Shown here: positions 1 to 30,436 of the stretch, piece after piece | How the letters are laid out: each line of letters starts with the position of its first letter | Numbering within the stretch: the stretch's first letter is position 1 | Virus record (IMG/VR): IMGVR_UViG_2693429557_000019 | Length of the DNA stretch: 30,436 bases | Source of the DNA: a virus | Taxonomy: Duplodnaviria > Heunggongvirae > Uroviricota > Caudoviricetes | Reading direction: 5' to 3' (one strand) | Notes under the pieces: generated by a model | Told to the model about the DNA's origin: nothing | Databases searched by the model: none | What the model saw: only the letters and a program-made list of their open reading frames with translations | Position numbers and translations under genes: made by a program

Positions 1-219
1 TCACATCCACATAATTTGCTGCCCTGACGGCAACGGGTGCGGCCTTACGGCGTGGACTTCTCCCGGCTTCACGATGTATCGCTGTACCGACTCATAAGTG
101 ATGAACGTGGCGCTGCAATTCACGTTCTGGCACTGGTGATAACGCTCTTTTGTCGTGTCAGTGATATAGCGACTTGTACGCGCATGTGCGGCATGCTGGC
201 ATAAAGGACAATGAAACAT
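1..219 (-). CDS. ogr: Late gene transcriptional activator Ogr (zinc-finger), 72 aa
   Basis: ORF-track protein contains MFHCPLCQ...CQNVNC, a Cys4 zinc-finger arrangement typical of P2 Ogr/Delta. Start trimmed to the Met giving 72 aa, the size I recall for P2 Ogr. Stop codon is the first 3 nt of the window. Lies immediately downstream of gene D as in P2. Confidence 0.88.
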   Translation of the reverse strand: MFHCPLCQHAAHARTSRYITDTTKERYHQCQNVNCSATFITYESVQRYIVKPGEVHAVRPHPLPSGQQIMWM

Positions 220-300
220 CGCGAGCACCTCTTCCGGTTTTGTTGATGGTGCCATTTTAGTTAATTTATCCTTATAAAACAAACAGATAAATAAACCACG

Positions 301-1464
301 TCACTCATCATCTTCTGTTTCGTACTCCACATCAGAAAGCCTTACCTCAAGCTCCAAGGACGTCGTGAAGCCGCTATTATTGAGACAATGTGTCACCTTA
401 GTGATGGTCCAGTCCTGCTCGTCTATGACGCGCTTAAAGCCTGACACTTTAACCGGTGTTTCCGTGTAAATATCTGCACGACCGGTAGCCAGGCTGATGG
501 AGAACTCCGCTACACCCCGTTGCAGTTTATCCCACTTCGCCTGAGCGGCGCGCATGGCCTGCGCTTTTGTGGCATATACCGTGGTCAGGGCAAAAACGTT
601 GTCAGCTTCACCGGCCATGTATTCACCTTCGCGCGCTTCCGGTACTTTTGGCGCTTTCTTCTGCGTGACCGGTTTCGCTTTCGGGTGCTCCAGTGCGCGC
701 AGGTGTTTTTCTTTCTTTTTGCGTTTCAGTTTTACCTTCTGCTTTTGCGGCTTCGGGTCTTTGGTGTGTAACCACTTTGCCGTTACGCCGGTGTAAGCTC
801 CACGGTCAGCAATCGCAAAATGATGACGGTCGCCGTCGCTGCGGGTGATGGTAATCTGCGGGATTTTTTTACCGCTGGCCGTCACCCCCTGCCCCGCTTT
901 GAGAAACAGCAGTTTTCCCATTTTTACCGACACCTCGCCGCCGTTGCGTTCAGCAAGACGGGTCAGGAATTTCGCATCAGACTCCTGCGACTGGTCGATG
1001 TGTGGAATTTTTATTCCGGCCAGTGACGGAGCGACACTGGCTTCCAGCCTGTTACGGGAGGCTATCGCCTCAACAATCGCACCGAGCGTAATGTCATGCC
1101 ATGAGCCTTCACGGCGGGAATTGAGCGTCCCGCGAAAATCTGCACTCCGGGCGCGGATGGTGACCACATCCGGCGCGCCCCGGTGTTCAACCTCATCAAC
1201 GGTAAATTTCCCTTTGCATACCAGGGCAAAACCTTTCCAGCCGATATACACCGTCAGGACAGCGCCACGAACCGGCAGCCCGACCTGCCCGTCGGCATCG
1301 TTCAGTTCAATATCAAGCTGGTCAGCCTCAAAGCCCCGGTTATCCGTCAGGGTCATGCTCATCAGACGGTCGCTGATATTGCCGGTAATATCCCTGCTGT
1401 CGAGCATCAGCATGTAATCCGGCGTCAGCGTACTGCCTGCATCAAATGTCAGCGCATCCAGCAT
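301..1464 (-). CDS. D: Tail protein D (late control gene D family), 387 aa
   Basis: Full-length ORF of 387 aa, matching the size I recall for P2 gpD. Position U-D-ogr is syntenic with P2. Start overlaps the gpU stop (ATGA). Confidence 0.9.
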   Translation of the reverse strand: MLDALTFDAGSTLTPDYMLMLDSRDITGNISDRLMSMTLTDNRGFEADQLDIELNDADGQVGLPVRGAVLTVYIGWKGFALVCKGKFTVDEVEHRGAPDVVTIRARSADFRGTLNSRREGSWHDITLGAIVEAIASRNRLEASVAPSLAGIKIPHIDQSQESDAKFLTRLAERNGGEVSVKMGKLLFLKAGQGVTASGKKIPQITITRSDGDRHHFAIADRGAYTGVTAKWLHTKDPKPQKQKVKLKRKKKEKHLRALEHPKAKPVTQKKAPKVPEAREGEYMAGEADNVFALTTVYATKAQAMRAAQAKWDKLQRGVAEFSISLATGRADIYTETPVKVSGFKRVIDEQDWTITKVTHCLNNSGFTTSLELEVRLSDVEYETEDDE

Positions 1465-1943
1465 TATCCCGCCCCCGTCATACCCGTGAATTTAGTCGCC
1501 ATACTGCCAGCCTTACCGATGAGCGATTCCGCCTGTTTACCGATATCGCCATAAAGCGCGGCCAGTGACTCATCAACGCGGGTGAGCGACAGCGTAAAAT
1601 CAATTTTCCGTGGTGTGCCGTCTGCAAAGAAAATACTCCCTGTTTCACTCACCTTGCTGATGACATACATGCCGTAAATCATGCCGGTGCCATCCAGCAA
1701 CGGCCACGCCCGGCCTTCCTCTGCCATCAGTCTGAGCGTGGTCATCGTCAGCTTTCCGCCAGTCAGTTCGGGATAAAGCACACCGGCAAGTGTGATGTTC
1801 TCCTCACCTACACCGAGAAACTGATAGGCATCCCGTTTACCGATACGGGAATTTGACGGCCAGCGATAATCTGATTCACGCTGCATGGTCTGGTGTGGCA
1901 GCGTCTGGCGCATAAAAACAAACATACCTAACGCGAGCATCAT
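1464..1943 (-). CDS. U: Tail protein U, 159 aa
   Basis: 159-aa ORF between tape measure and D; size and position match P2 gpU. Confidence 0.88.
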   Translation of the reverse strand: MMLALGMFVFMRQTLPHQTMQRESDYRWPSNSRIGKRDAYQFLGVGEENITLAGVLYPELTGGKLTMTTLRLMAEEGRAWPLLDGTGMIYGMYVISKVSETGSIFFADGTPRKIDFTLSLTRVDESLAALYGDIGKQAESLIGKAGSMATKFTGMTGAG

Positions 1944-1957
1944 TTTTCGTCACCTCC

Positions 1958-4405
1958 TTAACCGTCATGCATCATGCTGGCACGGGCGCGCGCACGTTTA
2001 TCCCGCTCGTATTTTTCGAGCGCATCCTGTAACTGGCGGTCAAGCTGTGTCCCCGGTGCAGTACCACCCGTCAGGCTGATGTGATATTCGTTTTTACTCT
2101 GGTCCACATAAGAGCGGCCAGCCGGTGCCGTGACCGGCTGATAAGCCTGATAGCCTGCATAAGAGCTGGTCGCCGGAATATAACCACCGGTGCCATACGT
2201 GGCGGCATGAGTTCTGGCGGCGGTCTGGTCAAGTGTGTCTGACTCTTTGTTGATGACCCCGAGCTTTTCCAGTACCCAGTCAATGCCGCTGCGCAATTTG
2301 TTGAACGCATTAAGCGGCAGCATCAGCGCGTCAGCCAGTGCCTGCCCGAACATGACGCCCGTGTCACGGCAACGGTTCAGGGTGTCCTGGGTGGCTTTGA
2401 CCGGGGCAATCAGGTTTTTAAACCACTGCCACGCAGCCTGTAACTTTTCGCCCAGCCAGTCAAACACCGGTTTCAGTGGCGTGAACAGCTCCCCCACCGG
2501 CGCAAATGCCGCTTTCAGCCCTTCAACCACACCGCCAAAGAATGCGCTGACAGGCTCCCAGTATTTACGGATAAGCAACGCCCCGGCGACAATGGCGGCC
2601 ACCACAGCCACAACCGGCCAGCTAATCGCCCCGATGGCCGTCATAACGGCACTACCAACCGTCGTGAAGATTGCCCCCATTGCGCCTGCTGCCGCGATGA
2701 TGGCATTGATGCCGGTGATAACCGGCCAGGCTACAAGACCAATTGCACCGATGATGCCAGTCAGCGCCAGCGCGCCACCGGCAATGAGGCCAATGGTTGA
2801 CGCCAGTGATTTGTTTTTCTGTACCCAGCCGTCGAGTTTTAACACATACTTTGTGGCCGTCTGCGTGAGCTTACGTAGCGCGCCTTCCTGCTGGTCAAAC
2901 AGGTCTGTCCCCACCGCCTCATAAGCGGACTGAAACTCCTTAAAGTCACCGCCGAGGTTGTCCTGCATGATATTTACCAGCTCTGCGGTCTTCCCGTCTG
3001 AGGCTTTAAACGCAGCGGTCAGTTTGTCCAGCTTTCCGGTTGACGCGGCAGTCATCAGCACAGCGGCGGCTGAGCTGGCCTCCTCCCCGAAAATGGTTTT
3101 CATGTATTCGGCCTGCTGGGCAGTACCGAGCCGGTTTTTCTCAAAGCTGGCCTGCATTTCTTTCAGAATGGTAAATACTGGTCGGGTGTTTCCCTTACTG
3201 TCTGAGGTTTTCACGCCAAGCTCTTTGAGTGCATCCCATGCTTTTCCAGTCGGTGCCTGCAGGCGACTTAACACGGCACGGCTTCCCGTCCCCGCCATTG
3301 AGCCTGTGATTTTTGCATCATGCAGCGCCCCGACCATTGCGGCGGTTTCTTCAATGCTGACACCGGCATTTTTTGCCACTGGTGCGGCATAGGTCAGCGC
3401 ATCGCTCATGCCGTCAAAATCAGCGGCGGTTTTGTTCATCGTCATGGAGAGAACATCCCCGATATGAGCGACCTTATCGTTTGAAAGCTGAAAGGCGGAT
3501 TTCATCCCCATCAGCAGGGCGGCGTTTTCTTCCATTGTGCGGCGGTTCGCCAGCGCCATATTCAGCGTGACCGGCGTTGCCGCCTGAATGGCATCAACAT
3601 CCCCACCCGCTTTCGCAATGATAATCTGTGCACCGGCCGCATCATCCGCTGAGGCGGCGGTGTTGTCACCGAGCTGGCGCGCCTGCTTGCGGAGTGCAGC
3701 CATTTCGGCGGAGTCTTTTGCCACACCGAGCACAGCCTGCAATTCTGAGTTTTTCTGCGCAAACTCATAACCTGGCATCAGCAGCTTAACTCCGGCTATC
3801 GTTCCCGCAGCAGCAATCCCCACACCGGCAGCGCCCACTGAGGCCATATTTCCGGCCAGTTCCTTTCCGGCCTGATAACGCTGTTTGACTGCGTTAAGTT
3901 TTGCCTGTTGCGCACTGACACGCGCCAGCGCGTCACGCTGCCGGTTAAGCTGGGCGGTGGTTTCACTGATACGGTTTTTCAGTCCCTGCTCATCATGTGC
4001 AAGATTGCGGGTATTAATTCCCACAGCGGCCAGTTCCCGCTGCTGGCGTTTAACGGAATCTGTCAGGCGGTTATATTTCGCCTGTAAGTCCTCCGCCGCA
4101 CGCTTTGCGGATTCCAGCACTTTCGCCTGAGCACGGGTCGGGCGTTCGGTGTTTTTAAACTGTGTGGCAAGGGCTTCGGCCTCCTGCCGTGCCTTTTCAA
4201 GTGCATGACCAGTCACGGCGAGCTGTGCACTGGTCTTGCGGAATCCCTCAATACGGGATGCGTGACCGTTCAGCTCGCGCAGTGATTTTTGTGTTTCCCG
4301 GATATCCCCCGACAGCAACTTACTCGCTCTGCGGATGGATTTAAACGGGCGGGACGCCTGGTCAACAGCCCTGAGCAATACCTGTAATTTTACATTGTTA
4401 CTCAT
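1958..4405 (-). CDS. T: Tail tape measure protein T, 815 aa
   Basis: 815-aa ORF with a coiled-coil N-terminal region and Gly/Ala-rich hydrophobic stretches typical of tape measure proteins. Follows E/E' as in P2. Start ATG at 4403-4405 overlaps the E' stop. Confidence 0.9.
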   Translation of the reverse strand: MSNNVKLQVLLRAVDQASRPFKSIRRASKLLSGDIRETQKSLRELNGHASRIEGFRKTSAQLAVTGHALEKARQEAEALATQFKNTERPTRAQAKVLESAKRAAEDLQAKYNRLTDSVKRQQRELAAVGINTRNLAHDEQGLKNRISETTAQLNRQRDALARVSAQQAKLNAVKQRYQAGKELAGNMASVGAAGVGIAAAGTIAGVKLLMPGYEFAQKNSELQAVLGVAKDSAEMAALRKQARQLGDNTAASADDAAGAQIIIAKAGGDVDAIQAATPVTLNMALANRRTMEENAALLMGMKSAFQLSNDKVAHIGDVLSMTMNKTAADFDGMSDALTYAAPVAKNAGVSIEETAAMVGALHDAKITGSMAGTGSRAVLSRLQAPTGKAWDALKELGVKTSDSKGNTRPVFTILKEMQASFEKNRLGTAQQAEYMKTIFGEEASSAAAVLMTAASTGKLDKLTAAFKASDGKTAELVNIMQDNLGGDFKEFQSAYEAVGTDLFDQQEGALRKLTQTATKYVLKLDGWVQKNKSLASTIGLIAGGALALTGIIGAIGLVAWPVITGINAIIAAAGAMGAIFTTVGSAVMTAIGAISWPVVAVVAAIVAGALLIRKYWEPVSAFFGGVVEGLKAAFAPVGELFTPLKPVFDWLGEKLQAAWQWFKNLIAPVKATQDTLNRCRDTGVMFGQALADALMLPLNAFNKLRSGIDWVLEKLGVINKESDTLDQTAARTHAATYGTGGYIPATSSYAGYQAYQPVTAPAGRSYVDQSKNEYHISLTGGTAPGTQLDRQLQDALEKYERDKRARARASMMHDG

Positions 4406-4825
4406 TCGTGTTTCCGCTTCGCCTGAGCGCCTTTTCGCGCCATGTGATGAGTTCGGTCAGGCTCATGGGATACAGTTCTGATGGCGGCCAGTGAAATATC
4501 ACTGCCACATCCGCCATCAGGTCATCGACCGACAGATTTTTCGGAAGCGTCACTGCACCGAGTTCGGCGACAAAAAACCGACCACCTTACCGGCCAGCGC
4601 CACAAGGTCAGGCAGTTCCAGCGCGGCGACTTCCTGCTCGGTCAGCATCGGTGCCGTCATGCGCGGCAGCACCTTAATCAGTGCATCGACTTCTGAGTTT
4701 GCGACCGCAGCCAGACTGACACCGCGCAGCGTCCCCGCACTGGGTTTCATCAGCGTGACCTGTTCGATAACCTGCTCACCACGCTTGACCGGATTGTCCA
4801 GGGTAATCACATTTTCTTTGTTCAT
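4398..4825 (-). CDS. E+E': Tail assembly chaperone E+E' fusion made by -1 programmed ribosomal frameshift (about 142 aa)
   Basis: Hand translation of the minus strand: a -1 slip on T_TTT_TTG (plus-strand 4571..4577) continues VAELGAVTLPKNLSVDDLMADVAVIFHWPPSELYPMSLTELITWREKALRRSGNTNE to a TAA at 4398..4400, which overlaps the T start codon. Total length about 142 aa, the size I recall for P2 E+E'. Confidence 0.75.
4550..4825 (-). CDS. E: Tail assembly chaperone E (zero-frame product), 91 aa
   Basis: 91-aa ORF directly upstream of T and downstream of FII. Ends just after a TTTTTTG heptamer, as in P2 gene E. Confidence 0.85.
   Translation of the reverse strand: MNKENVITLDNPVKRGEQVIEQVTLMKPSAGTLRGVSLAAVANSEVDALIKVLPRMTAPMLTEQEVAALELPDLVALAGKVVGFLSPNSVQ
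4571..4577 (-). promoter_or_regulatory. Slippery heptanucleotide T_TTT_TTG for the E/E' -1 programmed frameshift
   Basis: Plus strand reads caaaaaa, i.e. TTTTTTG on the coding strand, in the X_XXY_YYZ register of the E reading frame. Confidence 0.7.
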
Positions 4826-4881
4826 GGTTTTCTCACTTCTGAATCGGGGTTAACCGGTCAGCCAGGCTGACCGGATGAAAA

Positions 4882-5400
4882 TTACAGGCCGATATTGCGG
4901 CGGTGTTGCTCCAGCCGGTCGACGCCGTTCACCTTCTCAATCATGTTGATGGTGTCGATTTCGACCAGCTCCTTACCGTCCATCGTCAGCCGGAAATAGG
5001 TGCAGACCACGGAGATTTTCGACTCGGTGTCTTCTCCCTGTTTACCCTCGCCGGTGTCGATTTCTTTCTGACGGCCACGCATGACCACCTCTACGGCCAC
5101 CGTTTCGCCGGTATCGTCACGCTGGTAAGAGCCTGCAAAACGAATCGGCACGGCATCCACACCGGTTGCGGCGTAAAGCTCCCAGATAACCGAATCCGGG
5201 AAGCCCCCGAGCGACCACTCCATTGACAGCGCATCGTCATCAAGGCCGAGGTCTACCGGTGCGCTTCCGTTCATCCCCGCACCGCGATAGTTTTCGAGTT
5301 TACGGGTCAGTTTTGGCAGCGTGACGGACTTTGCAACGCCCTGATAGCTGTAGCCGTTCAGAAAGACGTTCATTAACTTGAGTTTGCGCGGCATTGCCAT
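4882..5400 (-). CDS. FII: Major tail tube protein FII, 172 aa
   Basis: 172-aa ORF; size and position (FI-FII-E-T) match P2. Confidence 0.9.
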   Translation of the reverse strand: MAMPRKLKLMNVFLNGYSYQGVAKSVTLPKLTRKLENYRGAGMNGSAPVDLGLDDDALSMEWSLGGFPDSVIWELYAATGVDAVPIRFAGSYQRDDTGETVAVEVVMRGRQKEIDTGEGKQGEDTESKISVVCTYFRLTMDGKELVEIDTINMIEKVNGVDRLEQHRRNIGL

Positions 5401-5412
5401 CGGTCAGGCTCC

Positions 5413-6603
5413 TTAATTGCTGTTAACCGAGGTGACCAGATTTGCCAGGTATTTATCGGTAATACGCTGGCGCAGGGTCAGGTTTTCAAGAGGAGGCACC
5501 GGGGTATAGTCGTAGTCGATATACAGTTTTCCGGCCTTGAGGGTTTCCGCATCGTTGGATTCTTCGCTGAACCAGCAGGTCGCATCCACGATATAGCCGT
5601 TTGTTTTCAGCTCACGGAATTTGGCATTGATGCCGTCAACGATGTCGCGAATCAGCGTTGCGGTGATGGGCTTGTCCACCGCCCACATGTGCGCCTCAGC
5701 CATCGTGTCGGCCAGCACCTGCGCGGTGCGGGTGTAGTTTTCAAAGAGGAACAGCGGGTCATCAGAGCAGGTACGGTTACCCCAGAAGCGGAAACCGTCA
5801 CGGCGAATCAGCGTTGTGACGCCTGACTCGTTAAGCAGGTCAGCATCGGTGCCGGACTCCTGCAAATCCCAGAATACGGACGCGCTGATGCCGGTAACAC
5901 CGTTCACCCCGACGTTGGACAGCGTTTTATGCCAGCCCTGCTCCTGGTCGATTTTAGCGCGCAGACCCAGCGCACGGGCGGTGGCATACGCGGTGGCGGT
6001 GGTACTGGCGACCGTATCCCATGCGAGGAAATCCGGCCAGATGACCATCAGCTCACGCTGGCTGAAATTCTGACGGTAGGCTTTCACCTCGGAAACGGTC
6101 TTACAGCCCCATGCGCTGATATACCCGAAAGCGCGCAGCTTCTGACAGACTGATGCCAGTGCAACAGCCACCTCTTTGGTGTCCAGTCCCGGCACGCCGA
6201 GAATACGCGGTTTAACACCGGTTACCGACTCCGCCGCCAGCAGGGCTTTCAGTCCGGTGTACTGACCGTTTTCGTCGGTGGTGCCGATGATATTGGAAAC
6301 GGTCTGCGCGAGTTTCGTTTCCTCGTCGTCGCCGGTGCCGTCTTCCACACGCACGACAACGGTGACCGGTTTTGACTGGTCGGCGATGGCCTGCAACGAT
6401 GCCGCCAGCGTGCCTTTTTTACCGGCCTTTGCAATTGCGCTCTGCACATTGGTAATCAGCACCGGTTTATTGAGGGGGAAGGTTTCCGCATCCGCATCGC
6501 TGGCCGTGCAGACCATGCCGACAATGGCAGTGGATACGGTGGAAATGACGCGGGTGCCGTCGTTAATCTCCAGCACCTGCACGCCGTGATGATAGTCACT
6601 CAT
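5413..6603 (-). CDS. FI: Contractile tail sheath protein FI, 396 aa
   Basis: 396-aa ORF at the head of the FI-FII-E-T-U-D operon; size matches P2 gpFI. Confidence 0.9.
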   Translation of the reverse strand: MSDYHHGVQVLEINDGTRVISTVSTAIVGMVCTASDADAETFPLNKPVLITNVQSAIAKAGKKGTLAASLQAIADQSKPVTVVVRVEDGTGDDEETKLAQTVSNIIGTTDENGQYTGLKALLAAESVTGVKPRILGVPGLDTKEVAVALASVCQKLRAFGYISAWGCKTVSEVKAYRQNFSQRELMVIWPDFLAWDTVASTTATAYATARALGLRAKIDQEQGWHKTLSNVGVNGVTGISASVFWDLQESGTDADLLNESGVTTLIRRDGFRFWGNRTCSDDPLFLFENYTRTAQVLADTMAEAHMWAVDKPITATLIRDIVDGINAKFRELKTNGYIVDATCWFSEESNDAETLKAGKLYIDYDYTPVPPLENLTLRQRITDKYLANLVTSVNSN

Positions 6604-6726
6604 CCGTTTAACTCCGTGGTTAATGGGTGCAACTATTTTCTGTTGGGCAGTGCATGAGACGCTATTTGACCTGGCTGGTCAGTGGATGAAACAACAGATA
6701 AAGAAAATGCGGGCAATTCGCCCGCA

Positions 6727-6744
6727 TGTCCTGATTTGTACACA
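6727..6744. promoter_or_regulatory. Candidate Ogr-binding dyad TGT-N12-ACA of the late promoter for the FI operon
   Basis: Sequence tgtcctgatttgtacaca has TGT and ACA separated by 12 nt. It lies about 125-140 bp upstream of the FI start on the minus strand, the arrangement described for P2 late promoters. Only the dyad was seen; -10/-35 elements were not mapped. Confidence 0.4.
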
Positions 6745-6942
6745 CTCATTTTCCGACTGACAGTTTACATAGCCCAAACGCTATCAAATCTGACAGCCTG
6801 CTATGAGCGAAAAGCGTTAAATCTCACGATATCTGCTACCGGGAAAAATTTCGATTATCTTCGATGGGAACTTTGATAATGTAGTAAATGCCATTTTCAG
6901 CGATCACTTTTCAAGCGTGTGTAAATGATTAATGTTAAAAAA

Positions 6943-6972
6943 TTGACTTCACTGAAATAAGGTTGCTAGTAT
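6943..6972 (+). promoter_or_regulatory. Candidate sigma70 promoter for the cargo gene (TTGACT-N18-TAGTAT)
   Basis: TTGACT at 6943..6948 and TAGTAT at 6967..6972 in an AT-rich stretch about 40 bp upstream of the cargo ATG. A Shine-Dalgarno-like taaggaa lies about 8 nt before the ATG at 7014. Confidence 0.45.
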
Positions 6973-7013
6973 TTTTGGAGCAACCATTAATGTTTTTTAT
7001 TTAAGGAATGTAA

Positions 7014-8432
7014 ATGACATACGCACTGATTGATAATTCAACTCTAACTGCAGTCCAAAGAATCGAGGGGAAAGTAAAAACAAGATCGAAGGACTCAGTA
7101 GATACAGACATAATAGCATTTGAGAACTATATACAGTCTATTTTGTTCTATGATCACGTTATCGCGGTTGATGATTATATTCCAGAGTACCGTGGGAGTA
7201 GGATTTCAAGTTTCAGAGAGATATTATTTCTTGATAAAGCACAATATGGGTTGGATGAAATTGAAAGTGAAGCAAAAAAAATATCTGATGCATTGAAACC
7301 TAAAATTCGTGGTGGAACATTTGTTAATGACGATTTTAAAAAACTAATTGAACTTCTTCAGACACATATCATATGTACATGGGACATTAGTTCAAGTGTT
7401 TATCATCTAACACTGAAGAACTTATCTGATGGAGGTAAGGAGTTTGAAAAATATGGTAACATTGCTGCTGCCATTTTTTCAGAACTGCGTGATGCTGCTG
7501 AGTCTGGTAATAGAACAAATGGCGATGTTGAACTTCTCGATCGATTTGGCAACCCTATTCGCAAGGGGTACAAAGTTCCCGGAGCAAAATGGGGGGATGG
7601 CACATCTGCTGGTGAAGCATCAGATGCAATCAAAGCATTCGTGGCTTCGCTTGTATGGCTGGCTAATCGGGCAGTATTTTATTCTCTCACAGCTAAGTAC
7701 CTTCAAGCAGATACTTTTTTATATCCATTACGTCAGGCGTATCAACAGACATATTTAAGCCAAAACTGTCAGTATGGTTTTGACTATGCTAAACATATTG
7801 TAGAAAACTTTTCCACTTCGTTAAGTCATGATCTCATTGATATTCATTCTGGTGGTAAAGCTGTAGCAACAGCAACTTCGCTTCCTTTATTTTCGGCATG
7901 GCTCGCAAAAGAAACTGGTGATCCAAGTTGTATTGTTGAAGCTGCTTATAACATAAGGGACAACAACGAATTTGTAAGGGCCCGTGAGAAAATGCGAGAA
8001 ATAAAGCGCTTGTTTGATGAAAATGAATTGCCTCAAGCTAATAAGTCAGTAAGAGCATTGCTTACTGAAGTATCGAAAGAATCAGATTATATTCGAACTA
8101 AGTATGGGCTCAAGACTAGACAAGGTGTACCTGTAACTAAGCTTGTACATGTATACAATACTGTTGCGGCTATTAATTCCCTTCCGAAACTACCGACCTT
8201 TAATTTTAAAGTTAAAGTTCCTGATTTCTTATATGATCTTAAAAAACCCAAGGGGTTTCGTGCTCTCTATCGAAATTTGACTAATGATCTTTCTACTGTG
8301 TGGTCGTTAGGAGAAGCTCGAGATATTCTTGGAAGTAAAGTTGTGATAGATAATCATGCAAGAATTTACAGTCCGAAGCATGAAGAACCGCGTTTCAAAA
8401 ACTCTCATTCCCCATATAAGAGCCCGATGTAG
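7014..8432 (+). CDS. Hypothetical 472-aa protein, AT-rich cargo gene at the FI/G (Z/fun) variable locus
   Basis: Long uninterrupted ORF on the strand opposite both flanking phage operons. Visibly lower GC than flanking phage DNA. Own promoter-like elements and RBS. I recognise no catalytic motif and no resemblance to a P2 protein. Confidence 0.8.
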   Translation: MTYALIDNSTLTAVQRIEGKVKTRSKDSVDTDIIAFENYIQSILFYDHVIAVDDYIPEYRGSRISSFREILFLDKAQYGLDEIESEAKKISDALKPKIRGGTFVNDDFKKLIELLQTHIICTWDISSSVYHLTLKNLSDGGKEFEKYGNIAAAIFSELRDAAESGNRTNGDVELLDRFGNPIRKGYKVPGAKWGDGTSAGEASDAIKAFVASLVWLANRAVFYSLTAKYLQADTFLYPLRQAYQQTYLSQNCQYGFDYAKHIVENFSTSLSHDLIDIHSGGKAVATATSLPLFSAWLAKETGDPSCIVEAAYNIRDNNEFVRAREKMREIKRLFDENELPQANKSVRALLTEVSKESDYIRTKYGLKTRQGVPVTKLVHVYNTVAAINSLPKLPTFNFKVKVPDFLYDLKKPKGFRALYRNLTNDLSTVWSLGEARDILGSKVVIDNHARIYSPKHEEPRFKNSHSPYKSPM

Positions 8433-8546
8433 CTTAAGAAAAAGACACGCCCACCTTGTGCGTCTACTTCTGGCACAGAGCGGACTCTCAGATTAGGCTT
8501 TACTCTGTGCCATAGATATGTAAGCTCACACCAGAGCTCATACAAC

Positions 8547-9074
8547 TTATTGCGGCATTTCCGGCCATTCAGGATTTGCAGGATCCACACGACTGACCAG
8601 AACACTGTAGCGTTCCCATGCCTCCAGTCGACTGCGCTCCTCATCTGTTGCCATATTCAGCCTGACAGCGCGCTCCAGCGGCAAAATCACGGATTCAGCA
8701 TCTGCAAGAAGTCTGGCTTTCCGATTTTCTGCCTGCTGCTGCAATTCCTCTGCCGTATAAATTCGTTTAATCACTGTACAGTCCTTAAACATCCAGTTCC
8801 CTGAAATGTCCGCCCGTCGGTTAGCAGTAATATCCGGCACTTCAACAACACTTAATCCATCCGGTCTGATAGCTGTCACATCCTTTTCCACATAGCGGAT
8901 AATATTATCTTTGTCGTACGCTATTTTTATCGTGTCATCAGCAAAATACTTTTGTTCTTCGTACCAGTTCTTACCATCTTCTGAAAAAAACCAGACAACA
9001 TCAAAGTCCTTTGTCAATTGATATTGTTCAACCGTTTTTGGATTACCTGCCGTTATATTTATCAAATGCTGCAT
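8547..9074 (-). CDS. G: Tail fiber assembly protein G, 175 aa
   Basis: 175-aa ORF immediately downstream of tail fiber gene H; size and position match P2 gpG. Confidence 0.85.
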
Positions 9075-9077
9075 AAA

Positions 9078-11396
9078 TTATACCTGTGCCACGTTATACC
9101 AAGTCCCGTTAATGTATTTCTGCACCGGTCTGTAATATACGCCACCAATGTTATCGGCAGAGTTTGAGCCGGTATCCTGAACAATAATGCCGGAATATAC
9201 ACACCCGGACGGTGCCTGATGTGTCCATGTCATACCATTGTTCGCAGGTTTGTATGTGGCAGCACCACCAAGCCGGATATCCCGGACATAGCGTGAATCA
9301 AAGTTGCCATAGTTAGATGGTGATACCTGCCCGTTAACAGCAAAAGTGATGCTGTTATCTGTATTTCTCTGACTGTAAAAATGCCAGCCTGCATCATCAC
9401 CTAATTCAGCCACCACAGGACGACTTGAGTTTCCCCACAAATTGAATGCGGCTTCCTTCGTGGATGTATTGCTGCTGCTGACCGTGAACTTTTTCCCGCT
9501 ACCGGCACGTACTTTGGTACTTGAGACAATATCACCTGTAACACTCAGGCCATGCCCCATTGACACTCCGCCATTGGCGTTATTGATAGTCAGCGGTCTT
9601 AAGCCGTTCCATGTCCCAAATTTATCGCCAGAGGCCGTCAGCATTAAATATGTGCTGCCGCCATCATTCCTGATAAAGAATCCATAATTGCCATAAGCAA
9701 TGCGCAGACCATTAGCACTGAGTGATGTAATTTCACCTCTTGAACGGAGACCATAAGCGGAGCTGAGTGATAATTCTTCCTGAGCGTCATTGTTTCCTGT
9801 CGCCCAGCGAATTACCCCGCCCTGAACTGTTTCATGCCAGATAGTATCTCCTTCTCCACCACGAAACTTTCTGAGATATTTTTTGCCGCCTCTGGTGCCT
9901 GAACATAAGGCCGTAGACATATAGGCATTCTGGCTTCCGCCATCCTGATTAATCGTTCCGGTCATTGAGTCGCCCTGACGATTCCAGTCACGACGCCAGC
10001 CGGGGGAGTAGCCGTCCCCATGATTTATGTAAGTGAATTGCGCGCTGGTTGTACCGCCACCGCTTGATGTTGTTGGCGTGGTCACTCGGATAGTGATTGC
10101 AGATTTAGTTCCCATGACCTCGACGACACAACCAGCCAGGTGGATATCACCACATCCGGTATCCGTAATGATTTTGTTATTTGCATATGACCAGGAGCCT
10201 TTGCACATCCAGTACGGATGATTAAATGCACCACGGGAATCCAGCCATTCAATAAACTGAGCGGTTGTCCAGTTTCCGGCTTCAGTGCTCAAAGCGCCGC
10301 TATAAGCACGACAGGCACCGATATTTTTCGTGAAGGTATCCTTTCCCGGAATATCCGCACCGTTCTGATCTTTCTGAAGACGTTTTTCAGCATTGTCATA
10401 GGCAGACTTCACTGCTTTTGGCGTTGCGGCCAGCGTTTCAGAATCGCTGTTGATGGCACTACTTAGCTGGACAAGACCTTTTCGCGCTGTGGTGGCATCC
10501 TGTGCAGTGTATTTCCCGTTAGCAAGGTCATACGCTGTCTTAACCGCCTTTGGTGTTGCCGCAAGCGTTTCAGAATCGCTGTTGGTGGCGCTACTGAGCT
10601 GGACAAGACCTTTTCGCGCTGTAGTGGCGTCCTGTGCAGTGTATTTCCCGTTAGCAAGGTCATACGCTGTCTTAACCGCCTTTGGCGTTGCCGCAAGCGT
10701 TTCAGACGTGCTGTTGGTGGCACTACTGAGCTGGACAAGACCTTTTCGAGCTGTGGTAGCGTCCTGTGCGGTATATTTCCCGTTAGCAAGGTCATAGGCG
10801 GCCTTTACCGCTTTCGGCGTTGCGGCCAGTGTTTCAGACGTGCTGTTGGTCGCACTGCTTAACTGAGTAAAACCTTTTGCGGTCAGCGAGGCGTCCGGGT
10901 GACGTCGTGACTGTTCGTGCTCTGCAATTTTGTCATCAACGTAATCCTGTGTCGCCATCACCGTTGTGGTGTCAATGGTCAGCTCCACCGAGGCCACACT
11001 GCTGACGATGATGACCATGCGACAGGTCTGCGAACGCCCTGAGCCTTCGGCAAGAGCTGGCTTATAACTTTCGGCCATGTTCGCCACGGCAATTAACGTT
11101 CCCGCATCATCGTACAGGCCAAGCTCACGCATCCAGAAACCGCCCACCTCCGGCGGAATAACCAGCTCTGCGATAATATAATTACTGTTTCGTTTGTCCT
11201 GGCTGATTTTGTTCAGCGTATGTCGCCAGACTTCGTGGATAAGCCCGGTCTGTCCGGCATCCGGGACAGGCAATTTACCACCGCCATCCCCGACGGCCAT
11301 CGTGGTAATGTTGACCTTCCGCCCTCCCGGTGCGGTTGCCGCTGCCAGCTTTGCTGCACCGGCAGTGGTGATAACGGTTCTGAATTTTGTGCTCAT
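9078..11396 (-). CDS. H: Tail fiber protein H, 772 aa
   Basis: N-terminus MSTKFRTVITTAGAAKLAAA is P2 H-like as I recall it. Contains tandem 44-aa repeats (GLVQLSSATNS...TPKAVK.AYD) of the phage tail-fiber repeat type. Positioned between I and G. Confidence 0.9.
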   Translation of the reverse strand: MSTKFRTVITTAGAAKLAAATAPGGRKVNITTMAVGDGGGKLPVPDAGQTGLIHEVWRHTLNKISQDKRNSNYIIAELVIPPEVGGFWMRELGLYDDAGTLIAVANMAESYKPALAEGSGRSQTCRMVIIVSSVASVELTIDTTTVMATQDYVDDKIAEHEQSRRHPDASLTAKGFTQLSSATNSTSETLAATPKAVKAAYDLANGKYTAQDATTARKGLVQLSSATNSTSETLAATPKAVKTAYDLANGKYTAQDATTARKGLVQLSSATNSDSETLAATPKAVKTAYDLANGKYTAQDATTARKGLVQLSSAINSDSETLAATPKAVKSAYDNAEKRLQKDQNGADIPGKDTFTKNIGACRAYSGALSTEAGNWTTAQFIEWLDSRGAFNHPYWMCKGSWSYANNKIITDTGCGDIHLAGCVVEVMGTKSAITIRVTTPTTSSGGGTTSAQFTYINHGDGYSPGWRRDWNRQGDSMTGTINQDGGSQNAYMSTALCSGTRGGKKYLRKFRGGEGDTIWHETVQGGVIRWATGNNDAQEELSLSSAYGLRSRGEITSLSANGLRIAYGNYGFFIRNDGGSTYLMLTASGDKFGTWNGLRPLTINNANGGVSMGHGLSVTGDIVSSTKVRAGSGKKFTVSSSNTSTKEAAFNLWGNSSRPVVAELGDDAGWHFYSQRNTDNSITFAVNGQVSPSNYGNFDSRYVRDIRLGGAATYKPANNGMTWTHQAPSGCVYSGIIVQDTGSNSADNIGGVYYRPVQKYINGTWYNVAQV
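10392..10898 (-). repeat. About 3.8 tandem copies of a 132-bp (44-aa) near-identical repeat inside gene H
   Basis: The string gtttcag recurs at 10435, 10567, 10699 and 10831 (period 132 bp) with near-identical flanking sequence. Protein shows four repeats of AQDATTARKGLVQLSSATNS.SETLAATPKAVK.AYDLANGKYT. Confidence 0.85.
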
Positions 11397-11406
11397 TATT
11401 CCTCAC

Positions 11407-11937
11407 TTATCCGGGGTAAACCGTAATTACATCGCCGTCGTAAGCCACACCACCGGCGAACAGGTAGCCGGGAATGTCCCGGGTAATGTTCAGGCCAATA
11501 AGATGACGGCTTGCAGGTTTGGCATCAGCAATAAGCCGTTCCATTTCCTGATACATTGCCTCTGTGATGCCGCTTTCCAGTACACCAATATCAAGCCGGA
11601 AGGTGCCGGGCGGGTCACTGTTTTCCCACCACTCCGTCACGTTGATGAGATAGCCGAGCGGCTCCACCACACGCCGGATTGCGCCGATAGTGCCTTTATG
11701 ACAGTGGATGAAATAGGCATCGCGGATAACGGCGCGTTTTGTCGCTTCCGGCCACTTTTCATCCCACCTGTCGACCGAAAACGCCCACGCCAGCCACGGC
11801 AGCAGATTTGCCGGACAGGTATCCGGGTTCCACAGTTCACGAATCCTGACCGGCGTTTTTTCAATTTCCGCACAGGCTTTTGCGGCGGCAACTTCAAGCG
11901 GTGATGAGCCGGTCGGCAGCAGTCGCGAATCACTCAT
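11407..11937 (-). CDS. I: Baseplate assembly protein I, 176 aa
   Basis: 176-aa ORF between J and H; size and order match P2. Confidence 0.85.
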   Translation of the reverse strand: MSDSRLLPTGSSPLEVAAAKACAEIEKTPVRIRELWNPDTCPANLLPWLAWAFSVDRWDEKWPEATKRAVIRDAYFIHCHKGTIGAIRRVVEPLGYLINVTEWWENSDPPGTFRLDIGVLESGITEAMYQEMERLIADAKPASRHLIGLNITRDIPGYLFAGGVAYDGDVITVYPG

Positions 11938-12838
11938 CCGAGCCTCCGGTCACGACGCGGTATTCGGTACAGAAAGACGCCTGCGTACTGTTGAGCACGA
12001 TGTCGGCCAGCGGTGCAGTCAGTTCGACACGCTGCACGCCTTCCACATGCAAAGCGGCATAAATGGCAGACAGACGGATGTCGCGCCCCAGCCGGTGCTG
12101 TGCCGTGATGTACGCTTCCAGTTTTTTCACGGCAGCAGCGCGTATGGGTTCGCTTTCGGGACCAGGGTAAAGGTAAAGCGTGGCGTTTATCTGGTATTCA
12201 ACGATGGCGGCAGACTGCACGGTCACGCGGTCGGCCACCGGCCTGACGTCCTCACCATTAAGGGCGTTACGCACCACCGCCAGCAGGTCTTCGGATGCGA
12301 CACCGTTATTTTCACGTGACAGCACAGAGATGGTGACGCAGGCCGGAGACGGACTGGTTACAGAAATATCCGCGACACGCCCGTCGGCACTGCGACCATG
12401 ATACTGATAGGCCCCCACCGACCCGGCGACGCTTAAACCTTCAAACGCCTGCTGAATACGCAGACGATAATCCGTGTCAGATTCCATCACTGCCGGTGTC
12501 GGCGGGAGGGTCGAATCATCTGCCGGGGTGATAATCAGGCGCGTGGTGTTGTAATTGGCACCAATCACATCAAGGTCATTACCGGCGGCACAGGCCAGCA
12601 TTACCGCCCGTGCGGCCTCATTCACACGCTGACGCCAGATAAGCTCACGATAAGCATTTTCCTCCAGCAGTTTGACGAGAGGCTCGGATTCCAGCGTCAG
12701 GGTACGGGCGACCGCCTCCTGCTGGTCTTCCGGGTAAAGGGAAATCAGTGTCGCCTTGCGTTCGGCAAGAATGGTTTCAAAGTCCAGCTCCTCGACCACA
12801 TCCGGTGCGGGTAGCTGGTTCAGGTCGATAATCGGCAT
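11930..12838 (-). CDS. J: Baseplate assembly protein J, 302 aa
   Basis: 302-aa ORF; size and position match P2 gpJ. Confidence 0.88.
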   Translation of the reverse strand: MPIIDLNQLPAPDVVEELDFETILAERKATLISLYPEDQQEAVARTLTLESEPLVKLLEENAYRELIWRQRVNEAARAVMLACAAGNDLDVIGANYNTTRLIITPADDSTLPPTPAVMESDTDYRLRIQQAFEGLSVAGSVGAYQYHGRSADGRVADISVTSPSPACVTISVLSRENNGVASEDLLAVVRNALNGEDVRPVADRVTVQSAAIVEYQINATLYLYPGPESEPIRAAAVKKLEAYITAQHRLGRDIRLSAIYAALHVEGVQRVELTAPLADIVLNSTQASFCTEYRVVTGGSDE

Positions 12839-12842
12839 GGTT

Positions 12843-13190
12843 TCAACTCACAGGGATGGTTAACGAAAGTGGCTGGCCGGTGTCGTTGTGCTGGCCGGTT
12901 AACGTGACCGTCATTCGCCCGTCAAAGCTGCGCGCCGTGGTGACGGATGACAGGGTGACGCGGGCTTCCCATTTCAGCACGGCCATGTAACAGGCGACCT
13001 TAATCTGCAACTCAAGCGCCGGGGTCTGCGGCTGGTCAATCATTGACGCCAGCAACGAGCCGTAATCACGACGCATCACCCGTGAGCCGACCGGCGTGCG
13101 CAGGATATCGCCGATACTCTGGCTGATATGCTCAAGGTCAGAGACAGTCAGGCCATCACTGCGATTCATTCCGAGATAACGCGCTGTCAT
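12843..13190 (-). CDS. W: Baseplate wedge protein W, 115 aa
   Basis: 115-aa ORF; size and position V-W-J match P2. Confidence 0.85.
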   Translation of the reverse strand: MTARYLGMNRSDGLTVSDLEHISQSIGDILRTPVGSRVMRRDYGSLLASMIDQPQTPALELQIKVACYMAVLKWEARVTLSSVTTARSFDGRMTVTLTGQHNDTGQPLSLTIPVS

Positions 13191-13822
13191 AGAGGACTCC
13201 CGGTTGTGCCGCCGCTGTCGCCGGGGTGTTTATGGGTATGCAGTACCTTCCCGTTTGATGAGAGTTCACCGCCGGTGTGTTCAATGTTGCCGCGCATCGT
13301 CCCGCCCTTCTGCACTTCCAGCGTGCCAGTGATCAGCTTGTTTGTGCAGACCACCTCCGGCGTGTCCAGAGTGACGCGGGTTGATGCTTTCACCGTGACC
13401 ACCGGCACCGTGGCAGTAACAGAATCAGAAGCCGTCACGCTGGCCGTTTTAATTCCGCTTACCGTGAGTGCACTGGTTTCAGGTTCATACTCAATCACCG
13501 CCCCGTCAGGGAAACGGATATGCAGGGCATCCGCCGACGCAGACGGCGCGGGGTTATCACCGGAATAAATCCCCGGCAGAACGAACGCCGTGTCGAGTTC
13601 ACCGCCTACGGCCAGAATCAGCACCTGTTCCCCCACGGAAGGTGCCCACCATGTGCGCGAACGTCCGGCGCGATGGGTCAGCCACTGAAGCCAGTCGGTG
13701 CACATGCCGCCGGTCTGCACACGGCAGCGACCGGCATTAAGGTCGGTTTCGACGATAATGCCGGTGCGGATCATGTTGCGCAGTGCGCGCGCGAGTTCCT
13801 GAATATTTGCGAGAGTGTTCAT
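13187..13822 (-). CDS. V: Baseplate spike protein V, 211 aa
   Basis: 211-aa ORF; size and position match P2 gpV. Confidence 0.85.
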   Translation of the reverse strand: MNTLANIQELARALRNMIRTGIIVETDLNAGRCRVQTGGMCTDWLQWLTHRAGRSRTWWAPSVGEQVLILAVGGELDTAFVLPGIYSGDNPAPSASADALHIRFPDGAVIEYEPETSALTVSGIKTASVTASDSVTATVPVVTVKASTRVTLDTPEVVCTNKLITGTLEVQKGGTMRGNIEHTGGELSSNGKVLHTHKHPGDSGGTTGSPL

Positions 13823-13888
13823 AACGGGAAGGATGCCGCCGGGTCATACCGGCGGCAATGTGACGATGAGGTGTCAGGAATGGCACAA

Positions 13889-14341
13889 CTAACGGTCGAG
13901 GTGAGCCAGGATAATCTCTTCAATCATCTGCACATCCTCACCGGTAAAGCCGAGCAGGGGACGCGCCGGATAATGAATTTTCTTACCGTCTTTCCGGGTT
14001 TCTTCCGACAGACCGAACTGATGCACACTGGCTATTTTCGGTGACTTCCCGCCGTAAAACTCCATTGATGCCTGTTCAGGGCTGGCGCGGATATGCAAAA
14101 AACGACTGGTGATAAGTTTCGCAAACATTTTTCGCTTAACGCGACCGGTCTTTTTTCTGGCGCTCTGCTGCTGGCGTGGTGCGTAGGGTGTGCCGTCCGG
14201 GGCTTTCTGTGCCATCACCCGACGCTGCTGACTCTGACGCAGACGTTTCGCCAGTTCGGCGCTCAGTCGCCGACGCCCTGACGGTGACAGCGACTCAATA
14301 AGTCCGGTCAGCCTGTCTTCAAAACGCTTAAACTCATTCAT
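13889..14341 (-). CDS. S: Tail completion protein S, 150 aa
   Basis: 150-aa ORF; size and R-S order match P2. Confidence 0.85.
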   Translation of the reverse strand: MNEFKRFEDRLTGLIESLSPSGRRRLSAELAKRLRQSQQRRVMAQKAPDGTPYAPRQQQSARKKTGRVKRKMFAKLITSRFLHIRASPEQASMEFYGGKSPKIASVHQFGLSEETRKDGKKIHYPARPLLGFTGEDVQMIEEIILAHLDR

Positions 14342-14801
14342 CCCACTTACTCACCAGTTCGCCATTGATATAAAGCTCCATCGGGCGGGTGACCGGCTCC
14401 GGCGGCGGAGGTTCCGGGATATTCTTCACATGCAGCGCGCCGTCCACCTCACTGACCAGCGTGCGCTCGGTCAGCATCAGGCTGATGCTGATATCAAAGC
14501 TGCTGTCATTGTTGATGTCTGCATAAAACGTGAAGCCCTTTTTCTGGCCTTCGTCGGTGGTCATGATGTCGGGCTGATTTTCCCGCAGCCACGCCAGCAC
14601 CGGCACGATGAGCAGGTCAAAATCACCGGTAAAGTCGGTCACAATCACGTTGAGCGTGTAACGCTTTTCGAATGACAGCGACGTCGCCAGTGTGGAGGCA
14701 ATACTCCCGTTATCCACGAATATCCGCAGCATCTCGGGGCTTGTTTTCAGCACCGTGACGGCATCAGTCAGCGCCCTGCGCAGGCTGTCGGGTTTGAGCA
14801 T
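14334..14801 (-). CDS. R: Tail completion protein R, 155 aa
   Basis: 155-aa ORF; size and position match P2 gpR. Confidence 0.85.
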   Translation of the reverse strand: MLKPDSLRRALTDAVTVLKTSPEMLRIFVDNGSIASTLATSLSFEKRYTLNVIVTDFTGDFDLLIVPVLAWLRENQPDIMTTDEGQKKGFTFYADINNDSSFDISISLMLTERTLVSEVDGALHVKNIPEPPPPEPVTRPMELYINGELVSKWDE

Positions 14802-15054
14802 CGTTTTCGTCCTGACAGTGTTTAATCATTTTTACCTGGCTGGCACAGCGTGCCAGCGCGTTCTCAAGCTGCCGGATATCAGCACTTAAATCGCCGTTCG
14901 TCTGCGGGTCACTGCCCGGCATCGGGCAAAGGCTCACTTTCGGGCAGGCGTTGTGGACAATCACTGGCGTCTGCGCAGGCTGTGCGCTGGTGCAACCGGC
15001 GCACAGCATCAGGCAGGTCAGCACCGTACCAGCGGCGAAAATCTTCGTTTTCAT
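14764..15054 (-). CDS. lysC: LysC, outer-membrane lipoprotein spanin (Rz1-like) embedded in the +1 frame of lysB, about 96 aa
   Basis: Internal start MKTKIFAAGTVLTCLMLCAGCTS gives a signal peptide with a lipobox (LCAGC). Pro-rich mature region. The reading frame lies largely inside lysB, as in Rz/Rz1 pairs. Confidence 0.65.
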   Translation of the reverse strand: MKTKIFAAGTVLTCLMLCAGCTSAQPAQTPVIVHNACPKVSLCPMPGSDPQTNGDLSADIRQLENALARCASQVKMIKHCQDENDAQTRQPAQGAD

Positions 15055-15334
15055 TAAGTAACCTCGTGATGGTTTTCTCGCGCTGAGCTTCACGCTTCGC
15101 GGCGTTCTCCAGTTCCTGACGCAGTGCCACCTGCGCCAGCTCGTTTTTGTCTGCCCTGGTGAGGGCAACATGAAGCTGGTTTTTCAGCATGGTGATGGTC
15201 GTCTGCTGTTCACTGGCGACGTTGTTCGCCCTGTCCAGCAAGGCGCGCAGGCTGGCATTTTTGTGTTTCACCAGAAACAGACCGGCCACCGCCAGCGATA
15301 ACAACACAACCAGCACAATCATCAGTTTTGACAT
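14909..15334 (-). CDS. lysB: LysB, inner-membrane spanin (Rz-like), 141 aa
   Basis: N-terminal transmembrane segment (LMIVLVVLLSLAVAGLFLV) followed by a coiled-coil-rich periplasmic domain. Position after lysA matches P2. Confidence 0.8.
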   Translation of the reverse strand: MSKLMIVLVVLLSLAVAGLFLVKHKNASLRALLDRANNVASEQQTTITMLKNQLHVALTRADKNELAQVALRQELENAAKREAQREKTITRLLNENEDFRRWYGADLPDAVRRLHQRTACADASDCPQRLPESEPLPDAGQ

Positions 15335-15747
15335 GGTTCCCGCCCCTCAAGACGCTGACGGCAGGCCGTACGTATCAGCCGGAAAAACAGCGATGCCACG
15401 AGATAAATCAGTGCGGTAAAAATCCACCCGGCAGCGACCAGCGAGATAAACGTCGCCACCATCACCATCAGAGCCGCTGCCCGTCTGCGCCACGGCACCG
15501 GCTGCAAAAACAGCGACGTGACAATCTTCACGGCCAGCGATTCCGGCGGCAGCTCCCGCCCGTAGCGTTCCAGCACATACTCCGCGGCATACACGCCGAC
15601 ACCACCGGCAATCACACAGATAACCGTCGCCAGAATCGCCCATGCAGCGACAAAACTGACGGCCACGCTCTGCGGGTAAATCAGGGACAGTGCCAGCATC
15701 AGCGCCAGCGACACGTTCAGCATCAGTGAAAGGGATAATTTCTTCAT
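15322..15747 (-). CDS. lysA: LysA, membrane protein affecting lysis timing, 141 aa
   Basis: Highly hydrophobic 141-aa ORF with several predicted TM segments, between K and lysB as in P2. Confidence 0.75.
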   Translation of the reverse strand: MKKLSLSLMLNVSLALMLALSLIYPQSVAVSFVAAWAILATVICVIAGGVGVYAAEYVLERYGRELPPESLAVKIVTSLFLQPVPWRRRAAALMVMVATFISLVAAGWIFTALIYLVASLFFRLIRTACRQRLEGREPCQN

Positions 15748-15761
15748 GGTGTTTACTCCGT

Positions 15762-16259
15762 TTAAGCCGGTACGCCGCCAGCGGTGCGCCAGACGGTGAC
15801 CAGTTTTTCCAGTGAATGCTCACGCTGACCGTAACCGGCACCCGGCAGGGACGCCCAGATATTGCGACAGCGTGAAATGGCGCGCTCAATGCGTCCCGCC
15901 CGGATGTCATCCAGTGCACCGCGTTCGCGGATCAACTGAATGGCGAGCCTGTCCTGTGACAACGGACTGAAATCCGGCAGGGCAAGCTGTTTGCGGTAGT
16001 GCGGCCAGAACAGGTAAAGCTGCTGATAGCGACCGGAGGCCGTGGATTTTTCACCGCGACGGTTAAACACCTTCGCCGGTCGGCCATGTGCGAACGGGTG
16101 GTCACTGTAGTCGGTGAAGATTTCCGGCTTCCCGTCCAGTCCGGTGACTATCACGTCATAGCCCCGGTTTTTCGTCAGCGGATGATTCGCCGTCCCTTCG
16201 GACACGGCCAGCATGTCGAGAAAGGCGGCGATATTCTGATGTGTGCTAATTACCGGCAT
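15762..16259 (-). CDS. K: Endolysin K (lysozyme-like murein hydrolase), 165 aa
   Basis: 165-aa ORF directly downstream of holin Y; size and position match P2 gpK. Confidence 0.88.
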   Translation of the reverse strand: MPVISTHQNIAAFLDMLAVSEGTANHPLTKNRGYDVIVTGLDGKPEIFTDYSDHPFAHGRPAKVFNRRGEKSTASGRYQQLYLFWPHYRKQLALPDFSPLSQDRLAIQLIRERGALDDIRAGRIERAISRCRNIWASLPGAGYGQREHSLEKLVTVWRTAGGVPA

Positions 16260-16540
16260 TACGGTTTCCCCCTGCCCTTAAAGCGGCGCTGAATGGCAAT
16301 CTCAATCACCTGATAACCGGCGATACCCAGCATGGAGCCGATGCCGCACACCGCAGGCAGTGACAGGTCAGGAAACTGCACCAGAACAACACCGGCAACC
16401 ATCGAGACAAAACCACCGAGCAACATGCGCCCGATAAACAGACGCGGAGTGATGGGTTCACCACCGGCAAGCACCTTGCCGACAACAATCAGCACCCCAA
16501 TCATGAAAAGCGACAGGACGCTTTTTTCTTCTGCTGTCAT
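16259..16540 (-). CDS. Y: Holin Y, 93 aa
   Basis: 93-aa ORF with hydrophobic TM segments and a charged C-terminus (RRFKGRGKP); position X-Y-K matches P2. Confidence 0.85.
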   Translation of the reverse strand: MTAEEKSVLSLFMIGVLIVVGKVLAGGEPITPRLFIGRMLLGGFVSMVAGVVLVQFPDLSLPAVCGIGSMLGIAGYQVIEIAIQRRFKGRGKP

Positions 16541-16543
16541 GCG

Positions 16544-16747
16544 TTACTCCCACAGATTGACAGTTTCAGCCACGGGCGCGGTCTGAACGTCGGGCAGTTC
16601 GACGGCGGTGCCGTGTGGCAGCACCGCCCCCAGTTCAGCCAGTCCCGGATTTGCGGCGAGCACGGCCTCGACCACGCCCTCAGTGCGCCCGTAATACCGA
16701 ACACAAATGGCGTCGAGCGTGTCGCCCTGTAGCGCAAAGGTCTTCAT
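16544..16747 (-). CDS. X: Tail protein X, 67 aa
   Basis: ORF-track ORF trimmed to the Met at MKTFALQGDTLD, giving 67 aa, the size I recall for P2 gpX. ATG confirmed as cat at 16745..16747 on the plus strand. Confidence 0.8.
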   Translation of the reverse strand: MKTFALQGDTLDAICVRYYGRTEGVVEAVLAANPGLAELGAVLPHGTAVELPDVQTAPVAETVNLWE

Positions 16748-17256
16748 CAGATTTGACTCACGATGCAGCGCGGCTTGTCCTGGATACGCGCCACCGCCCA
16801 GCGCATATCCCGCCACAGCTCATCAATGGTGCTGTCAATGCTGTCGGCCTTCTTGTCGCCCTTGGCACTGGCATCCACGCCGCGGTAACGCTCATAAAGC
16901 GACGCGGTCGCCATCGCACACACAGCGCGCTCGTAGTAAAAAACTTTGATGCTTTCACCGTCGATGTCGTCCGCCGGGACGTCAGCCAGACGCGAAAAAC
17001 CGGCAGCAATTTTCTGTTCGCGGTACTCGTACAGCTCCGCATTCGTCTCCGCCATGCCTGACTTGATGGCCTCACGCAGACGGGCGGGGGCGACGGTCTG
17101 CTCAAGGCGCATACGTTCCCGGACGCGCTTCGGGTCAATATCGGGAAAAAAGAACGTGTTTTTAATCACCGGCTCGTCGCCTGCCGGTTGCGGGATAACC
17201 ACCGTACCCTCACCGGACACGGGAGCCTCCTTTCGCGGAATAATCAGCGTCATCAT
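16747..17256 (-). CDS. L: Capsid completion protein L, 169 aa
   Basis: ORF trimmed to the Met at MMTLIIPRKEA (cat at 17254..17256), giving 169 aa as I recall for P2 gpL. Positioned between M and X. Confidence 0.85.
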   Translation of the reverse strand: MMTLIIPRKEAPVSGEGTVVIPQPAGDEPVIKNTFFFPDIDPKRVRERMRLEQTVAPARLREAIKSGMAETNAELYEYREQKIAAGFSRLADVPADDIDGESIKVFYYERAVCAMATASLYERYRGVDASAKGDKKADSIDSTIDELWRDMRWAVARIQDKPRCIVSQI

Positions 17257-17355
17257 GACTACCTCTGAAAAGTCGGGCGGTGGACGCCGGTGCAGTGTCA
17301 GGTGATTCACCGTCACTGACCGGCGTGCCGCCCTGGCGCGGGGCGCATTCGGTTG

Positions 17356-18099
17356 TTAACTGGCTTTCTTTTTCGGGCGTCCACGTTTTGCCGGTGTCAC
17401 GCTCCGGGTCTTACGCGGAGTGCGGGTGGCCGCTTTGGGCTGCGGCTCCGGCTTCGGTTTCAGCTCCCGCTCCAGTCGTTCAATCTCTTTTTTGACGCCT
17501 GCCTGACAGTCGAGCTGTGTCGCACGTTGCAGGTGTACCAGCGCACCTGCGGCATCACCAGCGTCACGCAGAAACAGACCGGTGATTTTGTGCAGCTTTG
17601 CGCGCACTTCATCAGGCATGTCAGCCGTGGCGGTCAGTTCGAGGGTGTCCGTCAGCAGGCGGGGATCCACAGACTCACCGGCAGCGTGAGCGCGCATGGC
17701 CGCAAGCGCCACCTCCTCGGTGAACATGTACGGCGGGGTGCGGCGGTGTTTACCCGGCATGGTCAGACCGTACTTCAGGGCATAACGGGCAATCTCCAGC
17801 GCACCGGCAATATCGCCGGTATCCAGACGCCACAGCATGACCGTCATCAGAATGTCATCCTGTGCACCTTTGCCCTGCTCCAGCACGCCGTTCACCCACG
17901 GCAACCAGAACGGCAGCAGTTCGCGTTTTTTCGCGGCCTTCAGCTCTTTTGAATAAATCGCTTTCAGTGTGCGCTGGTCTGCGGCCAGCTTGACCAGCAT
18001 CTGCTCATAGACAGTTGCATGTCGCAGCGGGGCGGCTTCCCGCTGCGCGGTCATCGCTGCCGAGACCCGCATCATGTGGCGCTGTGCGGGACTCGTCAT
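17356..18099 (-). CDS. M: Terminase endonuclease (small) subunit M, 247 aa
   Basis: 247-aa ORF with a basic C-terminal tail; size and N-M-L order match P2. Confidence 0.88.
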   Translation of the reverse strand: MTSPAQRHMMRVSAAMTAQREAAPLRHATVYEQMLVKLAADQRTLKAIYSKELKAAKKRELLPFWLPWVNGVLEQGKGAQDDILMTVMLWRLDTGDIAGALEIARYALKYGLTMPGKHRRTPPYMFTEEVALAAMRAHAAGESVDPRLLTDTLELTATADMPDEVRAKLHKITGLFLRDAGDAAGALVHLQRATQLDCQAGVKKEIERLERELKPKPEPQPKAATRTPRKTRSVTPAKRGRPKKKAS

Positions 18100-18102
18100 C
18101 GG

Positions 18103-19175
18103 TTACGCTCCCGGCTCTGCGGTCGCTTTAGCCGGTGTGGAGAAATCACCGACCTTAATTTTTTCCACCAGACAACCGGCGGCGTAGTCCTCCACCACGT
18201 AATCAATGTTCATTGACTCGTAGTTCTCCACGCGGTCGAGTTTCGGGTTTTCCACAATCACGCGGCGATGGCTGTCATCCATGTAGTAGATGGACAGGTT
18301 TTCCAGCTTCGTGATGAGCATCGCATCCGCCGGGAAGTACGGGACGCGTACCGCCGGCAGGTTACCGATGCGTTTCTGGCTGATGATGACGTCAGCGGCC
18401 AGCATCTCGCTGTTATCCTGCTCCTTGTTGACGATAGGGAAATACTTGTCCGCCAGTAGCTGACGCCCCACAATCACCACAAGGTCAGGGTCTTCCTGAT
18501 ACCAAGGTTCAATCAGGTTGTTGGTCGCATCCATCACCAGTGCATCGAGGCTTACATAATCACCGCCCTTACCCACGCGGATAACCTCAGAGGTGGTGCG
18601 GCCTTCCTCGTCAGTGACCTTGCTCATCACGCGCGCCGGGGCTTCATTCGGTATTTCTGCAGCCAGCCGACCGCCACATCCTGCAGCATCGGATTACTGT
18701 TGCGGTCAGAGGTTTCGGCACGCTTCACGCCGTTAAAACCGGCCATGATGAAATCAAGGGACTGGCGTTTGATAATGGCGTTACGGATACGGAGCTGGAA
18801 ATCCTGATAACGCGCCCACAGGTCAAGCGTTTTGTAGCGGATATAAAAATCGAAGTTAACCTGGTCGCATTCGTACTTGTTTGACGCCAGCTTCGAGAAG
18901 TCCTTCGGCTGACGCTCGGTGCCACCGGCGGTGTCGGTGGTGCTGGCGATGGAGCCGGTGACACCGATGCCAATTTTTTCCCCTTTCATTTCACTGACCG
19001 GCACAATGTTGATGCGGGTCAGAAAGTCAGAGGACTCCTGCATGGTGTTCATCAGGGTCTGGGTGACCGACGGTTCAACGGTGAATTTTTTCGACACATC
19101 ACCGGCGTCGATGCCGTTCAGCTCGGCAACACGGGACAGGTAAGCATTAAATTTAAAGCGGGTTTCCTGGCGCAT
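18103..19175 (-). pseudogene. N: Major capsid protein N, disrupted by a 1-nt frameshift (two ORFs of 182 aa and 175 aa)
   Basis: Two adjacent same-strand ORFs (18627..19175 and 18103..18630) in different frames together give about 357 aa, the size I recall for intact P2 gpN. The upstream ORF ends LQKYRMKPRRA-stop while the other frame reads NEAPARVMSKV across the same nucleotides, so a single missing base near plus-strand 18647..18648 accounts for the break. Confidence 0.75.
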
Positions 19176-19233
19176 AGTTTTTCCTGAAATTAAGGGTTAA
19201 TCGTGAAGGTTTTCCCGGACTGACTGACGCCGG

Positions 19234-20088
19234 TCAGCAGTTCGTCATCAGGGCGTCACCGCCACCACCGGTGGCCTTGCTGCGGCGCTGCTGGGTCAGA
19301 CTTTCGGTGTGGTCGAGACTGTTTTTCAGGCGGGTGAATGCCTGGCTGGTTTCATCCGCCCTGTCAGTCACCTCCTGCTTAAGTGCAGAAAAGGCGGTTT
19401 CCATCTCAGCGAGGCGCTGCTCAGTGGCGCTCAGTTTTTCCTGCACATGTTCAGCAACAGCGGTCACCGCTTCATGCACGTCATTCAGACGGGCATCATC
19501 GCTGGCCTGTTTGCGGCCAAAAATGGATTTCACCTTTTCGGTCAGGGCGGTGAACACGGTTTCAGGCAGGTCTTCAAATTCCAGCTCAACAGGCGTTGCC
19601 ACTGAAATCAGGTTTTCAGGGCTTAATTTGAAGCGGTTCAGGGGGTTGTGTTTTGCCGTGCGGCAGAATTCCAGGTATTCCGTGCCGAGGCTTGCCGGGT
19701 CATCGGTGACGGCCAGACCCACCAGATAACATTTGCCGGTGTTGGCAAAGTTCGGCTGAATTTCCATTGAGGTGTAGACCTTCTGCGCGGCCTTGTTCAT
19801 CGCGATAAGGTCATCGGTCGGGGTGATTTTCGCAAACAGCGCCCATTTGCCTTTCAGCGCCGAATCATCGTCAATCTTTTCGGCCTTCAGTTCGGCCACA
19901 TCGCCATAACGCTTAAAAATACCGTCAGGCAGGATGCCGCGCAGATGTTCCAGGTTAATGCGGCAACCATAGACACGCGGGTCAAAGGTTTCGGCCATTT
20001 CCTGAATATCCTGCGCACTGATGACACGCCCGTCACAGGTGTCACCCTCAACGCCGATACGAAAGAATTTTGAGACTTTTTTTGCCAT
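19234..20088 (-). CDS. O: Capsid scaffolding protein O, 284 aa
   Basis: ORF trimmed to the Met at MAKKVSKFF (cat at 20086..20088), giving 284 aa as I recall for P2 gpO. Divergent from P, as in P2. Confidence 0.85.
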   Translation of the reverse strand: MAKKVSKFFRIGVEGDTCDGRVISAQDIQEMAETFDPRVYGCRINLEHLRGILPDGIFKRYGDVAELKAEKIDDDSALKGKWALFAKITPTDDLIAMNKAAQKVYTSMEIQPNFANTGKCYLVGLAVTDDPASLGTEYLEFCRTAKHNPLNRFKLSPENLISVATPVELEFEDLPETVFTALTEKVKSIFGRKQASDDARLNDVHEAVTAVAEHVQEKLSATEQRLAEMETAFSALKQEVTDRADETSQAFTRLKNSLDHTESLTQQRRSKATGGGGDALMTNC

Positions 20089-20261
20089 TGTCAGGAGTCC
20101 TGAATAGTGATTAGAGGAGTCACATGTCGGCATCAGTTTCCCGACGATGCGCATCCTCCGCCATCAGTCCCGGATGGTTTATCACTGACACAACAGCACA
20201 TTAGCGAATCGCGGGGCGCGACTCAGTAGCCTTGCCGTGTATTCATCACGGCGAGGTATTC

Positions 20262-22034
20262 ATGACCATCACCACAGACACCACTCTTTTACACGACCCG
20301 CGTCGTCAGGCGGCGCTGCTGTACTGGCAGGGGTTTTCCGTGCCGCAGATTGCCGCCATGTTGCAGATGAAACGCCCGACGGTGCAGAGCTGGAAACAGC
20401 GCGACGGCTGGGACAGTGTTGCCCCCATCAGCCGTGTCGAAATGAGTCTGGAAGCGCGGCTGACCCAGCTCATCATCAAACCGCAGAAAACCGGCGGTGA
20501 CTTCAAGGAAATTGACCTGCTCGGACGCCAGATTGAACGACTGGCACGGGTAAACCGCTACAGCCAGACCGGCAACGAGGCAGACCTTAATCCGAACATC
20601 GCTAACCGCAACAAAGGCGGGCGTCGCAAACCGAAAAAGAATTTTTTCAGTGACGAGGCCATCGAAAAGCTGGAGCAGATTTTCTTTGAGCAGTCTTTCG
20701 ACTATCAGTTGCACTGGTATCGTGCCGGGCTTGAGCACCGCATCCGCGATATCCTGAAATCCCGCCAGATTGGCGCGACGTTTTATTTTTCCCGCGAGGC
20801 GCTGCTGCGCGCCCTGAAAACCGGCCATAACCAGATTTTTCTGTCGGCCAGTAAAACGCAGGCGTATGTGTTCCGTGAATACATCATCGCCTTTGCTCGT
20901 CTGGTTGACGTTGACCTGACCGGTGACCCGATTGTCCTGGGCAATAACGGCGCAAAACTGATTTTTCTCGGCACCAACTCCAACACCGCACAGAGCCATA
21001 ACGGCGACCTGTACGTCGACGAGATTTTCTGGATCCCGAATTTTCAGGTACTGCGTAAGGTGGCATCAGGTATGGCCTCACAGAGTCACCTGCGCTCGAC
21101 CTATTTCTCCACCCCGTCCACGCTGGCGCACGACGCCTACCCGTTCTGGTCGGGTGAACTGTTCAACCGGGGACGCGCCAGCGCCGCCGAACGTGTGGAA
21201 ATCGACGTCAGTCATAACGCCCTTGCCGGTGGTCTTCTCTGTGCGGACGGCCAGTGGCGGCAGATTGTCACCATTGAGGACGCCCTGAAAGGCGGCTGCA
21301 CATTGTTCGACATTGAGCAGCTCAAACGCGAAAACAGCGCCGACGATTTTAAAAACCTGTTCATGTGTGAATTTGTTGACGACAAGGTATCGGTGTTCCC
21401 GTTCGAGGAGCTGCAACGCTGCATGGTCGACACGCTGGAAGAATGGGAAGACTACGCGCCGTTTGCCGCAAATCCGTTCGGCTCCCGCCCGGTATGGATT
21501 GGTTACGACCCGTCACACCGTGGCGACAGCGCCGGATGCGTGGTGCTGGCACCGCCGGTGGTGGCCGGTGGCAAATTCAGAATACTTGAGCGTCACCAGT
21601 GGAAAGGCATGGACTTTGCCACCCAGGCGGAGTCCATCCGCAAACTCACCGAAAAATACAACGTCGAATACATCGGTATTGATGCCACCGGCCTCGGTGT
21701 CGGCGTGTTCCAGCTCGTGCGCTCGTTCTATCCCGCCGCGCGCGATATCCGCTACACGCCGGAAATGAAAACCGCAATGGTGCTCAAGGCCAAAGACGTC
21801 ATCCGCCGTGGCTGTCTGGAATATGACGTCAGCGCCACCGACATCACCAGCTCGTTCATGGCTATCCGCAAGACCATGACCAGCAGCGGACGCAGTGCCA
21901 CCTATGAGGCCAGCCGCAGCGAGGAAGCCAGCCACGCCGACCTCGCCTGGGCAACCATGCACGCCCTGTTAAATGAGCCACTCACCGCCGGTATCAGCAC
22001 TCCGCTGACATCCACCATTCTGGAGTTTTACTGA
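20262..22034 (+). CDS. P: Terminase ATPase (large) subunit P, 590 aa
   Basis: ORF trimmed to the Met at MTITTDTTLL, giving 590 aa as I recall for P2 gpP. Divergent from O and followed by Q, as in P2. Confidence 0.9.
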   Translation: MTITTDTTLLHDPRRQAALLYWQGFSVPQIAAMLQMKRPTVQSWKQRDGWDSVAPISRVEMSLEARLTQLIIKPQKTGGDFKEIDLLGRQIERLARVNRYSQTGNEADLNPNIANRNKGGRRKPKKNFFSDEAIEKLEQIFFEQSFDYQLHWYRAGLEHRIRDILKSRQIGATFYFSREALLRALKTGHNQIFLSASKTQAYVFREYIIAFARLVDVDLTGDPIVLGNNGAKLIFLGTNSNTAQSHNGDLYVDEIFWIPNFQVLRKVASGMASQSHLRSTYFSTPSTLAHDAYPFWSGELFNRGRASAAERVEIDVSHNALAGGLLCADGQWRQIVTIEDALKGGCTLFDIEQLKRENSADDFKNLFMCEFVDDKVSVFPFEELQRCMVDTLEEWEDYAPFAANPFGSRPVWIGYDPSHRGDSAGCVVLAPPVVAGGKFRILERHQWKGMDFATQAESIRKLTEKYNVEYIGIDATGLGVGVFQLVRSFYPAARDIRYTPEMKTAMVLKAKDVIRRGCLEYDVSATDITSSFMAIRKTMTSSGRSATYEASRSEEASHADLAWATMHALLNEPLTAGISTPLTSTILEFY

Positions 22035-23068
22035 TGAGCAAGAAAAAAGGGAAAACACCGCGACCTGCGGCAAAAACAATCACCGCCAGCGCCCCGAAAA
22101 TGGAAGCATTCACCTTTGGTGAGCCGGTGCCGGTACTCGACCGCCGTGACATTCTGGATTACGTCGAGTGCATCAGTAACGGCAGATGGTATGAGCCGCC
22201 GGTCAGCTTTACCGGTCTGGCAAAAAGCCTGCGTGCTGCCGTGCATCACAGCTCACCGATTTACGTCAAACGTAATATTCTGGCTTCAACGTTTATCCCG
22301 CACCCGTGGCTTTCCCAGCAGGATTTCAGCCGTTTTGTGCTGGATTTTCTGGTGTTCGGTAATGCGTTTCTGGAAAAGCGTTACAGCACCACCGGTAAGG
22401 TCATCAGACTGGAAACCTCACCGGCCAAATATACCCGTCGTGGCGTGGAGGAGGATGTTTACTGGTGGGTGCCGTCCTTCAACGAGCCGACAGCCTTCGC
22501 GCCCGGCTCCGTGTTTCACCTGCTGGAGCCTGATATTAATCAGGAGCTGTACGGCCTGCCGGAATATCTCAGCGCCCTTAACTCTGCATGGCTGAATGAG
22601 TCGGCCACGCTGTTCCGCCGCAAGTATTACGAAAACGGCGCACATGCCGGATACATCATGTACGTCACCGATGCCGTGCAGGATCGCAACGATATCGAAA
22701 TGCTTCGCGAAAACATGGTTAAGTCGAAAGGCCGCAATAACTTTAAAAATCTGTTTCTCTATGCCCCACAGGGGAAAGCCGACGGCATTAAAATTATCCC
22801 GCTCAGTGAAGTGGCAACGAAGGACGATTTTTTTAATATCAAAAAAGCCAGCGCCGCTGACCTGCTGGACGCGCACCGCATCCCCTTTCAGTTGATGGGG
22901 GGCAAGCCGGAGAACGTCGGGTCGCTGGGTGATATTGAGAAAGTGGCAAAGGTCTTTGTCCGCAATGAGCTTATCCCGTTACAGGACAGGATCCGCGAGA
23001 TAAACGGCTGGCTCGGTCAGGAGGTCATCCGCTTTAAAAACTACTCACTGGACACTGACAACGGCTGA
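22034..23068 (+). CDS. Q: Portal (capsid vertex) protein Q, 344 aa
   Basis: 344-aa ORF; start overlaps the P stop (ATGA). Followed by a terminator and the cos site, as at the P2 left end. Confidence 0.9.
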   Translation: MSKKKGKTPRPAAKTITASAPKMEAFTFGEPVPVLDRRDILDYVECISNGRWYEPPVSFTGLAKSLRAAVHHSSPIYVKRNILASTFIPHPWLSQQDFSRFVLDFLVFGNAFLEKRYSTTGKVIRLETSPAKYTRRGVEEDVYWWVPSFNEPTAFAPGSVFHLLEPDINQELYGLPEYLSALNSAWLNESATLFRRKYYENGAHAGYIMYVTDAVQDRNDIEMLRENMVKSKGRNNFKNLFLYAPQGKADGIKIIPLSEVATKDDFFNIKKASAADLLDAHRIPFQLMGGKPENVGSLGDIEKVAKVFVRNELIPLQDRIREINGWLGQEVIRFKNYSLDTDNG

Positions 23069-23073
23069 ACATC

Positions 23074-23095
23074 GCCGCCTGCGGGCGGCTTTTTT
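23074..23095 (+). terminator. Rho-independent terminator after Q
   Basis: Perfect 6-bp GC stem gccgcc / ggcggc with a 4-nt loop (tgcg), followed by a run of six T. Confidence 0.6.
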
Positions 23096-23235
23096 ACACC
23101 CCGCCATCACGCCCTCACACGCTCATCACCGCACAAAAAATCCCGCAGACACACCAACGCCCAACGGGCAGACTAAGCGCCGTCACGACGCGCTGAGACG
23201 CTGGAAAATAAAATCAGCACCACCGCCAGCGCGCA

Positions 23236-23254
23236 GTGCTTTCCCCGCCTCGCC
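23236..23254. other. cos: cos site: 19-nt cohesive-end sequence (reverse complement of GGCGAGGCGGGGAAAGCAC)
   Basis: Plus strand reads gtgctttccccgcctcgcc, the reverse complement of the P2 left cohesive end as I recall it. Adjacent sequence toward Q also resembles the P2 left-end sequence from memory. Confidence 0.8.
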
Positions 23255-23439
23255 CGCCCGCTTCATGGGGCGGTTTTAATGCAGTTGCATGAACACTCCA
23301 AGAGCACGCCAGCGCTAGTGATAACTAACAATAAAAGCGACTTCTGACGCATGCAAATCCATGCACATGATGGCATTTTTCATGATCTATGCGGTATGCT
23401 ATCCGCTTCAATTTTTAACACTTGTTAAGGGAACTAGAC

Positions 23440-24582
23440 ATGGACATTATTGATTTAAAATCTCAACTAGAAAATGAAGATAATGCCAAGAAAAGAGCAG
23501 AGTTGCTTGCTCAGCTAGAGGTGATAAAGCAAAACGCTGAAGAGCAAATTCGTGCTGAGCAAAAGGATGTGGATTTTGAGACCAAAGAATTTACCGTTGA
23601 GTTATTAGTTAATAAGTATCATAACGGATTAGAGGATGATACTAACGAACTCTTTGTTCCTGATTATCAAAGGGATTTTGTTTGGAGTGAAAAAAGACAA
23701 TCAAAATTGATAGAGTCTTTGATTTTGGGTTTTCCTATACCATATATATTTATAGCAGATGTTCTCTCCGAAGATCCCGATTTAGATGGGCGAATTGAGA
23801 TTGTTGATGGCTCACAACGAGTTAGGACTATACACGCTTTTATCCAAAATGAATTAGTTTTACAAGACCTGAAATCTTTAGACGTCCTTAATGGTTTCAA
23901 ATTCCAAGATTTACCATTATCACGTCAACGTCGTTTCATGAGAATTCCTGTCCGCGTTATAGAATTGAGTTCTAAATGCAATGAAGAAACCCGTAGAGAT
24001 CTTTTTGAGCGTATTAACTCTGGCAGCGATATATTGAAAGATATGGAAGTCCGTAAAGGATCAGAACTTGGTTCAACAAATTTATATACACAGGTTATTA
24101 AGCCATGCTCAACAATACCTAAATTTAAAGAATTAGCACCTTTATCTCAGACTAAAGAAAAACGAGATGAACGGTTAGAATTTACATTAAGATTCTTTGC
24201 CTACGTAGATAAGTACAAGAACTTTGATCATTCCGTACGGGATTTTCTAAATGACTATATGTCAGAAAATCGAGATATAGACGAAACTAAACAAAACTCA
24301 ATGAAACAAGAGTTTGCTAATGTTCTATCTTTTGTTGAAAACTATTTCCCAGCAGGATTCAAGAAAACTATTACTGCAAAATCTACACCTCGAGTTAGAT
24401 TCGAATCTCTCGCTGTTGGCGCAGCACTTGCATTACGTGAAGTCCCTGACCTTGTTCCCAAGAACTTAGATTGGCTAAGCTCAGAAGAATTCAAACGATT
24501 GACCACTTCCGACGGAGCTAATAGTCGCGTGAAGGTAATTGAACGAATTGAATATGTTCGGGATAAATTATTAGAGGATTAA
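23440..24582 (+). CDS. DUF262 / ParB-like domain protein (GmrS-like N-terminal domain, no recognisable HNH/DUF1524 nuclease), 380 aa
   Basis: Contains VPDYQRDFVWS and IVDGSQRVRTI, which fit the (I/V)PxYQRxxxW and DGQQR signatures of the DUF262 ParB/Srx-fold domain. N-terminal coiled-coil. AT-rich. Start taken at the ATG at 23440, 8 nt after an aaggga Shine-Dalgarno (the ORF track begins at a TTG at 23422). Confidence 0.85.
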   Translation: MDIIDLKSQLENEDNAKKRAELLAQLEVIKQNAEEQIRAEQKDVDFETKEFTVELLVNKYHNGLEDDTNELFVPDYQRDFVWSEKRQSKLIESLILGFPIPYIFIADVLSEDPDLDGRIEIVDGSQRVRTIHAFIQNELVLQDLKSLDVLNGFKFQDLPLSRQRRFMRIPVRVIELSSKCNEETRRDLFERINSGSDILKDMEVRKGSELGSTNLYTQVIKPCSTIPKFKELAPLSQTKEKRDERLEFTLRFFAYVDKYKNFDHSVRDFLNDYMSENRDIDETKQNSMKQEFANVLSFVENYFPAGFKKTITAKSTPRVRFESLAVGAALALREVPDLVPKNLDWLSSEEFKRLTTSDGANSRVKVIERIEYVRDKLLED

Positions 24583-24583
24583 C

Positions 24584-25264
24584 ATGGATCGTTTTCGTGA
24601 GGATTTTGACGAAAGGTCAGGAGAGATCTTGGCCTATTTGGATCTTTTGAAATTTATTGAGTATGCCGGTGCAGAACTGATATCAGCTGATGATAAAGAA
24701 CATAAGTTCTCCATTACTGCTCAATCACGAAAAACTCTAAAGGGAGCAGTATATATACTGTTATATAACCTCATTGAATCAACAATGAGAGAAGCTATCT
24801 GCCTTATTCATGAGACTATTTATGATAGAAACGTAGAATTTGACAAACTCAGGAAAAATCTCAGGTCAGAAATATTAAAAAGATTAAAAAATGAATCTGT
24901 AAATGTTGAAAGTTTAGTTAATCACCTTACCAAAGGTATATCTTGCGGTATATCTTATGGCACGTTCAACAAAAAGAAAATATTCTCAGGAAATATTGAT
25001 AGAGAGGAAATCAAAGAAAAATCGAAAATATATGGTTTTTCTACACATTCCGATTACACTCACACTAAACATGGTGAAAAATTAGCCACTGTTAAACAAC
25101 ATCGTAATGATTTATCTCATGGCAATGTATCATTTGCTGAGATTGGAAAAAATGTTTCATATCAGGACTTAGAGAATATTTCATTAGAAGTAATCGCCTA
25201 TCTTGATGCTATCGTGAATAATATAGAGCACTATATAAATAATAATGAATATTTAGAACAATAG
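24584..25264 (+). CDS. Putative HEPN-domain protein (Rx4H motif), 226 aa
   Basis: Translationally coupled to the upstream gene: TAA at 24580..24582 and ATG at 24584, with agagga 6-11 nt upstream. C-terminal region carries HRNDLSHG, fitting the HEPN R-x4-6-H motif. AT-rich. The HEPN call is motif-based inference only. Confidence 0.7.
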   Translation: MDRFREDFDERSGEILAYLDLLKFIEYAGAELISADDKEHKFSITAQSRKTLKGAVYILLYNLIESTMREAICLIHETIYDRNVEFDKLRKNLRSEILKRLKNESVNVESLVNHLTKGISCGISYGTFNKKKIFSGNIDREEIKEKSKIYGFSTHSDYTHTKHGEKLATVKQHRNDLSHGNVSFAEIGKNVSYQDLENISLEVIAYLDAIVNNIEHYINNNEYLEQ

Positions 25265-25270
25265 TTATAA

Positions 25271-25294
25271 GGCCTGTAAAGCAGGCCATTTTAT
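25271..25294. terminator. Candidate bidirectional terminator between the convergent HEPN gene and the methyltransferase gene
   Basis: Stem ggcctg / caggcc with a 5-nt loop, followed by attttat on the plus strand and an A/T-rich stretch on the other side. Sits exactly between the two convergent stop codons. Confidence 0.5.
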
Positions 25295-26319
25295 CATTCT
25301 AAATGGTTCTTGATTGATTGCCCAATTGCTTTTCCTAGTTCCACAGGAACAGCATTACCTATCATTTTCCCAATACTTCTTATAACAAACTTGTTTTTGT
25401 CTTCTACAAAAATATAATCCATCGGGAAAGTTTGCAATAAAGCAGCCTCTCTAAGAGAAATCGCTCTATGCTGTTCTGGATGTCCAAAACGCCCATTCCC
25501 GAAACCATAACAAAGAGTTGTAATTGTTGGACTTGGCTTATCCCAAGACATGCGCCCATATACACTAGCATACCCTTTACCGCTGGATTTCATATGACAA
25601 GCGGCAACCAACTCTTTCGGCCAGTCCTTCCATGTACCACCAGGAACAGAGTGTATAATTCTTTTTTTATTAATCGGATTTAATTTACTGGCTCTATGTA
25701 ATATATCATTTGGATCTGTTTGGCCATCTTCTAATGGAGGAAGATTTCCTATTGCATCTCTAACTGTTTTCAAAATAACATCGTCACGTTTTACTAACTC
25801 AATCGCCCCCAATTTTGAGGCCAACAATACATGACGGGAACGGTTTTGTGGGATTCCATATTCGACACAATCAATCTTAGACGCCCAAACATAATAGCCC
25901 AACTTTAACAATGAATTATAAAAATCATTATAAACTTTATGTTTAGTTACATCAGGAACGTTCTCCATTGTTACGATTTCTGGAGATACTTCGCGAATTA
26001 AACGTTCGAACTCATAAAGAAGAGGCCATTTTTTATCATCAGCCTTATCTTTTCCTTGAGTATATTTTGAAAAAGGTTGGCAAGGTGCGCATCCTGCCAA
26101 TACTTTTACAGACGCATCACCATAAAGCCTCAGCAGTTCCTCTTTTGTTACTTTAGCGATATCTTGCTCAATAAACTTAGATTTATTGTTTCTTTCATAG
26201 GGAAACCTACATTCCCCCTCAAGGTCAATGCCTGCAACGACATCAAGCCCCGCAAGCTGCAAACCATGAGTTAATCCGCCAGCACCACAAAAAAGGTCTA
26301 TCACCTTTACAGTCATCAC
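25294..26319 (-). CDS. DNA (cytosine-5)-methyltransferase, 341 aa
   Basis: Conserved C5-MTase motifs seen in the translation: FCGAGG (motif I, AdoMet binding), GCAPCQPFS (motif IV with catalytic Pro-Cys), ENVPDV (motif VI) and QNRSR (motif VIII). AT-rich. Confidence 0.9.
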   Translation of the reverse strand: MMTVKVIDLFCGAGGLTHGLQLAGLDVVAGIDLEGECRFPYERNNKSKFIEQDIAKVTKEELLRLYGDASVKVLAGCAPCQPFSKYTQGKDKADDKKWPLLYEFERLIREVSPEIVTMENVPDVTKHKVYNDFYNSLLKLGYYVWASKIDCVEYGIPQNRSRHVLLASKLGAIELVKRDDVILKTVRDAIGNLPPLEDGQTDPNDILHRASKLNPINKKRIIHSVPGGTWKDWPKELVAACHMKSSGKGYASVYGRMSWDKPSPTITTLCYGFGNGRFGHPEQHRAISLREAALLQTFPMDYIFVEDKNKFVIRSIGKMIGNAVPVELGKAIGQSIKNHLE

Positions 26320-26402
26320 TCACTCCAAATCTATACGATACTCAGTATACATCCCTTTCTACAAAATCTCGAGGCCTAACTTATAAACTCATATTTATTG
26401 AG

Positions 26403-27896
26403 TTAACGCTTCACTGAGTTTGACTCTAATACTGTTGAGAATCCCGACCACTCATCAGCGAGCGGGTAAGTGAATTTTTTCCCGTCATAATTTACGGTTG
26501 CCCCACGCGCCAGCACCTCAAGCTCCCATCGCTGCGGCCTGATACCGTTCTGAGCAAGGTCAACGCGGATACGGGTAATTTGCATTCGTTCCGACCGGGT
26601 CAGTCTGGCCGATGGCGCTATTTCATGCGGTTTTAACGGGCTTCCGTTTCTTTGCTGACGGTTTGGTCTTCTCAGTCCGTGTTTTAATGCACCTCTGAGC
26701 GCCCTCACAACCTCCGGGTCATTCCATTCGATAACACCGTCATCTACCAGATTAAGCACTGCTGCGGCGTGCTCAGAAGGTGTGGGAGCCGGTAACGAAG
26801 TATCACCACCAGTGAGCTTTCCACAGTTATTGACAGGACTCCGAGGCGCGGCGATGCCGCTTTTTAAAGTCAAAGGCTCAACGACCGGCACTTTCGGAAC
26901 AATGCGCCAGTCCGTCGTTCTGGTGATATGAATATGACGCGCGCCGAGATGCGGCGCGTAAATGCCGACCACTCTCTCGACTTCTTCCTCGTACTCGTTA
27001 ACTTCATCCGACGGACTACGGGCGACCCTGACAGTCTGACAATCGCGCGGGACATTTGCCCCACCCTGCGCGCTGATATACAGCGCAAAATCACCACTGT
27101 CTGCGGCGGCGCGTGCAGCCTCGACGCGCTCGTCAAACTCATCAGCAATGCTGACGCCGCGAGGCAATTTGCGTAGTTCACGGTAAGCCCCCATTGTCGG
27201 CAGGCCAACCGTTTTAAATTGCGGAATGCGCCACGTTGACGCCCATGCGGTAACAGCCGCGGCAGTATCTTTCAGCGGTCTGCCGCTATCGTTATCGAGC
27301 TGCCCATCCAGTGCATAGCCGTCGATATTTTTTGAGATGTATTTCGCGATATACCCCGCAGCACCGCCCCGATTAAGATGTTTTGCCTGAAAACGGTTTC
27401 GCGCAGCTCCTCTTTCGTCGCCATCCTCTTTGAGCGCGTAGCGACGCATGATTTCGATAATCTGGTTACGCTGGCGTGGATTACAAAAAAGCATCATATG
27501 CCAGTGCGGCGTTCCGTCGTGGTGTGGCTCGACGACTCGCAAACCGTAGACCTGTAAATCATTATCCTTGAATGCCGTGCGCATCAGGCTCCAGATACGG
27601 CAGAGATAACGCTGCGCATCCTTTGGATTAAATGCCTCATCGTTCCAGCCGTGATTTAGCTGGACGGTTTTACTTTCGCCTTTTCCAACCTGACGTGTCG
27701 GGTGATACTTTGACGGCGCGGTCAGCGTGATAAACATCCCCACATCACCTTCTGCGGCGGCGTAACGCTCAATACCGGCAATGGTGTTCATCAGCTCCAT
27801 CCGGCGAATTTCAGGATTAGAAATACTGCCCATCACCTTACTGATAAGGTCGATGCGCTCGCCTGTTTCCCTGTTTTCGAGATCACACGATTTAAG
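26403..27896 (-). pseudogene. A: Replication initiation protein A (rolling-circle HUH endonuclease), 5'-truncated at the IS21-family junction
   Basis: ORF carries the HUH motif (TPHWHMMLF) and a Tyr/Lys motif (YIAKYISKN) of Rep-type nickases. It is 526 aa against about 761 aa that I recall for P2 gpA. The first roughly 28 codons of the ORF-track ORF (to 27983) are read through IS-end tandem repeats and are not genuine gene A sequence. Junction placed near 27897 from memory of the P2 gpA sequence. Confidence 0.7.
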
Positions 27897-27910
27897 ATGC
27901 AAAATGGCAT

Positions 27911-28025
27911 CTGAATCGATCGCAGTTTGGCATTCGAATCGATCATGATTTGGCATCCATCTCCGATCACAGTTTGGCATCACAATCGATCACGATTTGG
28001 CATACTTCCGATCATTGATTGGAAT
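27911..28025. repeat. Five tandem 22-24 bp direct repeats (consensus about cgatcaNNRtttggcat), probable multiple terminal repeats of the IS21-family left end
   Basis: Units end in ttggcat at 27933, 27956, 27980 and 28003, and in ttggaat at 28025. A diverged sixth copy (aaaatggcat) ends at 27910. The array lies immediately upstream of istA. Confidence 0.6.
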
Positions 28026-28098
28026 TCGCCAGTCACTCCGGGAATTAACTCTTTTCACCACAGTCTCCATTGCCGTGTTTAAACCAGTGGAGACGTCA

Positions 28099-29664
28099 AT
28101 GTCCAAAAAGAGAAAATCCAGGAGCACTATGGAAACTTGTTTTAAGATCCTTCAGCTCAAGTTCGATAAGAAGCTGACTAACCGTTGTATCGGACTGACG
28201 TTACACATCAGCGCCTCAACCGTTTTTGAGGTTCTTGCCCGCTTCAAAGCCTCTTCTCTGTCATGGCCATTACCTGCGGATATATCCCATGACACGCTGG
28301 AGAAACTCATTTTCCCGCCCAAAGACACCTCTGCGTCAGAGCTTGTTATGCCTGACATGCTGTACTTCGATACGGAAATGAGAAAACCTGGCGTGACGCG
28401 CCAACTGTTGTGGATGGAATACAAGGCACAGGCGGGTGACAAAGCGATGGGATACTCACACTTCTGCCGTTGCTACCGGAAGTGGAAAAAAACGCGACGC
28501 CTCTCCATGCGACAGGAGCATCGTGCTGGCGAAAAGCTCTTTATCGACTTCTGTGGTCCTACGGTCCCTGTTATTAATCCGGACACCGGAGAGATACGCC
28601 GCGTGGCAATCTTCGTGGCTGTAATGGGGGCGTCCAACTATACCTATGTTGAAGCGTGCGAAGGTCAGGACATGATGTCATGGTTAAATGCCCACAGCCG
28701 TTGCCTGACCTTCCTGGGCGGCGTACCGAAGCTGCTCATCCCCGATAACCTCAGAAGCGCAGTGAAAAAAGCCGATCGCTATGAGCCTGTCATCAACGAC
28801 AGTTATCAGGCGCTGGCTGAGCACTATGGCACGGTTATTATCCCGGCCCGCCCGCGCAAACCTAAAGATAAACCAAAAGCAGAAAACGGCGTCCTCATCG
28901 TCGAGCGATGGCTTCTTGCCCGCATCCGTAATGAAACCTTCCACACGCTCAGGGCGCTGAATGCACGCCTTCGGGAGTTGCTGACGGACATGAATAACCG
29001 ACCAATGAAGGGATACGGTAATCAAACCCGCGCAGAACGCTTCCGCATGCTGGATGCACCAGCACTCTCTCCGCTGCCTCTGGAGCCTTATGAATACACG
29101 GAATACAAAGCCGTGAAGGTTGGCCCTGACTACCACGTTGAATATGCCCGTCACTGGTACTCCGTTCCACACGAACTGGTCGGTCAGCGTCTGTCACTGA
29201 AGGTGGGGCAGTCGGTGGTACAGCTCTGGCACAAGGGGCAGTGTGTGGCGCAACATCCGCGCAGCACACATGAATATAAACACACAACCAATCCGCTTCA
29301 CATGCCAGAACGCCACCGGCGGCATGGGACATGGACACCGGAACGCCTTATCGAGCAGGGAAACCGTACAGGTCCGTCCACAGGCCGGGTGGTTGAATCC
29401 ATGCTGAAAGCCAAACCCCATCCGGAGCTGGCTTACCGTGCAGTCCTGGGTCTGCTGGCACTTCAGAAAAAATACGGCCCGGAACGGCTGGAAAAGGCCT
29501 GTTACGTTGCCCTGCACTATAACGCCCCGGACAGACGCTTTATCGACAATCTGCTGCGTCATCATCGGGATAACGTTGAGCTTCCGTTATCCCGCCAGGG
29601 CGAACAACATCCGGCATATGCTTCAGAGCATGAAAACCTGCGTGGTCCTGGCTACTACCACTGA
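28099..29664 (+). CDS. istA: IS21-family transposase IstA (DDE), about 521 aa
   Basis: N-terminal basic/HTH-like region. Candidate DDE residues in FIDFCG, LLIPDN and AENGVLIVERW. Followed 16 nt later by istB. Start taken at the first ATG (MSKKRKS) of the ORF-track ORF, which begins at a TTG at 27997. Confidence 0.85.
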   Translation: MSKKRKSRSTMETCFKILQLKFDKKLTNRCIGLTLHISASTVFEVLARFKASSLSWPLPADISHDTLEKLIFPPKDTSASELVMPDMLYFDTEMRKPGVTRQLLWMEYKAQAGDKAMGYSHFCRCYRKWKKTRRLSMRQEHRAGEKLFIDFCGPTVPVINPDTGEIRRVAIFVAVMGASNYTYVEACEGQDMMSWLNAHSRCLTFLGGVPKLLIPDNLRSAVKKADRYEPVINDSYQALAEHYGTVIIPARPRKPKDKPKAENGVLIVERWLLARIRNETFHTLRALNARLRELLTDMNNRPMKGYGNQTRAERFRMLDAPALSPLPLEPYEYTEYKAVKVGPDYHVEYARHWYSVPHELVGQRLSLKVGQSVVQLWHKGQCVAQHPRSTHEYKHTTNPLHMPERHRRHGTWTPERLIEQGNRTGPSTGRVVESMLKAKPHPELAYRAVLGLLALQKKYGPERLEKACYVALHYNAPDRRFIDNLLRHHRDNVELPLSRQGEQHPAYASEHENLRGPGYYH

Positions 29665-29680
29665 CAGAAGGAACAACCGT

Positions 29681-30436
29681 ATGAGTGATAATCTGTTAAA
29701 CAAACTGACCCAACTGAAACTCCCGGCGATGGCCGGGAGCCTGATACGGCAACGGGAAACGCCTCAGACTTACGACGAACTGTCGTTCGAGGAAAGGCTG
29801 ACACTGCTGGTTGATGACGAGCTTCTGAGCAGAGAAAACAGTCGTGTGGCACGGTTGAGAAAAAATGCCTGCCTGAAATATCAGGCAACACCGGAAGGGC
29901 TGCGTTATCCGGCCTCAAGAGGTCTGCGGGCTGAACAGATGAGGGAACTGCTGAACGGCCACTACATAATCCACAGGAAAAACCTACTGATAACCGGTCC
30001 GACAGGATGCGGTAAGAGCTGGATAGCCAATGCGCTGGGCGAACAGGCATGTCGACAGAAATACAGCGTCCGGTACTGTAGAACCGGGCGATTACTGGAA
30101 CAGTTGGCTCAGGGACGTGTTGATGGCAGTTGGCTGAAATATCTGAAACAGTTGCAAAAAATACAGGTTCTAATCCTGGACGATCTGGGGCTGGAACAGT
30201 TAAGTAACGCCCAGTGTAATGACCTTCTGGAGATCACAGAGGATCGTTACGGACAAAGCAGCACGATAGTGGTAAGCCAGTTCCCGGTAGATAAATGGCA
30301 TGGTCTGATGGAGAACCCAACAACAGCAGATGCCATCCTGGACAGACTGGTACATAACTCACACAGAGTGGTCCTTCAGGGAGAGTCCCTGAGGAAAAAT
30401 CCCCCGACAGTGGAAAGCAGCGAAAAAACGAGTTAA
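29681..30436 (+). CDS. istB: IS21-family ATP-binding helper protein IstB, 251 aa
   Basis: Walker A motif GPTGCGKS and Walker B-like VLILDDLG. Start ATG at 29681 preceded by gaaggaa. Stop TAA is the last 3 nt of the window. Confidence 0.9.
   Translation: MSDNLLNKLTQLKLPAMAGSLIRQRETPQTYDELSFEERLTLLVDDELLSRENSRVARLRKNACLKYQATPEGLRYPASRGLRAEQMRELLNGHYIIHRKNLLITGPTGCGKSWIANALGEQACRQKYSVRYCRTGRLLEQLAQGRVDGSWLKYLKQLQKIQVLILDDLGLEQLSNAQCNDLLEITEDRYGQSSTIVVSQFPVDKWHGLMENPTTADAILDRLVHNSHRVVLQGESLRKNPPTVESSEKTS

Follow-up and report, generated by a model that had tools for sequence, protein, structure and literature searches.

When a prophage has lost the function of some of its phage genes and its accessory genes remain open, is selection preserving that cargo, or has the element been disabled too recently for decay to show? 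The question is raised by a stretch of 30,436 nucleotides, hereafter the window, in which a first-pass annotation made from the sequence alone recognized a probably defective P2-like prophage and took its intact cargo to be still under selection, a pattern held to strengthen the case for function. We conclude, with a probability of about 0.88, that the window carries a P2-like prophage located at the cpxP terminator (cpxP-fieF) of Shigella sonnei, disabled by two independent and young lesions (in N, and in A through ISSso4), with its cargo intact. It is an ordinary, very recently disabled, defective P2-type prophage of an already known kind.

Identity and location of the prophage

From position 1 to about 27.9 kb, the window holds a P2-like (Peduovirus) prophage, starting with the ogr stop codon and ending in gene A, of which the 3' two-thirds remain; beyond gene A, 2.5 kb of ISSso4 (IS21 family) fill the remainder, and the window ends exactly at the istB stop codon. 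The gene order is ogr-D-U-T-E/E'-FII-FI-[cargo]-G-H-I-J-W-V-S-R-lysCBA-K-Y-X-L-M-N-O / P-Q-cos-[cargo]-A. Peduovirus fiAA91-ss aligns at 96.9% nucleotide identity across 84% of positions 1-25000, and all 28 late-region proteins of the Escherichia coli 89-3156 prophage are colinear in the window at 92-100% identity.

On the minus strand, the late-gene activator ogr (1..219) is intact, with 100% tblastn identity over 72 aa. It is followed on that strand by the tail genes D, U, T, E/E', FII and FI (301..6603; full length and gapless at 98-100% identity), by the tail-fibre and baseplate genes G, H, I, J, W and V (8547..13822), and by S, R, lysC/lysB/lysA, K (endolysin), Y (holin), X, L and M (13889..18099), these last two groups also full length in tblastn. 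The major capsid gene N, a pseudogene (18103..19175), and the capsid scaffold gene O (19234..20088), intact by tblastn, complete the minus-strand block; P (large terminase) and Q (portal), likewise intact, lie on the plus strand (20262..23068). A P2-type cos adjoins Q: the exact P2 19-nt cohesive end, GGCGAGGCGGGGAAAGCAC, is found at 23236-23254 (minus strand) and coincides with cosL of fiAA91-ss. The variable locus that follows is adjoined by a truncated gene for a gpA-family rolling-circle initiator (PF05840, 4.2e-81), whose residues 269-765 are 97.6% identical to NH-21 gpA. Besides N and A, 27 phage genes give full-length, gapless tblastn alignments at 92-100% amino-acid identity, and the tail, baseplate and lysis genes are thus as intact as first described.

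The prophage of S. sonnei 53G is 100% identical over positions 1-14405 and 15294-27897 (~27 kb), and an intact sister copy, CP065611.1, differs from the window by 6 SNPs and the N deletion only. Thirteen single-base gaps in another sister assembly, L014 (UFZL01000002.1), resemble sequencing errors. Direct reading of the sequence places the ogr stop codon at bases 1-3 of the window, on the minus strand, as the first-pass annotation had it. The attachment site does lie just outside, as it had expected: in sister genomes 35-nt att cores flank the element, one of them starting 111 nt past the ogr stop, and the flanks are cpxP/int on one side and ogr/fieF on the other, with int, C, cox and B coming after A. 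The flank inspection that it had advised also found the rest of the IS, which extends 99 nt past the window.

The frameshift in the capsid gene

Compared with three intact relatives, N lacks a single C between 18648 and 18649, where TACCGCAATG has become TACCGAATG at a site without a homopolymer. Residues 1-176 and 177-357 are found in different frames (ORFs 18627-19175 and 18103-18630); the truncated product has 176 native residues and 6 out-of-frame residues before a stop (182 aa), and the other ORF encodes 174/175 aa. The exact 182-aa fragment is present in 540 index blocks of the public collection, including the complete S. sonnei 53G genome, and it co-occurs with an intact 765-aa A in 53G and in CXAP01000002.1. 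Because the same allele recurs so widely, the assembly error that would have undone the first-pass view can be set aside: the frameshift is real, clonally inherited, widespread, and the older of the two lesions.

A recombinant ISSso4 copy in gene A

The break in gene A lies at 27897/27898. The match to all intact prophages reaches 27897, ISSso4 begins with the next base, 27898, and codons 1-268 (the 5' 804 nt) are absent, with the IS in their place; at this left junction, unique sequence is contiguous with the IS end. The remaining 3' fragment (26403..~27897, minus strand; residues 269-765 by tblastn and profile match) would include the ori, which maps from the fiAA91-ss annotation to a predicted position of ~26829-26849. 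The 517-aa A::IS product was found in one draft contig only, itself 100% identical to the window.

The complete element measures 2638 bp and ends in TG...CA. Its left part, identified by homology and profiles at 27898..30436 (plus strand), carries istA (28129-29664; 511 aa; PF22483, rve) and then istB (29681-30436; 251 aa; PF01695, 1.2e-59), and these 2539 nt are 100% identical to other copies, which RefSeq names 'IS21-like element ISSso4 family'. ISSso4 is multicopy, occupying 10 places in 5 genomes, and its simple insertions at nine other distinct sites are bordered by target-site duplications of 5-7 bp. Hybrid copies without duplications are also seen at the same prophage in another assembly (L009).

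The window copy has no such duplication: its flanks are TTTAAGA on the left and AATGGGA on the right. The latter is the flank of the resident ftnA/yecR copy in CP032523.1 (6-bp duplication AATGGG), and past the IS the source contig continues into yecR-ftnB-araFGH-otsBA, not into the 5' part of A. The window's ISSso4 is therefore a recombinant copy, not another family. To describe A as truncated by an IS was correct as to the interruption and an understatement as to the rest, since the IS copy is a hybrid that leads elsewhere in the chromosome.

Two flanks drawn from different loci, with no duplication, indicate either an IS-mediated inversion that split the prophage or a chimeric draft contig. 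The second option has weight, as the source is a draft assembly in which a multicopy 2.6-kb IS inside a contig may be scaffold-bridged, making the yecR join artefactual. A simple insertion in A would then leave the early genes, together with the missing 5' part of A, just beyond the IS, in an unsplit prophage. This is a sizeable minority possibility: short-read drafts normally fail to resolve a multicopy element of this length, and the right flank is exactly that of the resident copy in other S. sonnei genomes. Several observations nevertheless run counter to it. The deposited contig is continuous, with 2 samples listed for it; the L009 hybrid lies at this very prophage; and the same prophage is split by IS630 in contigs of >2 Mb (L016/L019), which indicates that real IS-mediated rearrangement of this prophage is common. 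In addition, none of the predicted fusion proteins between the A N-terminus and the IS (duplications of 0-9 bp) is on record, a negative that carries no information if the contig ends at that point or a different gene call was made.

A more radical alternative, in which errors of sequencing or assembly produced the lesions and the prophage remains viable, is scarcely credible. The draft status of the source, the 13 error-like gaps of sister L014 (UFZL01000002.1) and the IS join without duplication, which could mean a chimeric contig, speak in its favour, but the N deletion lies outside homopolymers and its exact product recurs across 540 index blocks, the finished 53G chromosome among them, so that for N this reading is largely refuted already. 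As for A, the left junction lies in unique sequence, and the ISSso4 end interrupts the gene even if the far side was mis-joined. A viable P2-like prophage has intact N, intact A, and early and late halves that adjoin each other between attL and attR; here N carries a 1-nt deletion, A has codons 1-268 replaced, and the hybrid IS leads, in the contig as deposited, into yecR-ftnB-araFGH-otsBA, a join that may be chimeric.

Proposed course of inactivation

The first-pass view that the prophage is defective through two independent lesions holds, both being present in the sequence. We propose that a 1-nt deletion first ended the major capsid protein after residue 176, and that ISSso4 later replaced the first 268 codons of gpA, in a recent event confined to a single draft contig. 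A chromosome segment may have been inverted by homologous recombination between two ISSso4 copies, parting the half with the late genes and cargo from that with the early genes (the 5' end of A, B, cox, C, int and attL), unless the draft contig was mis-joined through the IS repeat. P2 late genes require gpA-dependent replication and Ogr. From P2 biology, loss of gpA would abolish replication and with it replication-dependent late transcription, and loss of N would abolish capsids.

A headless prophage could also have been domesticated as an R-type tailocin, releasing killing particles without capsids. The tail, baseplate, fibre and lysis genes are all intact, N is broken, and the broken allele is widespread in the lineage; still, we consider this explanation very improbable. 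P, Q, O, M and L are intact, which gives no hint that the head module was shed selectively; the lesion is a single base in an element 6 SNPs from an intact copy; A, on which late expression depends, is broken here; and, to our knowledge, C repressors of the P2 type are not SOS-inducible. In R-type tailocins, tail and lysis genes are kept and head, packaging and replication genes are lost, whereas here N is the only head gene lesioned, by one base.

Content of the cargo loci

The AT-rich cargo loci were first reported as intact, and they do contain four uninterrupted ORFs (7014-8432, 23440-24582, 24584-25264 and 25294-26316) of low GC content (0.33-0.43, versus 0.53-0.61 in the backbone), whose proteins are 97-100% identical to annotated proteins of E. 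coli prophages.

At the old/tin hotspot, ORF 23440-24582 on the plus strand encodes a 380-aa DUF262 protein (GmrSD_N, ParB-like; PF03235, 7.7e-26) that contains the motifs QRDFVW and VDGSQR (QRxxxW, DGxQR). Its best PADLOC match is NsnA (1.6e-54, near full length), and PD-T4-2_A matches at 2.4e-35, covering residues 73-372. The only gene downstream on this strand, 24584-25264, encodes a 226-aa HEPN nuclease of the MAE_28990 family (PF18737, 5.8e-29; PF18735, 8e-9), in which residues 174-179, RNDLSH, form the Rx4H motif; the protein matches no PADLOC model, PD-T4-2_B included, at E <= 0.01, and 23069-26402 contains no ATPase gene. Convergent with the HEPN gene, ORF 25294-26316 on the minus strand encodes a 340-aa C5 cytosine DNA methyltransferase of the Dcm type (PF00145, 3.4e-58; TIGR00675) with motifs FCGAGG, PC and ENV. 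Judged from domains and motifs, the cassette appears to be a PD-T4-2-like pair of a DUF262 sensor/NTPase and a HEPN nuclease, accompanied by a Dcm-like methylase. By analogy with P2 old, tin and fun, expression of the cargo from the prophage probably does not depend on whether the phage is viable. Compared with shuffled sequence, the DNA near the cargo is not enriched in promoter-like sites.

The Z/fun hotspot, between FI and G, is occupied by a single 472-aa protein (7014..8432, plus strand; PHROG 13435; GC 0.35-0.43) that has a weak PIN/VapC-like N-terminal fold and no match in Pfam, NCBIfam or PADLOC. Its family is uniform, with members of 472 aa at 50-90% identity across Enterobacterales, Acinetobacter, Vibrio, Halomonas, Desulfotalea and Citrifermentans, and the gene stands alone in unrelated contexts. 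One may speculate, with rather less than even confidence, that it founds an undescribed single-gene anti-phage family (PIN-like N-terminal nuclease and helical C-terminal domain), and that the N-frameshifted prophage, locked into a lineage of S. sonnei, has become a defence island of two cassettes that can no longer move. If so, the earlier idea of selection would be right, for reasons that the window itself cannot show. This hotspot gene is the sole lead worth keeping.

Is the cargo under selection?

That broken N and A beside intact cargo denote a decaying prophage with selected, functional cargo seems to us improbable. Its appeal is evident: the cargo ORFs are open, their catalytic motifs are preserved, and none of the 6 SNPs that separate the window from the intact sister copy falls in the cargo. 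Eroded relatives point in the same direction. In L015 and L016/L019 many phage genes are lost and the DUF262-HEPN-Dcm trio is retained; L015, flanked by intact att cores, combines an int-A fusion with a Q-to-E deletion. L009 retains the 472-aa gene beside an IS-mediated breakpoint.

The inference from intactness to selection is nonetheless unsupported, for 27 of the 29 phage genes are equally intact. Together with the 6 SNPs from the sister copy and the 100% identity to 53G, this means that neutral decay has had essentially no time to act. Of the prophage DNA, 15% codes for cargo (18% with the cargo's intergenic regions), so two random lesions would miss the cargo with P = 0.67-0.72, and only ~0.9 of the 6 SNPs would be expected within it. 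The remnants that keep cargo were retrieved through cargo or cargo-adjacent queries, an ascertainment bias, and in complete E. coli genomes the trio sits in a full-length M-to-A prophage context in 9/9 copies. The comparison of substitutions in cargo and structural genes that had been suggested, run here as pN/pS, gave low values in both and none lower in the cargo (0.14, versus 0.06-0.09 for phage genes); such values reflect history before inactivation. Cargo intactness is thus a consequence of how young the lesions are, and selection cannot be demonstrated from it.

The main lesson is one of method: intact cargo in a prophage with one or two lesions speaks for selection only when their age is known, and the lesions here are too young to judge. 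We advise an annotation that names the element a Peduovirus prophage of S. sonnei, marks it as defective, lists N and A as pseudogenes and records the ISSso4 copy as recombinant. Prophage erosion and rearrangement by IS are expected in the IS-rich S. sonnei genome, and the significance of the case beyond annotation is little.

Comparison with known systems

The window shares its gene order and a late region of 95-97% nucleotide identity with fiAA91-ss (NC_022750) and the E. coli 89-3156 and NH-21 prophages, and it shares with phage P2 and Peduovirus prophages the identical cos 19-mer and two variable loci (FI/G and Q/A). A frameshifted N and an A without the 5' 804 nt set it apart from these relatives, and so does its cargo: cdt genes are found in fiAA91-ss, an ATP-dependent nuclease in 89-3156, and old/tin/fun in P2. 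The cpxP-fieF prophage of 53G (HE616528.1) has the same N frameshift and identical cargo, whereas its 765-aa A is intact and contiguous with B, cox, C and int, and an IS4-family element lies 25 nt past its ogr stop. Compared with other ISSso4 copies, that of the window has the same length, istA/istB and TG...CA ends, but it lacks the 5-7 bp duplications and takes its flanks from two loci.

PD-T4-2 consists of a DUF262 protein and a HEPN protein of PF18735 (PMC10952713) and is described by Vassallo et al. 2022 (PMC9519451) as an anti-T4 system from ECOR65. The pair in the window has this two-gene architecture, with a DUF262 protein matching PD-T4-2_A and a partner matching PF18735; it departs from it in that the partner's best family is PF18737 and PADLOC finds no PD-T4-2_B, and in the convergent Dcm methylase. 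Menshen, or NsnABC (Millman et al. 2022; PMC12065111), was considered because NsnA is the best PADLOC match of the DUF262 protein, and was rejected: NsnB, the ABC ATPase, and NsnC are absent, and a HEPN nuclease lies downstream instead.

Rousset et al. 2022 (PMC9122126) and Vassallo et al. 2022 (PMC9519451) identify old/tin and Z/fun as P2 defence hotspots, the latter source placing 4 of its 7 P2-borne systems, unnamed in the text consulted, between the portal and replication genes. The PD-T4-2-like pair of the window occupies that same interval, and its low-GC cassettes sit at exactly the old/tin and Z/fun positions, the Z/fun occupant being the 472-aa protein that PADLOC, Pfam and NCBIfam leave unmatched. 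The cassettes are less diverged than the surrounding backbone, which points to cassette exchange.

Gene map and integration site

The window is a P2-like (Peduovirus) prophage in prophage orientation, as seen from an ORF map and from BLAST searches against phage and E. coli genome collections; fiAA91-ss covers 84% of positions 1-25000 at 96.9% identity (BLAST). The gene map was obtained by aligning all annotated proteins of two intact prophages, those of E. coli 89-3156 and E. coli NH-21, to the window. The minus strand carries ogr (1-219), D, U, T, E/E', FII and FI (301-6603), G, H, I, J, W and V (8547-13822), S, R, lysC/B/A, K, Y, X, L and M (13889-18099), N (18103-19175), O (19234-20088) and the 3' part of gene A (26403-27897), while P and Q (20262-23068) lie on the plus strand, followed by an exact match to the P2 cos 19-mer (23236-23254). 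The cargo comprises a 472-aa gene (7014-8432, plus strand) and a trio encoding a DUF262 protein (23440-24582, plus strand), a HEPN protein (24584-25264, plus strand) and a Dcm methylase (25294-26316, minus strand).

What the first-pass annotation observed holds throughout on this map. The tail, baseplate and lysis genes it described as intact are so, as are all phage genes other than N and A (27/27 full length and ungapped, 92-100% identity), and its two AT-rich cargo loci are the only low-GC stretches of the window (GC 0.33-0.43, against 0.53-0.61 in the backbone). Bases 1-3 are indeed the ogr stop codon, and the last base of the window ends the istB stop codon. With a stop codon at each end, the window was evidently trimmed to gene coordinates, which explains why it lacks attR and the final 99 nt of the IS. 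No tRNA gene and no match to an Rfam family was found in the window.

Exact-protein look-ups identify the host as Shigella sonnei. S. sonnei 53G (HE616528.1) is 100.000% identical over window positions 1-14405 and 15294-27897. The element's neighbours in 53G and related genomes are cpxP on the int side and fieF on the ogr side. A 35-nt direct repeat, GACACCATCCCTGTCTTCCCCCACATGATGTGGGG, which corresponds to the terminator region of cpxP, is found at each end of the element; its attR copy begins 111 nt beyond the ogr stop, so that the attachment site and host junction are located just outside the window, as anticipated. A literature search for a prior description of this S. sonnei prophage returned nothing specific; an element of this kind is already known.

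The tail-fibre region is prone to recombination. Gene H contains imperfect internal repeats of about 88% identity (10389-10881), its length varies among sister prophages (728 aa in L005 and 771 aa in L010, against 772 aa in the window), and the L005 copy shows a cluster of substitutions at 10533-10629.

Two lesions of different age

The description of the element as a defective P2-like prophage, with a frameshift in N and a break in A at an IS, is confirmed. To this can be added the host, S. sonnei, the greater age and clonal nature of the N lesion, the private, IS-mediated origin of the A lesion, and a recombinant IS copy.

In the capsid gene N, residues 1-176 (19175-18648) and 177-357 (18648-18106) are read in different frames. 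Alignment with three intact relatives reveals one C missing between 18648 and 18649 (TACCGCAATG to TACCGAATG), at a site that is not a homopolymer, and the product now consists of 176 native and 6 out-of-frame residues. An assembly error, the alternative that the first-pass annotation had allowed for, does not explain this allele: S. sonnei 53G carries the identical frameshift, yet has an intact 765-aa A and contiguous B-cox-C-int, and the collection index lists exactly this 182-aa fragment in 540 blocks. The frameshift is a genuine mutation and has been inherited. A different case is the related copy in UFZL01000002.1, in which 13 single-base gaps against the window split P, O, M and A into many ORFs; these gaps are almost certainly sequencing errors, and caution that frameshifts of single assemblies should not be taken as biology.

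Of gene A, residues 269-765 alone remain, the N-terminal third being missing. Homology to thousands of E. coli prophages ends at 27897, and ISSso4 (IS21 family) starts at 27898 with TGCAAAATGGCA. The element, 2638 bp long, contains istA (28129-29664) and istB (29681-30436); its remainder, which was to be sought in the flanking sequence, was found there, finishing 99 nt past the window's end. The product of A::IS, called at 517 aa, has an exact match in a single contig, CXDR01000004.1 (GCA_001260135.1), which is 100% identical to the window across the fetched overlap (16403-30436) and is presumably its source; truncated A taken as 526 aa (GTG start) or 525 aa (ATG start) had no exact match in the collection. 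The A::IS lesion is private. Since the N frameshift is shared by 53G, whose A is intact, the N lesion came first and is clonal, and the A lesion came later.

The ISSso4 copy is itself a hybrid. Target-site duplications of 5-7 bp were present at nine other distinct insertion sites fetched (for example AATGGG, CTTTA, CGTGAGG, CTCAGTG, ACCAGA, GACTAC, CCAGC and CGCTGG). The window copy is flanked by ...TTTAAGA on the left and by AATGGGAATAAAACG on the right, and the right flank, including the AATGGG duplication, is exactly that of a resident ftnA/yecR copy in CP032523.1, located via istA. Beyond the IS, the source contig continues into yecR, azuC, yecJ, ftnB, araFGH and otsBA, with no 5' part of A. 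Either an ISSso4 in A recombined with the ftnA/yecR copy, inverting a chromosome segment and splitting the prophage (a deletion that large would presumably be lethal), or the draft contig was mis-joined via the ISSso4 repeat. Ten predicted fusions of the A N-terminus to the IS right end, with target duplications of 0-9 bp, had no exact match in the collection. If the inversion is real, the element would also be unable to excise as a unit.

The same S. sonnei prophage has been struck independently by IS elements in other genomes, with comparable breaks. In CP179990.1 (L018) an ISSso4 lies inside Q with a 5-bp duplication, CTTTA (window 22207-22211); in FUDK01000001.1 (L009) a hybrid ISSso4 at G joins this gene to the hslO region; in the assemblies L016/L019 the prophage is broken at window 23316 by IS630-family elements; and 53G has an IS4-family element 25 nt beyond the ogr stop. 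Among the ISSso4 copies surveyed, duplications measure 5-7 bp (L026-L035, L002, L018, L030), and internally deleted copies of 2557 bp (L033/L034) and 2591 bp (L032) occur.

Intact cargo and the question of selection

From this pattern of lesions the first-pass annotation had inferred that the cargo is still under selection, which is not borne out. Intactness equal to that of the cargo is seen in 27/29 phage genes. Compared over about 27 kb with an intact sister copy, CP065611.1, the window differs by six SNPs (829, 10749, 11880, 21388, 21947 and 22620) and the N deletion; given this proximity and the identity to 53G, no decay time has elapsed. The SNPs fall in phage genes only, with about 0.9 of six expected in the cargo. 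Cargo coding sequence makes up 15% of the prophage DNA (18% including intergenic DNA), and two random lesions would therefore both miss it with a probability of 0.72 (0.67). The comparison of substitution ratios proposed earlier, by the Nei-Gojobori method against related prophages, gives the DUF262-HEPN-Dcm trio a pN/pS of 0.14 (against NH-21, with 33 synonymous and 17 non-synonymous differences), versus 0.06-0.09 for phage genes. Trio and phage genes are both under purifying selection, reflecting a history as active phage.

Remnants that retain cargo do exist (L015, L016/L019 and L009), with the bias that they were retrieved by cargo or cargo-adjacent queries. L015, a 9.7-kb remnant of a related prophage (JAINEL010000039.1, 7113-16875; 98.6% identity) with intact attL and attR cores, retains int, a 564-aa A, the complete trio, U, D and ogr, and lacks B-cox-C and Q through E; it is a real case of cargo outlasting heavy deletion, found by a cargo query. 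Nine of 5426 complete E. coli genomes contain the trio, and in 9/9 the prophage around it is contiguous from M to A.

P2 late transcription requires both replication and Ogr. P2 biology predicts that without gpA there would be no rolling-circle replication, probably leaving the intact tail and lysis genes silent, and that loss of N would preclude capsids in any case. Domestication as a tailocin was considered and rejected, the head genes being intact. If the P2 genes old, tin and fun are a guide, the cargo is probably expressed from the repressed prophage and acts whether or not the phage is viable. When the cargo loci were scanned for promoters, counts did not exceed the shuffled expectation, and the case for cargo autonomy thus comes from the P2 analogy, not from the scans.

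Cargo cassettes and known defence systems

The FI/G (Z/fun) and Q/A (old/tin) loci are described as P2 defence hotspots in published accounts (PMC9519451; PMC9122126). Both cassettes (6604-9074 and 23255-26402) are far less diverged than the surrounding backbone: the 472-aa gene and G are 100% identical to 89-3156, against 99.0% for FI and 95.9% for H, and the trio is 99.7-100% identical to its counterparts in records L020/L021, against 96-98% for the Q and A flanks. This low divergence indicates recent cassette exchange between P2-like backbones, and G, the tail-fibre assembly gene, seems to move together with the Z/fun cassette.

The sole lead is the uncharacterised 472-aa hotspot gene. Its product belongs to PHROG 13435, function not assigned, and had no match in Pfam, NCBIfam or PADLOC, by PDB sequence profile or in a BFVD fold search. 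Its homologues in Pantoea, Serratia, Pectobacterium, Acinetobacter, Vibrio, Halomonas, Desulfotalea and Citrifermentans are remarkably uniform, at 472 aa and 50-90% identity. Homologues are encoded by stand-alone genes whose surroundings are unrelated.

At the Q/A locus, the first protein is of the DUF262/GmrSD_N type (PF03235, 7.7e-26; PADLOC NsnA, 1.6e-54, and PD-T4-2_A, 2.4e-35) with QRDFVW and VDGSQR motifs, the second is a HEPN protein (PF18737, 5.8e-29; PF18735, 8e-9) with an RNDLSH motif, and the third, encoded convergently, is a C5 methylase with FCGAGG, PC and ENV motifs, matched exactly in its 340-aa ATG form and not as a 341-aa GTG-start ORF. Between the convergent HEPN and Dcm genes, a gap of 29 nt contains a GC-rich hairpin, GGCCTGTAAAGCAGGCC (25271-25287), that could plausibly serve as a bidirectional terminator. 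Membership of Menshen was rejected, neither NsnB nor NsnC being present. PD-T4-2, reported as an experimentally validated anti-T4 system (PMC9519451; PMC10952713), shares the DUF262 and HEPN architecture, whereas the HEPN partner in the window matches no PADLOC model; we therefore call the pair PD-T4-2-like rather than a member of that system.

Follow-up and report, generated by a model that had tools for sequence, protein, structure and literature searches.

A P2-type E/E+E' frameshift cassette predicted in a P2-like prophage of Escherichia coli

The segment that separates the tail tube gene FII from the tape measure gene T in a P2-like E. coli prophage raises the question of whether gene E yields only the protein that ends at its own stop codon, or also a longer E+E' product made by programmed -1 frameshifting. 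An earlier note on the 30,436-nucleotide stretch of viral DNA analysed here (IMG/VR record IMGVR_UViG_2693429557_000019, the whole of which we call the window) had claimed that a T_TTT_TTG heptamer sits in the correct register near the 3' end of E, and that a 57-codon extension follows in the -1 frame with no early stop codon. Translation confirmed these claims at the positions listed in Table 1, with the correction that all of the features lie on the minus strand. We consider it very likely that the segment is the P2 E/E+E' tail-assembly-chaperone recoding cassette, intact in sequence, within a P2-like (Peduovirus) prophage.

The E/E+E' cassette and its likeness to phage P2

Gene E contains a single TTTTTTG, which begins at the third position of a codon (GG[T TTT TTG]). 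The -1 frame becomes open 9 nt before the heptamer, giving an overlap window of 34 nt between the two frames, and with the G at 4571 re-read its 57 codons translate as VAELGAVTLPKNLSVDDLMADVAVIFHWPPSELYPMSLTELITWREKALRRSGNTNE. Residues 7–85 of the E product match Pfam family PF10109 Phage_TAC_7 (E=1.4e-12, 47.8 bits, cutoff 25), and the product also matches PHROG 103, 'tail protein' (1e-42). The earlier note had made homology of the extension to E' proteins a point on which its reading could fail; the extension matches PF06528 Phage_P2_GpE (E=2.2e-22, 78.7 bits, cutoff 23) and PHROG 1756 (1.5e-28). A search of NCBIfam with the fusion and the extension returned no family. The ORF list and the Pfam matches place the cassette between FII and T, and the tail genes that flank it are all full length.

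Table 1. Coordinates of the cassette and of neighbouring features in the window
Feature	Position	Strand	Remarks
Gene E, zero-frame product (tail assembly chaperone)	4825..4550	minus	ORF list; 91 aa; stop TGA 4552..4550
Slippery heptamer T_TTT_TTG, X_XXY_YYZ register	4577..4571	minus	E codons 83–85 of 91, Gly-Phe-Leu
E' segment, -1 frame	4571..4398	minus	57 sense codons 4571..4401 + TAA 4400..4398
Composite E+E' coding region	4825..4398	minus	predicted 142-aa fusion = 85 zero-frame + 57 -1 frame codons
Gene T, tape measure protein, 815 aa	1958..4405	minus	ORF list; PF10145 PhageMin_Tail 1.8e-45
Gene FII, tail tube protein	4882..5400	minus	directly upstream of E; PF04985 Phage_tube 2.3e-60
Hairpin, predicted (10 bp + 6 bp), within E' coding sequence	4478..4520	minus	50 nt 3' of heptamer

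In the mechanism that we propose, the majority of ribosomes would stop at the TGA of E, having made the 91-aa chaperone gpE. In a minority, the P-site tRNA-Phe (on UUU) and the A-site tRNA-Leu (on UUG) would both move back by one base on U_UUU_UUG. Decoding would then restart at GUC in the -1 frame and add 57 residues, giving a 142-aa E+E' protein of about 15.5 kDa with the junction ...G-F-L-V-A-E..., and the junction peptide expected from ribosomal -1 slippage would be VVGFLVAELGAVTLPK. From the analogy to lambda G/GT we would expect the shared E domain to coat the tape measure protein T and the rare E' domain to recruit the tail tube protein, with the ratio of the chaperones fixed at many to few. 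We infer slippage in the window's copy, its efficiency and these protein-level roles from the sequence.

The E/E+E' frameshift has been known in P2 since 2002, the primary experimental paper reportedly being that of Christie and colleagues of that year, and the window's copy of it is ordinary. The earlier note had named the arrangement as that of the P2 tail assembly chaperone pair and proposed an alignment to P2 E+E' as a check, and the comparison agrees with it throughout. The P2 cassette (NC_001895, 19430..19857) is equal in length (428 nt) and 98% identical in nucleotide sequence, differing at nine of the 428 positions. Eight of these substitutions are synonymous, seven at third codon positions and one at a first position (AGG/CGG), and the ninth is a conservative exchange of L and F. 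P2 gpE (NP_046781.1 and NP_046780.1 are listed for E and E+E') has the same amino acids as the E of the window, and the predicted fusion is identical at 141 of 142 residues to the deposited P2 E+E' (NP_046780.1; UniProt O64312, 'Tail assembly protein E''). The sole difference, in fusion numbering, is Leu94 in the window and Phe in P2, and the -1 extension is identical to P2 E' at 56 of 57 residues. The heptamer, its register and the flanking 11 nt are all identical in the two, as is the gene order FI-FII-E-T-U-D. Unlike P2, the window's prophage carries other cargo genes and has lesions in N and A.

The curated P2 record describes 'E+E', shares amino terminus with gpE; -1 frameshift; essential tail protein', and places the frameshift site directly after the homologous heptamer (misc_feature 19685, one base past its G). 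Translation of the P2 DNA with tandem slippage reproduces the deposited E+E' sequence exactly. We rejected the junction GFLF, which coordinate 19685 might imply: the deposited protein corresponds to the GFLV translation, and the GFLF variant is absent from the protein collection. A secondary summary (PMC3091744) gives a shift at TTTTTTG that leads to a 91-aa E and a 142-aa E+E' in P2. That both gpE and gpE+E' are synthesised and essential to tail assembly is knowledge of P2, taken from its curated record and from PMC3091744, and would apply to the window by analogy.

Conservation of the slippery site and of -1 frame coding

The motif by itself is not unusual. TTTTTTG was observed 13 times in the window, with 8.2 occurrences expected, and the 32 listed genes together hold 32 in-register X_XXY_YYZ heptamers, which is near the expectation of 1/256 per codon. 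Only in E does such a heptamer open a -1 frame that outlasts the zero-frame stop by 20 codons or more, in this case by 50. The decisive evidence that the site exceeds chance is its conservation in relatives.

Related loci were sought starting from an alignment of five sequences. An in-register slippery heptamer together with a conserved -1 extension is present in all 14 divergent Peduoviridae (30–70% amino acid identity). The heptamers listed across divergent members of the family are TTTTTTG (nine times), TTTTTTT (twice), and TTTTTTC, GGGAAAG, CCCTTTC and AAATTTT (once each). The extensions of the 14 range from 51 to 71 aa and have A105, D106, F111, E125, W129, A133 and R136 invariant. T_TTT_TT(G/A) is found in 79 of 79 analysable IMG/VR loci. 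In 62 distinct close relatives the heptamer and nucleotides 247–257 of the cassette (GGTTTTTTGTC) are invariant, a stretch that includes three zero-frame third positions; the mean third-position entropy in these relatives is 0.73. Across the site the variation by codon position flips from frame 0 (0.18/0.11/0.73) to frame -1 (0.16/0.10/0.47). Because the site is conserved across the family, the arrangement itself is under selection.

These relatives also bear on the possibility that E' is an independent small gene, which would start at the GTG 4553..4551 and encode a 51-aa 'GpE family phage tail protein' with no fusion to E. The ORF 4553..4398 does exist in the program-made ORF list, RefSeq genomes annotate precisely this stand-alone CDS, and in the protein collection at least 999 contigs carry its product. 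However, the GTG is kept in 28 of the 62 distinct close relatives, the rest having GTA, TTA, CTA or ATA at this position. Where it is missing, the first start is an ATG 18 or 36 nt downstream (nucleotide 291 or 309, as against 273), and in 34 of the 62 no other start codon precedes the first -1 frame ATG. The codons 5' of this downstream ATG nevertheless keep the variation of a -1 coding frame, with values of 0.28/0.13/0.68 between the E stop and the ATG. Other phage annotations put the start of E' at differing, non-homologous codons, in 120-nt CDSs for example. An independent gene would leave the invariant in-register heptamer unexplained, and the product in the curated P2 record has the amino terminus of gpE. 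We therefore regard an unfused E' as very improbable.

The sequence of the run itself invites another explanation, in which RNA polymerase adds one U in the T6 run and a single-frame E+E' results, with the junction G-F-F-V-A-E (VVGFFVAELGAVTLPK). The run at this site is homopolymeric, T6 in the window and T7 in ST79 and in a Zymomonas element, and the sequence of the window alone does not separate polymerase slippage from ribosomal slippage. However, efficient transcriptional slippage in bacteria usually needs runs of about 8–9 or more. Relatives with the same architecture have heteropolymeric heptamers, namely G_GGA_AAG in PHL101, C_CCT_TTC in Kp4846-1 and A_AAT_TTT in Ec503458. Such heptamers cannot support polymerase stuttering and fit tandem tRNA slippage, which counts against a transcriptional origin. 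In addition, tandem slippage, unlike polymerase slippage, requires the run to keep its register with the E frame, and this register is strictly conserved. We give the polymerase explanation very little credence.

That the cassette is a relic or a coincidence in a decaying prophage, whose N is frameshifted and whose A is interrupted by an IS element, has a negligible probability in our view: only nine of 428 nt differ from P2, eight of them synonymous and one a conservative L/F exchange, the neighbouring tail genes are full length, and the family-wide conservation of the site shows that the arrangement is selected.

The prophage that holds what we take to be an intact recoding cassette appears to be defective elsewhere. 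The capsid gene N has an apparent 1-nt deletion near position 18649 and the replication gene A has an IS21-family insertion, and in view of these lesions expression of the cassette from this copy may be rare or absent. Because P2 is not SOS-inducible, and because of the lesions in N and A, an induced lysate, in which the earlier note suggested a search for the junction peptide, would be a poor test here.

Surrounding RNA elements and the junction with gene T

No unusual structure was found in the first 50 nt 3' of the heptamer (-12.6 kcal/mol, compared with a shuffle mean of -11.8; z=-0.37), and a search of Rfam returned no family at threshold. Farther downstream, a 101-nt fold that contains the predicted hairpin 4520..4478 has a z-score of -3.0. 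This hairpin is present in P2 and in a 186-like phage. In ENT90 the same peptide is encoded, and the hairpin is abolished by synonymous changes. We rejected the hairpin as a frameshift stimulator on account of this loss and of its distance of 50 nt from the site, and it probably lies outside the frameshift signal. On the 5' side, an SD-like AAGGTGG ends 5 nt before the heptamer. Stimulation of -1 frameshifting by SD-like elements is described at a spacing of about 10–14 nt, and a stimulatory role of AAGGTGG is doubtful.

The site of the window may be compared with that of E. coli dnaX (A_AAA_AAG), which has an upstream SD-like element and a downstream hairpin. The two would share tandem -1 slippage of bacterial ribosomes on a homopolymer-rich heptamer. 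Unlike the dnaX type, the window has no hairpin or pseudoknot at the usual 3' spacing of 5–9 nt; its nearest strong hairpin starts 50 nt downstream and is not conserved. For P2, PMC3091744 likewise reports the absence of a stimulatory RNA element.

The junction between E' and T reads ATGAGTAA, with the ATG of T at 4405..4403. The earlier note had the TAA of E' overlapping this start codon. This is not the case: the TAA begins 2 nt past the ATG without touching it, and it is the E+E' and T ORFs that overlap, by 8 nt. P2 has the same 8-nt overlap, from the T start at 19850 to the E+E' end at 19857, and the same ATGAGTAA. The zero-frame stop of E lies 144 nt upstream of the T ATG, whereas the -1 frame stop lies 2 nt past it, and the sole SD-like element upstream of T is a weak GGA. 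As we read the junction strings of 15 loci (the window and 14 relatives), the E' stop overlaps or abuts the start of the tape measure gene, at -14 to +2 nt, in 12 of them. It is conceivable, though unlikely, that translation of T is coupled to the rare frameshifted ribosomes by termination and reinitiation at ATGAGTAA. Were this so, both the E : E+E' ratio and the dose of tape measure protein would be set by the rate of frameshifting.

Comparison with lambda G/GT and annotation of the cassette

Tail chaperone frameshifts of the lambda G/GT kind are said to have been described as a conserved arrangement by Xu, Hendrix and Duda in 2004. The analogy to this pair that the earlier note had drawn is sound with respect to the order of genes, which is that of lambda G/T/H. 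In the window, two overlapping ORFs joined by a -1 slippery site occupy the interval from the tube gene to the tape measure gene, as is typical of lambda-like cassettes; the lambda pair is flanked by the major tail protein gene and the tape measure gene. Lambda G/GT (G_GGA_AAG) comprises two products with a common N-terminus, as is predicted for the window, and the shift site lies only a few codons from the end of the upstream ORF: codon 134 out of 140 in lambda, 83–85 out of 91 in the window. The overlap of the -1 ORF with the tape measure gene is also 8 nt in lambda, where T/H reads ATGGCTGA and the window reads ATGAGTAA. In contrast, the lambda extension has 144 codons rather than 57, the heptamers differ, and the lambda tail is that of a non-contractile siphovirus whereas that of P2 is a contractile myovirus tail.

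BLASTP against lambda gpG and gpT gave no alignment at E<=100, and hhalign of a 14-sequence profile against lambda T gave a probability of 1.4%. Judged from these comparisons, the relation to lambda G/GT is one of analogy and synteny, with no demonstrable homology. An AlphaFold2 model of the fusion, built from a single sequence, has a mean pLDDT of 60, with the E' part below 50. Foldseek with this low-confidence model found no match in the PDB at E<=0.001, and phmmer found nothing among PDB sequences.

Automated annotation had been expected to miss the fusion, and it does. RefSeq/PGAP annotations of E. coli list a 'phage tail assembly protein' and a separate 51-aa 'GpE family phage tail protein', with no joined CDS, and the window's fusion is absent from the protein collection, which does contain the stand-alone product. 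In the window, E should be annotated together with a joined CDS (4825..4571 + 4571..4398, minus strand), in place of the stand-alone call. The scientific weight of this copy is small, the frameshift having been described in 2002 and the DNA being 98% identical to P2. Its practical value lies in annotation: pipelines widely call the 51-aa 'GpE family' CDS on its own, and over half of the close relatives that we examined lack the GTG at which it is made to start. Of 5,426 complete E. coli genomes, 1,582 contain homologous cassettes.

The E/E' cassette and its counterpart in P2

Within the tail assembly chaperone gene E, the first T of the only TTTTTTG heptamer is the third base of the Gly83 codon, GG[T TTT TTG], which sets the heptamer in X_XXY_YYZ register, the requirement for tandem -1 slippage. 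When the G at 4571 is read twice, translation enters a -1 frame of 57 codons (VAELGAVTLPKNLSVDDLMADVAVIFHWPPSELYPMSLTELITWREKALRRSGNTNE). All features of the cassette are on the minus strand. An earlier note had proposed, from the sequence alone, a correctly phased heptamer near the 3' end of E and a 57-codon extension without an early stop; the codon-phase check agrees with the first point, and the 57 codons are indeed open to the TAA. The same note had this TAA overlapping the start codon of the tape measure gene T. At the E'/T junction, which reads ATGAGTAA, the TAA actually follows the T ATG by 2 nt, and it is the open reading frames alone that overlap, by 8 nt. This is the sole inaccuracy of the description: the observation is confirmed, its interpretation is supported, and the frameshift feature is already known.

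Coordinates of the E/E' cassette and other features of the window
Feature	Coordinates	Strand	Remarks
Gene E	4825..4550	minus	91 aa
Slippery heptamer TTTTTTG	4577..4571	minus	single occurrence within E
TAA stop of -1 frame	4400..4398	minus	E+E' fusion of 142 aa
Tape measure gene T	1958..4405	minus	ATG at 4405..4403
SD-like AAGGTGG	4583..4589	minus	5 nt 5' of heptamer
Hairpin, 10+6 bp	4520..4478	minus	50 nt from heptamer
472-aa ORF	7014..8432	plus	between FI and G, opposite strand; P2 Z/fun cargo position
Major capsid gene N, split	18103..19175	minus	ORFs 19175..18627 and 18630..18103
Cargo block	23422..26319		after portal gene Q; P2 old/tin position
Replication gene A, truncated	27983..26403	minus	matches Phage_GPA positions 133-321 only
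IS21-like ISSso4-family element	from near 27898, past window end (30436)		istA 27997..29664 (+), then istB

The 601 bases that surround the site have matches in 74 phage records, with identities of 95-99%; all are P2-like (Peduovirus) phages infecting Escherichia, Yersinia, or Salmonella. The P2 reference record (NC_001895) has a homologous stretch of 428 nt, 19430..19857, with annotated E and a two-piece E+E' CDS ('shares amino terminus with gpE; -1 frameshift; essential tail protein'); its T starts at 19850. The window differs from P2 at nine of the 428 positions; six changes lie in the E-only part, all at zero-frame third positions, and the gpE amino acids are identical. Alignment of the predicted fusion to P2 E+E' gives a sole difference at residue 94, Leu in the window and Phe in P2. 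Tandem-slippage translation of the P2 DNA reproduces the deposited NP_046780.1 (UniProt O64312, 'Tail assembly protein E'') exactly. An alternative GFLF junction for the P2 fusion is absent from the protein collection, and the deposited protein fits tandem slippage.

Pfam places fusion residues 7-85 in Phage_TAC_7 (PF10109) and the -1 part in Phage_P2_GpE (PF06528, E=2e-22), so that the extension does have E' homology; PHROGs assignments concur. The neighbouring genes encode tail tube (PF04985) and tape measure (PF10145) proteins.

Of 5,426 complete E. coli genomes, 1,582 carry the cassette. The RefSeq rows inspected all show two separate products from the PGAP pipeline, 'phage tail assembly protein' and 'GpE family phage tail protein'. 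Because the protein collection records the 51-aa stand-alone product (on at least 999 contigs) and not the window's fusion, the remark that automated annotation usually misses the fusion was right.

Conservation and context of the heptamer

The heptamer alone is not rare: TTTTTTG has 13 occurrences in the window, where 8.2 would be expected. Across the window's 32 genes there are 32 in-register X_XXY_YYZ heptamers, close to the expectation of 1/256 per codon. Only that of E opens a -1 frame at least 20 codons beyond the zero-frame stop, and it does so for 50 codons. The argument thus rests on context and conservation, not on the motif.

We compared fourteen other Peduoviridae: a P2 variant whose gpE shares 93% of its amino acids, and thirteen phages at 30-70% whose hosts span Salmonella, Burkholderia, Ralstonia, Pseudomonas, Shewanella, Zymomonas, Mannheimia, and Vibrio. 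All fourteen carry an in-register slippery heptamer inside a short stretch open in both frames (TTTTTTG nine times, TTTTTTT twice, and TTTTTTC, GGGAAAG, CCCTTTC, and AAATTTT once each), followed by a -1 extension of 51-71 aa. Residues A105, D106, F111, E125, W129, A133, and R136 are invariant across the aligned extensions. Among 80 IMG/VR viral contigs, T_TTT_TT(G/A) is in register at 79 of 79 analysable loci. In 62 distinct, ungapped sequences of close relatives, nt 247-257 (GGTTTTTTGTC) are invariant, against a mean entropy of 0.73 at the other zero-frame third positions of E, and variation has a three-base periodicity that follows frame 0 upstream of the site (0.18/0.11/0.73) and switches to frame -1 past it (0.16/0.10/0.47).

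One IMG/VR relative, IMGVR_UViG_2695420821_000010, has the full cassette together with a 100%-identical second copy, at a distance of about 6 kb, spanning fusion residues 1-105 only; this copy could stem from duplication or from misassembly.

Mechanism, RNA signals and the lambda comparison

Slippage of ribosomes by -1 on U_UUU_UUG would best explain the fusion. Transcriptional slippage, in which polymerase stuttering would make it, is disfavoured by the sequence comparisons: some relatives have heteropolymeric heptamers that cannot support such stuttering, and the run keeps strictly the same register. That E' starts independently, at the GTG used by PGAP (4553), is unlikely, as that position is a start codon in only 28 of the 62 close relatives, and the stretch upstream of the next ATG still varies as -1 frame coding sequence.

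The first 50 nt 3' of the site fold like shuffled sequences (z=-0.37), and an Rfam search matched no family. The missing stimulatory structure agrees with a literature summary (PMC3091744), according to which P2 has no stimulatory hairpin. Farther downstream, a strong hairpin (CUGAUGGCGG...CCGCCAUCAG; z=-3.0 for the 101-nt fold) sits in the codons for the conserved E' motif DLMADVAVIFHWPPS; it is kept in P2 and a 186-like phage, and lost in ENT90 despite the same encoded peptide. The GGTG core of the SD-like AAGGTGG, two of whose bases are zero-frame third positions, hardly varies among the 62 close relatives. The spacing of this element looks too short for a classical -1 stimulatory SD.

By analogy with the model for the lambda tail assembly chaperones G/GT (reviewed in PMC5009743), E would coat the tape measure protein, and recruitment of the tube protein would fall to the E' end. 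The two systems share synteny, including the 8-nt overlap at the tape measure start, but no detectable sequence homology. The single hhalign alignment to lambda gpT has a probability of only 1.4% and is not significant; it pairs E' residues 117-131 (motif ELYPMSLTELITWRE) with gpT residues 24-38 (MLAGMSSTEYADWHR; lambda 1185..1229) at 40% identity across 15 columns.

State of the prophage and its cargo

A P2-like prophage, most of which is in the window, runs ogr-D-U-T-E-FII-FI ... O, P, Q and continues with cargo genes. The word 'intact' used in the earlier note is true of the cassette, not of the prophage. The two N reading frames cover Phage_cap_P2 positions 1-170 and 178-327 (Pfam); what splits them, compared with intact N genes of P2-like phages, is the loss of 1 nt near 18649 (the C in GAAATACCG[C]AATGAAG). 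This deletion is either an error of sequencing or a true frameshift that inactivates N. Gene A is truncated by the IS21-family element, and the prophage therefore looks replication-defective. Given the lesions in N and A, expression from the window copy would need transactivation; the induced lysate proposed in the earlier note is unlikely to work.

The 472-aa reading frame, without a match in Pfam or PADLOC, could represent an uncharacterised gene for cargo or defence; the same gene in the E. coli HCM-28C-2 prophage is a 'hypothetical protein' (WP_000220361.1). The cargo block encodes a GmrSD_N/DUF262 protein (PADLOC NsnA, 1.7e-54; PD-T4-2_A, 2.5e-35), an adjoining HEPN_MAE_28990 protein and, on the other strand, a C-5 cytosine DNA methylase. 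A related prophage in HCM-28C-2 carries other cargo at the old/tin position.

What the first reader, a model, noticed from the sequence alone, without database searches (positions are those of the whole stretch)
7014..8432. Single 472-aa AT-rich cargo gene of unknown function at the FI/G (Z/fun) hotspot
Between tail sheath gene FI and tail-fiber assembly gene G, the position of the P2 Z/fun conversion locus, lies one long AT-rich ORF on the opposite strand to both phage operons. It has a near-consensus promoter (TTGACT-N18-TAGTAT) and a good RBS, which suggests expression in the lysogen. I find no Walker, nuclease, TIR, RT or other familiar motif, so it may be an uncharacterised single-gene defense or conversion function. 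P2-like prophages are known to carry single-gene anti-phage systems at this locus, which is the basis for prioritising it.
Basis: partly seen in the sequence, partly recalled or inferred. Interest (0 to 1): 0.8.

Follow-up and report, generated by a model that had tools for sequence, protein, structure and literature searches.

The report
Orphan cargo gene in P2 defence hotspot
A P2-like prophage carries, at a site where such phages keep anti-phage genes, a single well-conserved 472-aa gene from a widespread but rare protein family that matches no known family or solved structure, which makes it a good untested candidate for a new kind of phage-defence protein.

Summary
Window 7014..8432 (+) is an intact 472-aa gene inside a ~1.65-kb AT-rich cassette (about 6817..8462). 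The cassette lies between tail sheath FI and tail-fibre assembly G of a P2-like prophage, the position of P2 Z/fun, which the literature treats as a second P2 defence hotspot.

The protein is a true orphan. It has no Pfam, NCBIfam or PADLOC match, even when 92 diverse members are scanned one by one. It has no PDB sequence or profile match. A model with pTM 0.84 found no significant structural neighbour, and a second model with the same topology reached pLDDT 86.

The family has about 324 representatives at 50% identity in at least nine phyla. Full-length members are about 437–485 aa (most 455–475) and none is fused to another domain. dN/dS is 0.06–0.17. The gene is more AT-rich than its host almost everywhere. 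It has no conserved partner gene or RNA.

It recurs as lone cargo in unrelated prophages, once next to BstA, and in a phage-plasmid lysogeny module. It also recurs in islands with RM, MksBEF, HEPN-Toprim or PLD-helicase genes.

Best reading: a stand-alone defence or conversion protein. An invariant acidic cluster in its Rossmann-like N-terminal domain, plus a set of invariant arginines, suggests a metal-dependent enzyme acting on nucleotides or nucleic acids. Both the function and the mechanism are untested.

The parts
6817..8462 (+). Variable AT-rich cargo cassette (about 1.65 kb) of the Z/fun hotspot: about 197 bp of upstream region, the ORF, and 30 bp of tail.
   Evidence: Homology to P2 and to E. 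coli KK19-02 (which carry different cargo) stops at about 6810-6816 and resumes at about 8463-8466. GC is 0.37. 1017 of 5426 E. coli genomes match the flanks; only 7 match the cargo.
7014..8432 (+). 472-aa orphan protein gene (WP_000220361, PHROG 13435).
7014..7424 (+). N-terminal Rossmann-like alpha/beta domain (residues about 1-137). It carries the conserved acidic cluster D7, D32, E37, D47, D53, D54 plus R16 and R63.
   Evidence: AF2 secondary structure: b1 3-6, a1, a2, b2 48-52, a3, b3 71-73, a4, b4 97-99, a5, hairpin 119-137. Conservation.
7434..8375 (+). Helix-rich middle and C-terminal part (residues about 141-454) with invariant or near-invariant W215, R219, Y223, P238, R240, P291, R324, R420, G433.
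8376..8429 (+). Conserved C-terminal tail ending in [FWY]-K-x-P-M-COOH. In the better model it forms strands 455-457 and 469-471.
   Evidence: 159 of 310 full-length members end in KxPM. pLDDT is about 94-95 for residues 460-472 in model 2.
6943..6972 (+). Sigma-70-like promoter candidate, TTGACT-N18-TAGTAT, with a TGn extended -10.
   Evidence: Not above chance expectation for the region. Only partly conserved in the Lonsdalea and Pantoea copies.
7002..7007 (+). Shine-Dalgarno sequence AAGGAA.
   Evidence: Read directly from the sequence. The equivalent GAGGAA is conserved in distant homologs.
6787..6814 (.). Left arm of an imperfect inverted repeat in the conserved P2 flank. Together with the right arm it brackets the cassette.
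   Evidence: 28 nt, 75% complementary to 8467-8494. The core AATCTGACAG(T/C)C is a perfect 12-mer inverted repeat in P2 and a 10-mer in KK19-02.
8467..8494 (.). Right arm of the same inverted repeat, in the conserved P2 flank. It overlaps the loop of the local hairpin 8471-8480 / 8503-8512.
6707..6727 (-). Conserved terminator-like hairpin in the flank between the cassette and the sheath gene.
   Evidence: Conserved in P2 and KK19-02.
5413..6603 (-). Tail sheath gene FI, the conserved left neighbour.
8547..9074 (-). Tail fibre assembly gene G, the conserved right neighbour.

Best explanation
The ORF is a stand-alone accessory ('moron') gene carried in the Z/fun hotspot of a P2-like prophage. 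It is transcribed on its own, against the direction of the late tail operons.

It most likely acts in the lysogen as a single-protein anti-phage or anti-mobile-element defence, with sensing and effector functions in one polypeptide.

Inferred mechanism: the N-terminal Rossmann-like alpha/beta domain holds a cluster of nearly invariant acidic residues at the C-terminal ends of strands b1 and b2 and on helix a2 (D7, D32, E37, D47, D53, D54). This is the arrangement expected for a divalent-metal site. A set of invariant arginines (R16, R63, R219, R240, R324, R420) would bind phosphates. The protein would therefore be a Mg2+/Mn2+-dependent enzyme acting on a nucleotide or a nucleic acid. It would be kept inactive until infection and then stop phage replication, probably at a cost to the cell (abortive infection).

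Shown: the gene is real and constrained. It sits at the hotspot. It is an orphan, single-gene and horizontally mobile. It recurs as prophage and island cargo.

Inferred: the defence role, the catalytic nature of the acidic/arginine core, and the abortive outcome.

The confidence of 0.5 applies to the defence role. The specific enzymatic mechanism deserves only about 0.2.
For: Location: the gene lies between FI and G, where P2 carries Z/fun. Published work calls this a defence-enriched P2 hotspot. Cargo there is hypervariable: 1017 E. coli genomes share the flanks and only 7 share this cargo. It assorts independently of the other hotspot's cargo.

Single gene:
- No neighbour cluster is shared by more than 5 of about 44 loci.
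- The 149 nearest neighbours hit 130 different Pfam families.
- There is no conserved upstream DNA or RNA outside Enterobacterales and no Rfam hit.
- No member among 324 representatives is fused to another domain.

Mobility and selection:
- The gene's GC is below that of the host flanks in nearly all hosts.
- dN/dS is 0.06-0.17.
- The same cassette occurs outside P2 in Lonsdalea and Pantoea.
- Copies 89-90% identical occur in three non-P2 viral contigs.

Defence-type company:
- BstA Abi gene adjacent in L067 and a DNA methyltransferase adjacent in L066.
- The lysogeny module of a C. kluyveri phage-plasmid.
- MksBEF.
- HEPN-Toprim, CcdAB and an SMC system.
- PLD, helicase and RelA/SpoT on an integrative element.
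- Type I RM, type IV REase, MADS, PbeA and ParE among nearest neighbours.

Possible toxicity: TTG start codons in 14 loci; truncated copies in Shigella and Pantoea; rarity, with 45 loci in 185,579 species genomes.

Catalytic core: conservation analysis over 92-192 members down to 19% identity, mapped on confident models.
Against: There is no experimental datum of any kind.

There is no homology to any validated defence protein, so the defence call rests on guilt by association.

Roughly half of the inspected contexts show no defence gene nearby: Acinetobacter, Methylorubrum, Rhodopseudomonas, Lonsdalea, and the Pseudomonas syntenic loci.

The Z/fun hotspot is 'mixed purpose' and also carries non-defence cargo.

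The fold searches did not support any nuclease, PIN or Toprim assignment. The best Foldseek probabilities were 0.41 (IspD-like nucleotidyltransferase) and 0.16 or less (SDR, GT-A), all non-significant. D124 and H118 are not conserved in distant members.

The family is unusually well conserved for a defence gene: 72-73% identity between the E. coli and the Desulfotalea or Nitrospira copies.

The promoter is not statistically distinguishable from chance.
Confidence: 0.5

Rival explanations
1. A non-defensive lysogenic-conversion or host-fitness enzyme. It would be a cytoplasmic nucleotide-utilising transferase (nucleotidyl- or glycosyl-transferase-like) that modifies a host molecule to the benefit of the lysogen, with no direct antiviral role.
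For: The hotspot also carries non-defence cargo (Rousset 2022 notes partition systems and CDT at the other P2 hotspot). The weak, non-significant local Foldseek similarities are to nucleotide-binding Rossmann and GT-A-like folds: IspD at prob 0.41, and viral GT2 proteins at prob 0.12-0.16. A D-D-Y motif follows strand b2. Conservation is high and many contexts are plain chromosomal ones.
Against: No Pfam glycosyl- or nucleotidyl-transferase model is hit by any of 92 members, even at E<=10. There is no linked metabolic or envelope gene in any context. The distribution is rare, patchy, AT-rich and typical of a mobile element, and the gene is adjacent to BstA, RM and Mks genes. This pattern fits conflict genes better than metabolic ones.
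Confidence: 0.2
2. A counter-defence or inter-element competition factor that serves the phage, for example an inhibitor or modifier of a host defence, or a factor directed against satellites such as P4, rather than one protecting the host.
For: P2 hotspots occasionally carry anti-defence genes: 28 P2 elements have anti-RM or anti-CRISPR genes. The gene travels in several unrelated temperate phages.
Against: It is oriented against the late operons and has its own promoter-like element, as expected for expression in the lysogen. Many homologs sit in non-phage chromosomal or island contexts where a phage-serving function makes little sense. At 54 kDa it is large for a typical anti-defence protein (my own knowledge).
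Confidence: 0.1
3. A selfish gene. It could be the mobility enzyme (a novel recombinase or transposase) of a small element that inserts into hotspots, or an addiction-type toxin that stabilises whatever carries it.
Against: There is one copy per genome wherever it was examined. Outside Enterobacterales only the ORF and its RBS are conserved, not any terminal sequence. The inverted-repeat arms belong to the P2 flanks and are present whatever the cargo. In this window the repeat is not significant on its own. There is no DDE, HUH, Tyr or Ser recombinase signature and no Pfam hit. No antitoxin-like partner is conserved.
Confidence: 0.08
4. A phage structural or morphogenetic accessory, such as a tail or fibre chaperone, that merely happens to sit among the tail genes.
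For: Its position among tail genes. The hotspot also swaps tail-fibre modules.
Against: It is on the opposite strand and AT-rich, and it is absent from about 99% of P2-like prophages that share the flanks. It is absent from all 50,697 deposited phage genomes. Most homologs are in non-phage contexts. Its PHROG has no structural annotation.
Confidence: 0.02

Closest known systems
P2 fun(Z) and other cargo of the P2 Z/fun hotspot, including the three Vassallo 2022 PD systems found there
   Same: Same genomic slot between FI and G, with the same conserved flanks. A small AT-rich cassette with its own expression signals. The hotspot is documented to hold anti-phage genes.
   Different: There is no sequence or profile similarity to the P2 ORF at this locus (hhalign probability 0.6%) or to any PADLOC model, including the PD-T4, PD-lambda and PD-T7 families. 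In this window the gene points against the tail genes, whereas the P2 ORF points with them.
Single-gene prophage-encoded abortive-infection proteins, e.g. BstA and the DUF4238 protein of the P2 old/tin hotspot (Rousset 2022)
   Same: One gene of about 300-500 aa carried as cargo by unrelated temperate phages. A homolog sits directly beside a BstA gene in viral contig L067. It is also found outside prophages in islands.
   Different: No homology to these proteins. No DNA-binding or KilA-N-like domain is detectable. No experimental phenotype exists. The family is rarer and much more conserved in length and sequence.
Metal-dependent phosphoesterase or nucleotide-binding Rossmann-like domains (PIN-like, Toprim, GT-A/nucleotidyltransferase, SDR-type)
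   Same: The predicted b-a-b three-layer topology of residues 1-137, with conserved Asp/Glu at the C-terminal ends of b1 and b2 and on the following helix. The weak Foldseek hits are to Rossmann-type folds.

Membership tests
Cargo of the P2 Z/fun hotspot (defined by position) | Lies between tail sheath FI and tail fibre assembly G, inside flanks conserved among P2-like phages that carry unrelated cargo. | tested here: met
Cargo of the P2 Z/fun hotspot (defined by position) | Compositionally foreign (AT-rich) and present in only a minority of phages that share the backbone. | tested here: met
   GC 0.37 against about 0.57. The cargo is in 7 of the 1017 flank-matching E. coli genomes.
Homolog of P2 Fun(Z) | Detectable sequence or profile similarity to the P2 ORF at this locus. 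| tested here: not met
   hhalign probability 0.6%, E 0.1.
Any known or candidate defence family in PADLOC-DB 2.0.0 (includes Doron, Gao, Millman, Rousset and Vassallo systems and the PDC candidates) | HMM match of the protein or of its relatives. | tested here: not met
   0 families at E<=10 for the query. Nothing recurrent among 92 diverse members. Systems described after 2023 were not testable with these libraries.
Any Pfam-A (2025) or NCBIfam (2026) family | HMM match. | tested here: not met
   The per-member scan of 92 sequences at E<=10 gave at most 3 of 92 for any family. Precomputed Pfam is '-' for about 240 listed homologs.
Single-gene (stand-alone) system | No partner gene or RNA conserved next to it across lineages, and no domain fusions. 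| tested here: met
Anti-phage defence system (functional class) | Confers resistance to phage when expressed. | not testable with these tools
   Only association evidence is available.
Anti-phage defence system (functional class) | Enriched next to known defence genes or on mobile elements. | tested here: inconclusive
   Defence neighbours are present in several independent loci but absent in about half. No formal enrichment statistic could be computed.
PIN-like / Toprim metal-dependent nucleases | Fold match plus the family's conserved acidic residues. | tested here: not met
HEPN RNases | A conserved Rx4-6H motif in an all-helical domain. | tested here: not met
   The only R-x4-H (R460...H465) lies in the tail, and H465 is not conserved in distant members. 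The Csm6 Foldseek hits have probability <= 0.06.
GT-A glycosyltransferase / nucleotidyltransferase fold | Significant fold match and a DxD motif placed after the fourth strand. | tested here: inconclusive
   The best local probabilities go to IspD (0.41) and viral GT2 proteins (0.12-0.16), all non-significant. The DDY motif follows b2, not b4. No Pfam GT hit.
Transposase / self-mobile element | Terminal repeats that travel with the gene, multiple copies, and a recombinase signature. | tested here: not met
   The inverted-repeat arms belong to the P2 flanks. Only the ORF is conserved outside Enterobacterales. There is a single copy per genome. There is no recombinase domain.

The most novel reading that the evidence does not exclude
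The gene founds a previously undescribed enzyme family, with a fold that has no recognisable solved relative, and provides phage or mobile-element immunity as a single polypeptide through a mechanism not yet seen in known defence systems. It would spread as a ~1.7-kb cassette among P2-like and unrelated prophages, phage-plasmids and genomic islands across at least nine bacterial phyla.
Probability: 0.3. Interest if true: 0.8.

Novelty: new variant of a known kind. Interest (0 to 1): 0.6.

Why it matters
P2 hotspots have already yielded several new immune systems, and most of their cargo is still 'hypothetical'. This cargo differs from the typical unknown in several ways:

- It is a large, compact, strongly constrained single gene.
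- Its structure model is confident, yet no sequence, profile or fold relative was found in the libraries available here.
- It has a clearly defined invariant core that can be mutated.
- It is distributed across phyla and across kinds of mobile element.

That makes it a clean and cheap experimental target: one 1.65-kb clone. If it is active, it would add a new protein family, and possibly a new biochemical activity, to bacterial immunity. If it is inactive, it would help show that the Z/fun locus is not purely a defence locus.

Tried and rejected
1. Known-family assignment. Pfam, NCBIfam, PADLOC and PHROGs on the protein gave only PHROG 13435, of unknown function. Scanning 92 diverse members individually against Pfam (E<=10) and PADLOC (E<=1) gave no recurrent hit.

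2. PDB by sequence. A single sequence and two profiles (A1, A7) gave only coiled-coil noise.

4. Bridging to annotated relatives. The exhaustive profile search returned only family members and fragments. The search with divergent members revealed an alphaproteobacterial 459-aa branch, also unannotated.

5. Homology to P2 Z/fun: rejected.

6. Hidden partner. Neighbour clustering, upstream DNA alignment and Rfam all gave nothing. The helicase next to the gene in L069 and L070 is confined to those two related phages. A ~120-aa upstream ORF is confined to two Bacteroidota loci.

7. HEPN, PIN, Walker and recombinase motifs are not conserved.

8. Literature. No paper mentions WP_000220361. It does not appear in the held DefensePredictor supplements, some of which were cut when stored. 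Brenes & Laub 2025 and Nilsson 2004 are not held.

9. Inverted repeat as evidence of self-mobility. The arms belong to the P2 flanks, and in this window the repeat is not significant on its own.
Full report
1. THE OBSERVATION

Window 7014..8432 (+) is an intact ATG-initiated ORF of 472 aa. It lies in the most AT-rich stretch of the left half of the window, with GC 0.35-0.42 against about 0.57 in the adjacent tail genes. At the cassette's composition the chance of 472 stop-free codons is about 6e-16, and 1000 shuffles never gave an ORF longer than 240 aa.

The neighbours are the tail sheath gene (5413-6603, -) and the tail-fibre assembly gene (8547-9074, -). In E. coli 89-3156 the locus is 100% identical and RefSeq annotates the ORF as WP_000220361, 'hypothetical protein'. 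Phage P2 has a different 299-aa ORF in the same slot.

But the region has no more promoter-like sites than shuffled sequence (4 against 5.7 +/- 2.3). The -10 is poorly conserved in the closest foreign copies of the cassette.

2. THE CASSETTE AND THE HOTSPOT

Homology to P2 and to an E. coli P2-like prophage with other cargo (KK19-02) ends at about 6810-6816 and resumes at about 8463-8466. The variable unit is therefore about 6817-8462. It consists of roughly 197 bp of upstream sequence, the ORF and 30 bp.

Of 5,426 complete E. coli genomes, 1,017 match the flanks but only 7 carry this cargo. No deposited phage genome carries it: the DNA search found flank-only matches in 67 records, and tblastn found zero hits in 50,697 records.

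The window's cargo at the other P2 hotspot is found in nine E. coli genomes, and none of them is among the seven that hold the 472-aa gene. The two hotspots therefore assort independently.

Published work describes this slot as the Z/fun hotspot and as a second defence-enriched locus of P2-like phages. It contained three of the Vassallo et al. systems plus fun (PMC9519451; iLund4u preprint 10.1101/2024.10.15.618418; PMC13586616). The iLund4u authors also stress that the locus is 'mixed purpose'.

3. THE PROTEIN IS AN ORPHAN

Pfam-A, NCBIfam and PADLOC give nothing even at E<=10. The only PHROG match is phrog_13435, 'unknown function'. PDB sequence searches with the protein and with two family profiles give only coiled-coil noise.

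I scanned 92 members spanning 19-74% identity one by one. No Pfam family was hit by more than 3 of them, and no PADLOC family by more than 1. All sources call the protein hypothetical. No paper in the library mentions the accession, and it is not in the held supplements of DefensePredictor.

AlphaFold2 with 50 homologs gave pLDDT 75 and pTM 0.84. With 92 diverse homologs it gave pLDDT 86 and pTM 0.88 with the same topology.

- Foldseek/PDB: best E 0.088, TM <= 0.25.
- BFVD: best E 0.27.

'No known fold' is therefore provisional.

4. THE FAMILY

A word-indexed search found 282 relatives. An exhaustive HMM search of 1.84 billion cluster representatives found 324 at E<=1e-3. Full-length members are about 437-485 aa (most 455-475), and none is fused to another domain. 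A divergent 459-aa branch fills the Alphaproteobacteria.

One genome per GTDB species yielded only 45 loci among 185,579 species. They span Gamma- and Betaproteobacteria, Desulfobacterota, Nitrospirota, Cyanobacteria, Verrucomicrobiota, Chloroflexota, Spirochaetota, Bacillota, Bacteroidota and Armatimonadota.

The gene is more AT-rich than its flanks in nearly every host, for example 0.43 against 0.70 in Methylorubrum. Its dN/dS against the E. coli copy is 0.13-0.17 for close relatives and 0.06 for Pectobacterium, in gapless 1,416-nt alignments. It is thus a strongly constrained gene that moves horizontally and is rare everywhere.

Fourteen loci start with TTG behind a conserved GAGGAA. Copies in Shigella and Pantoea are truncated or split. 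Both points are compatible with a product that is costly to express, but that is inference.

5. SINGLE GENE

Clustering the four genes on either side across about 44 loci gave no cluster present in more than 5 loci, and those 5 are syntenic Pseudomonas chromosomes. The 149 nearest neighbours hit 130 different Pfam families.

Upstream DNA is conserved only among the Enterobacterales copies of the cassette, and Rfam finds nothing. A helicase directly upstream in two divergent viral contigs is limited to those two related phages. So is a ~120-aa upstream ORF in two Bacteroidota loci.

6. THE COMPANY IT KEEPS

Prophage and mobile-element cargo:
- Copies 89-90% identical sit in three viral contigs that share no other protein with this phage.
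  - In L067 the gene is next to a BstA abortive-infection gene (PHROG E 2e-101).
  - In L066 it is behind a DNA methyltransferase.
  - In L065 and L066 it is in front of a DinI-like moron.
- In a 58.6-kb Clostridium kluyveri plasmid, a 38.5%-identical homolog lies between the serine recombinase and the cI-like repressors. The plasmid has the same length as an IMG/VR viral contig, so it is probably a phage-plasmid.

Genomic islands:
- MksBEF in Desulfotalea.
- HEPN-Toprim, CcdAB and a CTD1/MComp1/SMC system in Pectobacterium.
- PLD, a superfamily-1 helicase and RelA/SpoT on a recombinase-bearing element in Mesorhizobium.
- Transposases in Tenderia.
- Among the nearest neighbours overall: type I methyltransferases (3), type IV restriction enzymes (2), MADS components (2), PbeA (2) and ParE (2).

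Against this, the Acinetobacter, Methylorubrum, Rhodopseudomonas and Lonsdalea copies are lone insertions among ordinary genes. The association with conflict genes is therefore recurrent and independent, but not universal. I could not compute a formal enrichment.

7. WHAT THE PROTEIN LOOKS LIKE

Residues 1-137 form a b-a-(a)-b-a-b-a-b-a unit followed by a long hairpin at 119-137. This is a Rossmann-like three-layer topology. The rest of the protein is dominated by long helices (141-163, 204-230, 318-336, 339-364) interspersed with strands.

Across 92-192 members the conserved positions are:
- invariant: P238, R240, P291, R324;
- at least 85-90% conserved: D7, T10, R16, G19, D32, E37, L44, D47, D53, D54, Y55, R63, F67, W123, S128, L132, W215, R219, Y223, L236, R420, G433.

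The acidic residues sit at the C-terminal ends of b1 (D7) and b2 (D53/D54) and on helix a2 (D32, E37). This is where Rossmann-type enzymes bind metal and phosphates. Together with six conserved arginines, this is my basis for proposing a metal-dependent enzyme that acts on nucleotides or nucleic acids. That is an inference from the pattern, not a result.

The extreme C-terminus is a family hallmark. Of 310 full-length members, 159 end in K-x-P-M-COOH, and the alphaproteobacterial branch ends in R-P-A-x-L. In the better model the tail is ordered (pLDDT about 95) and forms strands 455-457 and 469-471. It is therefore probably a structural or regulatory latch rather than a degron.

Specific families were considered and not supported:
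- PIN/Toprim: no fold hit, and the acidic quartet is not conserved.
- HEPN: no conserved Rx4-6H, and Csm6 hits have probability <= 0.06.
- GT-A/nucleotidyltransferase: best local probabilities 0.41 and 0.16, with no Pfam hit.
- Recombinases: no signature.

These rest.

8. VERDICT

What remains open is the function itself. I give about 0.5 to a stand-alone defence role, and much lower confidence to the proposed enzymatic mechanism. The other readings get about 0.2 for a non-defensive conversion enzyme, 0.1 for a phage-serving counter-defence or competition factor, 0.08 for a selfish or mobility gene, and 0.02 for a structural role.

The kind of thing, single-gene cargo in a known P2 hotspot, is known. 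The protein family is not. Interest is 0.6. A specialist expects unknown genes in this hotspot. This one is an unusually clean, conserved, single-gene orphan with a confident structure model and a defined invariant core, and it can be tested directly with one clone.

9. SIDE OBSERVATIONS

(a) The old/tin-position hotspot (about 23400-26350) carries three genes: a GmrSD_N/NsnA-like protein (PD-T4-2_A-like), a HEPN_MAE_28990 protein and a C5-cytosine methylase.

(b) The cassette is bracketed by an imperfect inverted repeat that lies in the conserved P2 flanks (6787-6814 and 8467-8494). Its core, AATCTGACAGTC, is a perfect 12-mer inverted repeat in P2 and a 10-mer in KK19-02. It is degenerate, and not significant on its own, in this window.

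(c) The copies in Lonsdalea and Pantoea are not in P2-like prophages, yet they retain about 15-20 bp of P2-flank sequence at each end. The breakpoints fall inside both repeat arms. Whether this reflects a recombination site or illegitimate excision is unresolved.

Noticed in passing
window 23422-26319: A second AT-rich island lies between the portal gene (22034-23068) and the GpA replication gene (26403-27983), which is the P2 old/tin hotspot. It carries a GmrSD_N/DUF262 protein (PADLOC NsnA 1.7e-54, PD-T4-2_A 2.5e-35), an adjacent HEPN_MAE_28990 protein and a divergent C5-cytosine DNA methylase. This trio occurs in 9 complete E. coli genomes, none of which has the 472-aa gene.
   Followed up: partly
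window 6787-6814 and 8467-8494: An imperfect 28-nt inverted repeat (75% complementary) in the conserved P2 flanks brackets the variable cassette exactly. Its core is a perfect 12-mer (AATCTGACAGTC / GACTGTCAGATT) in P2 and a 10-mer in KK19-02, but has only 7 perfect bases here. It could be a recombination or regulatory site of the hotspot. I could not read Nilsson et al. 2004, whose title links P2 hotspots to site-specific recombination.
   Followed up: partly
L012 9784-11468 (Lonsdalea quercina); L027 9781-11471 (Pantoea sp. Eser): The same 1.68-kb cassette, including its upstream region and about 15-20 bp of P2-flank-like sequence at each end, is inserted in non-P2 contexts. In Lonsdalea it sits among cytochrome b561, CbpA/DnaJ and hexapeptide-transferase genes. 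In Pantoea it sits next to an integrase and a TraC remnant, and the gene there is split into 120-aa and 239-aa pieces (a pseudogene).
   Followed up: partly
L013, L014, L015, L003 and 10 other loci, at the start of the homolog: Fourteen homologs start with TTG. Zobellella, Halomonas, Nitrospira and Acinetobacter share a nearly identical TTGAGGAAATAAATTGAC ribosome-binding/start region despite belonging to different orders or phyla. This suggests recent transfer, or selection for weak translation initiation.
   Followed up: no
L049 9633-9998 and L050 2797-3159 (Bacteroidota): A ~120-aa ORF abuts the start of the divergent homolog in two Bacteroidota loci. Its N-terminus (YGLIDIDNFYSYN...) resembles the first strand motif of GGDEF/nucleotide-cyclase domains. 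That resemblance is my own reading and was not tested.
   Followed up: no
window 9078-11396 (-): The tail-fibre gene contains three to four tandem copies of a ~45-aa unit (...ATPKAV K.AYDLANGKYTAQDATTARKGLVQLSSATNS...), visible in the translation.
   Followed up: no
L071 / L068 (Clostridium kluyveri NZ_CP018336.1, 58,581 bp): A record deposited as a plasmid has the same length as an IMG/VR viral contig, so it is probably a phage-plasmid. Its homolog of the 472-aa gene (38.5% identity) sits between the serine recombinase and a set of cI-like HTH regulators.
   Followed up: partly
Protein cluster of P0001 (Shigella sonnei / S. boydii members): Several Shigella copies of the protein are annotated as 140-424-aa proteins. 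Some of these come from complete chromosomes, which suggests pseudogenisation in Shigella. Others are marked partial, at contig ends.
   Followed up: no

Follow-up and report, generated by a model that had tools for sequence, protein, structure and literature searches.

The tail fibre proteins (gpH) of phage P2 and the P2-like Yersinia phage L-413C are trimeric baseplate fibres that act as the determinant of host range, and the L-413C H gene is a recombinant mosaic which has only the N-terminal 207 amino acids in common with P2 H (PMC7460101). The published model of the phage Mu virion covers only the N-terminus of the corresponding fibre protein gp49 (PMC11915804). The repeat described here belongs to a curated Pfam family, PF03406 (Phage_fiber_2, 'phage tail fibre repeat'), and the mosaic nature of P2-type H genes is also amply documented. 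The literature searched contained no study of how the copy number of this repeat varies among P2-like H genes; the family appeared there only in lists and domain tables.

The window analysed here is a 30,436 nucleotide stretch of DNA from a virus of the Caudoviricetes (IMG/VR record IMGVR_UViG_2693429557_000019), in which a first-pass annotation had reported near-identical 132-bp tandem repeats inside tail fibre gene H. The array is identified, with a probability of about 0.85, as the known PF03406 repeat, located in the proximal shaft region of a tail fibre of the P2 type. It is a genuine feature but not an unusual one, as it consists of a known repeat in a known gene with a copy number that is small compared to other fibres.

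Results

Identification of gene H

The entire window corresponds to a P2-like prophage in reversed orientation, and the features surrounding the array are given in Table 1. The product of H was recognised as a tail fibre from its domain content and gene order, and was assigned to the P2 type because of the PF12571 domain, the position of the gene between I/J and the Caudo_TAP gene G, and the alignment with P2 H at both ends. The order J-I-H-G, with the Caudo_TAP chaperone immediately after H, is that expected for a P2-type gpH. None of the NCBIfam models matched H, and the H stretch is 99.9% identical in E. coli BS15R-A, where the RefSeq name is 'tail fiber protein'. Elsewhere in the window the capsid gene contains a frameshift and gene A is interrupted by an IS element. 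The prophage looks defective, and the H product may never be incorporated into a virion.

Table 1. Features of the H region, with coordinates given as positions of the window and residue numbers as those of the H protein.
Feature	Coordinates	Strand	Basis and remarks
Gene G, tail fibre assembly chaperone, directly downstream of H	8547..9074	-	PF02413 Caudo_TAP, E 2.8e-33
Gene H, P2-type tail fibre, 772 aa	9078..11396	-	ORF list; PF12571, 4 x PF03406 and PF21446; alignment with P2 H (NC_001895)
Distal part, presumably receptor-binding	9084..10397	-	PDB sequence search, PF21446, alignment with P2 H
Post-array segment NAEKRLQKDQNGADIPGKDTFTKNIG, aa 335-360	10317..10394	-	Homologous to the end of the Mu tail fibre S constant part; followed in relatives by divergent distal modules; phmmer match with Mu S chains 5yvq and 8ju3 (residues 99-174); junctions of 100 relatives
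Repeat unit 4, core only, end of array, aa 306-334	10395..10481	-	Translation, Pfam
Repeat unit 3, aa 262-305	10482..10613	-	Translation, Pfam
Repeat unit 2, aa 218-261	10614..10745	-	Translation, Pfam
Repeat unit 1, 29-aa core and 15-aa linker, aa 174-217	10746..10877	-	Translation, Pfam
Half-linker HPDASLTA, aa 166-173	10878..10901	-	Translation; precedes unit 1 and resembles inter-unit linker end QDATTAR
N-terminal tail-collar / baseplate-attachment domain, aa 1-151	10944..11396	-	PF12571 Phage_tail_fib, E 2.8e-58, profile 1-150 of 150; nearly identical to P2 H
Tail_P2_I	11407..11937		Pfam
Baseplate_J	11930..12838		Pfam
115-aa ORF antisense to H; repeat by-product, not a gene	10450..10797	+	Translation 44-aa periodic
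110-aa ORF in +1 frame of H; repeat by-product, not a gene	10463..10795	-	Frame offset 1

Organisation of the repeat array

The region 9000..13000 was analysed using Tandem Repeats Finder, which revealed a single tandem array at 10395..10856 with a period of 132, 3.5 copies, 89% matches, no indels and a score of 686. A direct-repeat search gave three copies of 226 nt at a spacing of 132 nt, and the tandem array is far above chance expectation. The period of 132 nt equals 44 codons and the array, spanning approximately 10395..10901, is in-frame within H; the earlier placement at 10392-10898 was accurate to within a few bases. Pfam identified four stretches, in agreement with the 'about four' 44-residue copies first reported, and these comprise three complete 44-aa units and a fourth that is reduced to its 29-aa core. 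The consensus of the core is KGxVQLSSATNSxSETLAATPKAVKxAYD, which is followed by the 15-aa linker in the complete units, while unit 4 is wholly divergent past codon 29.

Units 2 and 3 share 94.7% nucleotide and 97.7% amino acid identity. The corresponding values for unit 1 are 83% and 93% against unit 2, and 79.5% and 91% against unit 3. The description 'near-identical' therefore holds for the protein (91-98% across units 1-3) and for the unit 2/3 pair but not for the DNA overall (79.5-94.7%). Units 1 and 2 differ at 22 nucleotides, 17 of them in third codon positions. The four PF03406 stretches in H scored 257.3 bits against a gathering cut-off of 22, with the best stretch spanning positions 1-41 of the 42 in the profile and all four units being near full-length. 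The family motif G-x-V-x-L ... S ... A-A-T-x-x-A-V-K is present in all four units of the window, and an alignment of 62 diverse units gave the same motif columns as invariant or at least 90% conserved.

When the Protein Data Bank was searched by phmmer using both the array and a profile of the 62 diverse units, the repeat was found only in Mu S chains, as one copy; other matches had E values above 0.09 and were rejected as chance. Modelling of residues 158-349 using AF2 without an alignment gave a mean pLDDT of 42 and a pTM of 0.23, values too low for the model to be of use.

The distal part of H

Beyond the array, residues 334-487 match Mu S' (8ju3 residues 177-332; E 3.7e-90 for the chain), residues 540-604 form a gp34-type trimerisation domain (PF21446; T4 gp34 4uxe, E 6.9e-25) and residues 544-771 match both the C-terminal part of Mu S (5yvq residues 260-503; E 8e-60) and P2 H. 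The last core together with NAEKRLQKDQNGADIPGKDTFTKNIG aligns with the end of the Mu S constant part. Judged by sequence, the distal part is thus a mosaic of Mu S'-like, gp34-type and Mu S/P2 H-like pieces. The Mu region homologous to the NAEKRLQKDQNGADIPGKDTFTKNIG segment is, we assume, the one that encodes the gix crossover site.

The likeness to Mu S'/S prompted consideration of an invertible segment of the Mu G / P1 C / p15B Min type, which was rejected as neither flanking inverted repeats nor an invertase was found. No inverted repeats of note flank H or G, the best pairs being 16-36 nt at 72-88% identity, and the ORF list contains a single H distal part and a single G within the window. 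A serine invertase of the Gin / Cin / Hin kind is absent beside the fibre genes, where the only ORF intervening between G and FI (7014..8432, 472 aa) had no Pfam, NCBIfam or PADLOC match.

Copy number in related H genes

Relatives were sought using the N-terminal domain alone in order to avoid copy-number bias, which identified 80 IMG/VR loci and 23 loci from other species. The comparison set of 100 consisted of 98 complete H genes together with P2 H and the H gene of the window. In all 100 the array starts at residue 173/174, has a spacing of 44 aa and contains 1-5 copies, and every array stops after a 29-aa core. In most relatives a Mu-Sc-like NGADIP...NIG segment comes next, and the distal modules begin to diverge beyond it.

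Among the 76 complete H genes from IMG/VR there are 47 with four copies, 14 with two, 11 with five and 4 with three, while the genes from other genera contain one (7), two (8), three (6) or four copies (1), and up to six copies occur among H relatives in the protein database. Four copies is the mode among the related H genes. The suggestion that copy number differs between relatives is borne out, and the differences occur in whole 44-aa steps. All of the copy-number variants are in frame, as a unit of 132 nt is 44 codons, so a change in unit number causes no on/off switching.

The genes were clustered into distal-module types by the sequence after the last core. Within the type of the window 18 of 20 genes have four copies, the exceptions being locus L045 with five (816 aa, or 772 + 44) and locus L074 with three (728 aa, or 772 - 44). 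A 709-aa type has five copies with one three-copy variant, the P2 type has two, and all other types are uniform. The nine largest of these clusters comprise 72 genes, of which only 3 have a copy number other than the mode of their type, so the repeats are variable among relatives (1-6 copies), as had been proposed, but are not fast-changing.

Units were compared by mismatch tables, since grouping the core DNA at two or fewer mismatches gave too many types. The first and last units behave as positional orthologues across arrays, and it is the internal units that have been gained or lost. Unit 1 of the window differs by 0-11 nt from unit 1 of its relatives, and the three-copy array of L074 contains one unit that is 3 nt from unit 3 of the window and has no equivalent of unit 2. 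The 48 four-copy arrays comprise 39 distinct DNA sequences, in which orthologous units of different arrays differ by 8-10 nt on average compared to approximately 14 nt between the neighbouring units 2 and 3. Neighbours have been homogenised in a few arrays, with units 2 and 3 differing by 7 nt in the window and by 0 nt in locus L024. The variable columns among these 48 arrays fall predominantly on third codon positions of the H frame (93, versus 16 and 22 at the other two positions). These unit distances, the third-position variation and the near-fixed copy number indicate that the array is old, that it is under purifying selection on the H protein frame and that changes of whole units are rare. 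Either the gain and loss of units is itself rare or selection keeps the number constant within each type.

Discussion

The most likely role of the array is that of a spacer and a recombination joint. On its N-terminal side is the baseplate-binding domain, and on the other an exchangeable distal module, presumably receptor-binding. As a modular spacer it would allow whole units to be added or lost without harm to folding, making the proximal shaft of the trimeric fibre longer or shorter. As a joint it would provide conserved sequence common to P2 H, Mu S and the lambdoid side tail fibres, and so could permit unequal crossing-over or gene conversion between units as well as the exchange of distal modules between phages. 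When other E. coli fibre genes are aligned with the H gene of the window, the homology at the DNA level stops at nt 594, 726, 858 or 990 of H, which is one register in successive units. The effect on fibre length, the length contributed per unit and the mechanism of recombination are what we infer from comparing sequences. A further, tentative suggestion is that unit number is matched by selection to the distal module, so that shaft length would suit the depth or geometry of whichever receptor the tip recognises. Such co-adaptation would explain the type-specific copy numbers (two in the P2 type, four in that of the window and five in the 709-aa type) despite the possibility of gain and loss; we regard it as possible but doubtful.

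Two alternatives question whether the array and the frames within it have been read correctly. Tandem repeats of 132 bp are prone to mis-assembly from short reads, and about 41 of the 120 best protein matches are labelled 'partial' at source, so contigs often end in this gene; a four-copy array that is collapsed or expanded relative to that of the isolate would be consistent with both, and the first-pass annotation had noted that such repeats commonly cause assembly collapse. However, the DNA of the units diverges by 5-20%, which is enough for placing 150-bp reads, and an 1101-bp query containing the array and the distal junction gave a single ungapped match in all of the 60 best among the roughly 2,400 complete E. 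coli genomes with a match, with at least 80% of the query covered in 275 genomes. Two independent viral contigs (L005 and L006) contain the 483-nt array of the window without a single difference, the matches to several sequenced P2-like phages, including vB_YpM_46, continue straight through it, and four is also the modal number for this distal module. The first 60 protein matches, partial ones included, end 26-332 aa beyond the last core and none ends inside the array. Given the ungapped matches in complete genomes, the identical arrays in two viral contigs and the divergence of the units, collapse or expansion is unlikely, to the point of being highly improbable for this array, and the four assembled copies are most probably genuine. 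The two internal ORFs can be dismissed with greater confidence still. In favour of real overlapping genes, both exceed 100 codons and have start codons, but each translation simply reproduces the periodicity of the repeat. Stop codons interrupt the alternative frames in most of the 100 related arrays, each such frame being open throughout in 0-14 of them (no more than 14 for the antisense frames and 3 for the +1 frame), and the pattern of third-position variation in the relatives fits the frame of H only. On the combined weight of periodicity, stops and third-position variation a coding role for either was ruled out, its likelihood being close to nil. They had been described as mirror-image artefacts of the repeat on the opposite strand; the artefact is upheld for both, but the ORF at 10463..10795 shares the strand of H.

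The remaining alternatives accept the array and give it a different function. The presence of three, four and five copies within the distal-module type of the window, of three versus five in a second type, and of one array with two identical neighbouring units would suit a fast-switching contingency locus, in which frequent copy-number change within a lineage produces fibre-length variants as a form of bet-hedging. This is very unlikely, as so few genes are off the modal number of their type, and the variant arrays of L045 and L074 also carry many substitutions, which indicates that they are old lineages. Moreover, orthologous units are closer to each other than neighbouring units are, and a unit identity of 80-95% is low for frequent slippage. 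It is also quite unlikely that the repeats serve as a binding surface, for host polysaccharide or for a part of the virion such as the sheath when the fibre is stowed, with copy number tuning avidity and not length. The core protein sequence is strongly conserved across very different fibres, each distal module has a characteristic copy number, and Mu fibres have been observed docked along the sheath (PMC11915804), all of which is consistent with such a surface. Against this, the repeat adjoins the baseplate end of the fibre, far from the host-range tip of P2-like phages (PMC7460101), and the constraints of trimer folding explain the conservation of the core equally well. A spacer and recombination joint thus remains the preferred reading.

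The importance of the array extends little beyond annotation: it can be trusted as assembled, and both internal ORFs should stay unannotated. The copy-number survey may be of help to those engineering P2 or tailocin fibres, as the finding of 1-6 units in P2-type H, in a number fixed for each distal module and with the array ending in a bare core, indicates natural tolerated fusion points and spacer lengths.

Comparison with known tail fibres

Among the closest described fibres is P2 gpH, in which the N-terminal 217 aa are nearly identical to those of the window, residue 174 is likewise the first of the repeat and the genes have the same order I-H-G. The motifs of the C-terminal tip also match (SSSNTSTK...WHFYSQRNTDNS...QKYINGTWYNVAQV). 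The middle and the distal module differ, being P2-like in P2 and Mu S'/S-like in the window. P2 H (NC_001895) has 669 aa and two cores, compared to 772 aa and four cores here. The first-pass estimate of roughly 100 additional residues was therefore correct for the total, but only 88 of the 103 derive from the array, where the alignment with P2 H places exactly two added units; the other 15 derive from the different distal module. Over nt 1-2129 the H gene of the P2-like Yersinia phage vB_YpM_46 aligns in one piece at 96.7% identity, and it differs from that of the window at the tip (the last ~190 nt). As this match is unbroken, the same four-copy array is present in that phage.

The fibre S of Mu (gp49) contains one copy of the core at aa 117-151, followed by ...NGADIPNKPLFIQNLG, the homologue of which in the window is the NAEKRLQKDQNGADIPGKDTFTKNIG segment after the last core. 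In Mu S / S' (gp49 / gp51; PDB 5yvq, 9ki1, 8ju3) this single copy precedes a variable part carried on the invertible G segment, whereas the H gene of the window has four copies and combines S'-like and S-like pieces in one polypeptide. The same core repeat is found in the lambdoid side tail fibres (Stf / StfR), of which representatives contain up to 10-12 tandem copies, and E. coli stf genes have 187 bp at approximately 87% identity in common with the array of the window. These fibres differ in having another N-terminal domain (PF08400) and linkers that alternate between 15 and 27 aa, giving a spacing of 44/56 aa. More widely, 1584 representative proteins gave a match to the 44-aa unit, a single protein containing as many as 18 stretches. 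Relative to the PF03406 family as a whole the array of the window shows no essential difference, its natural unit being a 29-aa core with a 15-aa linker and its last copy the core only.

Integrity of the prophage

The coordinates of the features described here are collected in the table. The major capsid gene N, of the P2 family, was found as two ORFs (18627..19175 and 18103..18630), each of which matched one half of PF05125. The related prophage in the E. coli genome BS15R-A carries N intact, and relative to that copy the sequence here lacks one base at approximately position 18648; this missing base is either a frameshift or a sequencing error. If the indel is a true frameshift, the prophage would be defective. 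After the split N gene, the truncated replication gene A beside an adjoining IS21-family element is a second sign of a defective prophage. The gene A product is 526 aa long and matched the Phage_GPA profile at positions 133-321 only.

Features of the prophage discussed in this section
Feature	Coordinates	Strand	Description
472-aa ORF	7014..8432	+	Variable Z/fun site, flanked by G and FI; strand opposite tail genes
Distal half of H (aa 334-771)	9084..10397		Mu S'-like piece joined to Mu S-like C-terminal piece
Major capsid gene N, split	18103..19175	-	P2-family; two ORFs, indel near 18648
Cargo region	23422..26319		P2 old/tin hotspot, flanked by gene A and the portal gene Q
Truncated gene A and IS21-family element	26403..30436
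IstA-like ORF	27997..29664		rve and Mu-transposase C domains
IstB ATPase	29438..30436		Continues past window edge

Cargo genes

The cargo between Q and A is likely to be an anti-phage defence island. It encodes a 386-aa GmrSD_N protein, which matched the PADLOC profiles NsnA (1.7e-54) and PD-T4-2_A (2.5e-35), an adjoining 226-aa HEPN protein (PF18737) and, on the strand opposite to this pair, a C-5 cytosine methyltransferase. The cargo at the same hotspot of the BS15R-A prophage is different. The ORF between G and FI gave no match in Pfam, NCBIfam or PADLOC and matched phrog_13435 (listed as unknown function) over its full length. When the region 6604..8546 was compared with the sequenced phages in the collection, the flanks alone were matched, amounting to 15% of the region. 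This ORF may be a moron or a defence gene.

Relatives of the tail fibre and its Mu-like distal half

Among complete E. coli genomes the best match to the tail fibre gene H was BS15R-A, at 99.9%. Shigella sonnei was the only name other than E. coli among the listed proteins 100% identical to the N-terminus and repeat array of H, and the three S. sonnei database matches (P0047, P0049 and P0051) were all truncated or partial, at 431-625 aa. Shigella or a near E. coli relative may be the source of the window.

P2-type H genes were also found at loci from Phytobacter, Citrobacter youngae and C. portucalensis (L085, L088 and L104). Directly after the last repeat core their products read NA(S/N)ARL(A/S)(K/R)(D/E)RNG(A/S)DIPN..LFVQNIGLQ/K, a stretch almost equal to the end of the constant part of the phage Mu fibre S, which we take to encode the gix crossover site. 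These three prophages might carry invertible fibre segments.

In the distal half of H, residues 334-487 are approximately 80% identical to Mu S' (residues 177-332 of PDB 8ju3), and residues 544-771 form the Mu S-like C-terminal piece. In Mu the S' and S pieces belong to alternative fibres made by inversion of the G segment, whereas in H the S'-like and S-like pieces are contained within one polypeptide.

Follow-up and report, generated by a model that had tools for sequence, protein, structure and literature searches.

The window analysed here, i.e. the whole stretch of 30,436 nucleotides of DNA, very probably represents a P2-like (Peduovirus-type) prophage of Shigella sonnei in which the major capsid gene N was broken by a genuine, spontaneous and clonally inherited one-base deletion, with an ISSso4 element entering the replication gene A at a later time. 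The deletion is a real, recent and lineage-fixed inactivating mutation, and the resulting lesion is a case of ordinary prophage decay, not of programmed recoding or sequencing error. It is a deterministic sequence difference, for which chance is not at issue. What had been an ambiguous flag (frameshift or error) becomes a firm call of a real N pseudogene in S. sonnei. Both halves of N are already known from public annotations, where they are called as separate CDSs; the allele itself was not found described, as searches of the literature on S. sonnei P2-like prophages and on the pseudogenes of strain 53G yielded nothing specific. It constitutes one more prophage inactivation in a pathogen known for the accumulation of pseudogenes and IS elements and will not surprise the specialist.

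Gene N and the missing base

Gene N is present as two open reading frames (ORFs) on the minus strand. The 5′ fragment (18627..19175) encodes 182 residues ending in ...LQKYRMKPRRA-stop, namely native residues 1-176 followed by six aberrant ones (MKPRRA), with the TGA stop codon at 18627..18629. The 3′ fragment (18103..18630) encodes 175 residues when read from the GTG at 18630, or 174 residues when read from the ATG at 18627, the latter corresponding to native residues 184-357. In Pfam searches with the family PF05125 (Phage_cap_P2, 327 positions) the 182-aa ORF covers positions 1-170 (E 2.5e-73) and the 3′ ORF positions 178-327 (E 5.5e-69), so that the two ORFs are complementary halves of one domain and one gene. 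In the window these 182-aa and 175-aa ORFs stand in place of an uninterrupted N ORF of about 357 codons.

The surroundings are those of a P2-type N gene. N lies between gene O and gene M, collinear with annotated relatives, which is the position of gpN. Its upstream neighbour O (capsid scaffold/protease; 19234..20088, minus strand, inside the ORF 19234..20154) is intact and collinear with the 284-aa GPO CDS of E. coli EC6622 without a single indel, and the downstream neighbour M (terminase small/endonuclease subunit; 17356..18099, minus strand) is intact as well, with 247 residues and thus the same length as in EC6622. With the late genes on the minus strand, the order in the window is ogr, D, U, T, E/E′, FII, FI, a 472-aa accessory ORF, G, H, I and J, followed by W, V, S, R, the lysis genes, X, L, M, N and O. 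Beyond O come the plus-strand genes P and Q, an accessory block of three genes and finally the replication gene A. Throughout the late region the window is collinear with P2-like phages and prophages, with which it shares 97-99% DNA identity.

Among the megablast matches listed for the phage and E. coli collections, each full-length match spans 1182 bases against 1181 bases of the query. A five-way alignment of the window with two E. coli prophages, phage PhiR44_1 and Yersinia phage L-413C depicts a single gap in the window, which reads TACCG-AATGAAG vs TACCGCAATGAAG in the other four. According to this alignment and to the indel listing against EC6622, one G of the plus strand is absent between 18648 and 18649, corresponding to the coding-strand C in TACCG[C]AATGAAG, and the deletion falls at codon 177 of 357. 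When the base is restored, a 357-aa ORF is obtained whose protein product is present elsewhere as an exact sequence and aligns with P2 gpN (7jw1_A) over residues 1-357 with 4 differences (E 1e-236). The first-pass annotation had proposed that N is split by a one-base frameshift, which the single gap and the repaired ORF bear out, and alignment to intact P2-like N genes, as suggested there, pinpoints the indel; its estimate of about 18647..18648 was off by one base, with the sequence context CGAATGAAG given correctly.

Compared with P2 gpN (PDB 7jw1, PF05125, HK97 fold), the repaired protein has the same 357 residues apart from the four substitutions, whereas N as found in the window is interrupted at codon 177 and ends after 176 native residues. 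Split by a one-nucleotide deletion, it is therefore a pseudogene of the gpN family (PF05125) and not a functional member. It should be annotated accordingly, as a pseudogene rather than as two "major capsid protein" CDSs, and prophage-prediction tools that score the element as intact are wrong.

Age of the deletion, gene A and the accessory block

Among the complete E. coli records that include the N stretch, 1,475 in number, not one has the deletion, because its source is Shigella, which is absent from that collection; this absence fits a private and recent origin in the Shigella lineage. The deletion can be typed by the k-mer GAAATACCGAATGAAGCC vs GAAATACCGCAATGAAGC. An intact 357-aa N is found in the two sister prophages L009 (CP065611.1), which shares 99.97% identity with the window, and L011, with 99.96%. 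Each of the nine comparison loci free of the deletion has the G, so the deletion is the derived state, and it is linked to the derived allele 10749A, which is found in the window and in the S. sonnei draft contig L006 (GCA_001260795.1) only. Intact and broken versions are separated by 5 substitutions in 19.8 kb. One SNP pair is phylogenetically incompatible and involves the error-prone long-read assembly L010. The very high identity of the sisters (99.96-99.97%) together with the IS-rich flanks suggests that the deletion arose after the prophage had entered the S. sonnei lineage.

L011 (GCA_031665775.1, positions 1..5800) lacks the cargo and gene A past the portal gene Q; in their place stand transposase genes, IS630-like and of the IS3 family, next to the chromosomal ilvB/tisB region. 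It appears that in another strain the same prophage was truncated independently by IS elements.

In the window strain gene A is disrupted. In relatives it encodes 761-765 residues; here only a 3′ remnant is found (26403..27897, minus strand), which covers only positions 133-321 of Phage_GPA and whose frame is cut at 27897/27898. The remainder of the window (27898..30436, plus strand) is an ISSso4-like element of the IS21 family inserted in gene A, with istA and the start of istB, which runs past the window end. It contains the rve and Mu-transposase C-terminal domains (Pfam) and is 100% identical to the locus H92, annotated as IS21-like ISSso4 istA/istB. Its left end at 27898 starts with TGCAAAATGGCAT and shows repeated TTTGGCAT motifs, the right end being located beyond the window. 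The junction was compared with the L009 sequence and reads GATTTAAGATGCAAAATGGC. L006 carries the N deletion together with an intact gene A of 765 residues, from which it follows that the deletion is older than the ISSso4 insertion. The insertion occurred later, in a sublineage, and renders the prophage of the window strain doubly defective. Both lesions are possible lineage markers, and the IS may mark a sublineage.

In the preferred reading, the deletion would have been inherited clonally by a large set of S. sonnei isolates and been fixed by drift in a clonal, IS-rich and pseudogene-accumulating pathogen. The prophage shares with the IS-driven pseudogenisation of Shigella an ISSso4 copy, 100% identical to annotated copies, that cuts gene A, while the N lesion differs in being a point deletion that is not IS-mediated. 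The host is a clonal, host-restricted pathogen with gene decay, a picture into which the N frameshift fits as well. In Enterobacteriaceae, cryptic prophages of the P2-like kind are frequent (PMC6823313). Like these, the window prophage has been inactivated, in its case through a point frameshift and, in the window strain, an IS; contrary to classical P2-like remnants it is far less decayed, with about 30 genes intact, one frameshift and one IS, and it still has an intact sister copy at 99.97% identity.

The accessory block between Q and A (23422..26319) occupies the gpQ-gpA hotspot. It consists of three intact genes, namely a GmrSD_N/DUF262 protein (23422..24582, plus strand; NsnA / PD-T4-2_A-like, PADLOC NsnA 1.7e-54 and PD-T4-2_A 2.5e-35, and Pfam), a HEPN_MAE_28990 protein (24584..25264, plus strand; Pfam) and a divergently oriented C5 cytosine methyltransferase (25294..26319, minus strand; PADLOC DrmMII/MTase_II about 1e-90, and Pfam). 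In its make-up the block resembles a defence cassette. In P2-like phages the gpQ-gpA locus has been documented as a defence hotspot, and the E. coli strain to which PD-T4-2 is native is protected by it against T4 (PMC9122126, PMC9519451). It is plausible that the host benefits from the cargo and, as the first-pass annotation had it, that the prophage is retained for it.

A more far-reaching proposal is that of selected domestication, in which loss of N was favoured or tolerated and the host keeps a locked-in prophage with its defence cargo, or with its tail and lysis modules, without productive killing. The intact PD-T4-2/Nsn-like GmrSD_N and HEPN pair and the methyltransferase in a hotspot of documented defence function, the protection of its native strain from T4 by PD-T4-2 (PMC9122126, PMC9519451) and the many isolates that carry the deletion would all be in keeping with it. 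On the other hand, differential decay pointing to such selection is not observed: the other head genes O, P, Q, M and L are no less intact than the genes of the tail, lysis and cargo. Moreover, only 5 substitutions in 19.8 kb separate the window from its sisters with intact N, a span too short for neutral decay to become visible, so that selection for the cargo need not be invoked. S. sonnei is clonal, so that hitch-hiking or drift is enough. Taken together, selected domestication is unlikely.

In a more specific form of the same idea, the N deletion is a first domestication step that created a head-less, non-transmissible unit (in the isolates with intact A), with a tailocin-like particle made from the intact contractile tail plus the lysis cassette, the defence pair kept and an advantage conferred on the clade. 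We consider this very unlikely. Still less likely is a variant in which the two halves of N, coupled via TGATG, reassemble into a working capsid protein.

Consequences for the capsid

The structure of the P2/P4 procapsid has revealed that gpN has the canonical HK97 fold, that its sir loop comprises residues 183-224 and that Met184 contacts Sid, as reflected by the sir mutation M184T (PMC7552001). Placed on this structure, the break lies at the end of helix α4, just ahead of the sir loop (183-224), and the interval 177-183 separates the N-arm, the E-loop, the spine helix and α4 from the sir loop, the A-domain and the remaining strands of the P-domain. Translation from the N start would yield a product of 182 residues with the N-arm, the E-loop, the spine helix and most of helix α4, followed by MKPRRA-stop. 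Missing from such a product would be the sir loop, the A-domain in its entirety and, of the P-domain of the HK97 fold, the C-terminal strands. Given the fold and the essential role of N, it should form no capsomers; without capsomers the prophage would be left without heads of its own and without heads for a P4-type satellite. The proposal in the first-pass annotation that the prophage is unable to build capsids is therefore well founded and is reinforced by the IS21-family insertion in gene A, a lesion not mentioned there.

Induction with mitomycin C may be uninformative as a test, since classical P2 is not SOS-inducible and the immunity region is located outside the window.

The stop codon of the 5′ fragment overlaps the native, in-frame Met184 codon in the sequence TGATG, and the C-terminal half of N could thus, as far as the sequence goes, be produced by coupled re-initiation at this site. 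A conceivable consequence is a split but functional capsid protein, where both halves are made, the second by termination-reinitiation at TGATG, and assemble non-covalently into a working HK97 fold. Apart from the overlap itself, it speaks for such an arrangement that the two pieces together lack native residues 177-183 only and that the cut coincides with a domain boundary, the end of α4 before the sir loop. Yet these seven native residues are lost and six foreign ones are gained at the end of a helix, and the restart residue Met184 is the very residue that contacts Sid and is altered in the sir mutant M184T (PMC7552001). Furthermore, a split N is used by no relative, neither in the listed phage records nor in the 1,475 E. 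coli records, and a recent lesion to which the window strain adds another inactivating event, in gene A, is the pattern expected of decay. A working split capsid is accordingly highly improbable.

Sequencing error and recoding

A sequencing or assembly error, by which one base of an intact N was lost through chemistry or the consensus caller, has to be weighed as well, given that single-base indels are the commonest type of consensus error and that such errors do exist in public data, as seen in L010 with its 16 single-base differences including the N site. The missing base, in contrast, is a lone C flanked by G and A and lies outside any homopolymer. The alignment with EC6622 comprises 517 substitutions but, across 23.3 kb of late genes, no frame-breaking indel apart from the N deletion, so the window is not error-ridden; a 12-nt in-frame insertion in lysA is the one further coding indel, the remaining ones being intergenic. 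A total of 396 contigs (540 index blocks) carry the exact 182-aa product, including the KYRMKPRRA tail, and 377 contigs carry the exact 174-aa downstream product. The 396 contigs derive from two independent assembly sources (NCBI and Logan assemblies), are named Shigella sonnei by these sources and include strain 53G; the largest contig bearing the truncated product has 4,988,504 bp. Within positions 10630-27897 (17.3 kb) L006, an independent assembly, is identical to the window, deletion included. The deletion co-segregates with a derived SNP, and near-identical prophages have been assembled with an intact N, which shows that the site can be read correctly. An error is hence scarcely credible. 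Of the two branches left by the first-pass annotation, that of a real mutation is upheld by the recurrence on 396 contigs, the identity of L006 and the co-segregating SNP, and that of a homopolymer sequencing error has to be abandoned, the base being a lone C and the 23.3 kb being free of any other frame-breaking indel. The resequencing that was to restore a single ORF has in effect been repeated hundreds of times across assemblies, yielding the truncated N each time.

The 12-nt insertion in lysA (15322..15747) is located at 15688..15699 and leads to a protein of 141 residues vs 137 in EC6622. The 141-aa form is also present in most other related loci, and the insertion therefore represents allelic variation and not damage.

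L006 and the window differ by 14 mismatches, for which an independent origin of the deletion in L006 was considered and rejected: all of them are confined to 10533-10629, within the internal repeat of the tail-fibre gene H, and probably are an artefact of a collapsed repeat. The encoded H protein of L006 is shorter than that of the window (728 vs 772 residues). Gene H (9078..11396) harbors internal direct repeats of about 88% identity at 10395..10881, and the length of its product varies among short-read drafts (728, 720, 764 and 681 residues vs 772 in the window). Either assembly collapse of the repeat or genuine variation between prophages is the probable cause.

The long-read assembly L010 (GCA_900448635.1, UFZL01000002.1) contains the same prophage with 16 single-base insertion sites relative to the window, 15 of which lie apart from the N site. 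In its gene calls many late genes (P, O, M, R, H and A) are split, and N is intact. Unlike the window, it illustrates true consensus error.

The two N frames overlap by 67 nt (18627..18693, minus strand), where both are open and where a -1 shift at any point would restore the downstream frame. A script scan of this zone revealed neither an X XXY YYZ heptamer in any phase nor a run of at least 5 identical bases. The two-frame architecture of N is seen in 0 of the 1,475 E. coli records, and the listed phage records have a continuous N; as relatives have one continuous N ORF, there is no conserved recoding signal. The view of the first-pass annotation that the split is not programmed thus holds, on account of both the missing heptamer and the absence of the split from relatives. 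Programmed recoding, in which a -1 ribosomal frameshift or transcriptional slippage in the overlap provides useful amounts of full-length gpN, is next to impossible: a -1 shift at CGA-A would yield exactly the wild-type ...YRNEAP..., the two frames do overlap over 67 nt and the tail chaperone genes E/E+E′ of P2-type phages do rely on a programmed -1 frameshift, but the overlap offers neither a slippery heptamer nor a homopolymer of five or more bases, the two-ORF arrangement occurs in none of the E. coli or listed phage records, the lesion is recent and derived rather than a conserved signal, and a T=7 head takes several hundred copies of gpN, for which background frameshifting provides too little.

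The likeness of N to the tail-chaperone frameshift genes (P2 E/E+E′, lambda G/GT) consists in two overlapping ORFs in different frames within a P2-type late operon. The frameshift sites of the latter are kept across relatives and use a slippery heptamer, whereas the N split comes without either and is a derived, private lesion.

The accessory ORF of 472 residues is found on the plus strand (7014..8432) at the Z/fun accessory locus, between the tail sheath gene FI and the tail-fibre assembly gene G. It has no match in Pfam or PADLOC and is conserved in E. coli EC6622 as a 'hypothetical protein'. It is a candidate for an uncharacterised moron or defence gene.

Follow-up and report, generated by a model that had tools for sequence, protein, structure and literature searches.

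A Prophage Cassette of DUF262, HEPN, and C5 Cytosine Methyltransferase Genes at the P2 old/tin Locus as a Candidate Anti-Phage Defense System

The Accessory Island and Its Three Genes

The window analyzed here is the whole 30,436-nucleotide stretch of viral DNA (Caudoviricetes; IMG/VR record IMGVR_UViG_2693429557_000019). The prophage carries a cassette of three genes: a DUF262 gene (gene 1), a HEPN gene (gene 2), and a convergent gene for a C5 cytosine DNA methyltransferase. The hotspot is marked on its left side by a 19-nt P2-type cos site at positions 23236..23254, whose reverse complement has the same sequence as the annotated cosR of NC_001895 (GGCGAGGCGGGGAAAGCAC). In a blastn comparison with phage P2, the homology stops at 23283 and restarts at 26423 within gene A. 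The AT-rich accessory island of approximately 3.1 kb at 23284..26422, located between cos and gene A, therefore stands in for orf91-tin-old of P2. The GC content is 0.33–0.40 over approximately 23500..26500 versus approximately 0.55 in the flanks. An earlier, sequence-only reading had placed two AT-rich genes between cos and gene A at the P2 old/tin locus, and both the position and the composition were confirmed by these comparisons.

Gene 1 (23440..24582, + strand) starts with ATG and encodes a protein of 380 amino acids. An alternative TTG start is found further upstream at 23422. A scan of the region upstream of gene 1 provided no convincing sigma-70 promoter, and the count of promoter matches was below the shuffle expectation. 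The protein is predicted to consist of a ParB/Srx-fold DUF262 NTPase domain followed by a conserved helical C-terminal domain (NsnA-like “ParBDB”). A score of 91.9 bits was obtained against the Pfam family GmrSD_N (cutoff 33.2; E = 7.7e-26). The QR motif of DUF262, as defined in PMC12137116, appears as PDYQR at 23659..23673 within VPDYQRDFVWS. The nucleotide-phosphate-binding DGxQR motif, whose role is described in PMC12065111 and PMC10952713, appears as DGSQR at 23806..23820. In an alignment scored over 26 homologues, P74, D75, Y76, and R78 of the first motif and D123–R127 of the second are invariant; VPDYQRDFVWS and DGSQR are the DUF262 signatures named in the sequence-only reading. The FxxxN motif is conserved as FERIN, and all three motifs are intact. 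No DUF1524 His-Me/HNH nuclease, other nuclease fold, or metal-binding His/Cys motif was found in gene 1 by Pfam, alignment, and structure searches, in agreement with the earlier remark that an HNH/DUF1524 motif is missing. Foldseek gave no significant match of the gene 1 model to the PDB, and a profile search of the PDB sequences with gene 1 returned marginal DUF262 matches only. The best match among the PADLOC models is NsnA (1.6e-54), in which residues 25–374 align with model positions 23–376 of 385. The PD-T4-2_A model (PDLC04027) was matched at 2.4e-35 and 120 bits, with residues 73–372 on positions 55–356 of 363.

Gene 2 (24584..25264, + strand) encodes a HEPN protein of 226 amino acids. 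The junction between the two genes, GAT TAA C ATG, leaves the 1-nt gap (TAACATG) that had been read from the sequence, as the ORF calls verify. A GAGGA Shine–Dalgarno sequence is located 8 nt 5′ of the gene 2 ATG, and gene 2 is proposed to be translationally coupled to gene 1. The Pfam families PF18735 and PF18737 are both matched; gene 2 is a full-length member of the latter, HEPN_MAE_28990 (102.2 bits; cutoff 26.8). The Rx4H catalytic motif RNDLSH is found at 25103..25120 (residues 174–179 of 226). Residues R174, N175, D176, L177, and H179 are conserved in at least 90% of 27 homologues, and the form RN[DAN]L[AS]H appears in every additional locus that was checked. The earlier assignment of gene 2 as a HEPN protein on the basis of RNDLSH is thus upheld. 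Gene 2 has no match to the PADLOC models at E ≤ 1; PADLOC v2 holds no model for the HEPN component of the cassette.

A G+C-rich hairpin is located between the convergent genes at 25271..25287 (GGCCTGTAAAGCAGGCC, followed by ATTTTAT on the + strand). It is terminator-like for gene 2 and possibly bidirectional.

The third gene (25294..26319, − strand) encodes the C5 cytosine DNA methyltransferase and is the best-conserved component of the cassette. The true start is probably the ATG at 26316. The protein matches the Pfam family DNA_methylase (PF00145) over the full length at 3.4e-58 and TIGR00675 (dcm) at 1.5e-37. Motifs I, IV, VI, VIII, and X appear in the translation as FCGAGG, PCQ, ENV, QNRSR, and GNAV, respectively. 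An identical methyltransferase of 340 amino acids was found on 754 contigs. The PDB matches (HaeIII, HhaI, and DNMT1) cover the conserved catalytic regions only. Across phyla, the protein is most strongly conserved in the region that usually differs between enzymes of different target specificity. In P. aeruginosa, the methyltransferase gene adjoins a gene for a Vsr mismatch endonuclease, as is expected of an active genomic 5-methylcytosine writer.

The dN/dS values are 0.04–0.08 across the three island genes, with 0.08 for the methyltransferase; all three are under purifying selection. These values, together with Pfam scores far above the cutoffs, establish that the genes are not chance reading frames.

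Association of the Genes across Genomes

In other species, a homologue of gene 1 lies directly 5′ of the HEPN gene at each of the 80 loci, and the gap between the two genes is −8 to +6 nt in 68 of the 69 full-length pairs. The adjacency of gene 1 and gene 2 is obligatory. The linkage of DUF262 and HEPN genes, which the sequence-only reading had also mentioned, holds in these loci, and it is on record in Anantharaman et al. (2013).

Of 81 loci, 36 have an orthologous methyltransferase gene (E ~1e-120) next to the pair. This linkage is found in four phyla and in three gene orders: the methyltransferase gene may be convergent with the pair or share its strand, in which case it follows the pair in Bacteroidales and precedes it in Acidobacteria. 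The pairwise divergences of gene 1 and the methyltransferase are correlated with r = 0.96 (630 pairs), and in the gene 1 tree the methyltransferase-positive state is deep and multi-phylum. The methyltransferase accompanies the pair in 9 of 9 E. coli genomes, at the 8 listed sites in Klebsiella and Salmonella, and in the Moraxella and P2_4B2 phages; none of the enterobacterial instances examined lacks it. When the sampling was started from the methyltransferase, a HEPN neighbor was present for 4 of 4 relatives. The co-inheritance of the methyltransferase with the pair is dedicated. A search of 113 pooled neighboring ORFs revealed no fourth conserved gene. The locus had earlier been described as a two-gene system with no mention of a methyltransferase; that description does not hold, and the conserved unit in this lineage consists of three genes.

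Relatives were found in 474 species representatives, and the cassette itself occurs frequently in Shigella/E. coli, Salmonella, and Klebsiella prophages. The Klebsiella copy is located in the accessory region of a lambdoid prophage, the Salmonella copy is beside a reverse-transcriptase gene, and the Shewanella copy is beside a BcnI-type restriction-modification system and an OLD-like ATPase. The linkage was also observed in non-phage chromosomal settings.

In one clade, comprising 34 cyanobacterial species, the pair is located beside housekeeping genes and has no methyltransferase gene next to it. At locus L015, an intact pair is found beside a decayed methyltransferase gene. In phage P2_4B2, an intact pair is found beside a methyltransferase gene that is frameshifted in a G8 run, possibly through a sequencing error; intact 375-aa versions of this protein exist in E. 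coli isolates. The pair therefore does not strictly need the methyltransferase in cis, nor does its absence make the pair obligately lethal. Two other candidates were rejected. The 234-aa “DNA methyltransferase” of P2_4B2 is not of a different family; it belongs to the same C5 family and is interrupted by the frameshift. Loci that lack the methyltransferase repeatedly carry a large ORF upstream, but this ORF is not an alternative methylase; it encodes aconitase B or ClpB and therefore reflects local synteny only.

These associations bear on the possibility that two independent modules travel together. One would be a PD-T4-2-like pair that detects foreign DNA, such as hypermodified DNA, and the other would be an orphan phage methyltransferase that shields the phage genome from host restriction. 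Orphan methylases encoded by phages are common, and this general background is in its favor, as are the clade without a methyltransferase and the IS element that separates the HEPN and methyltransferase genes in Salmonella locus L092. The description of PD-T4-2 includes no methylase, and the system is active against T4; the reading of foreign modifications by DUF262 is known from GmrSD, BrxU, and GrwAB. However, the methyltransferase lineage is dedicated to the pair in 4 of the 4 lineages sampled, the linkage is kept over three gene orders and four phyla including the non-phage chromosomal contexts, and the co-divergence with gene 1 is high. Independent modules are regarded as rather improbable.

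A classical restriction-modification system with a backup, the model of Anantharaman et al. (2013), is judged unlikely, though a little less so. Gene 1 would then be a restriction DNase (“ParB nuclease”) acting on unmarked DNA, and the HEPN protein would be a PrrC-like suicide module that the restriction-modification proteins hold in check and that is freed when a phage neutralizes restriction. The tight linkage of a methyltransferase with a full-length PF00145 domain and complete motifs is consistent with this model. Gene 1 and its relatives also match the PADLOC “Type II restriction enzyme” model PDLC03418 (REase_II), but weakly (9e-6 to 1e-7), and the match of gene 1 itself (9e-6) spans the DUF262 region. 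No recognized nuclease fold or metal-binding His/Cys motif was found in gene 1 by the Pfam, alignment, and structure searches, and in the characterized relatives the DUF262 domain is the NTPase and sensor whereas a separate DUF1524 domain cleaves. Moreover, intact pairs survive without an adjacent methylase, whereas a restriction gene that has lost its methylase is usually lethal.

Proposed Function of the Cassette

The domain identities, the intact catalytic motifs, and the location in a phage accessory hotspot are established. With moderate confidence, the locus is interpreted as a self-contained, horizontally mobile, three-gene anti-phage cassette that is carried as prophage cargo and operates as follows. 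The product of gene 1, a ParB/DUF262 nucleotide-triphosphatase with a DNA-binding helical domain, would act as a sensor and switch on DNA. The HEPN ribonuclease would be made in fixed proportion to gene 1 through translational coupling and would be kept inactive until a signal is received from gene 1. Activated gene 2 would then cut RNA, most likely tRNA or mRNA, and phage growth would stop. The convergent methyltransferase would place a specific 5-methylcytosine mark on the resident DNA, and the sensor would use this mark to avoid or calibrate self-activation. In this scheme we infer the defense function, the RNA target, a complex of the gene 1 and gene 2 proteins, and the direction of the methylation effect.

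The location at the P2 old/tin hotspot and the anchor provided by PD-T4-2 were counted toward this interpretation, as were the conserved motifs, the fixed order of gene 1 and gene 2, the linkage to the methyltransferase, the lack of a fourth conserved gene, the neighborhoods in Klebsiella, Salmonella, and Shewanella, the precedents of SspE, the Dnd-associated DUF262 protein, and DARNA, the Vsr gene in P. aeruginosa, and the low dN/dS values. Counted against it were the persistence of the pair without an adjacent methyltransferase (the 34 cyanobacterial species, L015, and P2_4B2) and the fact that PD-T4-2 has no listed methylase and acts on T4, the DNA of which is hypermodified.

A more specific form is put forward tentatively. 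The cassette may perform an epigenetic “restriction” with an RNA-directed arm, in which a fixed 5-methylcytosine motif is written, the DUF262 NTPase reads self versus incoming DNA, and the HEPN RNase is released. The cassette would then be a 5-methylcytosine counterpart of SspE/Dnd with an abortive output.

An addiction (toxin–antitoxin-like) module that stabilizes the prophage or island, with the HEPN protein as toxin and the DUF262 protein as antitoxin, is very improbable. Pfam and PADLOC searches of the island revealed neither a minimal nucleotidyltransferase (MNT) nor any other known antitoxin domain, and an NTPase of 380 amino acids with conserved catalytic motifs would be an unusual antitoxin. 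In addition, the closest tested relative, PD-T4-2, is a defense system, and the locus is at a defense hotspot.

DUF262 proteins recur as sensors in bacterial immunity, and the versions without a nuclease include PD-T4-2, Menshen, and Dazbog. With only three genes in 3.1 kb, the cassette is compact, and it is widespread. Through its dedicated methyltransferase, it gives direct experimental access to the question of whether an RNase can be gated by a DUF262 sensor that reads a mark written by the system itself. If so, the logic of restriction-modification would be joined to abortive infection; if the methylase is independent, the locus is simply one more PD-T4-2-like pair.

Comparison with Known Systems

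The association of genes for a MAE_28990 HEPN protein, a ParB protein, and a DNA methylase was recorded by Anantharaman et al. (2013; Biol Direct 8:15, Table 1). The same elements are present here: a PF18737 HEPN protein with a conserved Rx4-6H motif, an adjacent ParB-fold gene, and an adjacent DNA methylase gene. There is no structural difference, and the prophage locus is an instance of this computationally described operon. The ParB protein was named a nuclease by those authors, a designation for which gene 1 gives no support. No experimental work on the operon was found in the literature searched, in which a single paper mentions MAE_28990, nor was a named system that matches the DUF262-HEPN-methylase triad. 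The novelty implied by the sequence-only reading is not sustained, given this record from 2013 and the validation of the DUF262 and HEPN pair PD-T4-2 in 2022. Membership in an already named system, which that reading had raised as a ground for refutation, comes close to applying: gene 1 matches both NsnA and PD-T4-2_A over the full length, although gene 2 matches no PADLOC model.

Gene 1 has the architecture of NsnA of Menshen (NsnABC), in which ParB-DUF262 is followed by the “ParBDB” helical domain, and the proposed logic of a DNA-sensing NsnA upstream of an RNase effector is also shared. Identity with Menshen was rejected because the NsnB ABC ATPase and the NsnC inPIN-nuclease are absent and no ATPase is conserved near the family; a coupled HEPN effector and a methyltransferase are found instead.

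GmrSD, BrxU, SspE, and the Dnd-associated DUF262 protein share with gene 1 a DUF262 NTPase that carries the QR, DGxQR, and FxxxN motifs and precedes a helical domain. The best structural matches are BrxU and SspE. The cassette differs in that the effector is a separate HEPN protein and there is no DUF1524/His-Me nuclease. Canonical GmrSD was rejected because the DUF1524/HNH domain is absent, as the sequence-only reading had also concluded. In SspE and the Dnd-associated protein, DUF262 reads a self-written DNA mark. Both are paired with enzymes that write this mark on host DNA, and the cassette is proposed to follow the same logic. In the cassette, 5-methylcytosine would take the place of phosphorothioate as the mark, and RNA instead of DNA would probably be the target. 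No phosphorothioate genes (sspABCD or dndABCDE) were found in the three-gene island or among the pooled neighbors of the family.

PrrC-EcoprrI and DARNA (PD-T7-3) are gated HEPN RNases and provide precedents for tying DNA or modification sensing to RNA cleavage. PrrC is gated by a restriction-modification complex, and the HEPN tRNase DARNA is activated by DNA binding. Their HEPN families and partners are unrelated to those of the cassette; DARNA consists of one protein only, and PrrC resides within a Type I restriction-modification system.

PD-T4-2 (“DUF262, HEPN”; Vassallo et al. 2022, E. coli ECOR65) is a validated anti-T4 system, the deletion of which sensitizes the native strain. The comparison was made with the PADLOC models and the HHpred table of the authors, in which PD-T4-2B is assigned to HEPN_RiboL-PSP (PF18735, 97.8%) and HEPN_MAE_28990 (PF18737, 96.9%). 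Klebsiella phage ST16-OXA48phi5.4 was rejected as an exemplar of PD-T4-2; with 118 bits against PD-T4-2_A, it is another DUF262 and RiboL-PSP-HEPN relative. PD-T4-2 is listed as two genes with no methyltransferase reported, PD-T4-2B has approximately 165 amino acids versus 226 for gene 2, and the PD-T4-2_B model misses gene 2. In both systems, a DUF262/DndB/ParB-like gene is followed by a HEPN gene of the RiboL-PSP/MAE_28990 clade in E. coli, and the proteins are remote homologues. Gene 1 matches the PD-T4-2_A model over the full length, although NsnA scores higher. The core of the cassette is a pair of the kind validated in PD-T4-2, and the cassette is most likely a variant of this known kind of defense system.

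The three-gene island and its prophage

P2 homology ends at 23283 and restarts at 26423 inside gene A, and the P2 orf91-tin-old block is thus replaced by a 3.1-kb island (23284..26422) with a GC fraction of 0.33–0.40 versus ~0.55 in the flanks. A 19-nt sequence identical to the annotated cosR of P2 is present at 23236..23254. The assignment to the P2 old/tin locus in the sequence-only reading is confirmed. Gene 1 (23440..24582, + strand, 380 aa) encodes a ParB/DUF262 protein containing the motifs VPDYQRDFVWS and DGSQR. Gene 2 (24584..25264, + strand, 226 aa) encodes a HEPN protein of the MAE_28990 family with RNDLSH at residues 174–179. The genes meet at TAA-C-ATG, and a GAGGA ribosome-binding site for gene 2 lies within the 3' end of gene 1. 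The coordinates, junction, motifs and AT-rich character of this pair had been described accurately. The proposed two-gene system omits a third member of the island, a gene for a C5 cytosine DNA methyltransferase (25294..26319, 341 aa; full-length Pfam PF00145 match, 3.4e-58) with every catalytic motif visible. This gene is convergent with gene 2, and a G+C-rich hairpin (25271..25287) lies between them. Purifying selection on the three genes is strong (dN/dS of 0.04–0.08 against two diverged copies), and the NCBI annotation pipeline already gives each of them a correct name.

The match to P2 gene A breaks off sharply at 27897, leaving an A ORF of only 526 aa versus 761 in P2. The remainder of the window (27897..30436) begins with four or more direct repeats of a GATCxxxxTTTGGCAT-like motif. 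These are followed by genes for an IS21-family transposase (27997..29664; rve and Mu-transposase C-terminal domains) and an IstB helper (29438..30436, cut off by the window end). From this break, the short ORF and the IS21-family genes, the replication gene is judged to be disrupted, so that the prophage is probably defective. A second AT-rich island (6604..8546, GC 0.35–0.43) is located between the tail sheath and tail-fiber assembly genes, at the position of the P2 Z/fun accessory locus. Its single 472-aa ORF (7014..8432, + strand) has no match in Pfam or PADLOC and is a candidate orphan defense gene at this second P2 hotspot.

Conservation of the triad

The conserved unit is three genes. 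The HEPN alignment was scanned against species-representative genomes; 474 species yielded relatives, and the analysis covered the 80 best loci. A gene-1 ortholog is directly upstream of the HEPN gene in all 80, with a gap of –8 to +6 nt in 68 of the 69 full-length pairs. An orthologous C5 methyltransferase (E ~1e-120) adjoins the pair in 36 of 81 loci. Its orientation is mostly convergent; the same-strand exceptions are a downstream copy in one Bacteroidales genome and upstream copies in two Acidobacteria. For gene 1 and the methyltransferase, divergence between pairs of loci is correlated (r = 0.96, 630 pairs), and no fourth common gene was found among the pooled neighbors of the methyltransferase-positive loci. 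An independent test was made from the methyltransferase side using relatives (60–71% identical) from E. coli, P. aeruginosa, Halomonas and Shewanella; a MAE_28990 HEPN gene is beside the methyltransferase in four of four and a complete DUF262 gene in three. That the pair and the methyltransferase are two independent modules is improbable, given a dedicated linkage seen in multiple gene orders and phyla.

By the gene-1 tree, carriage of the methyltransferase is a deep state, found across several phyla. Its absence is essentially a trait of a single cyanobacterial clade (34 species), in which the pair adjoins aconitase B or ClpB; the other cases are sporadic loci with a methyltransferase fragment (L015), with none (L016) or at a contig end (L005).

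The sampled methyltransferase relatives form a second triad subfamily, with identities to the window of ~45% for gene 1, ~35% for gene 2 and 59–71% for the methyltransferase, the best-conserved component. The most conserved methyltransferase stretch (residues ~221–300) coincides in part with the segment that usually differs between enzymes of different target specificity, which suggests one methylation motif common to the triad methyltransferases. This subfamily occupies the same P2 hotspot in phage P2_4B2 (L082; NC_049387; 2021..3041) and in E. coli (L094–L096), with identities of 71–76% for the methyltransferase and only 45% and 34% for the DUF262 and HEPN proteins. By these values, the putative sensor/effector pair is far more diverged than the methylase, or has been exchanged. 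In the P2_4B2 record, a frameshift within eight consecutive G/C bases breaks the methylase, which is intact (375 aa) in E. coli isolates.

Genomic contexts and mobility

Judged from its occurrence in varied phages, prophages and islands of several genera, the cassette is mobile as a unit of three genes and passes between phages and islands that are unrelated. It is present in 9 of 5,426 complete E. coli genomes; in each of the nine it is complete and lies between the P2 genes for portal and replication. The window methyltransferase has identical copies on 754 contigs, and one source attributes this protein to Shigella sonnei. The triad is at the same P2 hotspot in Salmonella and Tatumella; in one case, the HEPN and methyltransferase genes are separated by an IS element. 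At one Salmonella locus (L093), a 585-aa reverse-transcriptase gene (RVT_1; 3793..5550) is found between the portal gene and the triad, so that two adjoining accessory modules can be accommodated at this P2 hotspot. The Klebsiella triad belongs to a lambdoid prophage, where it is flanked by the replication genes and the Q-antiterminator/RusA region. Moraxella phages and the P2-like phage P2_4B2 also carry the triad. The cassette is in a P2-like prophage in Halomonas, in an island adjoining a BcnI-type restriction–modification system and an OLD-like ATPase in Shewanella, and in an integrase island with a Vsr gene adjoining the methyltransferase in P. aeruginosa.

At the P. aeruginosa locus L098, the gene for this very-short-patch repair endonuclease (5528..5938) lies between the methyltransferase and HEPN genes. 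By analogy with Dcm-Vsr, this adjacency suggests that the methylase is active on the genome. Upstream of HEPN, this locus has a short gene (158 aa, no Pfam match) near the contig end.

Proposed function and known systems

A defense cassette is the most likely reading, with moderate confidence. The gene 1 protein would act as an NTP-driven DNA sensor and the gene 2 protein, produced at a fixed ratio to it, as a HEPN RNase effector; the methyltransferase would write a self mark used by the sensor. This mechanism is supported by the Ssp and Dnd systems, where host-written marks are read by DUF262 proteins, and by the HEPN tRNase DARNA, which is turned on by DNA binding. The cassette may contain a 5mC-reading sensor gating an RNase. 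The self-mark model is challenged mainly by the persistence of intact pairs with no methylase next to them and by PD-T4-2, a two-gene anti-T4 system that works without one; the methylation link is therefore putative in both direction and need. In a true restriction–modification system, the ParB protein would be a DNase and the HEPN protein a PrrC-like backup, the role that Anantharaman et al. (2013) proposed for HEPN proteins linked to restriction–modification. We consider this rather unlikely, since no nuclease fold was found in the ParB protein and methylase-less pairs survive. An addiction module is very improbable.

The methylase-linked DUF262–HEPN arrangement was already noted computationally in 2013: Table 1 of Anantharaman et al. 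(2013) gives the MAE_28990 HEPN family with ParB and DNA methylase genes, and the related RiboL-PSP-HEPN family is listed there in an 'operon with ParB'. A literature search for experiments on the MAE_28990 family or on the methylase-linked form yielded none. Weak matches (9e-6 to 1e-7) to gene 1 (residues 72–255) and to its relatives are given by the 372-position PADLOC model PDLC03418 (REase_II, 'Type II restriction enzyme'). By implication, a DUF262 domain of comparable size is present in some restriction enzyme of the catalog. A related but methylase-free pair is present in the Klebsiella phage ST16-OXA48phi5.4 (L084; 2863..4766), where a 407-aa DUF262 protein like NsnA of Menshen and a 220-aa RiboL-PSP-type HEPN protein are encoded between the tail-fiber and tail genes of a P2-like phage, the other accessory hotspot.

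PD-T4-2 ('DUF262, HEPN') was isolated from E. coli ECOR65; it guards K-12 against T4, and its deletion sensitizes the native strain (Vassallo et al. 2022, PMC9519451). In the HHpred table of that study, PD-T4-2A is assigned to DUF262/DndB/ParBc and PD-T4-2B (~165 aa) to HEPN_RiboL-PSP (97.8%) and HEPN_MAE_28990 (96.9%). By these family assignments, both window proteins are remote homologs of a validated system. The interpretation given in the sequence-only reading is supported in part; its two-gene unit is replaced by one of three. The window locus combines a PD-T4-2-like DUF262–HEPN core with a dedicated C5 methyltransferase.

Follow-up and report, generated by a model that had tools for sequence, protein, structure and literature searches.

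A mobile DUF262–HEPN–methyltransferase cassette of temperate phages resembles a restriction-modification system

The locus

The window, the whole 30,436-nucleotide stretch of DNA that was analysed, belongs to a P2-like prophage in which Phage_GPA and portal genes flank an AT-rich island between portal gene Q and replication gene A. GC content is 0.34-0.39 over 23.5-26.5 kb versus about 0.55 in the flanks, and annotated E. coli prophages have the same island layout. The island is cargo of P2 defence hotspot 1, between gpA and gpQ/cos; a defence hotspot between P2 genes A and Q has been described (PMC9519451, PMC9122126). Its features are as follows.

23353-26379, no strand assigned: mobile three-gene cassette (DUF262, HEPN and C5-methyltransferase genes with their upstream regions), about 3.0 kb, delimited by blastn homology and the GC trough
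23440-24582, plus strand: DUF262 (ParB-like NTPase) protein, 380 aa; the longest ORF, from TTG 23422, is 386 aa
24584-25264, plus strand: MAE_28990-family HEPN protein (226 aa; PF18737, 5.8e-29), the predicted nuclease effector
25271-25287, no strand assigned: hairpin GGCCTGTAAAGCAGGCC between the convergent stops, with a terminator-like site on the plus strand
25294-26319, minus strand: C5-cytosine DNA methyltransferase, 341 aa from GTG, 340 aa from ATG 26316
26344-26372, minus strand: promoter-like element TCGAGA-17-TATACT, 5' of the methyltransferase and within the cassette, from a consensus scan

The HEPN and methyltransferase stops converge with 29 nt between them, and the hairpin in this gap, with folding energies of -13 and -15 kcal/mol and z values of -3.3 and -4.0 for the two strands, is likely a bidirectional terminator. 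The hairpin is not universal: in a second allele from E. coli, the HEPN and methyltransferase genes overlap by 32 nt at their 3' ends. As for the promoter-like element, the scan returned 8 sites versus 10.7 expected and the site upstream of the methyltransferase is not significant alone; its weight derives from conservation across cassettes, the block CTCGAGATTTT..AAAGG..TATAC being unchanged in six cassettes with about 72-76% overall nucleotide identity. This block contains an invariant CTCGAG, a candidate methylase target that occurs 3 times in the window versus 5.5 expected, an uninformative count. Phage-borne copies of the cassette have the methylase reading in the direction of the phage early or late genes, with the DUF262-HEPN pair reading against it.

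The methyltransferase

The minus-strand gene encodes a C5-cytosine methyltransferase of the PF00145/dcm superfamily with the ten-motif catalytic core. The protein matches PF00145 in Pfam (E=3.4e-58, residues 5-337) and TIGR00675 (dcm) in NCBIfam, the latter at 130 bits versus a cut-off of 100.65; NCBIfam has no equivalog for it. Motifs I (DLFCGAGG, 8-15), IV (APCQPFS, 78-84, with the catalytic Cys in PCQ), VI (ENV, 119-121), VIII (QNRSR, 158-162), IX (RAISLREAALLQTFP, 285-299) and X (GNAVP, 321-325) are present, and the core motifs are unchanged in 25 homologues and seen also in the alignment to M.HaeIII. The sequence-only reading, which had described a compact 341-aa methyltransferase with all core motifs, lying tail to tail with the DUF262-HEPN operon across a hairpin and sharing its AT-richness, is borne out in each of these particulars. 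RefSeq-style annotation of near-identical copies places the start at the ATG one codon after the GTG, giving 340 aa. Identical copies of the protein are recorded on 754 contigs, and a literature search on its RefSeq accessions found no mention of them.

The closest PDB match is M.HaeIII (7.9e-22), confined to the core motifs; there is no close characterised relative from which a target sequence could be read. Conservation across the family is strong in the target-recognition region (about residues 165-284), which suggests that family members may share one specificity.

The DUF262 and HEPN genes

The two plus-strand genes are coupled, with one base between the DUF262 stop and the HEPN ATG. The DUF262 protein has the N-terminal DUF262 domain with its NTPase motif (PF03235, 8e-26), and its model finds its best structural matches in BrxU, a DndI-type DUF262 protein and SspE. 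In GmrSD, BrxU and SspE, DUF262 domains are NTPase sensors that govern a linked nuclease. When profiles were searched against the PDB, DUF262 matched BrxU and SspE marginally and HEPN matched nothing meaningful. The DUF1524 nuclease domain is absent, PF07510 matching no cassette protein in Pfam, although at one other locus (L111) a neighbouring true GmrSD-like gene does match it. Neither Pfam nor structural matches revealed a separate nuclease fold in the DUF262 protein, and no recognised endonuclease fold (PD-(D/E)XK, HNH, GIY-YIG or PLD) was found in the restriction partner.

The HEPN protein exceeds the PF18737 gathering score of 26.8. Its Rx4H motif (R174-N-D-L-S-H179), together with Y61-N62..E65, does not vary among 16 homologues, whose identity is 20-93%. 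Most HEPN domains are RNases, so the "restriction" of unmethylated DNA may be something other than DNA cleavage.

Linkage of the three genes

Scans centred on DUF262, run over metagenomes and IMG/VR, yielded 160 loci; these fall into 98 clusters at 90% identity, and HEPN lies directly downstream of DUF262 in essentially all of them. Methylases scoring over 400 bits to the family profile were called same-family. Among the 60 full-flank clusters, 51 adjoin a same-family methylase, five a C5-methylase of another family and four none that is recognisable; a C5-methylase is present in 78 of the 82 clusters that could be judged. The stable linkage of a methylase to its restriction partner, one feature of classical Type II restriction-modification systems, is found at these loci. 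The cassette is carried by 116 of 5,426 complete E. coli genomes (9 with allele 1, 107 with allele 2), where every match spans all three genes and no methylase-only partial match rises above cos matches of 9% coverage. GenBank phages agree, DUF262 adjoining a methylase homologue in 11 of 12 records. Approached from the methylase, at least 20 homologues (67-88% identity) have longest carrying contigs that match those of the DUF262 homologues in size.

An intact methylase accompanies a frameshifted HEPN gene at one locus (L007) and a split DUF262 gene at another (L017). In Peduovirus P24B2 the methylase is frameshifted and DUF262 and HEPN are apparently intact; this frameshift may be a sequencing error. 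Divergence of DUF262 correlates with that of HEPN (Spearman 0.66) and weakly with that of the methylase (0.29).

Gene order and mobility

The triad occurs in at least four gene orders, among them a co-directional methylase-DUF262-HEPN operon. The arrangement seen in the window, DUF262>HEPN><M, accounts for 41 clusters, and M>DUF262>HEPN>, whose genes lie about 10 nt apart, for 29; DUF262>HEPN>M> was found in one cluster, and <M DUF262> in one cluster plus one further locus (L009). Triads are found in gamma- and betaproteobacteria (Tatumella, Kluyvera, Halomonas, Acinetobacter, Marinobacter, Pelistega and a betaproteobacterial MAG), in the cyanobacterium Caldora, and also in gut metagenomes; in the distant set, from Tatumella to Caldora, identity is 35-53% for DUF262 and 24-41% for HEPN.

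The three genes move as a block. By blastn the cassette starts at 23353/23440 and ends at 26373/26379, with unrelated flanks, and copies with 72-77% nucleotide identity occur in Klebsiella lambdoid prophages (L244, L246), Tatumella (L003) and IMG/VR records (L168, L178). Both P2-like and lambdoid prophages carry it, the second E. coli allele lying downstream of Q in the latter, and it is also present in Salmonella and in Moraxella prophages. One Klebsiella pneumoniae DUF262 variant, 85% identical, is recorded on 252 contigs.

Relationship to described systems

The closest precedent is a line in Table 1 of Anantharaman et al. 2013 (PMC3710099), which lists MAE_28990 HEPN in a neighbourhood with a ParB nuclease and a DNA methylase. 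These are the same three components (PF18737 HEPN, ParB-like DUF262 and DNA methylase), and the window holds a member of this grouping. That entry comes without a census, gene orders, mobility, phage context or experiment; what is added here is that the methylase almost always belongs to one C5 family, that the genes form a cassette of about 3 kb in temperate-phage hotspots, and how frequent it is in E. coli. No experimental study of the triad was found in the literature.

Two catalogued defence systems share the DUF262 component. The top PADLOC match of the DUF262 protein, nearly full length, is NsnA of Menshen (NsnABC; 1.7e-54), implying a common architecture of DUF262 plus helical C-terminal part, but the NsnB ATPase and NsnC effector are absent from the island, which holds DUF262, HEPN and methylase only, and identity with Menshen was rejected. 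The second match (2.5e-35) is the A model of PD-T4-2, a two-gene DUF262 plus HEPN anti-phage system from E. coli ECOR65 (Vassallo et al. 2022, PMC9519451). PD-T4-2 was cloned and is active without a methylase, whereas the cassette has a linked one; its two ORFs span about 1.54 kb versus 1.84 kb in the cassette, and its HEPN protein is filed under PF18735. With the A model ranking second to NsnA, no PADLOC match for HEPN and a methylase linked, the cassette was not assigned to PD-T4-2. No PADLOC-DB v2 model, PD-T4-2_B included, matches the HEPN partner at E below 0.01; scans with this library would therefore flag, at most, the methylase together with a partial "NsnA/PD-T4-2_A" match.

SspABCD-SspE and Dnd also combine a self-applied DNA modification with a DUF262 NTPase that controls a nuclease, and SspE and the DndI-type protein show weak sequence and fold similarity to the cassette DUF262; however, they rely on backbone phosphorothioation and a fused DUF1524 HNH domain, whereas the cassette has predicted base methylation (5mC) by a single enzyme and a separate HEPN effector. 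GmrSD and BrxU differ in that the cassette lacks DUF1524 and is linked to a methylase that a purely modification-dependent enzyme would not need; classification of the DUF262 protein as GmrSD was rejected on the absence of DUF1524. For the same reason the targeting of modified DNA, which the sequence-only reading had drawn from GmrSD, is not simply transferable. In PrrC-EcoprrI an RNase is held in check by a linked restriction-modification system, an analogy that has been drawn for HEPN genes linked to such systems; PrrC itself is an ABC ATPase plus HEPN with a Type I partner, and the cassette has no such components.

A probable restriction-modification-like cassette

From these sequence comparisons, the DUF262, HEPN and methylase genes very probably form one functional restriction-modification-like defence cassette, carried as temperate-phage cargo (a "moron"), a reading that we put at about 0.9. 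The cassette resembles a restriction-modification system in which the putative restriction half is unusual. This agrees with one of two options offered by the sequence-only reading, a three-gene unit acquired together, which the near-obligate co-occurrence in both search directions, the several gene orders, the mobility of the cassette between unrelated phage backbones and the precedent in PMC3710099 strongly favour.

The other option was an independent anti-restriction or orphan methylase beside a Type IV-like DUF262-HEPN pair in a crowded hotspot. The P2 A-Q hotspot does often carry several unrelated cargo genes, the methylase runs in the direction of the phage early operon behind a promoter-like site of its own, and distant members of its family occur without DUF262-HEPN. 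Against this, a C5-methylase adjoins DUF262 at 56 of 60 full-flank loci, the linkage persists through four gene orders, non-phage contexts and distant phyla, and the three genes have moved together between P2-like and lambdoid phages. Chance juxtaposition was rejected on the co-occurrence data and is now very improbable. The anticipated counter-evidence, a methylase widespread in P2-like phages without the neighbouring operon, did not appear for close relatives; more distant members of the methylase family (55-62% identity) do occur without the operon, one of them in the same P2 hotspot.

In the mechanism that we infer, which extends to the activity and target of the methylase, sensing by DUF262 and the substrate of HEPN, a conserved promoter of its own would drive expression of the methyltransferase in the lysogen, and the enzyme would mark self by methylating one set motif in the DNA of host and prophage. 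DUF262, a ParB-like NTPase that lacks a nuclease domain and whose C-terminal half is helical and DNA-binding, would sense the methylation state of DNA and, on meeting unmarked incoming DNA, activate its translationally coupled HEPN partner through the conserved Rx4H nuclease site. Activated HEPN would degrade nucleic acid, most probably RNA, and lead to restriction or abortive infection. The gene orientation in phage-borne copies would favour methylation of replicating phage DNA upon induction, with the by-product that virions would be protected against the same system in new hosts.

That the methylase marks self and DUF262 reads methylation to gate the HEPN nuclease is somewhat better than an even proposition. 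Co-occurrence, the four arrangements, phylogenetic depth, cassette mobility, the decay pattern, and the alternative partners and Vsr genes considered below speak for it, as does the literature. Several observations speak against it: HEPN domains are mostly RNases; known DUF262 sensors (GmrSD, BrxU, SspE) recognise modified and not unmodified DNA; four of the 60 full-flank loci have no recognisable methylase; PD-T4-2, a distant relative, works in E. coli K-12 without one; and the P24B2 frameshift, the weak tracking of methylase and DUF262 divergence, and the conservation of the target-recognition region among methylases whose partners differ in fold point the same way.

Two other arrangements of the same parts can be weighed against self-marking read by DUF262. 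As in Ssp and Dnd, DUF262 could bind self 5mC, with the NTPase thereby stimulated or positioned, and license HEPN against unmarked nucleic acid, so that methylation would be needed for defence. The DUF262 domain of SspE senses the host's phosphorothioate marks, with stimulation of NTPase and nicking, and SspE is among the structures that the DUF262 model matches best; moreover, the partners are exclusively C5-cytosine methylases, drawn from three or more families, a pattern suggesting that what is read is the mark and not a sequence. Such licensing is nevertheless unlikely, given that the PD-T4-2 pair defends without a methylase and that an intact methylase beside decayed DUF262 or HEPN, seen at two loci, better fits a toxic restriction module that needs its methylase. 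Still less probable is a PrrC-like guard, wherein DUF262 and methylase would together be a conventional restriction-modification core directed at DNA, the ParB-like domain supplying the DNase, and a latent HEPN RNase would be freed when a phage blocks restriction or methylation. Anantharaman et al. (PMC3710099) proposed such logic, by analogy with PrrC-EcoprrI, for HEPN genes embedded in restriction-modification loci and name the DUF262 partner a "ParB nuclease", and the tight co-evolution of DUF262 with HEPN would suit it; but the DUF262 domains characterised so far are NTPase sensors and not cutting domains, and the DUF262 protein has no detectable separate nuclease fold.

If the cassette works as proposed, restriction-modification logic would extend to a ParB-like NTPase and HEPN pair unrelated to classical restriction endonucleases, and DNA methylation state may be tied to RNA cleavage. 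Because it sits in the cargo hotspots of temperate phages, it may influence the host range of phages, the immunity of lysogens and the epigenetic marks that prophages bring to clinically important Enterobacteriaceae. It also offers a clean genetic handle on DUF262 sensing without an attached DUF1524 nuclease.

Other partners of the methylase family

The distant family members that lack the DUF262-HEPN operon are paired with other restriction-type modules: Vsr with a SNF2 helicase and an Eco57I/MmeI-like enzyme, or paraMORC3 (GHKL-type) proteins, the family adjoining GHKL-type proteins in 13 genomes. Such exchange of partners is typical modular behaviour for a restriction-modification methylase. 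Vsr genes adjoin, or are fused to, partner methylases, which implies real genomic 5mC. In a neighbour-joining tree the methylases from DUF262-HEPN contexts are not monophyletic and interleave with those from paraMORC contexts, and for this reason no strict co-speciation of methylase and DUF262-HEPN is claimed. The conserved target-recognition region, in a family whose partners are of unrelated fold, sits awkwardly with each partner having evolved the same specificity.

A broader proposal is possible, if tentative: that the cassette exemplifies an unnamed, widespread immune class in which 5mC status, set by a dedicated methylase, is read by a DUF262 NTPase gating a separate HEPN RNase. The self/non-self discrimination of restriction-modification, made on DNA, would then be joined to an RNA-directed output, abortive or by translational shut-off, and not to DNA cleavage, and the methylase family might supply a self-marking component that can be swapped among three or more unrelated effector modules (DUF262-HEPN, paraMORC3-type, and SNF2 plus Eco57I-like).

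A parallel outside the triad is the Dcm-paraMORC3 pair of the P2-like phage PhiR44_1, where a homologous methylase (54.7% identity) occupies the same P2 A-Q hotspot, also in convergent orientation, but the partner is a GHKL ATPase annotated paraMORC3 and not DUF262-HEPN. The associations of paraMORC with restriction-modification genes reported by Iyer et al. 2008 stand beside this pair as a close known system. Proteins that resemble the PhiR44_1 GHKL partner in domain organisation are classed with the Shedu nucleases.

Organization of the island

By ORF and Pfam search the window is a P2-like prophage, and its AT-rich island lies between the cos-proximal region and replication gene A.

Features in and around the island
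20232-22034: terminase
22034-23068: portal gene Q
23069-23370: cos-proximal stretch of ~300 nt, common to P2-like phages
~23.5-26.5 kb: AT-rich island
23440-24582, plus strand: DUF262 gene (Pfam GmrSD_N, 8e-26; longest ORF from TTG 23422)
24584-25264, plus strand: HEPN gene (Pfam HEPN_MAE_28990, 6e-29)
25294-26319, minus strand: C5-methyltransferase (PF00145, 3e-58; NCBIfam dcm, above cut-off)
26403-27983, minus strand: replication gene A, C-terminal 526 codons
27997-30436: IS21-family element, istA (rve and Mu-transposase C domains), then istB

The island (GC 0.34-0.39 versus ~0.55 on each side) contains exactly three genes. The DUF262 protein carries ParB-like NTPase motifs, DYQR and DGSQR, that are invariant among distant homologues; its PADLOC matches are Menshen NsnA first (1.7e-54) and PD-T4-2_A second (2.5e-35). 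A Pfam search found no DUF1524 His-Me nuclease domain in the DUF262 protein. HEPN begins one base past the DUF262 stop codon, and its Rx4H motif, R174-NDLS-H179, does not vary among 16 homologues, which makes it the only evident nuclease of the cassette. The sequence-only reading had described a complete C5-methyltransferase, tail-to-tail with DUF262-HEPN across a hairpin and equally AT-rich, and the description holds: all core motifs are present and invariant in 25 homologues, the methylase and HEPN stop codons are separated by a 29-nt gap containing the hairpin GGCCTGTAAAGCAGGCC, and the GC trough spans all three genes. An identical methylase occurs on 754 contigs, and the copy of the cassette seen here is intact and ordinary.

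The cos-proximal stretch, which presumably bounds the hotspot, recurs at ~88-95% conservation: 2,175 of 5,426 complete E. coli genomes have it, as do P2-like phage records. Two terminator-like hairpins lie in it (23074-23089 and 23254-23273). On the other flank, the gene A remnant (526 aa) matches the Phage_GPA profile from positions 133-321 onwards. Its truncation is due to the IS21-family element, which extends past the window end, and the prophage is probably replication-defective.

A block 5' of the methylase, CTCGAGATTTT..AAAGG..TATAC, shows no variation among six cassettes (window 26344-26379, L001, L003, L168, L178 and L244) that are otherwise ~72-76% identical; its conservation exceeds that of the coding sequence. 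It coincides with a promoter-like site, TCGAGA-17-TATACT (26372-26344), and contains one palindrome, CTCGAG, to which three of the six copies add a second, GTATAC. A conserved promoter of its own, possibly a regulated one, is therefore probable for the methylase, and the block could serve as an operator or as a methylation site for autoregulation. A separate promoter matters here because the IS21 insertion stands between the methylase and the phage early promoter.

Linkage of the three genes

DUF262-profile scans of metagenome and IMG/VR contigs gave 160 loci, which were searched in six frames with three protein profiles and formed 98 clusters at 90% identity. In virtually every cluster HEPN is the gene directly after DUF262. 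Where both flanks are complete (60 clusters), a methylase of the same family adjoins the pair in 51, a different C5-methylase in five and no recognisable methylase in four; two of the different methylases, upstream of DUF262-HEPN, are fused to Vsr by Pfam (L127:25-1227 and L130:2879-4444). When clusters cut by a contig end that still show a methylase are counted, the figure is 78 of 82. Several gene orders occur.

Gene orders around the methylase (M)
DUF262>HEPN><M: 41 clusters
M>DUF262>HEPN>, a tight co-directional operon: 29 clusters
DUF262>HEPN>M>: 1 cluster
<M DUF262>: 1 cluster

Across triads, methylases share 57% identity on average in pairwise comparison, DUF262 proteins 48% and HEPN proteins 30%. 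DUF262 and HEPN diverge in close step (Spearman 0.66); the correlation of the methylase with them is weak yet significant (0.29, a value reached in none of 500 Mantel permutations), as would be expected were the methylase a more exchangeable module. At one of the four methylase-free loci (L111:6080-7309) HEPN is shortened to 172 aa and the next protein has a GmrSD_C (DUF1524) domain with a weak partial DUF262 match, which places this locus in a defence-island context.

The converse scan, from the methylase with one genome per species, yielded 80 loci with methylases 55-86% identical to that of the window. HEPN and DUF262 adjoin the methylase in 17, convergent with it in all but L009, where the pair is divergent. 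Identity to the window proteins in these triads is only 35-53% for DUF262 and 24-41% for HEPN; the triads come from Tatumella, Kluyvera, Halomonas, Vreelandella, Halovibrio, Neptuniibacter, Marinobacter, Acinetobacter, Pelistega, a betaproteobacterial MAG and the cyanobacterium Caldora. A linkage that outlasts rearrangement, with sequences down to 24-50% identity, classically marks a functional unit.

At the remaining loci the methylase family adjoins other restriction-type modules. In ~41 (among L019-L082) the methylase is 55-60% identical to that of the window, and the next genes encode Vsr, a SNF2 helicase of 1,044 aa and an Eco57I/MmeI-like methylase-endonuclease of 1,373 aa (for example L030:2772-5906 and L067:12608-16729); with the methylase they make a conserved four-gene block that spans alpha-, beta- and gammaproteobacteria and two Verrucomicrobia-affiliated MAGs. 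At 13 loci its neighbour is a 650-aa GHKL (HATPase_c_3) protein; this GHKL/paraMORC3-type pairing is seen at L248, L011, L013, L020, L021, L037, L039, L060, L063, L072 and L073. A neighbour-joining tree places the methylases of DUF262-HEPN context in one half, interleaved with those of GHKL context.

Distribution and mobility

Nucleotide homology to copies elsewhere runs from 23353/23440 to 26373/26379, taking in the three genes with their upstream regions and nothing further. In Klebsiella pneumoniae the cassette occupies the nin region of lambdoid prophages (DUF262 85% identical in protein), and a second E. coli allele, with DUF262 47% identical, lies just 3' of the Q antiterminator in lambdoid prophages. 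Among the 5,426 complete E. coli genomes the window allele is present in nine, in the P2 hotspot in every copy checked, and the second allele in 107; all matches cover all three genes, and no methylase-only match was found. For more than 20 methylase homologues of 67-88% identity, the longest contig has the same length as that of a DUF262 homologue, implying that the two lie on the same contigs.

In GenBank phages DUF262 stands beside the methylase homologue in 11 of 12 records, which include nine prophages of Moraxella catarrhalis as well as Peduovirus P24B2. The one exception, P2-like Escherichia phage PhiR44_1 (L248, 4007-7055), carries in the P2 A-Q hotspot a 'Dcm' 54.7% identical to the window methylase and convergent with a gene annotated paraMORC3 in place of DUF262-HEPN. 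This arrangement, with the GHKL pairing in 13 genomes, suggests that the methylase is an interchangeable partner of several effector modules.

Near-obligate linkage, varied gene order and movement as one cassette support the proposal that the three genes were acquired as a unit. The opposing proposal, of an unrelated methylase beside the operon by chance, is rejected on co-occurrence, since linkage persists from both search directions and across gene orders and divergence; nor are close relatives of the methylase common in P2-like phages that lack the operon, the distribution that the sequence-only reading had tied to chance.

In P24B2 (L249, 4001-5021) a +1 frameshift interrupts the methylase just past the conserved PGG, at about codon 228; the neighbouring DUF262 and HEPN genes appear intact. 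Either this is a sequencing error, or DUF262-HEPN is naturally tolerated there without its methylase.

Relation to known systems

The cassette is related to GmrSD, Menshen, PD-T4-2 and classical Type II restriction-modification (R-M), and differs from each. GmrSD, like BrxU and SspE, is defined by the DUF1524 domain that this DUF262 protein lacks; the island has no NsnB or NsnC, which rules out Menshen; PD-T4-2 is excluded by the missing PD-T4-2_B match and by the methylase; and no recognised REase fold is present, as a classical Type II system would have. On these grounds the cassette is computationally predicted to be R-M-like and distinct. A single table line in Anantharaman et al. (PMC3710099) lists the triad neighbourhood; no other paper in the literature searched mentions the family, and a search by protein accession retrieved no citing paper.

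A model for cassette function

Three intact genes with conserved motifs, near-obligately linked, move as one cassette. The methylase would mark host and prophage DNA, and DUF262, by analogy with characterised relatives, would be an NTPase sensor of methylation state that controls the HEPN nuclease. We favor ordinary R-M polarity, in which the mark would protect and unmarked invader DNA would set off the response. Several observations point this way: restriction-type modules of other kinds have methylases of this family as partners; Vsr genes lie beside partner methylases or are fused to them, implying real genomic 5mC; and the methylase is kept intact at two loci where the presumed restriction half has decayed, with HEPN frameshifted in Halomonas llamarensis (L007:9042-9729) and DUF262 split in Marinobacter halodurans (L017:8969-10159). 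HEPN domains are usually RNases, so the response may end in RNA cleavage and abortive infection instead of DNA cutting. Anantharaman et al. (PMC3710099) took this view of R-M-linked HEPN genes.

Other evidence cuts against this polarity. It is modified DNA that known DUF262 sensors bind; four loci have no methylase, PD-T4-2 functions without one, and the P24B2 methylase is frameshifted; the target-recognition region of the methylase is conserved irrespective of partner module. Two less likely readings are an SspE-like licensing scheme, in which methylation would be needed for activity, and, with slightly lower probability, a PrrC-like guard.

In phage-borne copies the methylase runs in the direction of the early or late genes of the phage, with DUF262-HEPN opposed, an orientation that would favor methylation of replicating phage DNA upon induction. 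The anti-restriction role raised by the sequence-only reading may thus hold, as a by-product and not an alternative.

A second AT-rich island

Between the tail sheath and tail-fibre assembly genes is a second AT-rich island (6600-8550, GC 0.38-0.42). Its sole ORF (7014-8432, plus strand, 472 aa) has no match in Pfam or PADLOC and is a candidate uncharacterised defence gene. The island coincides with the presumed position of the second P2 defence hotspot (the Z/fun slot).

Follow-up and report, generated by a model that had tools for sequence, protein, structure and literature searches.

Insertion sequences of the IS21 family carry inverted repeats composed of multiple direct repeats (L1/L2 at the left end, R1/R2 at the right end), which are bound by the HTH domains of the transposase IstA, and two such repeats are needed for integration (PMC10122671, PMC11208146). 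To integrate a pre-cleaved end, IstA requires two complete repeats, where its HTH domains bind cooperatively and a tetramer pairs the two ends, before strand transfer is activated by IstB (PMC10122671, PMC11208146). One family member, ISSso4, is among the 12 IS types present in Shigella sonnei 53G, and IS expansion as well as IS-mediated rearrangement have been documented in Shigella (PMC7373316). The best characterized relatives for comparison, IS21 from plasmid R68.45 and IS5376, share with ISSso4 the gene order istA then istB, the termini 5'-TG...CA-3' and multi-repeat ends (L1/L2(/L3), R1/R2). They differ in that IS21 and IS5376 usually have two or three units at the left end, whereas ISSso4 has a tip plus five units on the left and two to three on the right, and in that their target-site duplications are commonly 5 bp long, compared with 5 to 7 bp in the ISSso4 copies we examined. 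The phage gene considered here encodes a relative of P2 gpA, the HUH rolling-circle initiator (PF05840).

We analyzed a stretch of 30,436 nucleotides of caudoviral DNA (IMG/VR record IMGVR_UViG_2693429557_000019), called the window below. A preliminary description of it had proposed that an IS21-family element abuts a 5'-truncated replication gene A through an array of terminal repeats, and our analysis supports this main interpretation as essentially right. We are highly confident that the 150-bp feature is the left terminal inverted-repeat region of ISSso4 and that it is fused to gene A of a P2-like S. sonnei prophage at codon 269. The two parts meet at 27897/27898, within the interval 27880-28030 in which the IS boundary had been expected: phage sequence extends through 27897, and the IS begins at 27898 with the T of the terminal 5'-TG. 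A megablast search against phage genomes showed that phage homology ends at 27897 (query position 1598), and in a separate search of 5,426 complete E. coli genomes the ISSso4 matches started at 27898 (query position 199). The gene A region matched 86 peduovirus-type records with up to about 97.5% identity, none of them extending past 27897. At this point intact gene A goes on with ...TTAAGAAATTCCAG (in a longer stretch, ...TTAAGAAATTCCAGATTTGCC), and the window instead reads ...TTAAGA followed by TGCAAAATGG (longer, by TGCAAAATGGCAT). The 5,426 complete E. coli genomes did not contain the gene A-IS junction, and the exact junction had no match in IMG/VR or in the GTDB species representatives. 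The insertion site in gene A is private to one assembly.

We also considered a longer IS end, as IS variants with 96% identity match from approximately 15 bases to the left of the junction, and rejected it. The match of the variant concerned (L003) is read as a chance likeness of two target sites that both end in TAAGA, and the IS starts with TGCAAAATGG in all copies.

The first 2,539 of the 2,638 bp of ISSso4 lie at 27898-30436 (plus strand) and are 100% identical to copies annotated in RefSeq. The last 99 bp, with the right terminal repeats, are beyond the window, which ends with the stop codon of istB. The name rests on the RefSeq annotation of copies with 99.9-100% identity ('IS21-like element ISSso4 family transposase' and 'helper ATPase IstB'). 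Hundreds of E. coli and Shigella genomes have copies up to 100% identical, located on chromosomes and plasmids in unrelated contexts. From 12 complete copies we set the length of ISSso4 to 2,638 bp (one more, 2,639 bp, in variant L003, which has 96% identity) and its ends to TGCAAAATGGCAT... and ...GCGGAATACGCA. The termini are 5'-TG...CA-3', with TG at 27898-27899 of the window and CA in the source contig and in 11 other copies, and both ends carry multiple direct repeats, the left a tip plus five units and the right two full units and one degenerate unit in inverted orientation. Copies that RefSeq annotates as ISSso4 have the same ends, length and repeat array and are up to 100% identical over 2,539 bp, and the element itself is no different from other copies; in the public contig, the window copy alone lacks a target-site duplication.

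The assignment of the element to the IS21 family, made earlier from the letters, was confirmed by both of its proteins when scored against the NCBIfam cut-offs. The istA transposase gene (28099-29664, plus strand) scored 287 bits with NF033546 (cut-off 160), and its product matched the Pfam domains rve and Mu-transpos_C_2, rve at 32.2 bits being just below its cut-off of 32.6. The complete gene for the AAA+ helper ATPase IstB (29681-30436, plus strand, 251 aa plus stop) scored 252 bits with NF038214 (cut-off 200) and matched Pfam IstB_IS21 with E = 5e-60; Walker A (GPTGCGKS) and Walker B (ILDD) motifs are readable in the protein. There are two in-frame ATG codons at the start of istA, at 28099 (521 aa) and at 28129 (511 aa, the form in the RefSeq annotation). 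They are 10 codons apart (MSKKRKSRST-METCF...), an arrangement reminiscent of the IS21 transposase/cointegrase pair. In IS21, Schmid et al. reportedly described in 1998 that the istA transposase and cointegrase are made from in-frame starts a few codons apart.

All 11 other ISSso4 copies (11/11) were flanked by a target-site duplication, of 5 bp in three copies, 6 bp in four copies and 7 bp at three sites (lengths from copies L001, L003, L009 and L014-L023). Hence, the duplication length of ISSso4 appears to vary between 5 and 7 bp. The IS21 family is usually quoted with a 5-bp duplication. No target-site consensus was apparent among the 11 sites. Comparison among copies yielded a single SNP informative for tracing a crossover, at IS position 2509.

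The tandem repeats reported at 27880-28030 were recovered both by Tandem Repeats Finder, which returned two arrays, one of period 23 at 27905-28003 and one of period 47 at 27917-28028, and by a motif scan. The region reads ...gagatcacacgatttaaga up to the junction and then tgcaaaatggcat ctgaat cgatcgcagtttggcat tcgaat cgatcatgatttggcat ccatctc cgatcacagtttggcat cacaat cgatcacgatttggcat acttc cgatcattgattggaat tcgcc... The tip of the left terminal inverted repeat, TGCAAAATGGCAT (27898-27910, plus strand), consists of the terminal TG and a partial repeat unit according to the unit alignment; this tip is the start of every ISSso4 copy, immediately 3' of the target-site duplication. It is followed by five direct repeats of the 17-bp unit CGATCRNNRTTTGGCAT within 27917-28025 (plus strand), located at 27917-27933, 27940-27956, 27964-27980, 27987-28003 and 28009-28025, with starts spaced by 23, 24, 23 and 22 bp. 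The fifth is degenerate and has four mismatches to the consensus. Allowing up to one mismatch, the CGATCRNNRTTTGGCAT pattern matches four times in the window, where shuffled sequence would give 0.02 matches, and the rest of the 30 kb has none, so the array is real rather than a product of chance. At the right end of ISSso4 the motif is found on the opposite strand, at IS positions 2604-2620 and 2580-2596 (CGATCACGGATTGGCAT and CGATCAGCGATTCGCAT, plus a degenerate third unit), showing that the units are inverted between the two ends. The repeats were also identical in ISSso4 copies at unrelated loci, which together with their inversion at the right end bears out the proposal that they form the left end of an IS21-family element.

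The five repeats at 27917-28025 are putative IstA binding sites of the left end. This is the best-supported reading of the ISSso4 array by analogy, because the position, polarity and spacing of approximately two helical turns are the same as in the repeats of the IS21 family. The IS tip and istA are 200 bp apart and the array takes up most of this distance, so we speculate that it probably overlaps the istA promoter. For a promoter that could drive the gene A fragment from the IS end, a consensus scan of 27700-28250 gave no sigma-70-like match, which is weak evidence. On the phage side of the junction, GATCACACGATTT at 27881-27893 is native gene A and not part of the IS; it is present in the intact gene A of S. 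sonnei 53G, and its equivalent in phage vB_EcoM-12474II reads GGTCACACGATTT. This native sequence adjoining the insertion point resembles the IS repeat unit CGATCACGATTT..., which may explain why a sixth repeat had been counted. The likeness is probably due to chance, judging from 10 other target sites at which it is not seen.

The gene A part of the junction is a 3' fragment of a P2-type gene (26403-27897, minus strand), identified by DNA identity, BLASTP and Pfam, that corresponds to codons 269-765 of the 765-aa S. sonnei 53G gene. The open reading frame containing it (26403-27983, minus strand) encodes 526 aa and begins with MMPNCDRRWMPNHDR. Its first 29 codons, MMPNCDRRWMPNHDRFECQTAIDSDAILH (27898-27983, minus strand), are a leader derived from the IS, as seen from the ORF list and the gpA alignment. 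Aligning the protein with gpA, as had been suggested, mapped the breakpoint to gpA residue 269 and ORF residue 30: residues 30-526 align to residues 269-765 of an intact 768-aa peduovirus gpA with 96% identity in BLASTP. The Pfam profile Phage_GPA was matched only at positions 133-321 of 321, with positions 1-132 unmatched; as a yardstick for a functional full-length gpA we used a length of about 761-768 aa and a match to the whole profile, and the fragment falls short of it. Gene A has thus lost codons 1-268, about a third of its length. The earlier reading of a shortened gene holds, and its estimate of about 235 missing residues was too small because the open reading frame is padded with 29 codons of IS DNA. 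Likewise, the apparent N-terminus does originate from the IS, and it spans the tip and three to four units rather than five or six repeats.

The truncated product retains the HUH motif (PHWHMML) and the YxxxY tyrosines (GYIAKYISK), both conserved in the gpA alignment, in agreement with the claim that gene A is 5'-truncated yet keeps its HUH and catalytic tyrosine motifs. We take the HWH and YIAKY residues of the fragment to be catalytic, as in P2 A. Compared with P2 gpA, the fragment has these motifs and lacks the first 268 residues, and it is separated from the early operon. The promoter of the P2 early operon is Pe, from which the gene A fragment is detached. It is a reasonable inference that the fragment, with its catalytic motifs kept, has lost the replication function. 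In the public annotation the gene starts at the ATG at 27956 and encodes 517 aa (CSQ97412.1, 'replication protein A [Shigella sonnei]', found on one contig only). Exact protein look-ups of the starts at 27983, 27980 and 27830 returned no record, and the form starting at ATG 27956 is the only one on record.

We compared the locus with intact relatives of the prophage. Over 13,314 bp left of 27897, the window matches the P2-like prophage of S. sonnei 53G with 100% identity. That prophage has an uninterrupted gene A of 765 aa, after which come small early ORFs, B, cox, C, int and then cpxP/cpxRA. Because this 100% identical prophage has an intact gene A, the lesion is recent and lineage-specific. 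In intact copies of the prophage, a 3.5-kb stretch next to gene A contains B, cox, C and int, and these genes are absent from the window, just as the preliminary description had stated for the early region. IS-driven decay of prophages is familiar from Shigella, and the same cpxP prophage has been hit repeatedly; the site in gene A differs in being private to one assembly. In other S. sonnei assemblies this cpxP-adjacent P2-like prophage carries further lesions. One copy (L009) has ISSso4 in the portal gene with the duplication CTTTA, two (L007 and L010) have IS630-family elements that replace the late region and the integrase side, and a fourth (L006) has an internal deletion by which a 564-aa A fragment adjoins int. 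The four lesions are independent of one another.

Contig CXDR01000004.1 of the S. sonnei assembly GCA_001260135.1 shares 14,034 bp with the window at 100% identity, which allowed us to look at the far side of the IS. In this contig the IS is complete and its right end abuts AATGGGAATAAAACG..., followed by yecR, azuC, yecJ, ftnB, araFGH and otsBA. Inspection beyond the window, proposed earlier as a check, thus located the right end (IRR), and neither the rest of gene A nor a target-site duplication is present there. The flanks read ...GATTTAAGA (...TTTAAGA) on the left and AATGGGAAT... (AATGGGA...) on the right, with no duplication at lengths of 2-8 in the contig. A short duplication of 4-8 bp is a feature of the IS21 family that the 11 other ISSso4 copies show, and its absence from this copy marks a secondary event or a mis-assembly. 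Another complete chromosome of S. sonnei type (L018) has ISSso4 between ftnA and yecR, with the duplication AATGGG and an identical right flank, and the ftnA-yecR site is empty in E. coli genomes. Since the contig copy has no duplication and its right junction matches the ftnA-yecR copy of L018, its two ends come from different insertion sites: the copy combines the left junction of an insertion into gene A with the right junction of the ftnA-yecR copy. Linkage across ISSso4 is insecure because the contig is from a fragmented draft and the 2.6-kb IS is present in multiple copies. The preliminary description had left open whether the IS was 'inserted into, or deleting' gene A, and the contig shows neither a clean insertion nor an adjacent deletion.

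Several explanations could account for these hybrid flanks. We see an even chance that the contig reflects a true rearrangement, in which ISSso4 entered gene A and a large inversion then split the prophage, either by homologous recombination with the ftnA-yecR copy or by intramolecular integration of the abutted-ends junction of a tandem (ISSso4)2. Integration of an abutted-ends tandem junction has been described for replicon fusion by IS21. The 5' part of A together with B, cox, C and int would then reside elsewhere beside another ISSso4 copy, joined to the ftnA side. Such a rearrangement is consistent with a contig that runs unbroken from the prophage through a complete 2,638-bp IS into yecR-otsA, with hybrid flanks lacking a duplication where 11/11 other copies have one, and with a right junction identical to that in L018; it would also fit with other independent IS lesions in the same prophage (L007, L009 and L010) and with IS-mediated rearrangements being well known in Shigella (PMC7373316). 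It demands, however, that two events, or one involving a tandem dimer, took place on the terminal branch leading to one isolate, with the junction protein found on one contig only, and position 2509 is G in this copy compared with T in the yecR copy of L018. In a K-12-like arrangement, moreover, the join would be of the deletion type and lethal, so that the yecR locus would have to be inverted in S. sonnei; the gene order of the prophage and yecR loci is taken here from the K-12 map. The reciprocal junction predicted by a rearrangement was not found in searches of low power, since the collections include few S. sonnei isolates and draft assemblies are interrupted wherever an IS copy lies: the DNA junction was absent from the GTDB representatives and the JGI metagenomes, and the reciprocal fusion proteins predicted for duplications of 4-8 bp had no record. 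The stronger statement that the hybrid flanks are real, and that a large inversion, marked by a newly transposed ISSso4 end in gene A and by the ftnA-yecR copy, split the prophage of one S. sonnei isolate into two distant halves, has in our judgment slightly less than an even chance of being true. A plain insertion into gene A with a 5-7 bp duplication is a realistic possibility that we nevertheless regard as somewhat improbable. The contig would then be chimeric, leaving a collapsed IS at the yecR copy, and the rest of gene A would lie directly beyond the IS. The contig of 75,991 bp belongs to a fragmented draft assembly, short reads cannot span a multi-copy IS of 2.6 kb that has at least three copies in one S. 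sonnei genome, and at every variable site the IS of the contig carries the majority allele, the outcome expected if gaps were filled from pooled reads. A single insertion is also the most parsimonious event. Against it, the read-through protein joining gpA 1-269 to the IRR (for duplications of 4-8 bp) was absent from a collection of 15 billion proteins that does include the 3' fragment from this assembly, a weak absence in that the partner contig may end before a stop codon.

Hybrid flanks without a duplication are also the signature of an adjacent deletion, in which a resident IS removed DNA from its left end up to codon 268, and the genome would no longer contain the 5' part of A or the early region. 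Against this, the prophage is located beside cpxP/cpxRA and yecR in the otsBA-araFGH region in other genomes of S. sonnei and E. coli, and a deletion joining the two would take much of the chromosome with it, essential genes included. On the K-12 map the prophage (cpxP) and yecR loci are approximately 2 Mb apart. As the two loci are in different chromosomal regions, a deletion of this kind is very unlikely. Least probable of all, to the point of being negligible, is that the repeats are phage-borne, either as iterons of an origin or as the divergent N-terminus of an intact gene A from a P2 relative. P2-type phages do carry their origin inside gene A, and the native GATCACACGATTT beside the junction has the likeness to a repeat unit described above. 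However, the array is unchanged at unrelated ISSso4 sites, always directly after the target duplication, and the 86 phage records match gene A only to 27897. Phage iterons and a divergent intact N-terminus were rejected as candidates, given that intact copies of the prophage have no repeats and an ordinary gene A at this position.

The junction itself is best explained by transfer of the left end of ISSso4 into gene A. By analogy with IS21 and IS5376, the HTH domains of IstA would bind the repeats cooperatively and form a synaptic tetramer, and IstB would deliver the target. What remains of A is separated from the early promoter and from the B, cox, C and int genes, and for this reason neither replication nor excision is expected of this piece of the prophage. 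This is ordinary prophage decay by an IS, and both the element and the phenomenon are already known: disruption of prophages by IS elements has been described before, and the terminal-repeat architecture is a textbook hallmark of the IS21 family. For annotation, the 'replication protein A' of 517 or 526 aa is a pseudogene fragment with an N-terminus made of IS DNA, and the apparent provirus should be scored as a defective remnant because it ends inside the IS, without the early region. The locus also illustrates that unrelated loci may become linked in contigs running through a multi-copy IS. A real rearrangement would be one more case of IS-driven reshuffling and prophage decay in Shigella sonnei, and if the inversion is true, a caught-in-the-act example of IS21-family elements reshaping Shigella chromosomes. 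Beyond correct annotation, the locus has little importance.

Other parts of the window deserve mention. The P2-type major capsid gene N (18103-19175, minus strand) is divided into ORFs of 175 aa and 182 aa by a 1-nt deletion at about 18648/18649. In a near-identical prophage (L004) gene N is intact at 357 aa, and S. sonnei 53G, which is 100% identical to the window there, carries the frameshift. Because the frameshift is common to the window and S. sonnei 53G, the prophage was probably already defective before the IS event.

Cargo genes are present at 23422-26319, the position beside gene A that is occupied by tin/old in P2. They include a GmrSD_N/DUF262 protein, which PADLOC matched to NsnA (E = 1.7e-54) and PD-T4-2_A (E = 2.5e-35), followed by a HEPN protein (MAE_28990 / RiboL-PSP types) and a convergent gene for a C-5 cytosine methyltransferase. 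The region looks like a phage-carried hotspot for anti-phage defence. A 472-aa ORF at 7014-8432 (plus strand), on the strand opposite to the surrounding tail genes, had no Pfam or PADLOC match and may be another orphan cargo gene. Finally, the window starts at an ORF for an Ogr/Delta zinc-finger protein (1-282) and ends on the istB stop codon (30436), and the public contig extends about 21 kb and 24 kb past its two ends. The window looks like a provirus call that was trimmed to gene boundaries, with the IS wrongly counted as the last genes.
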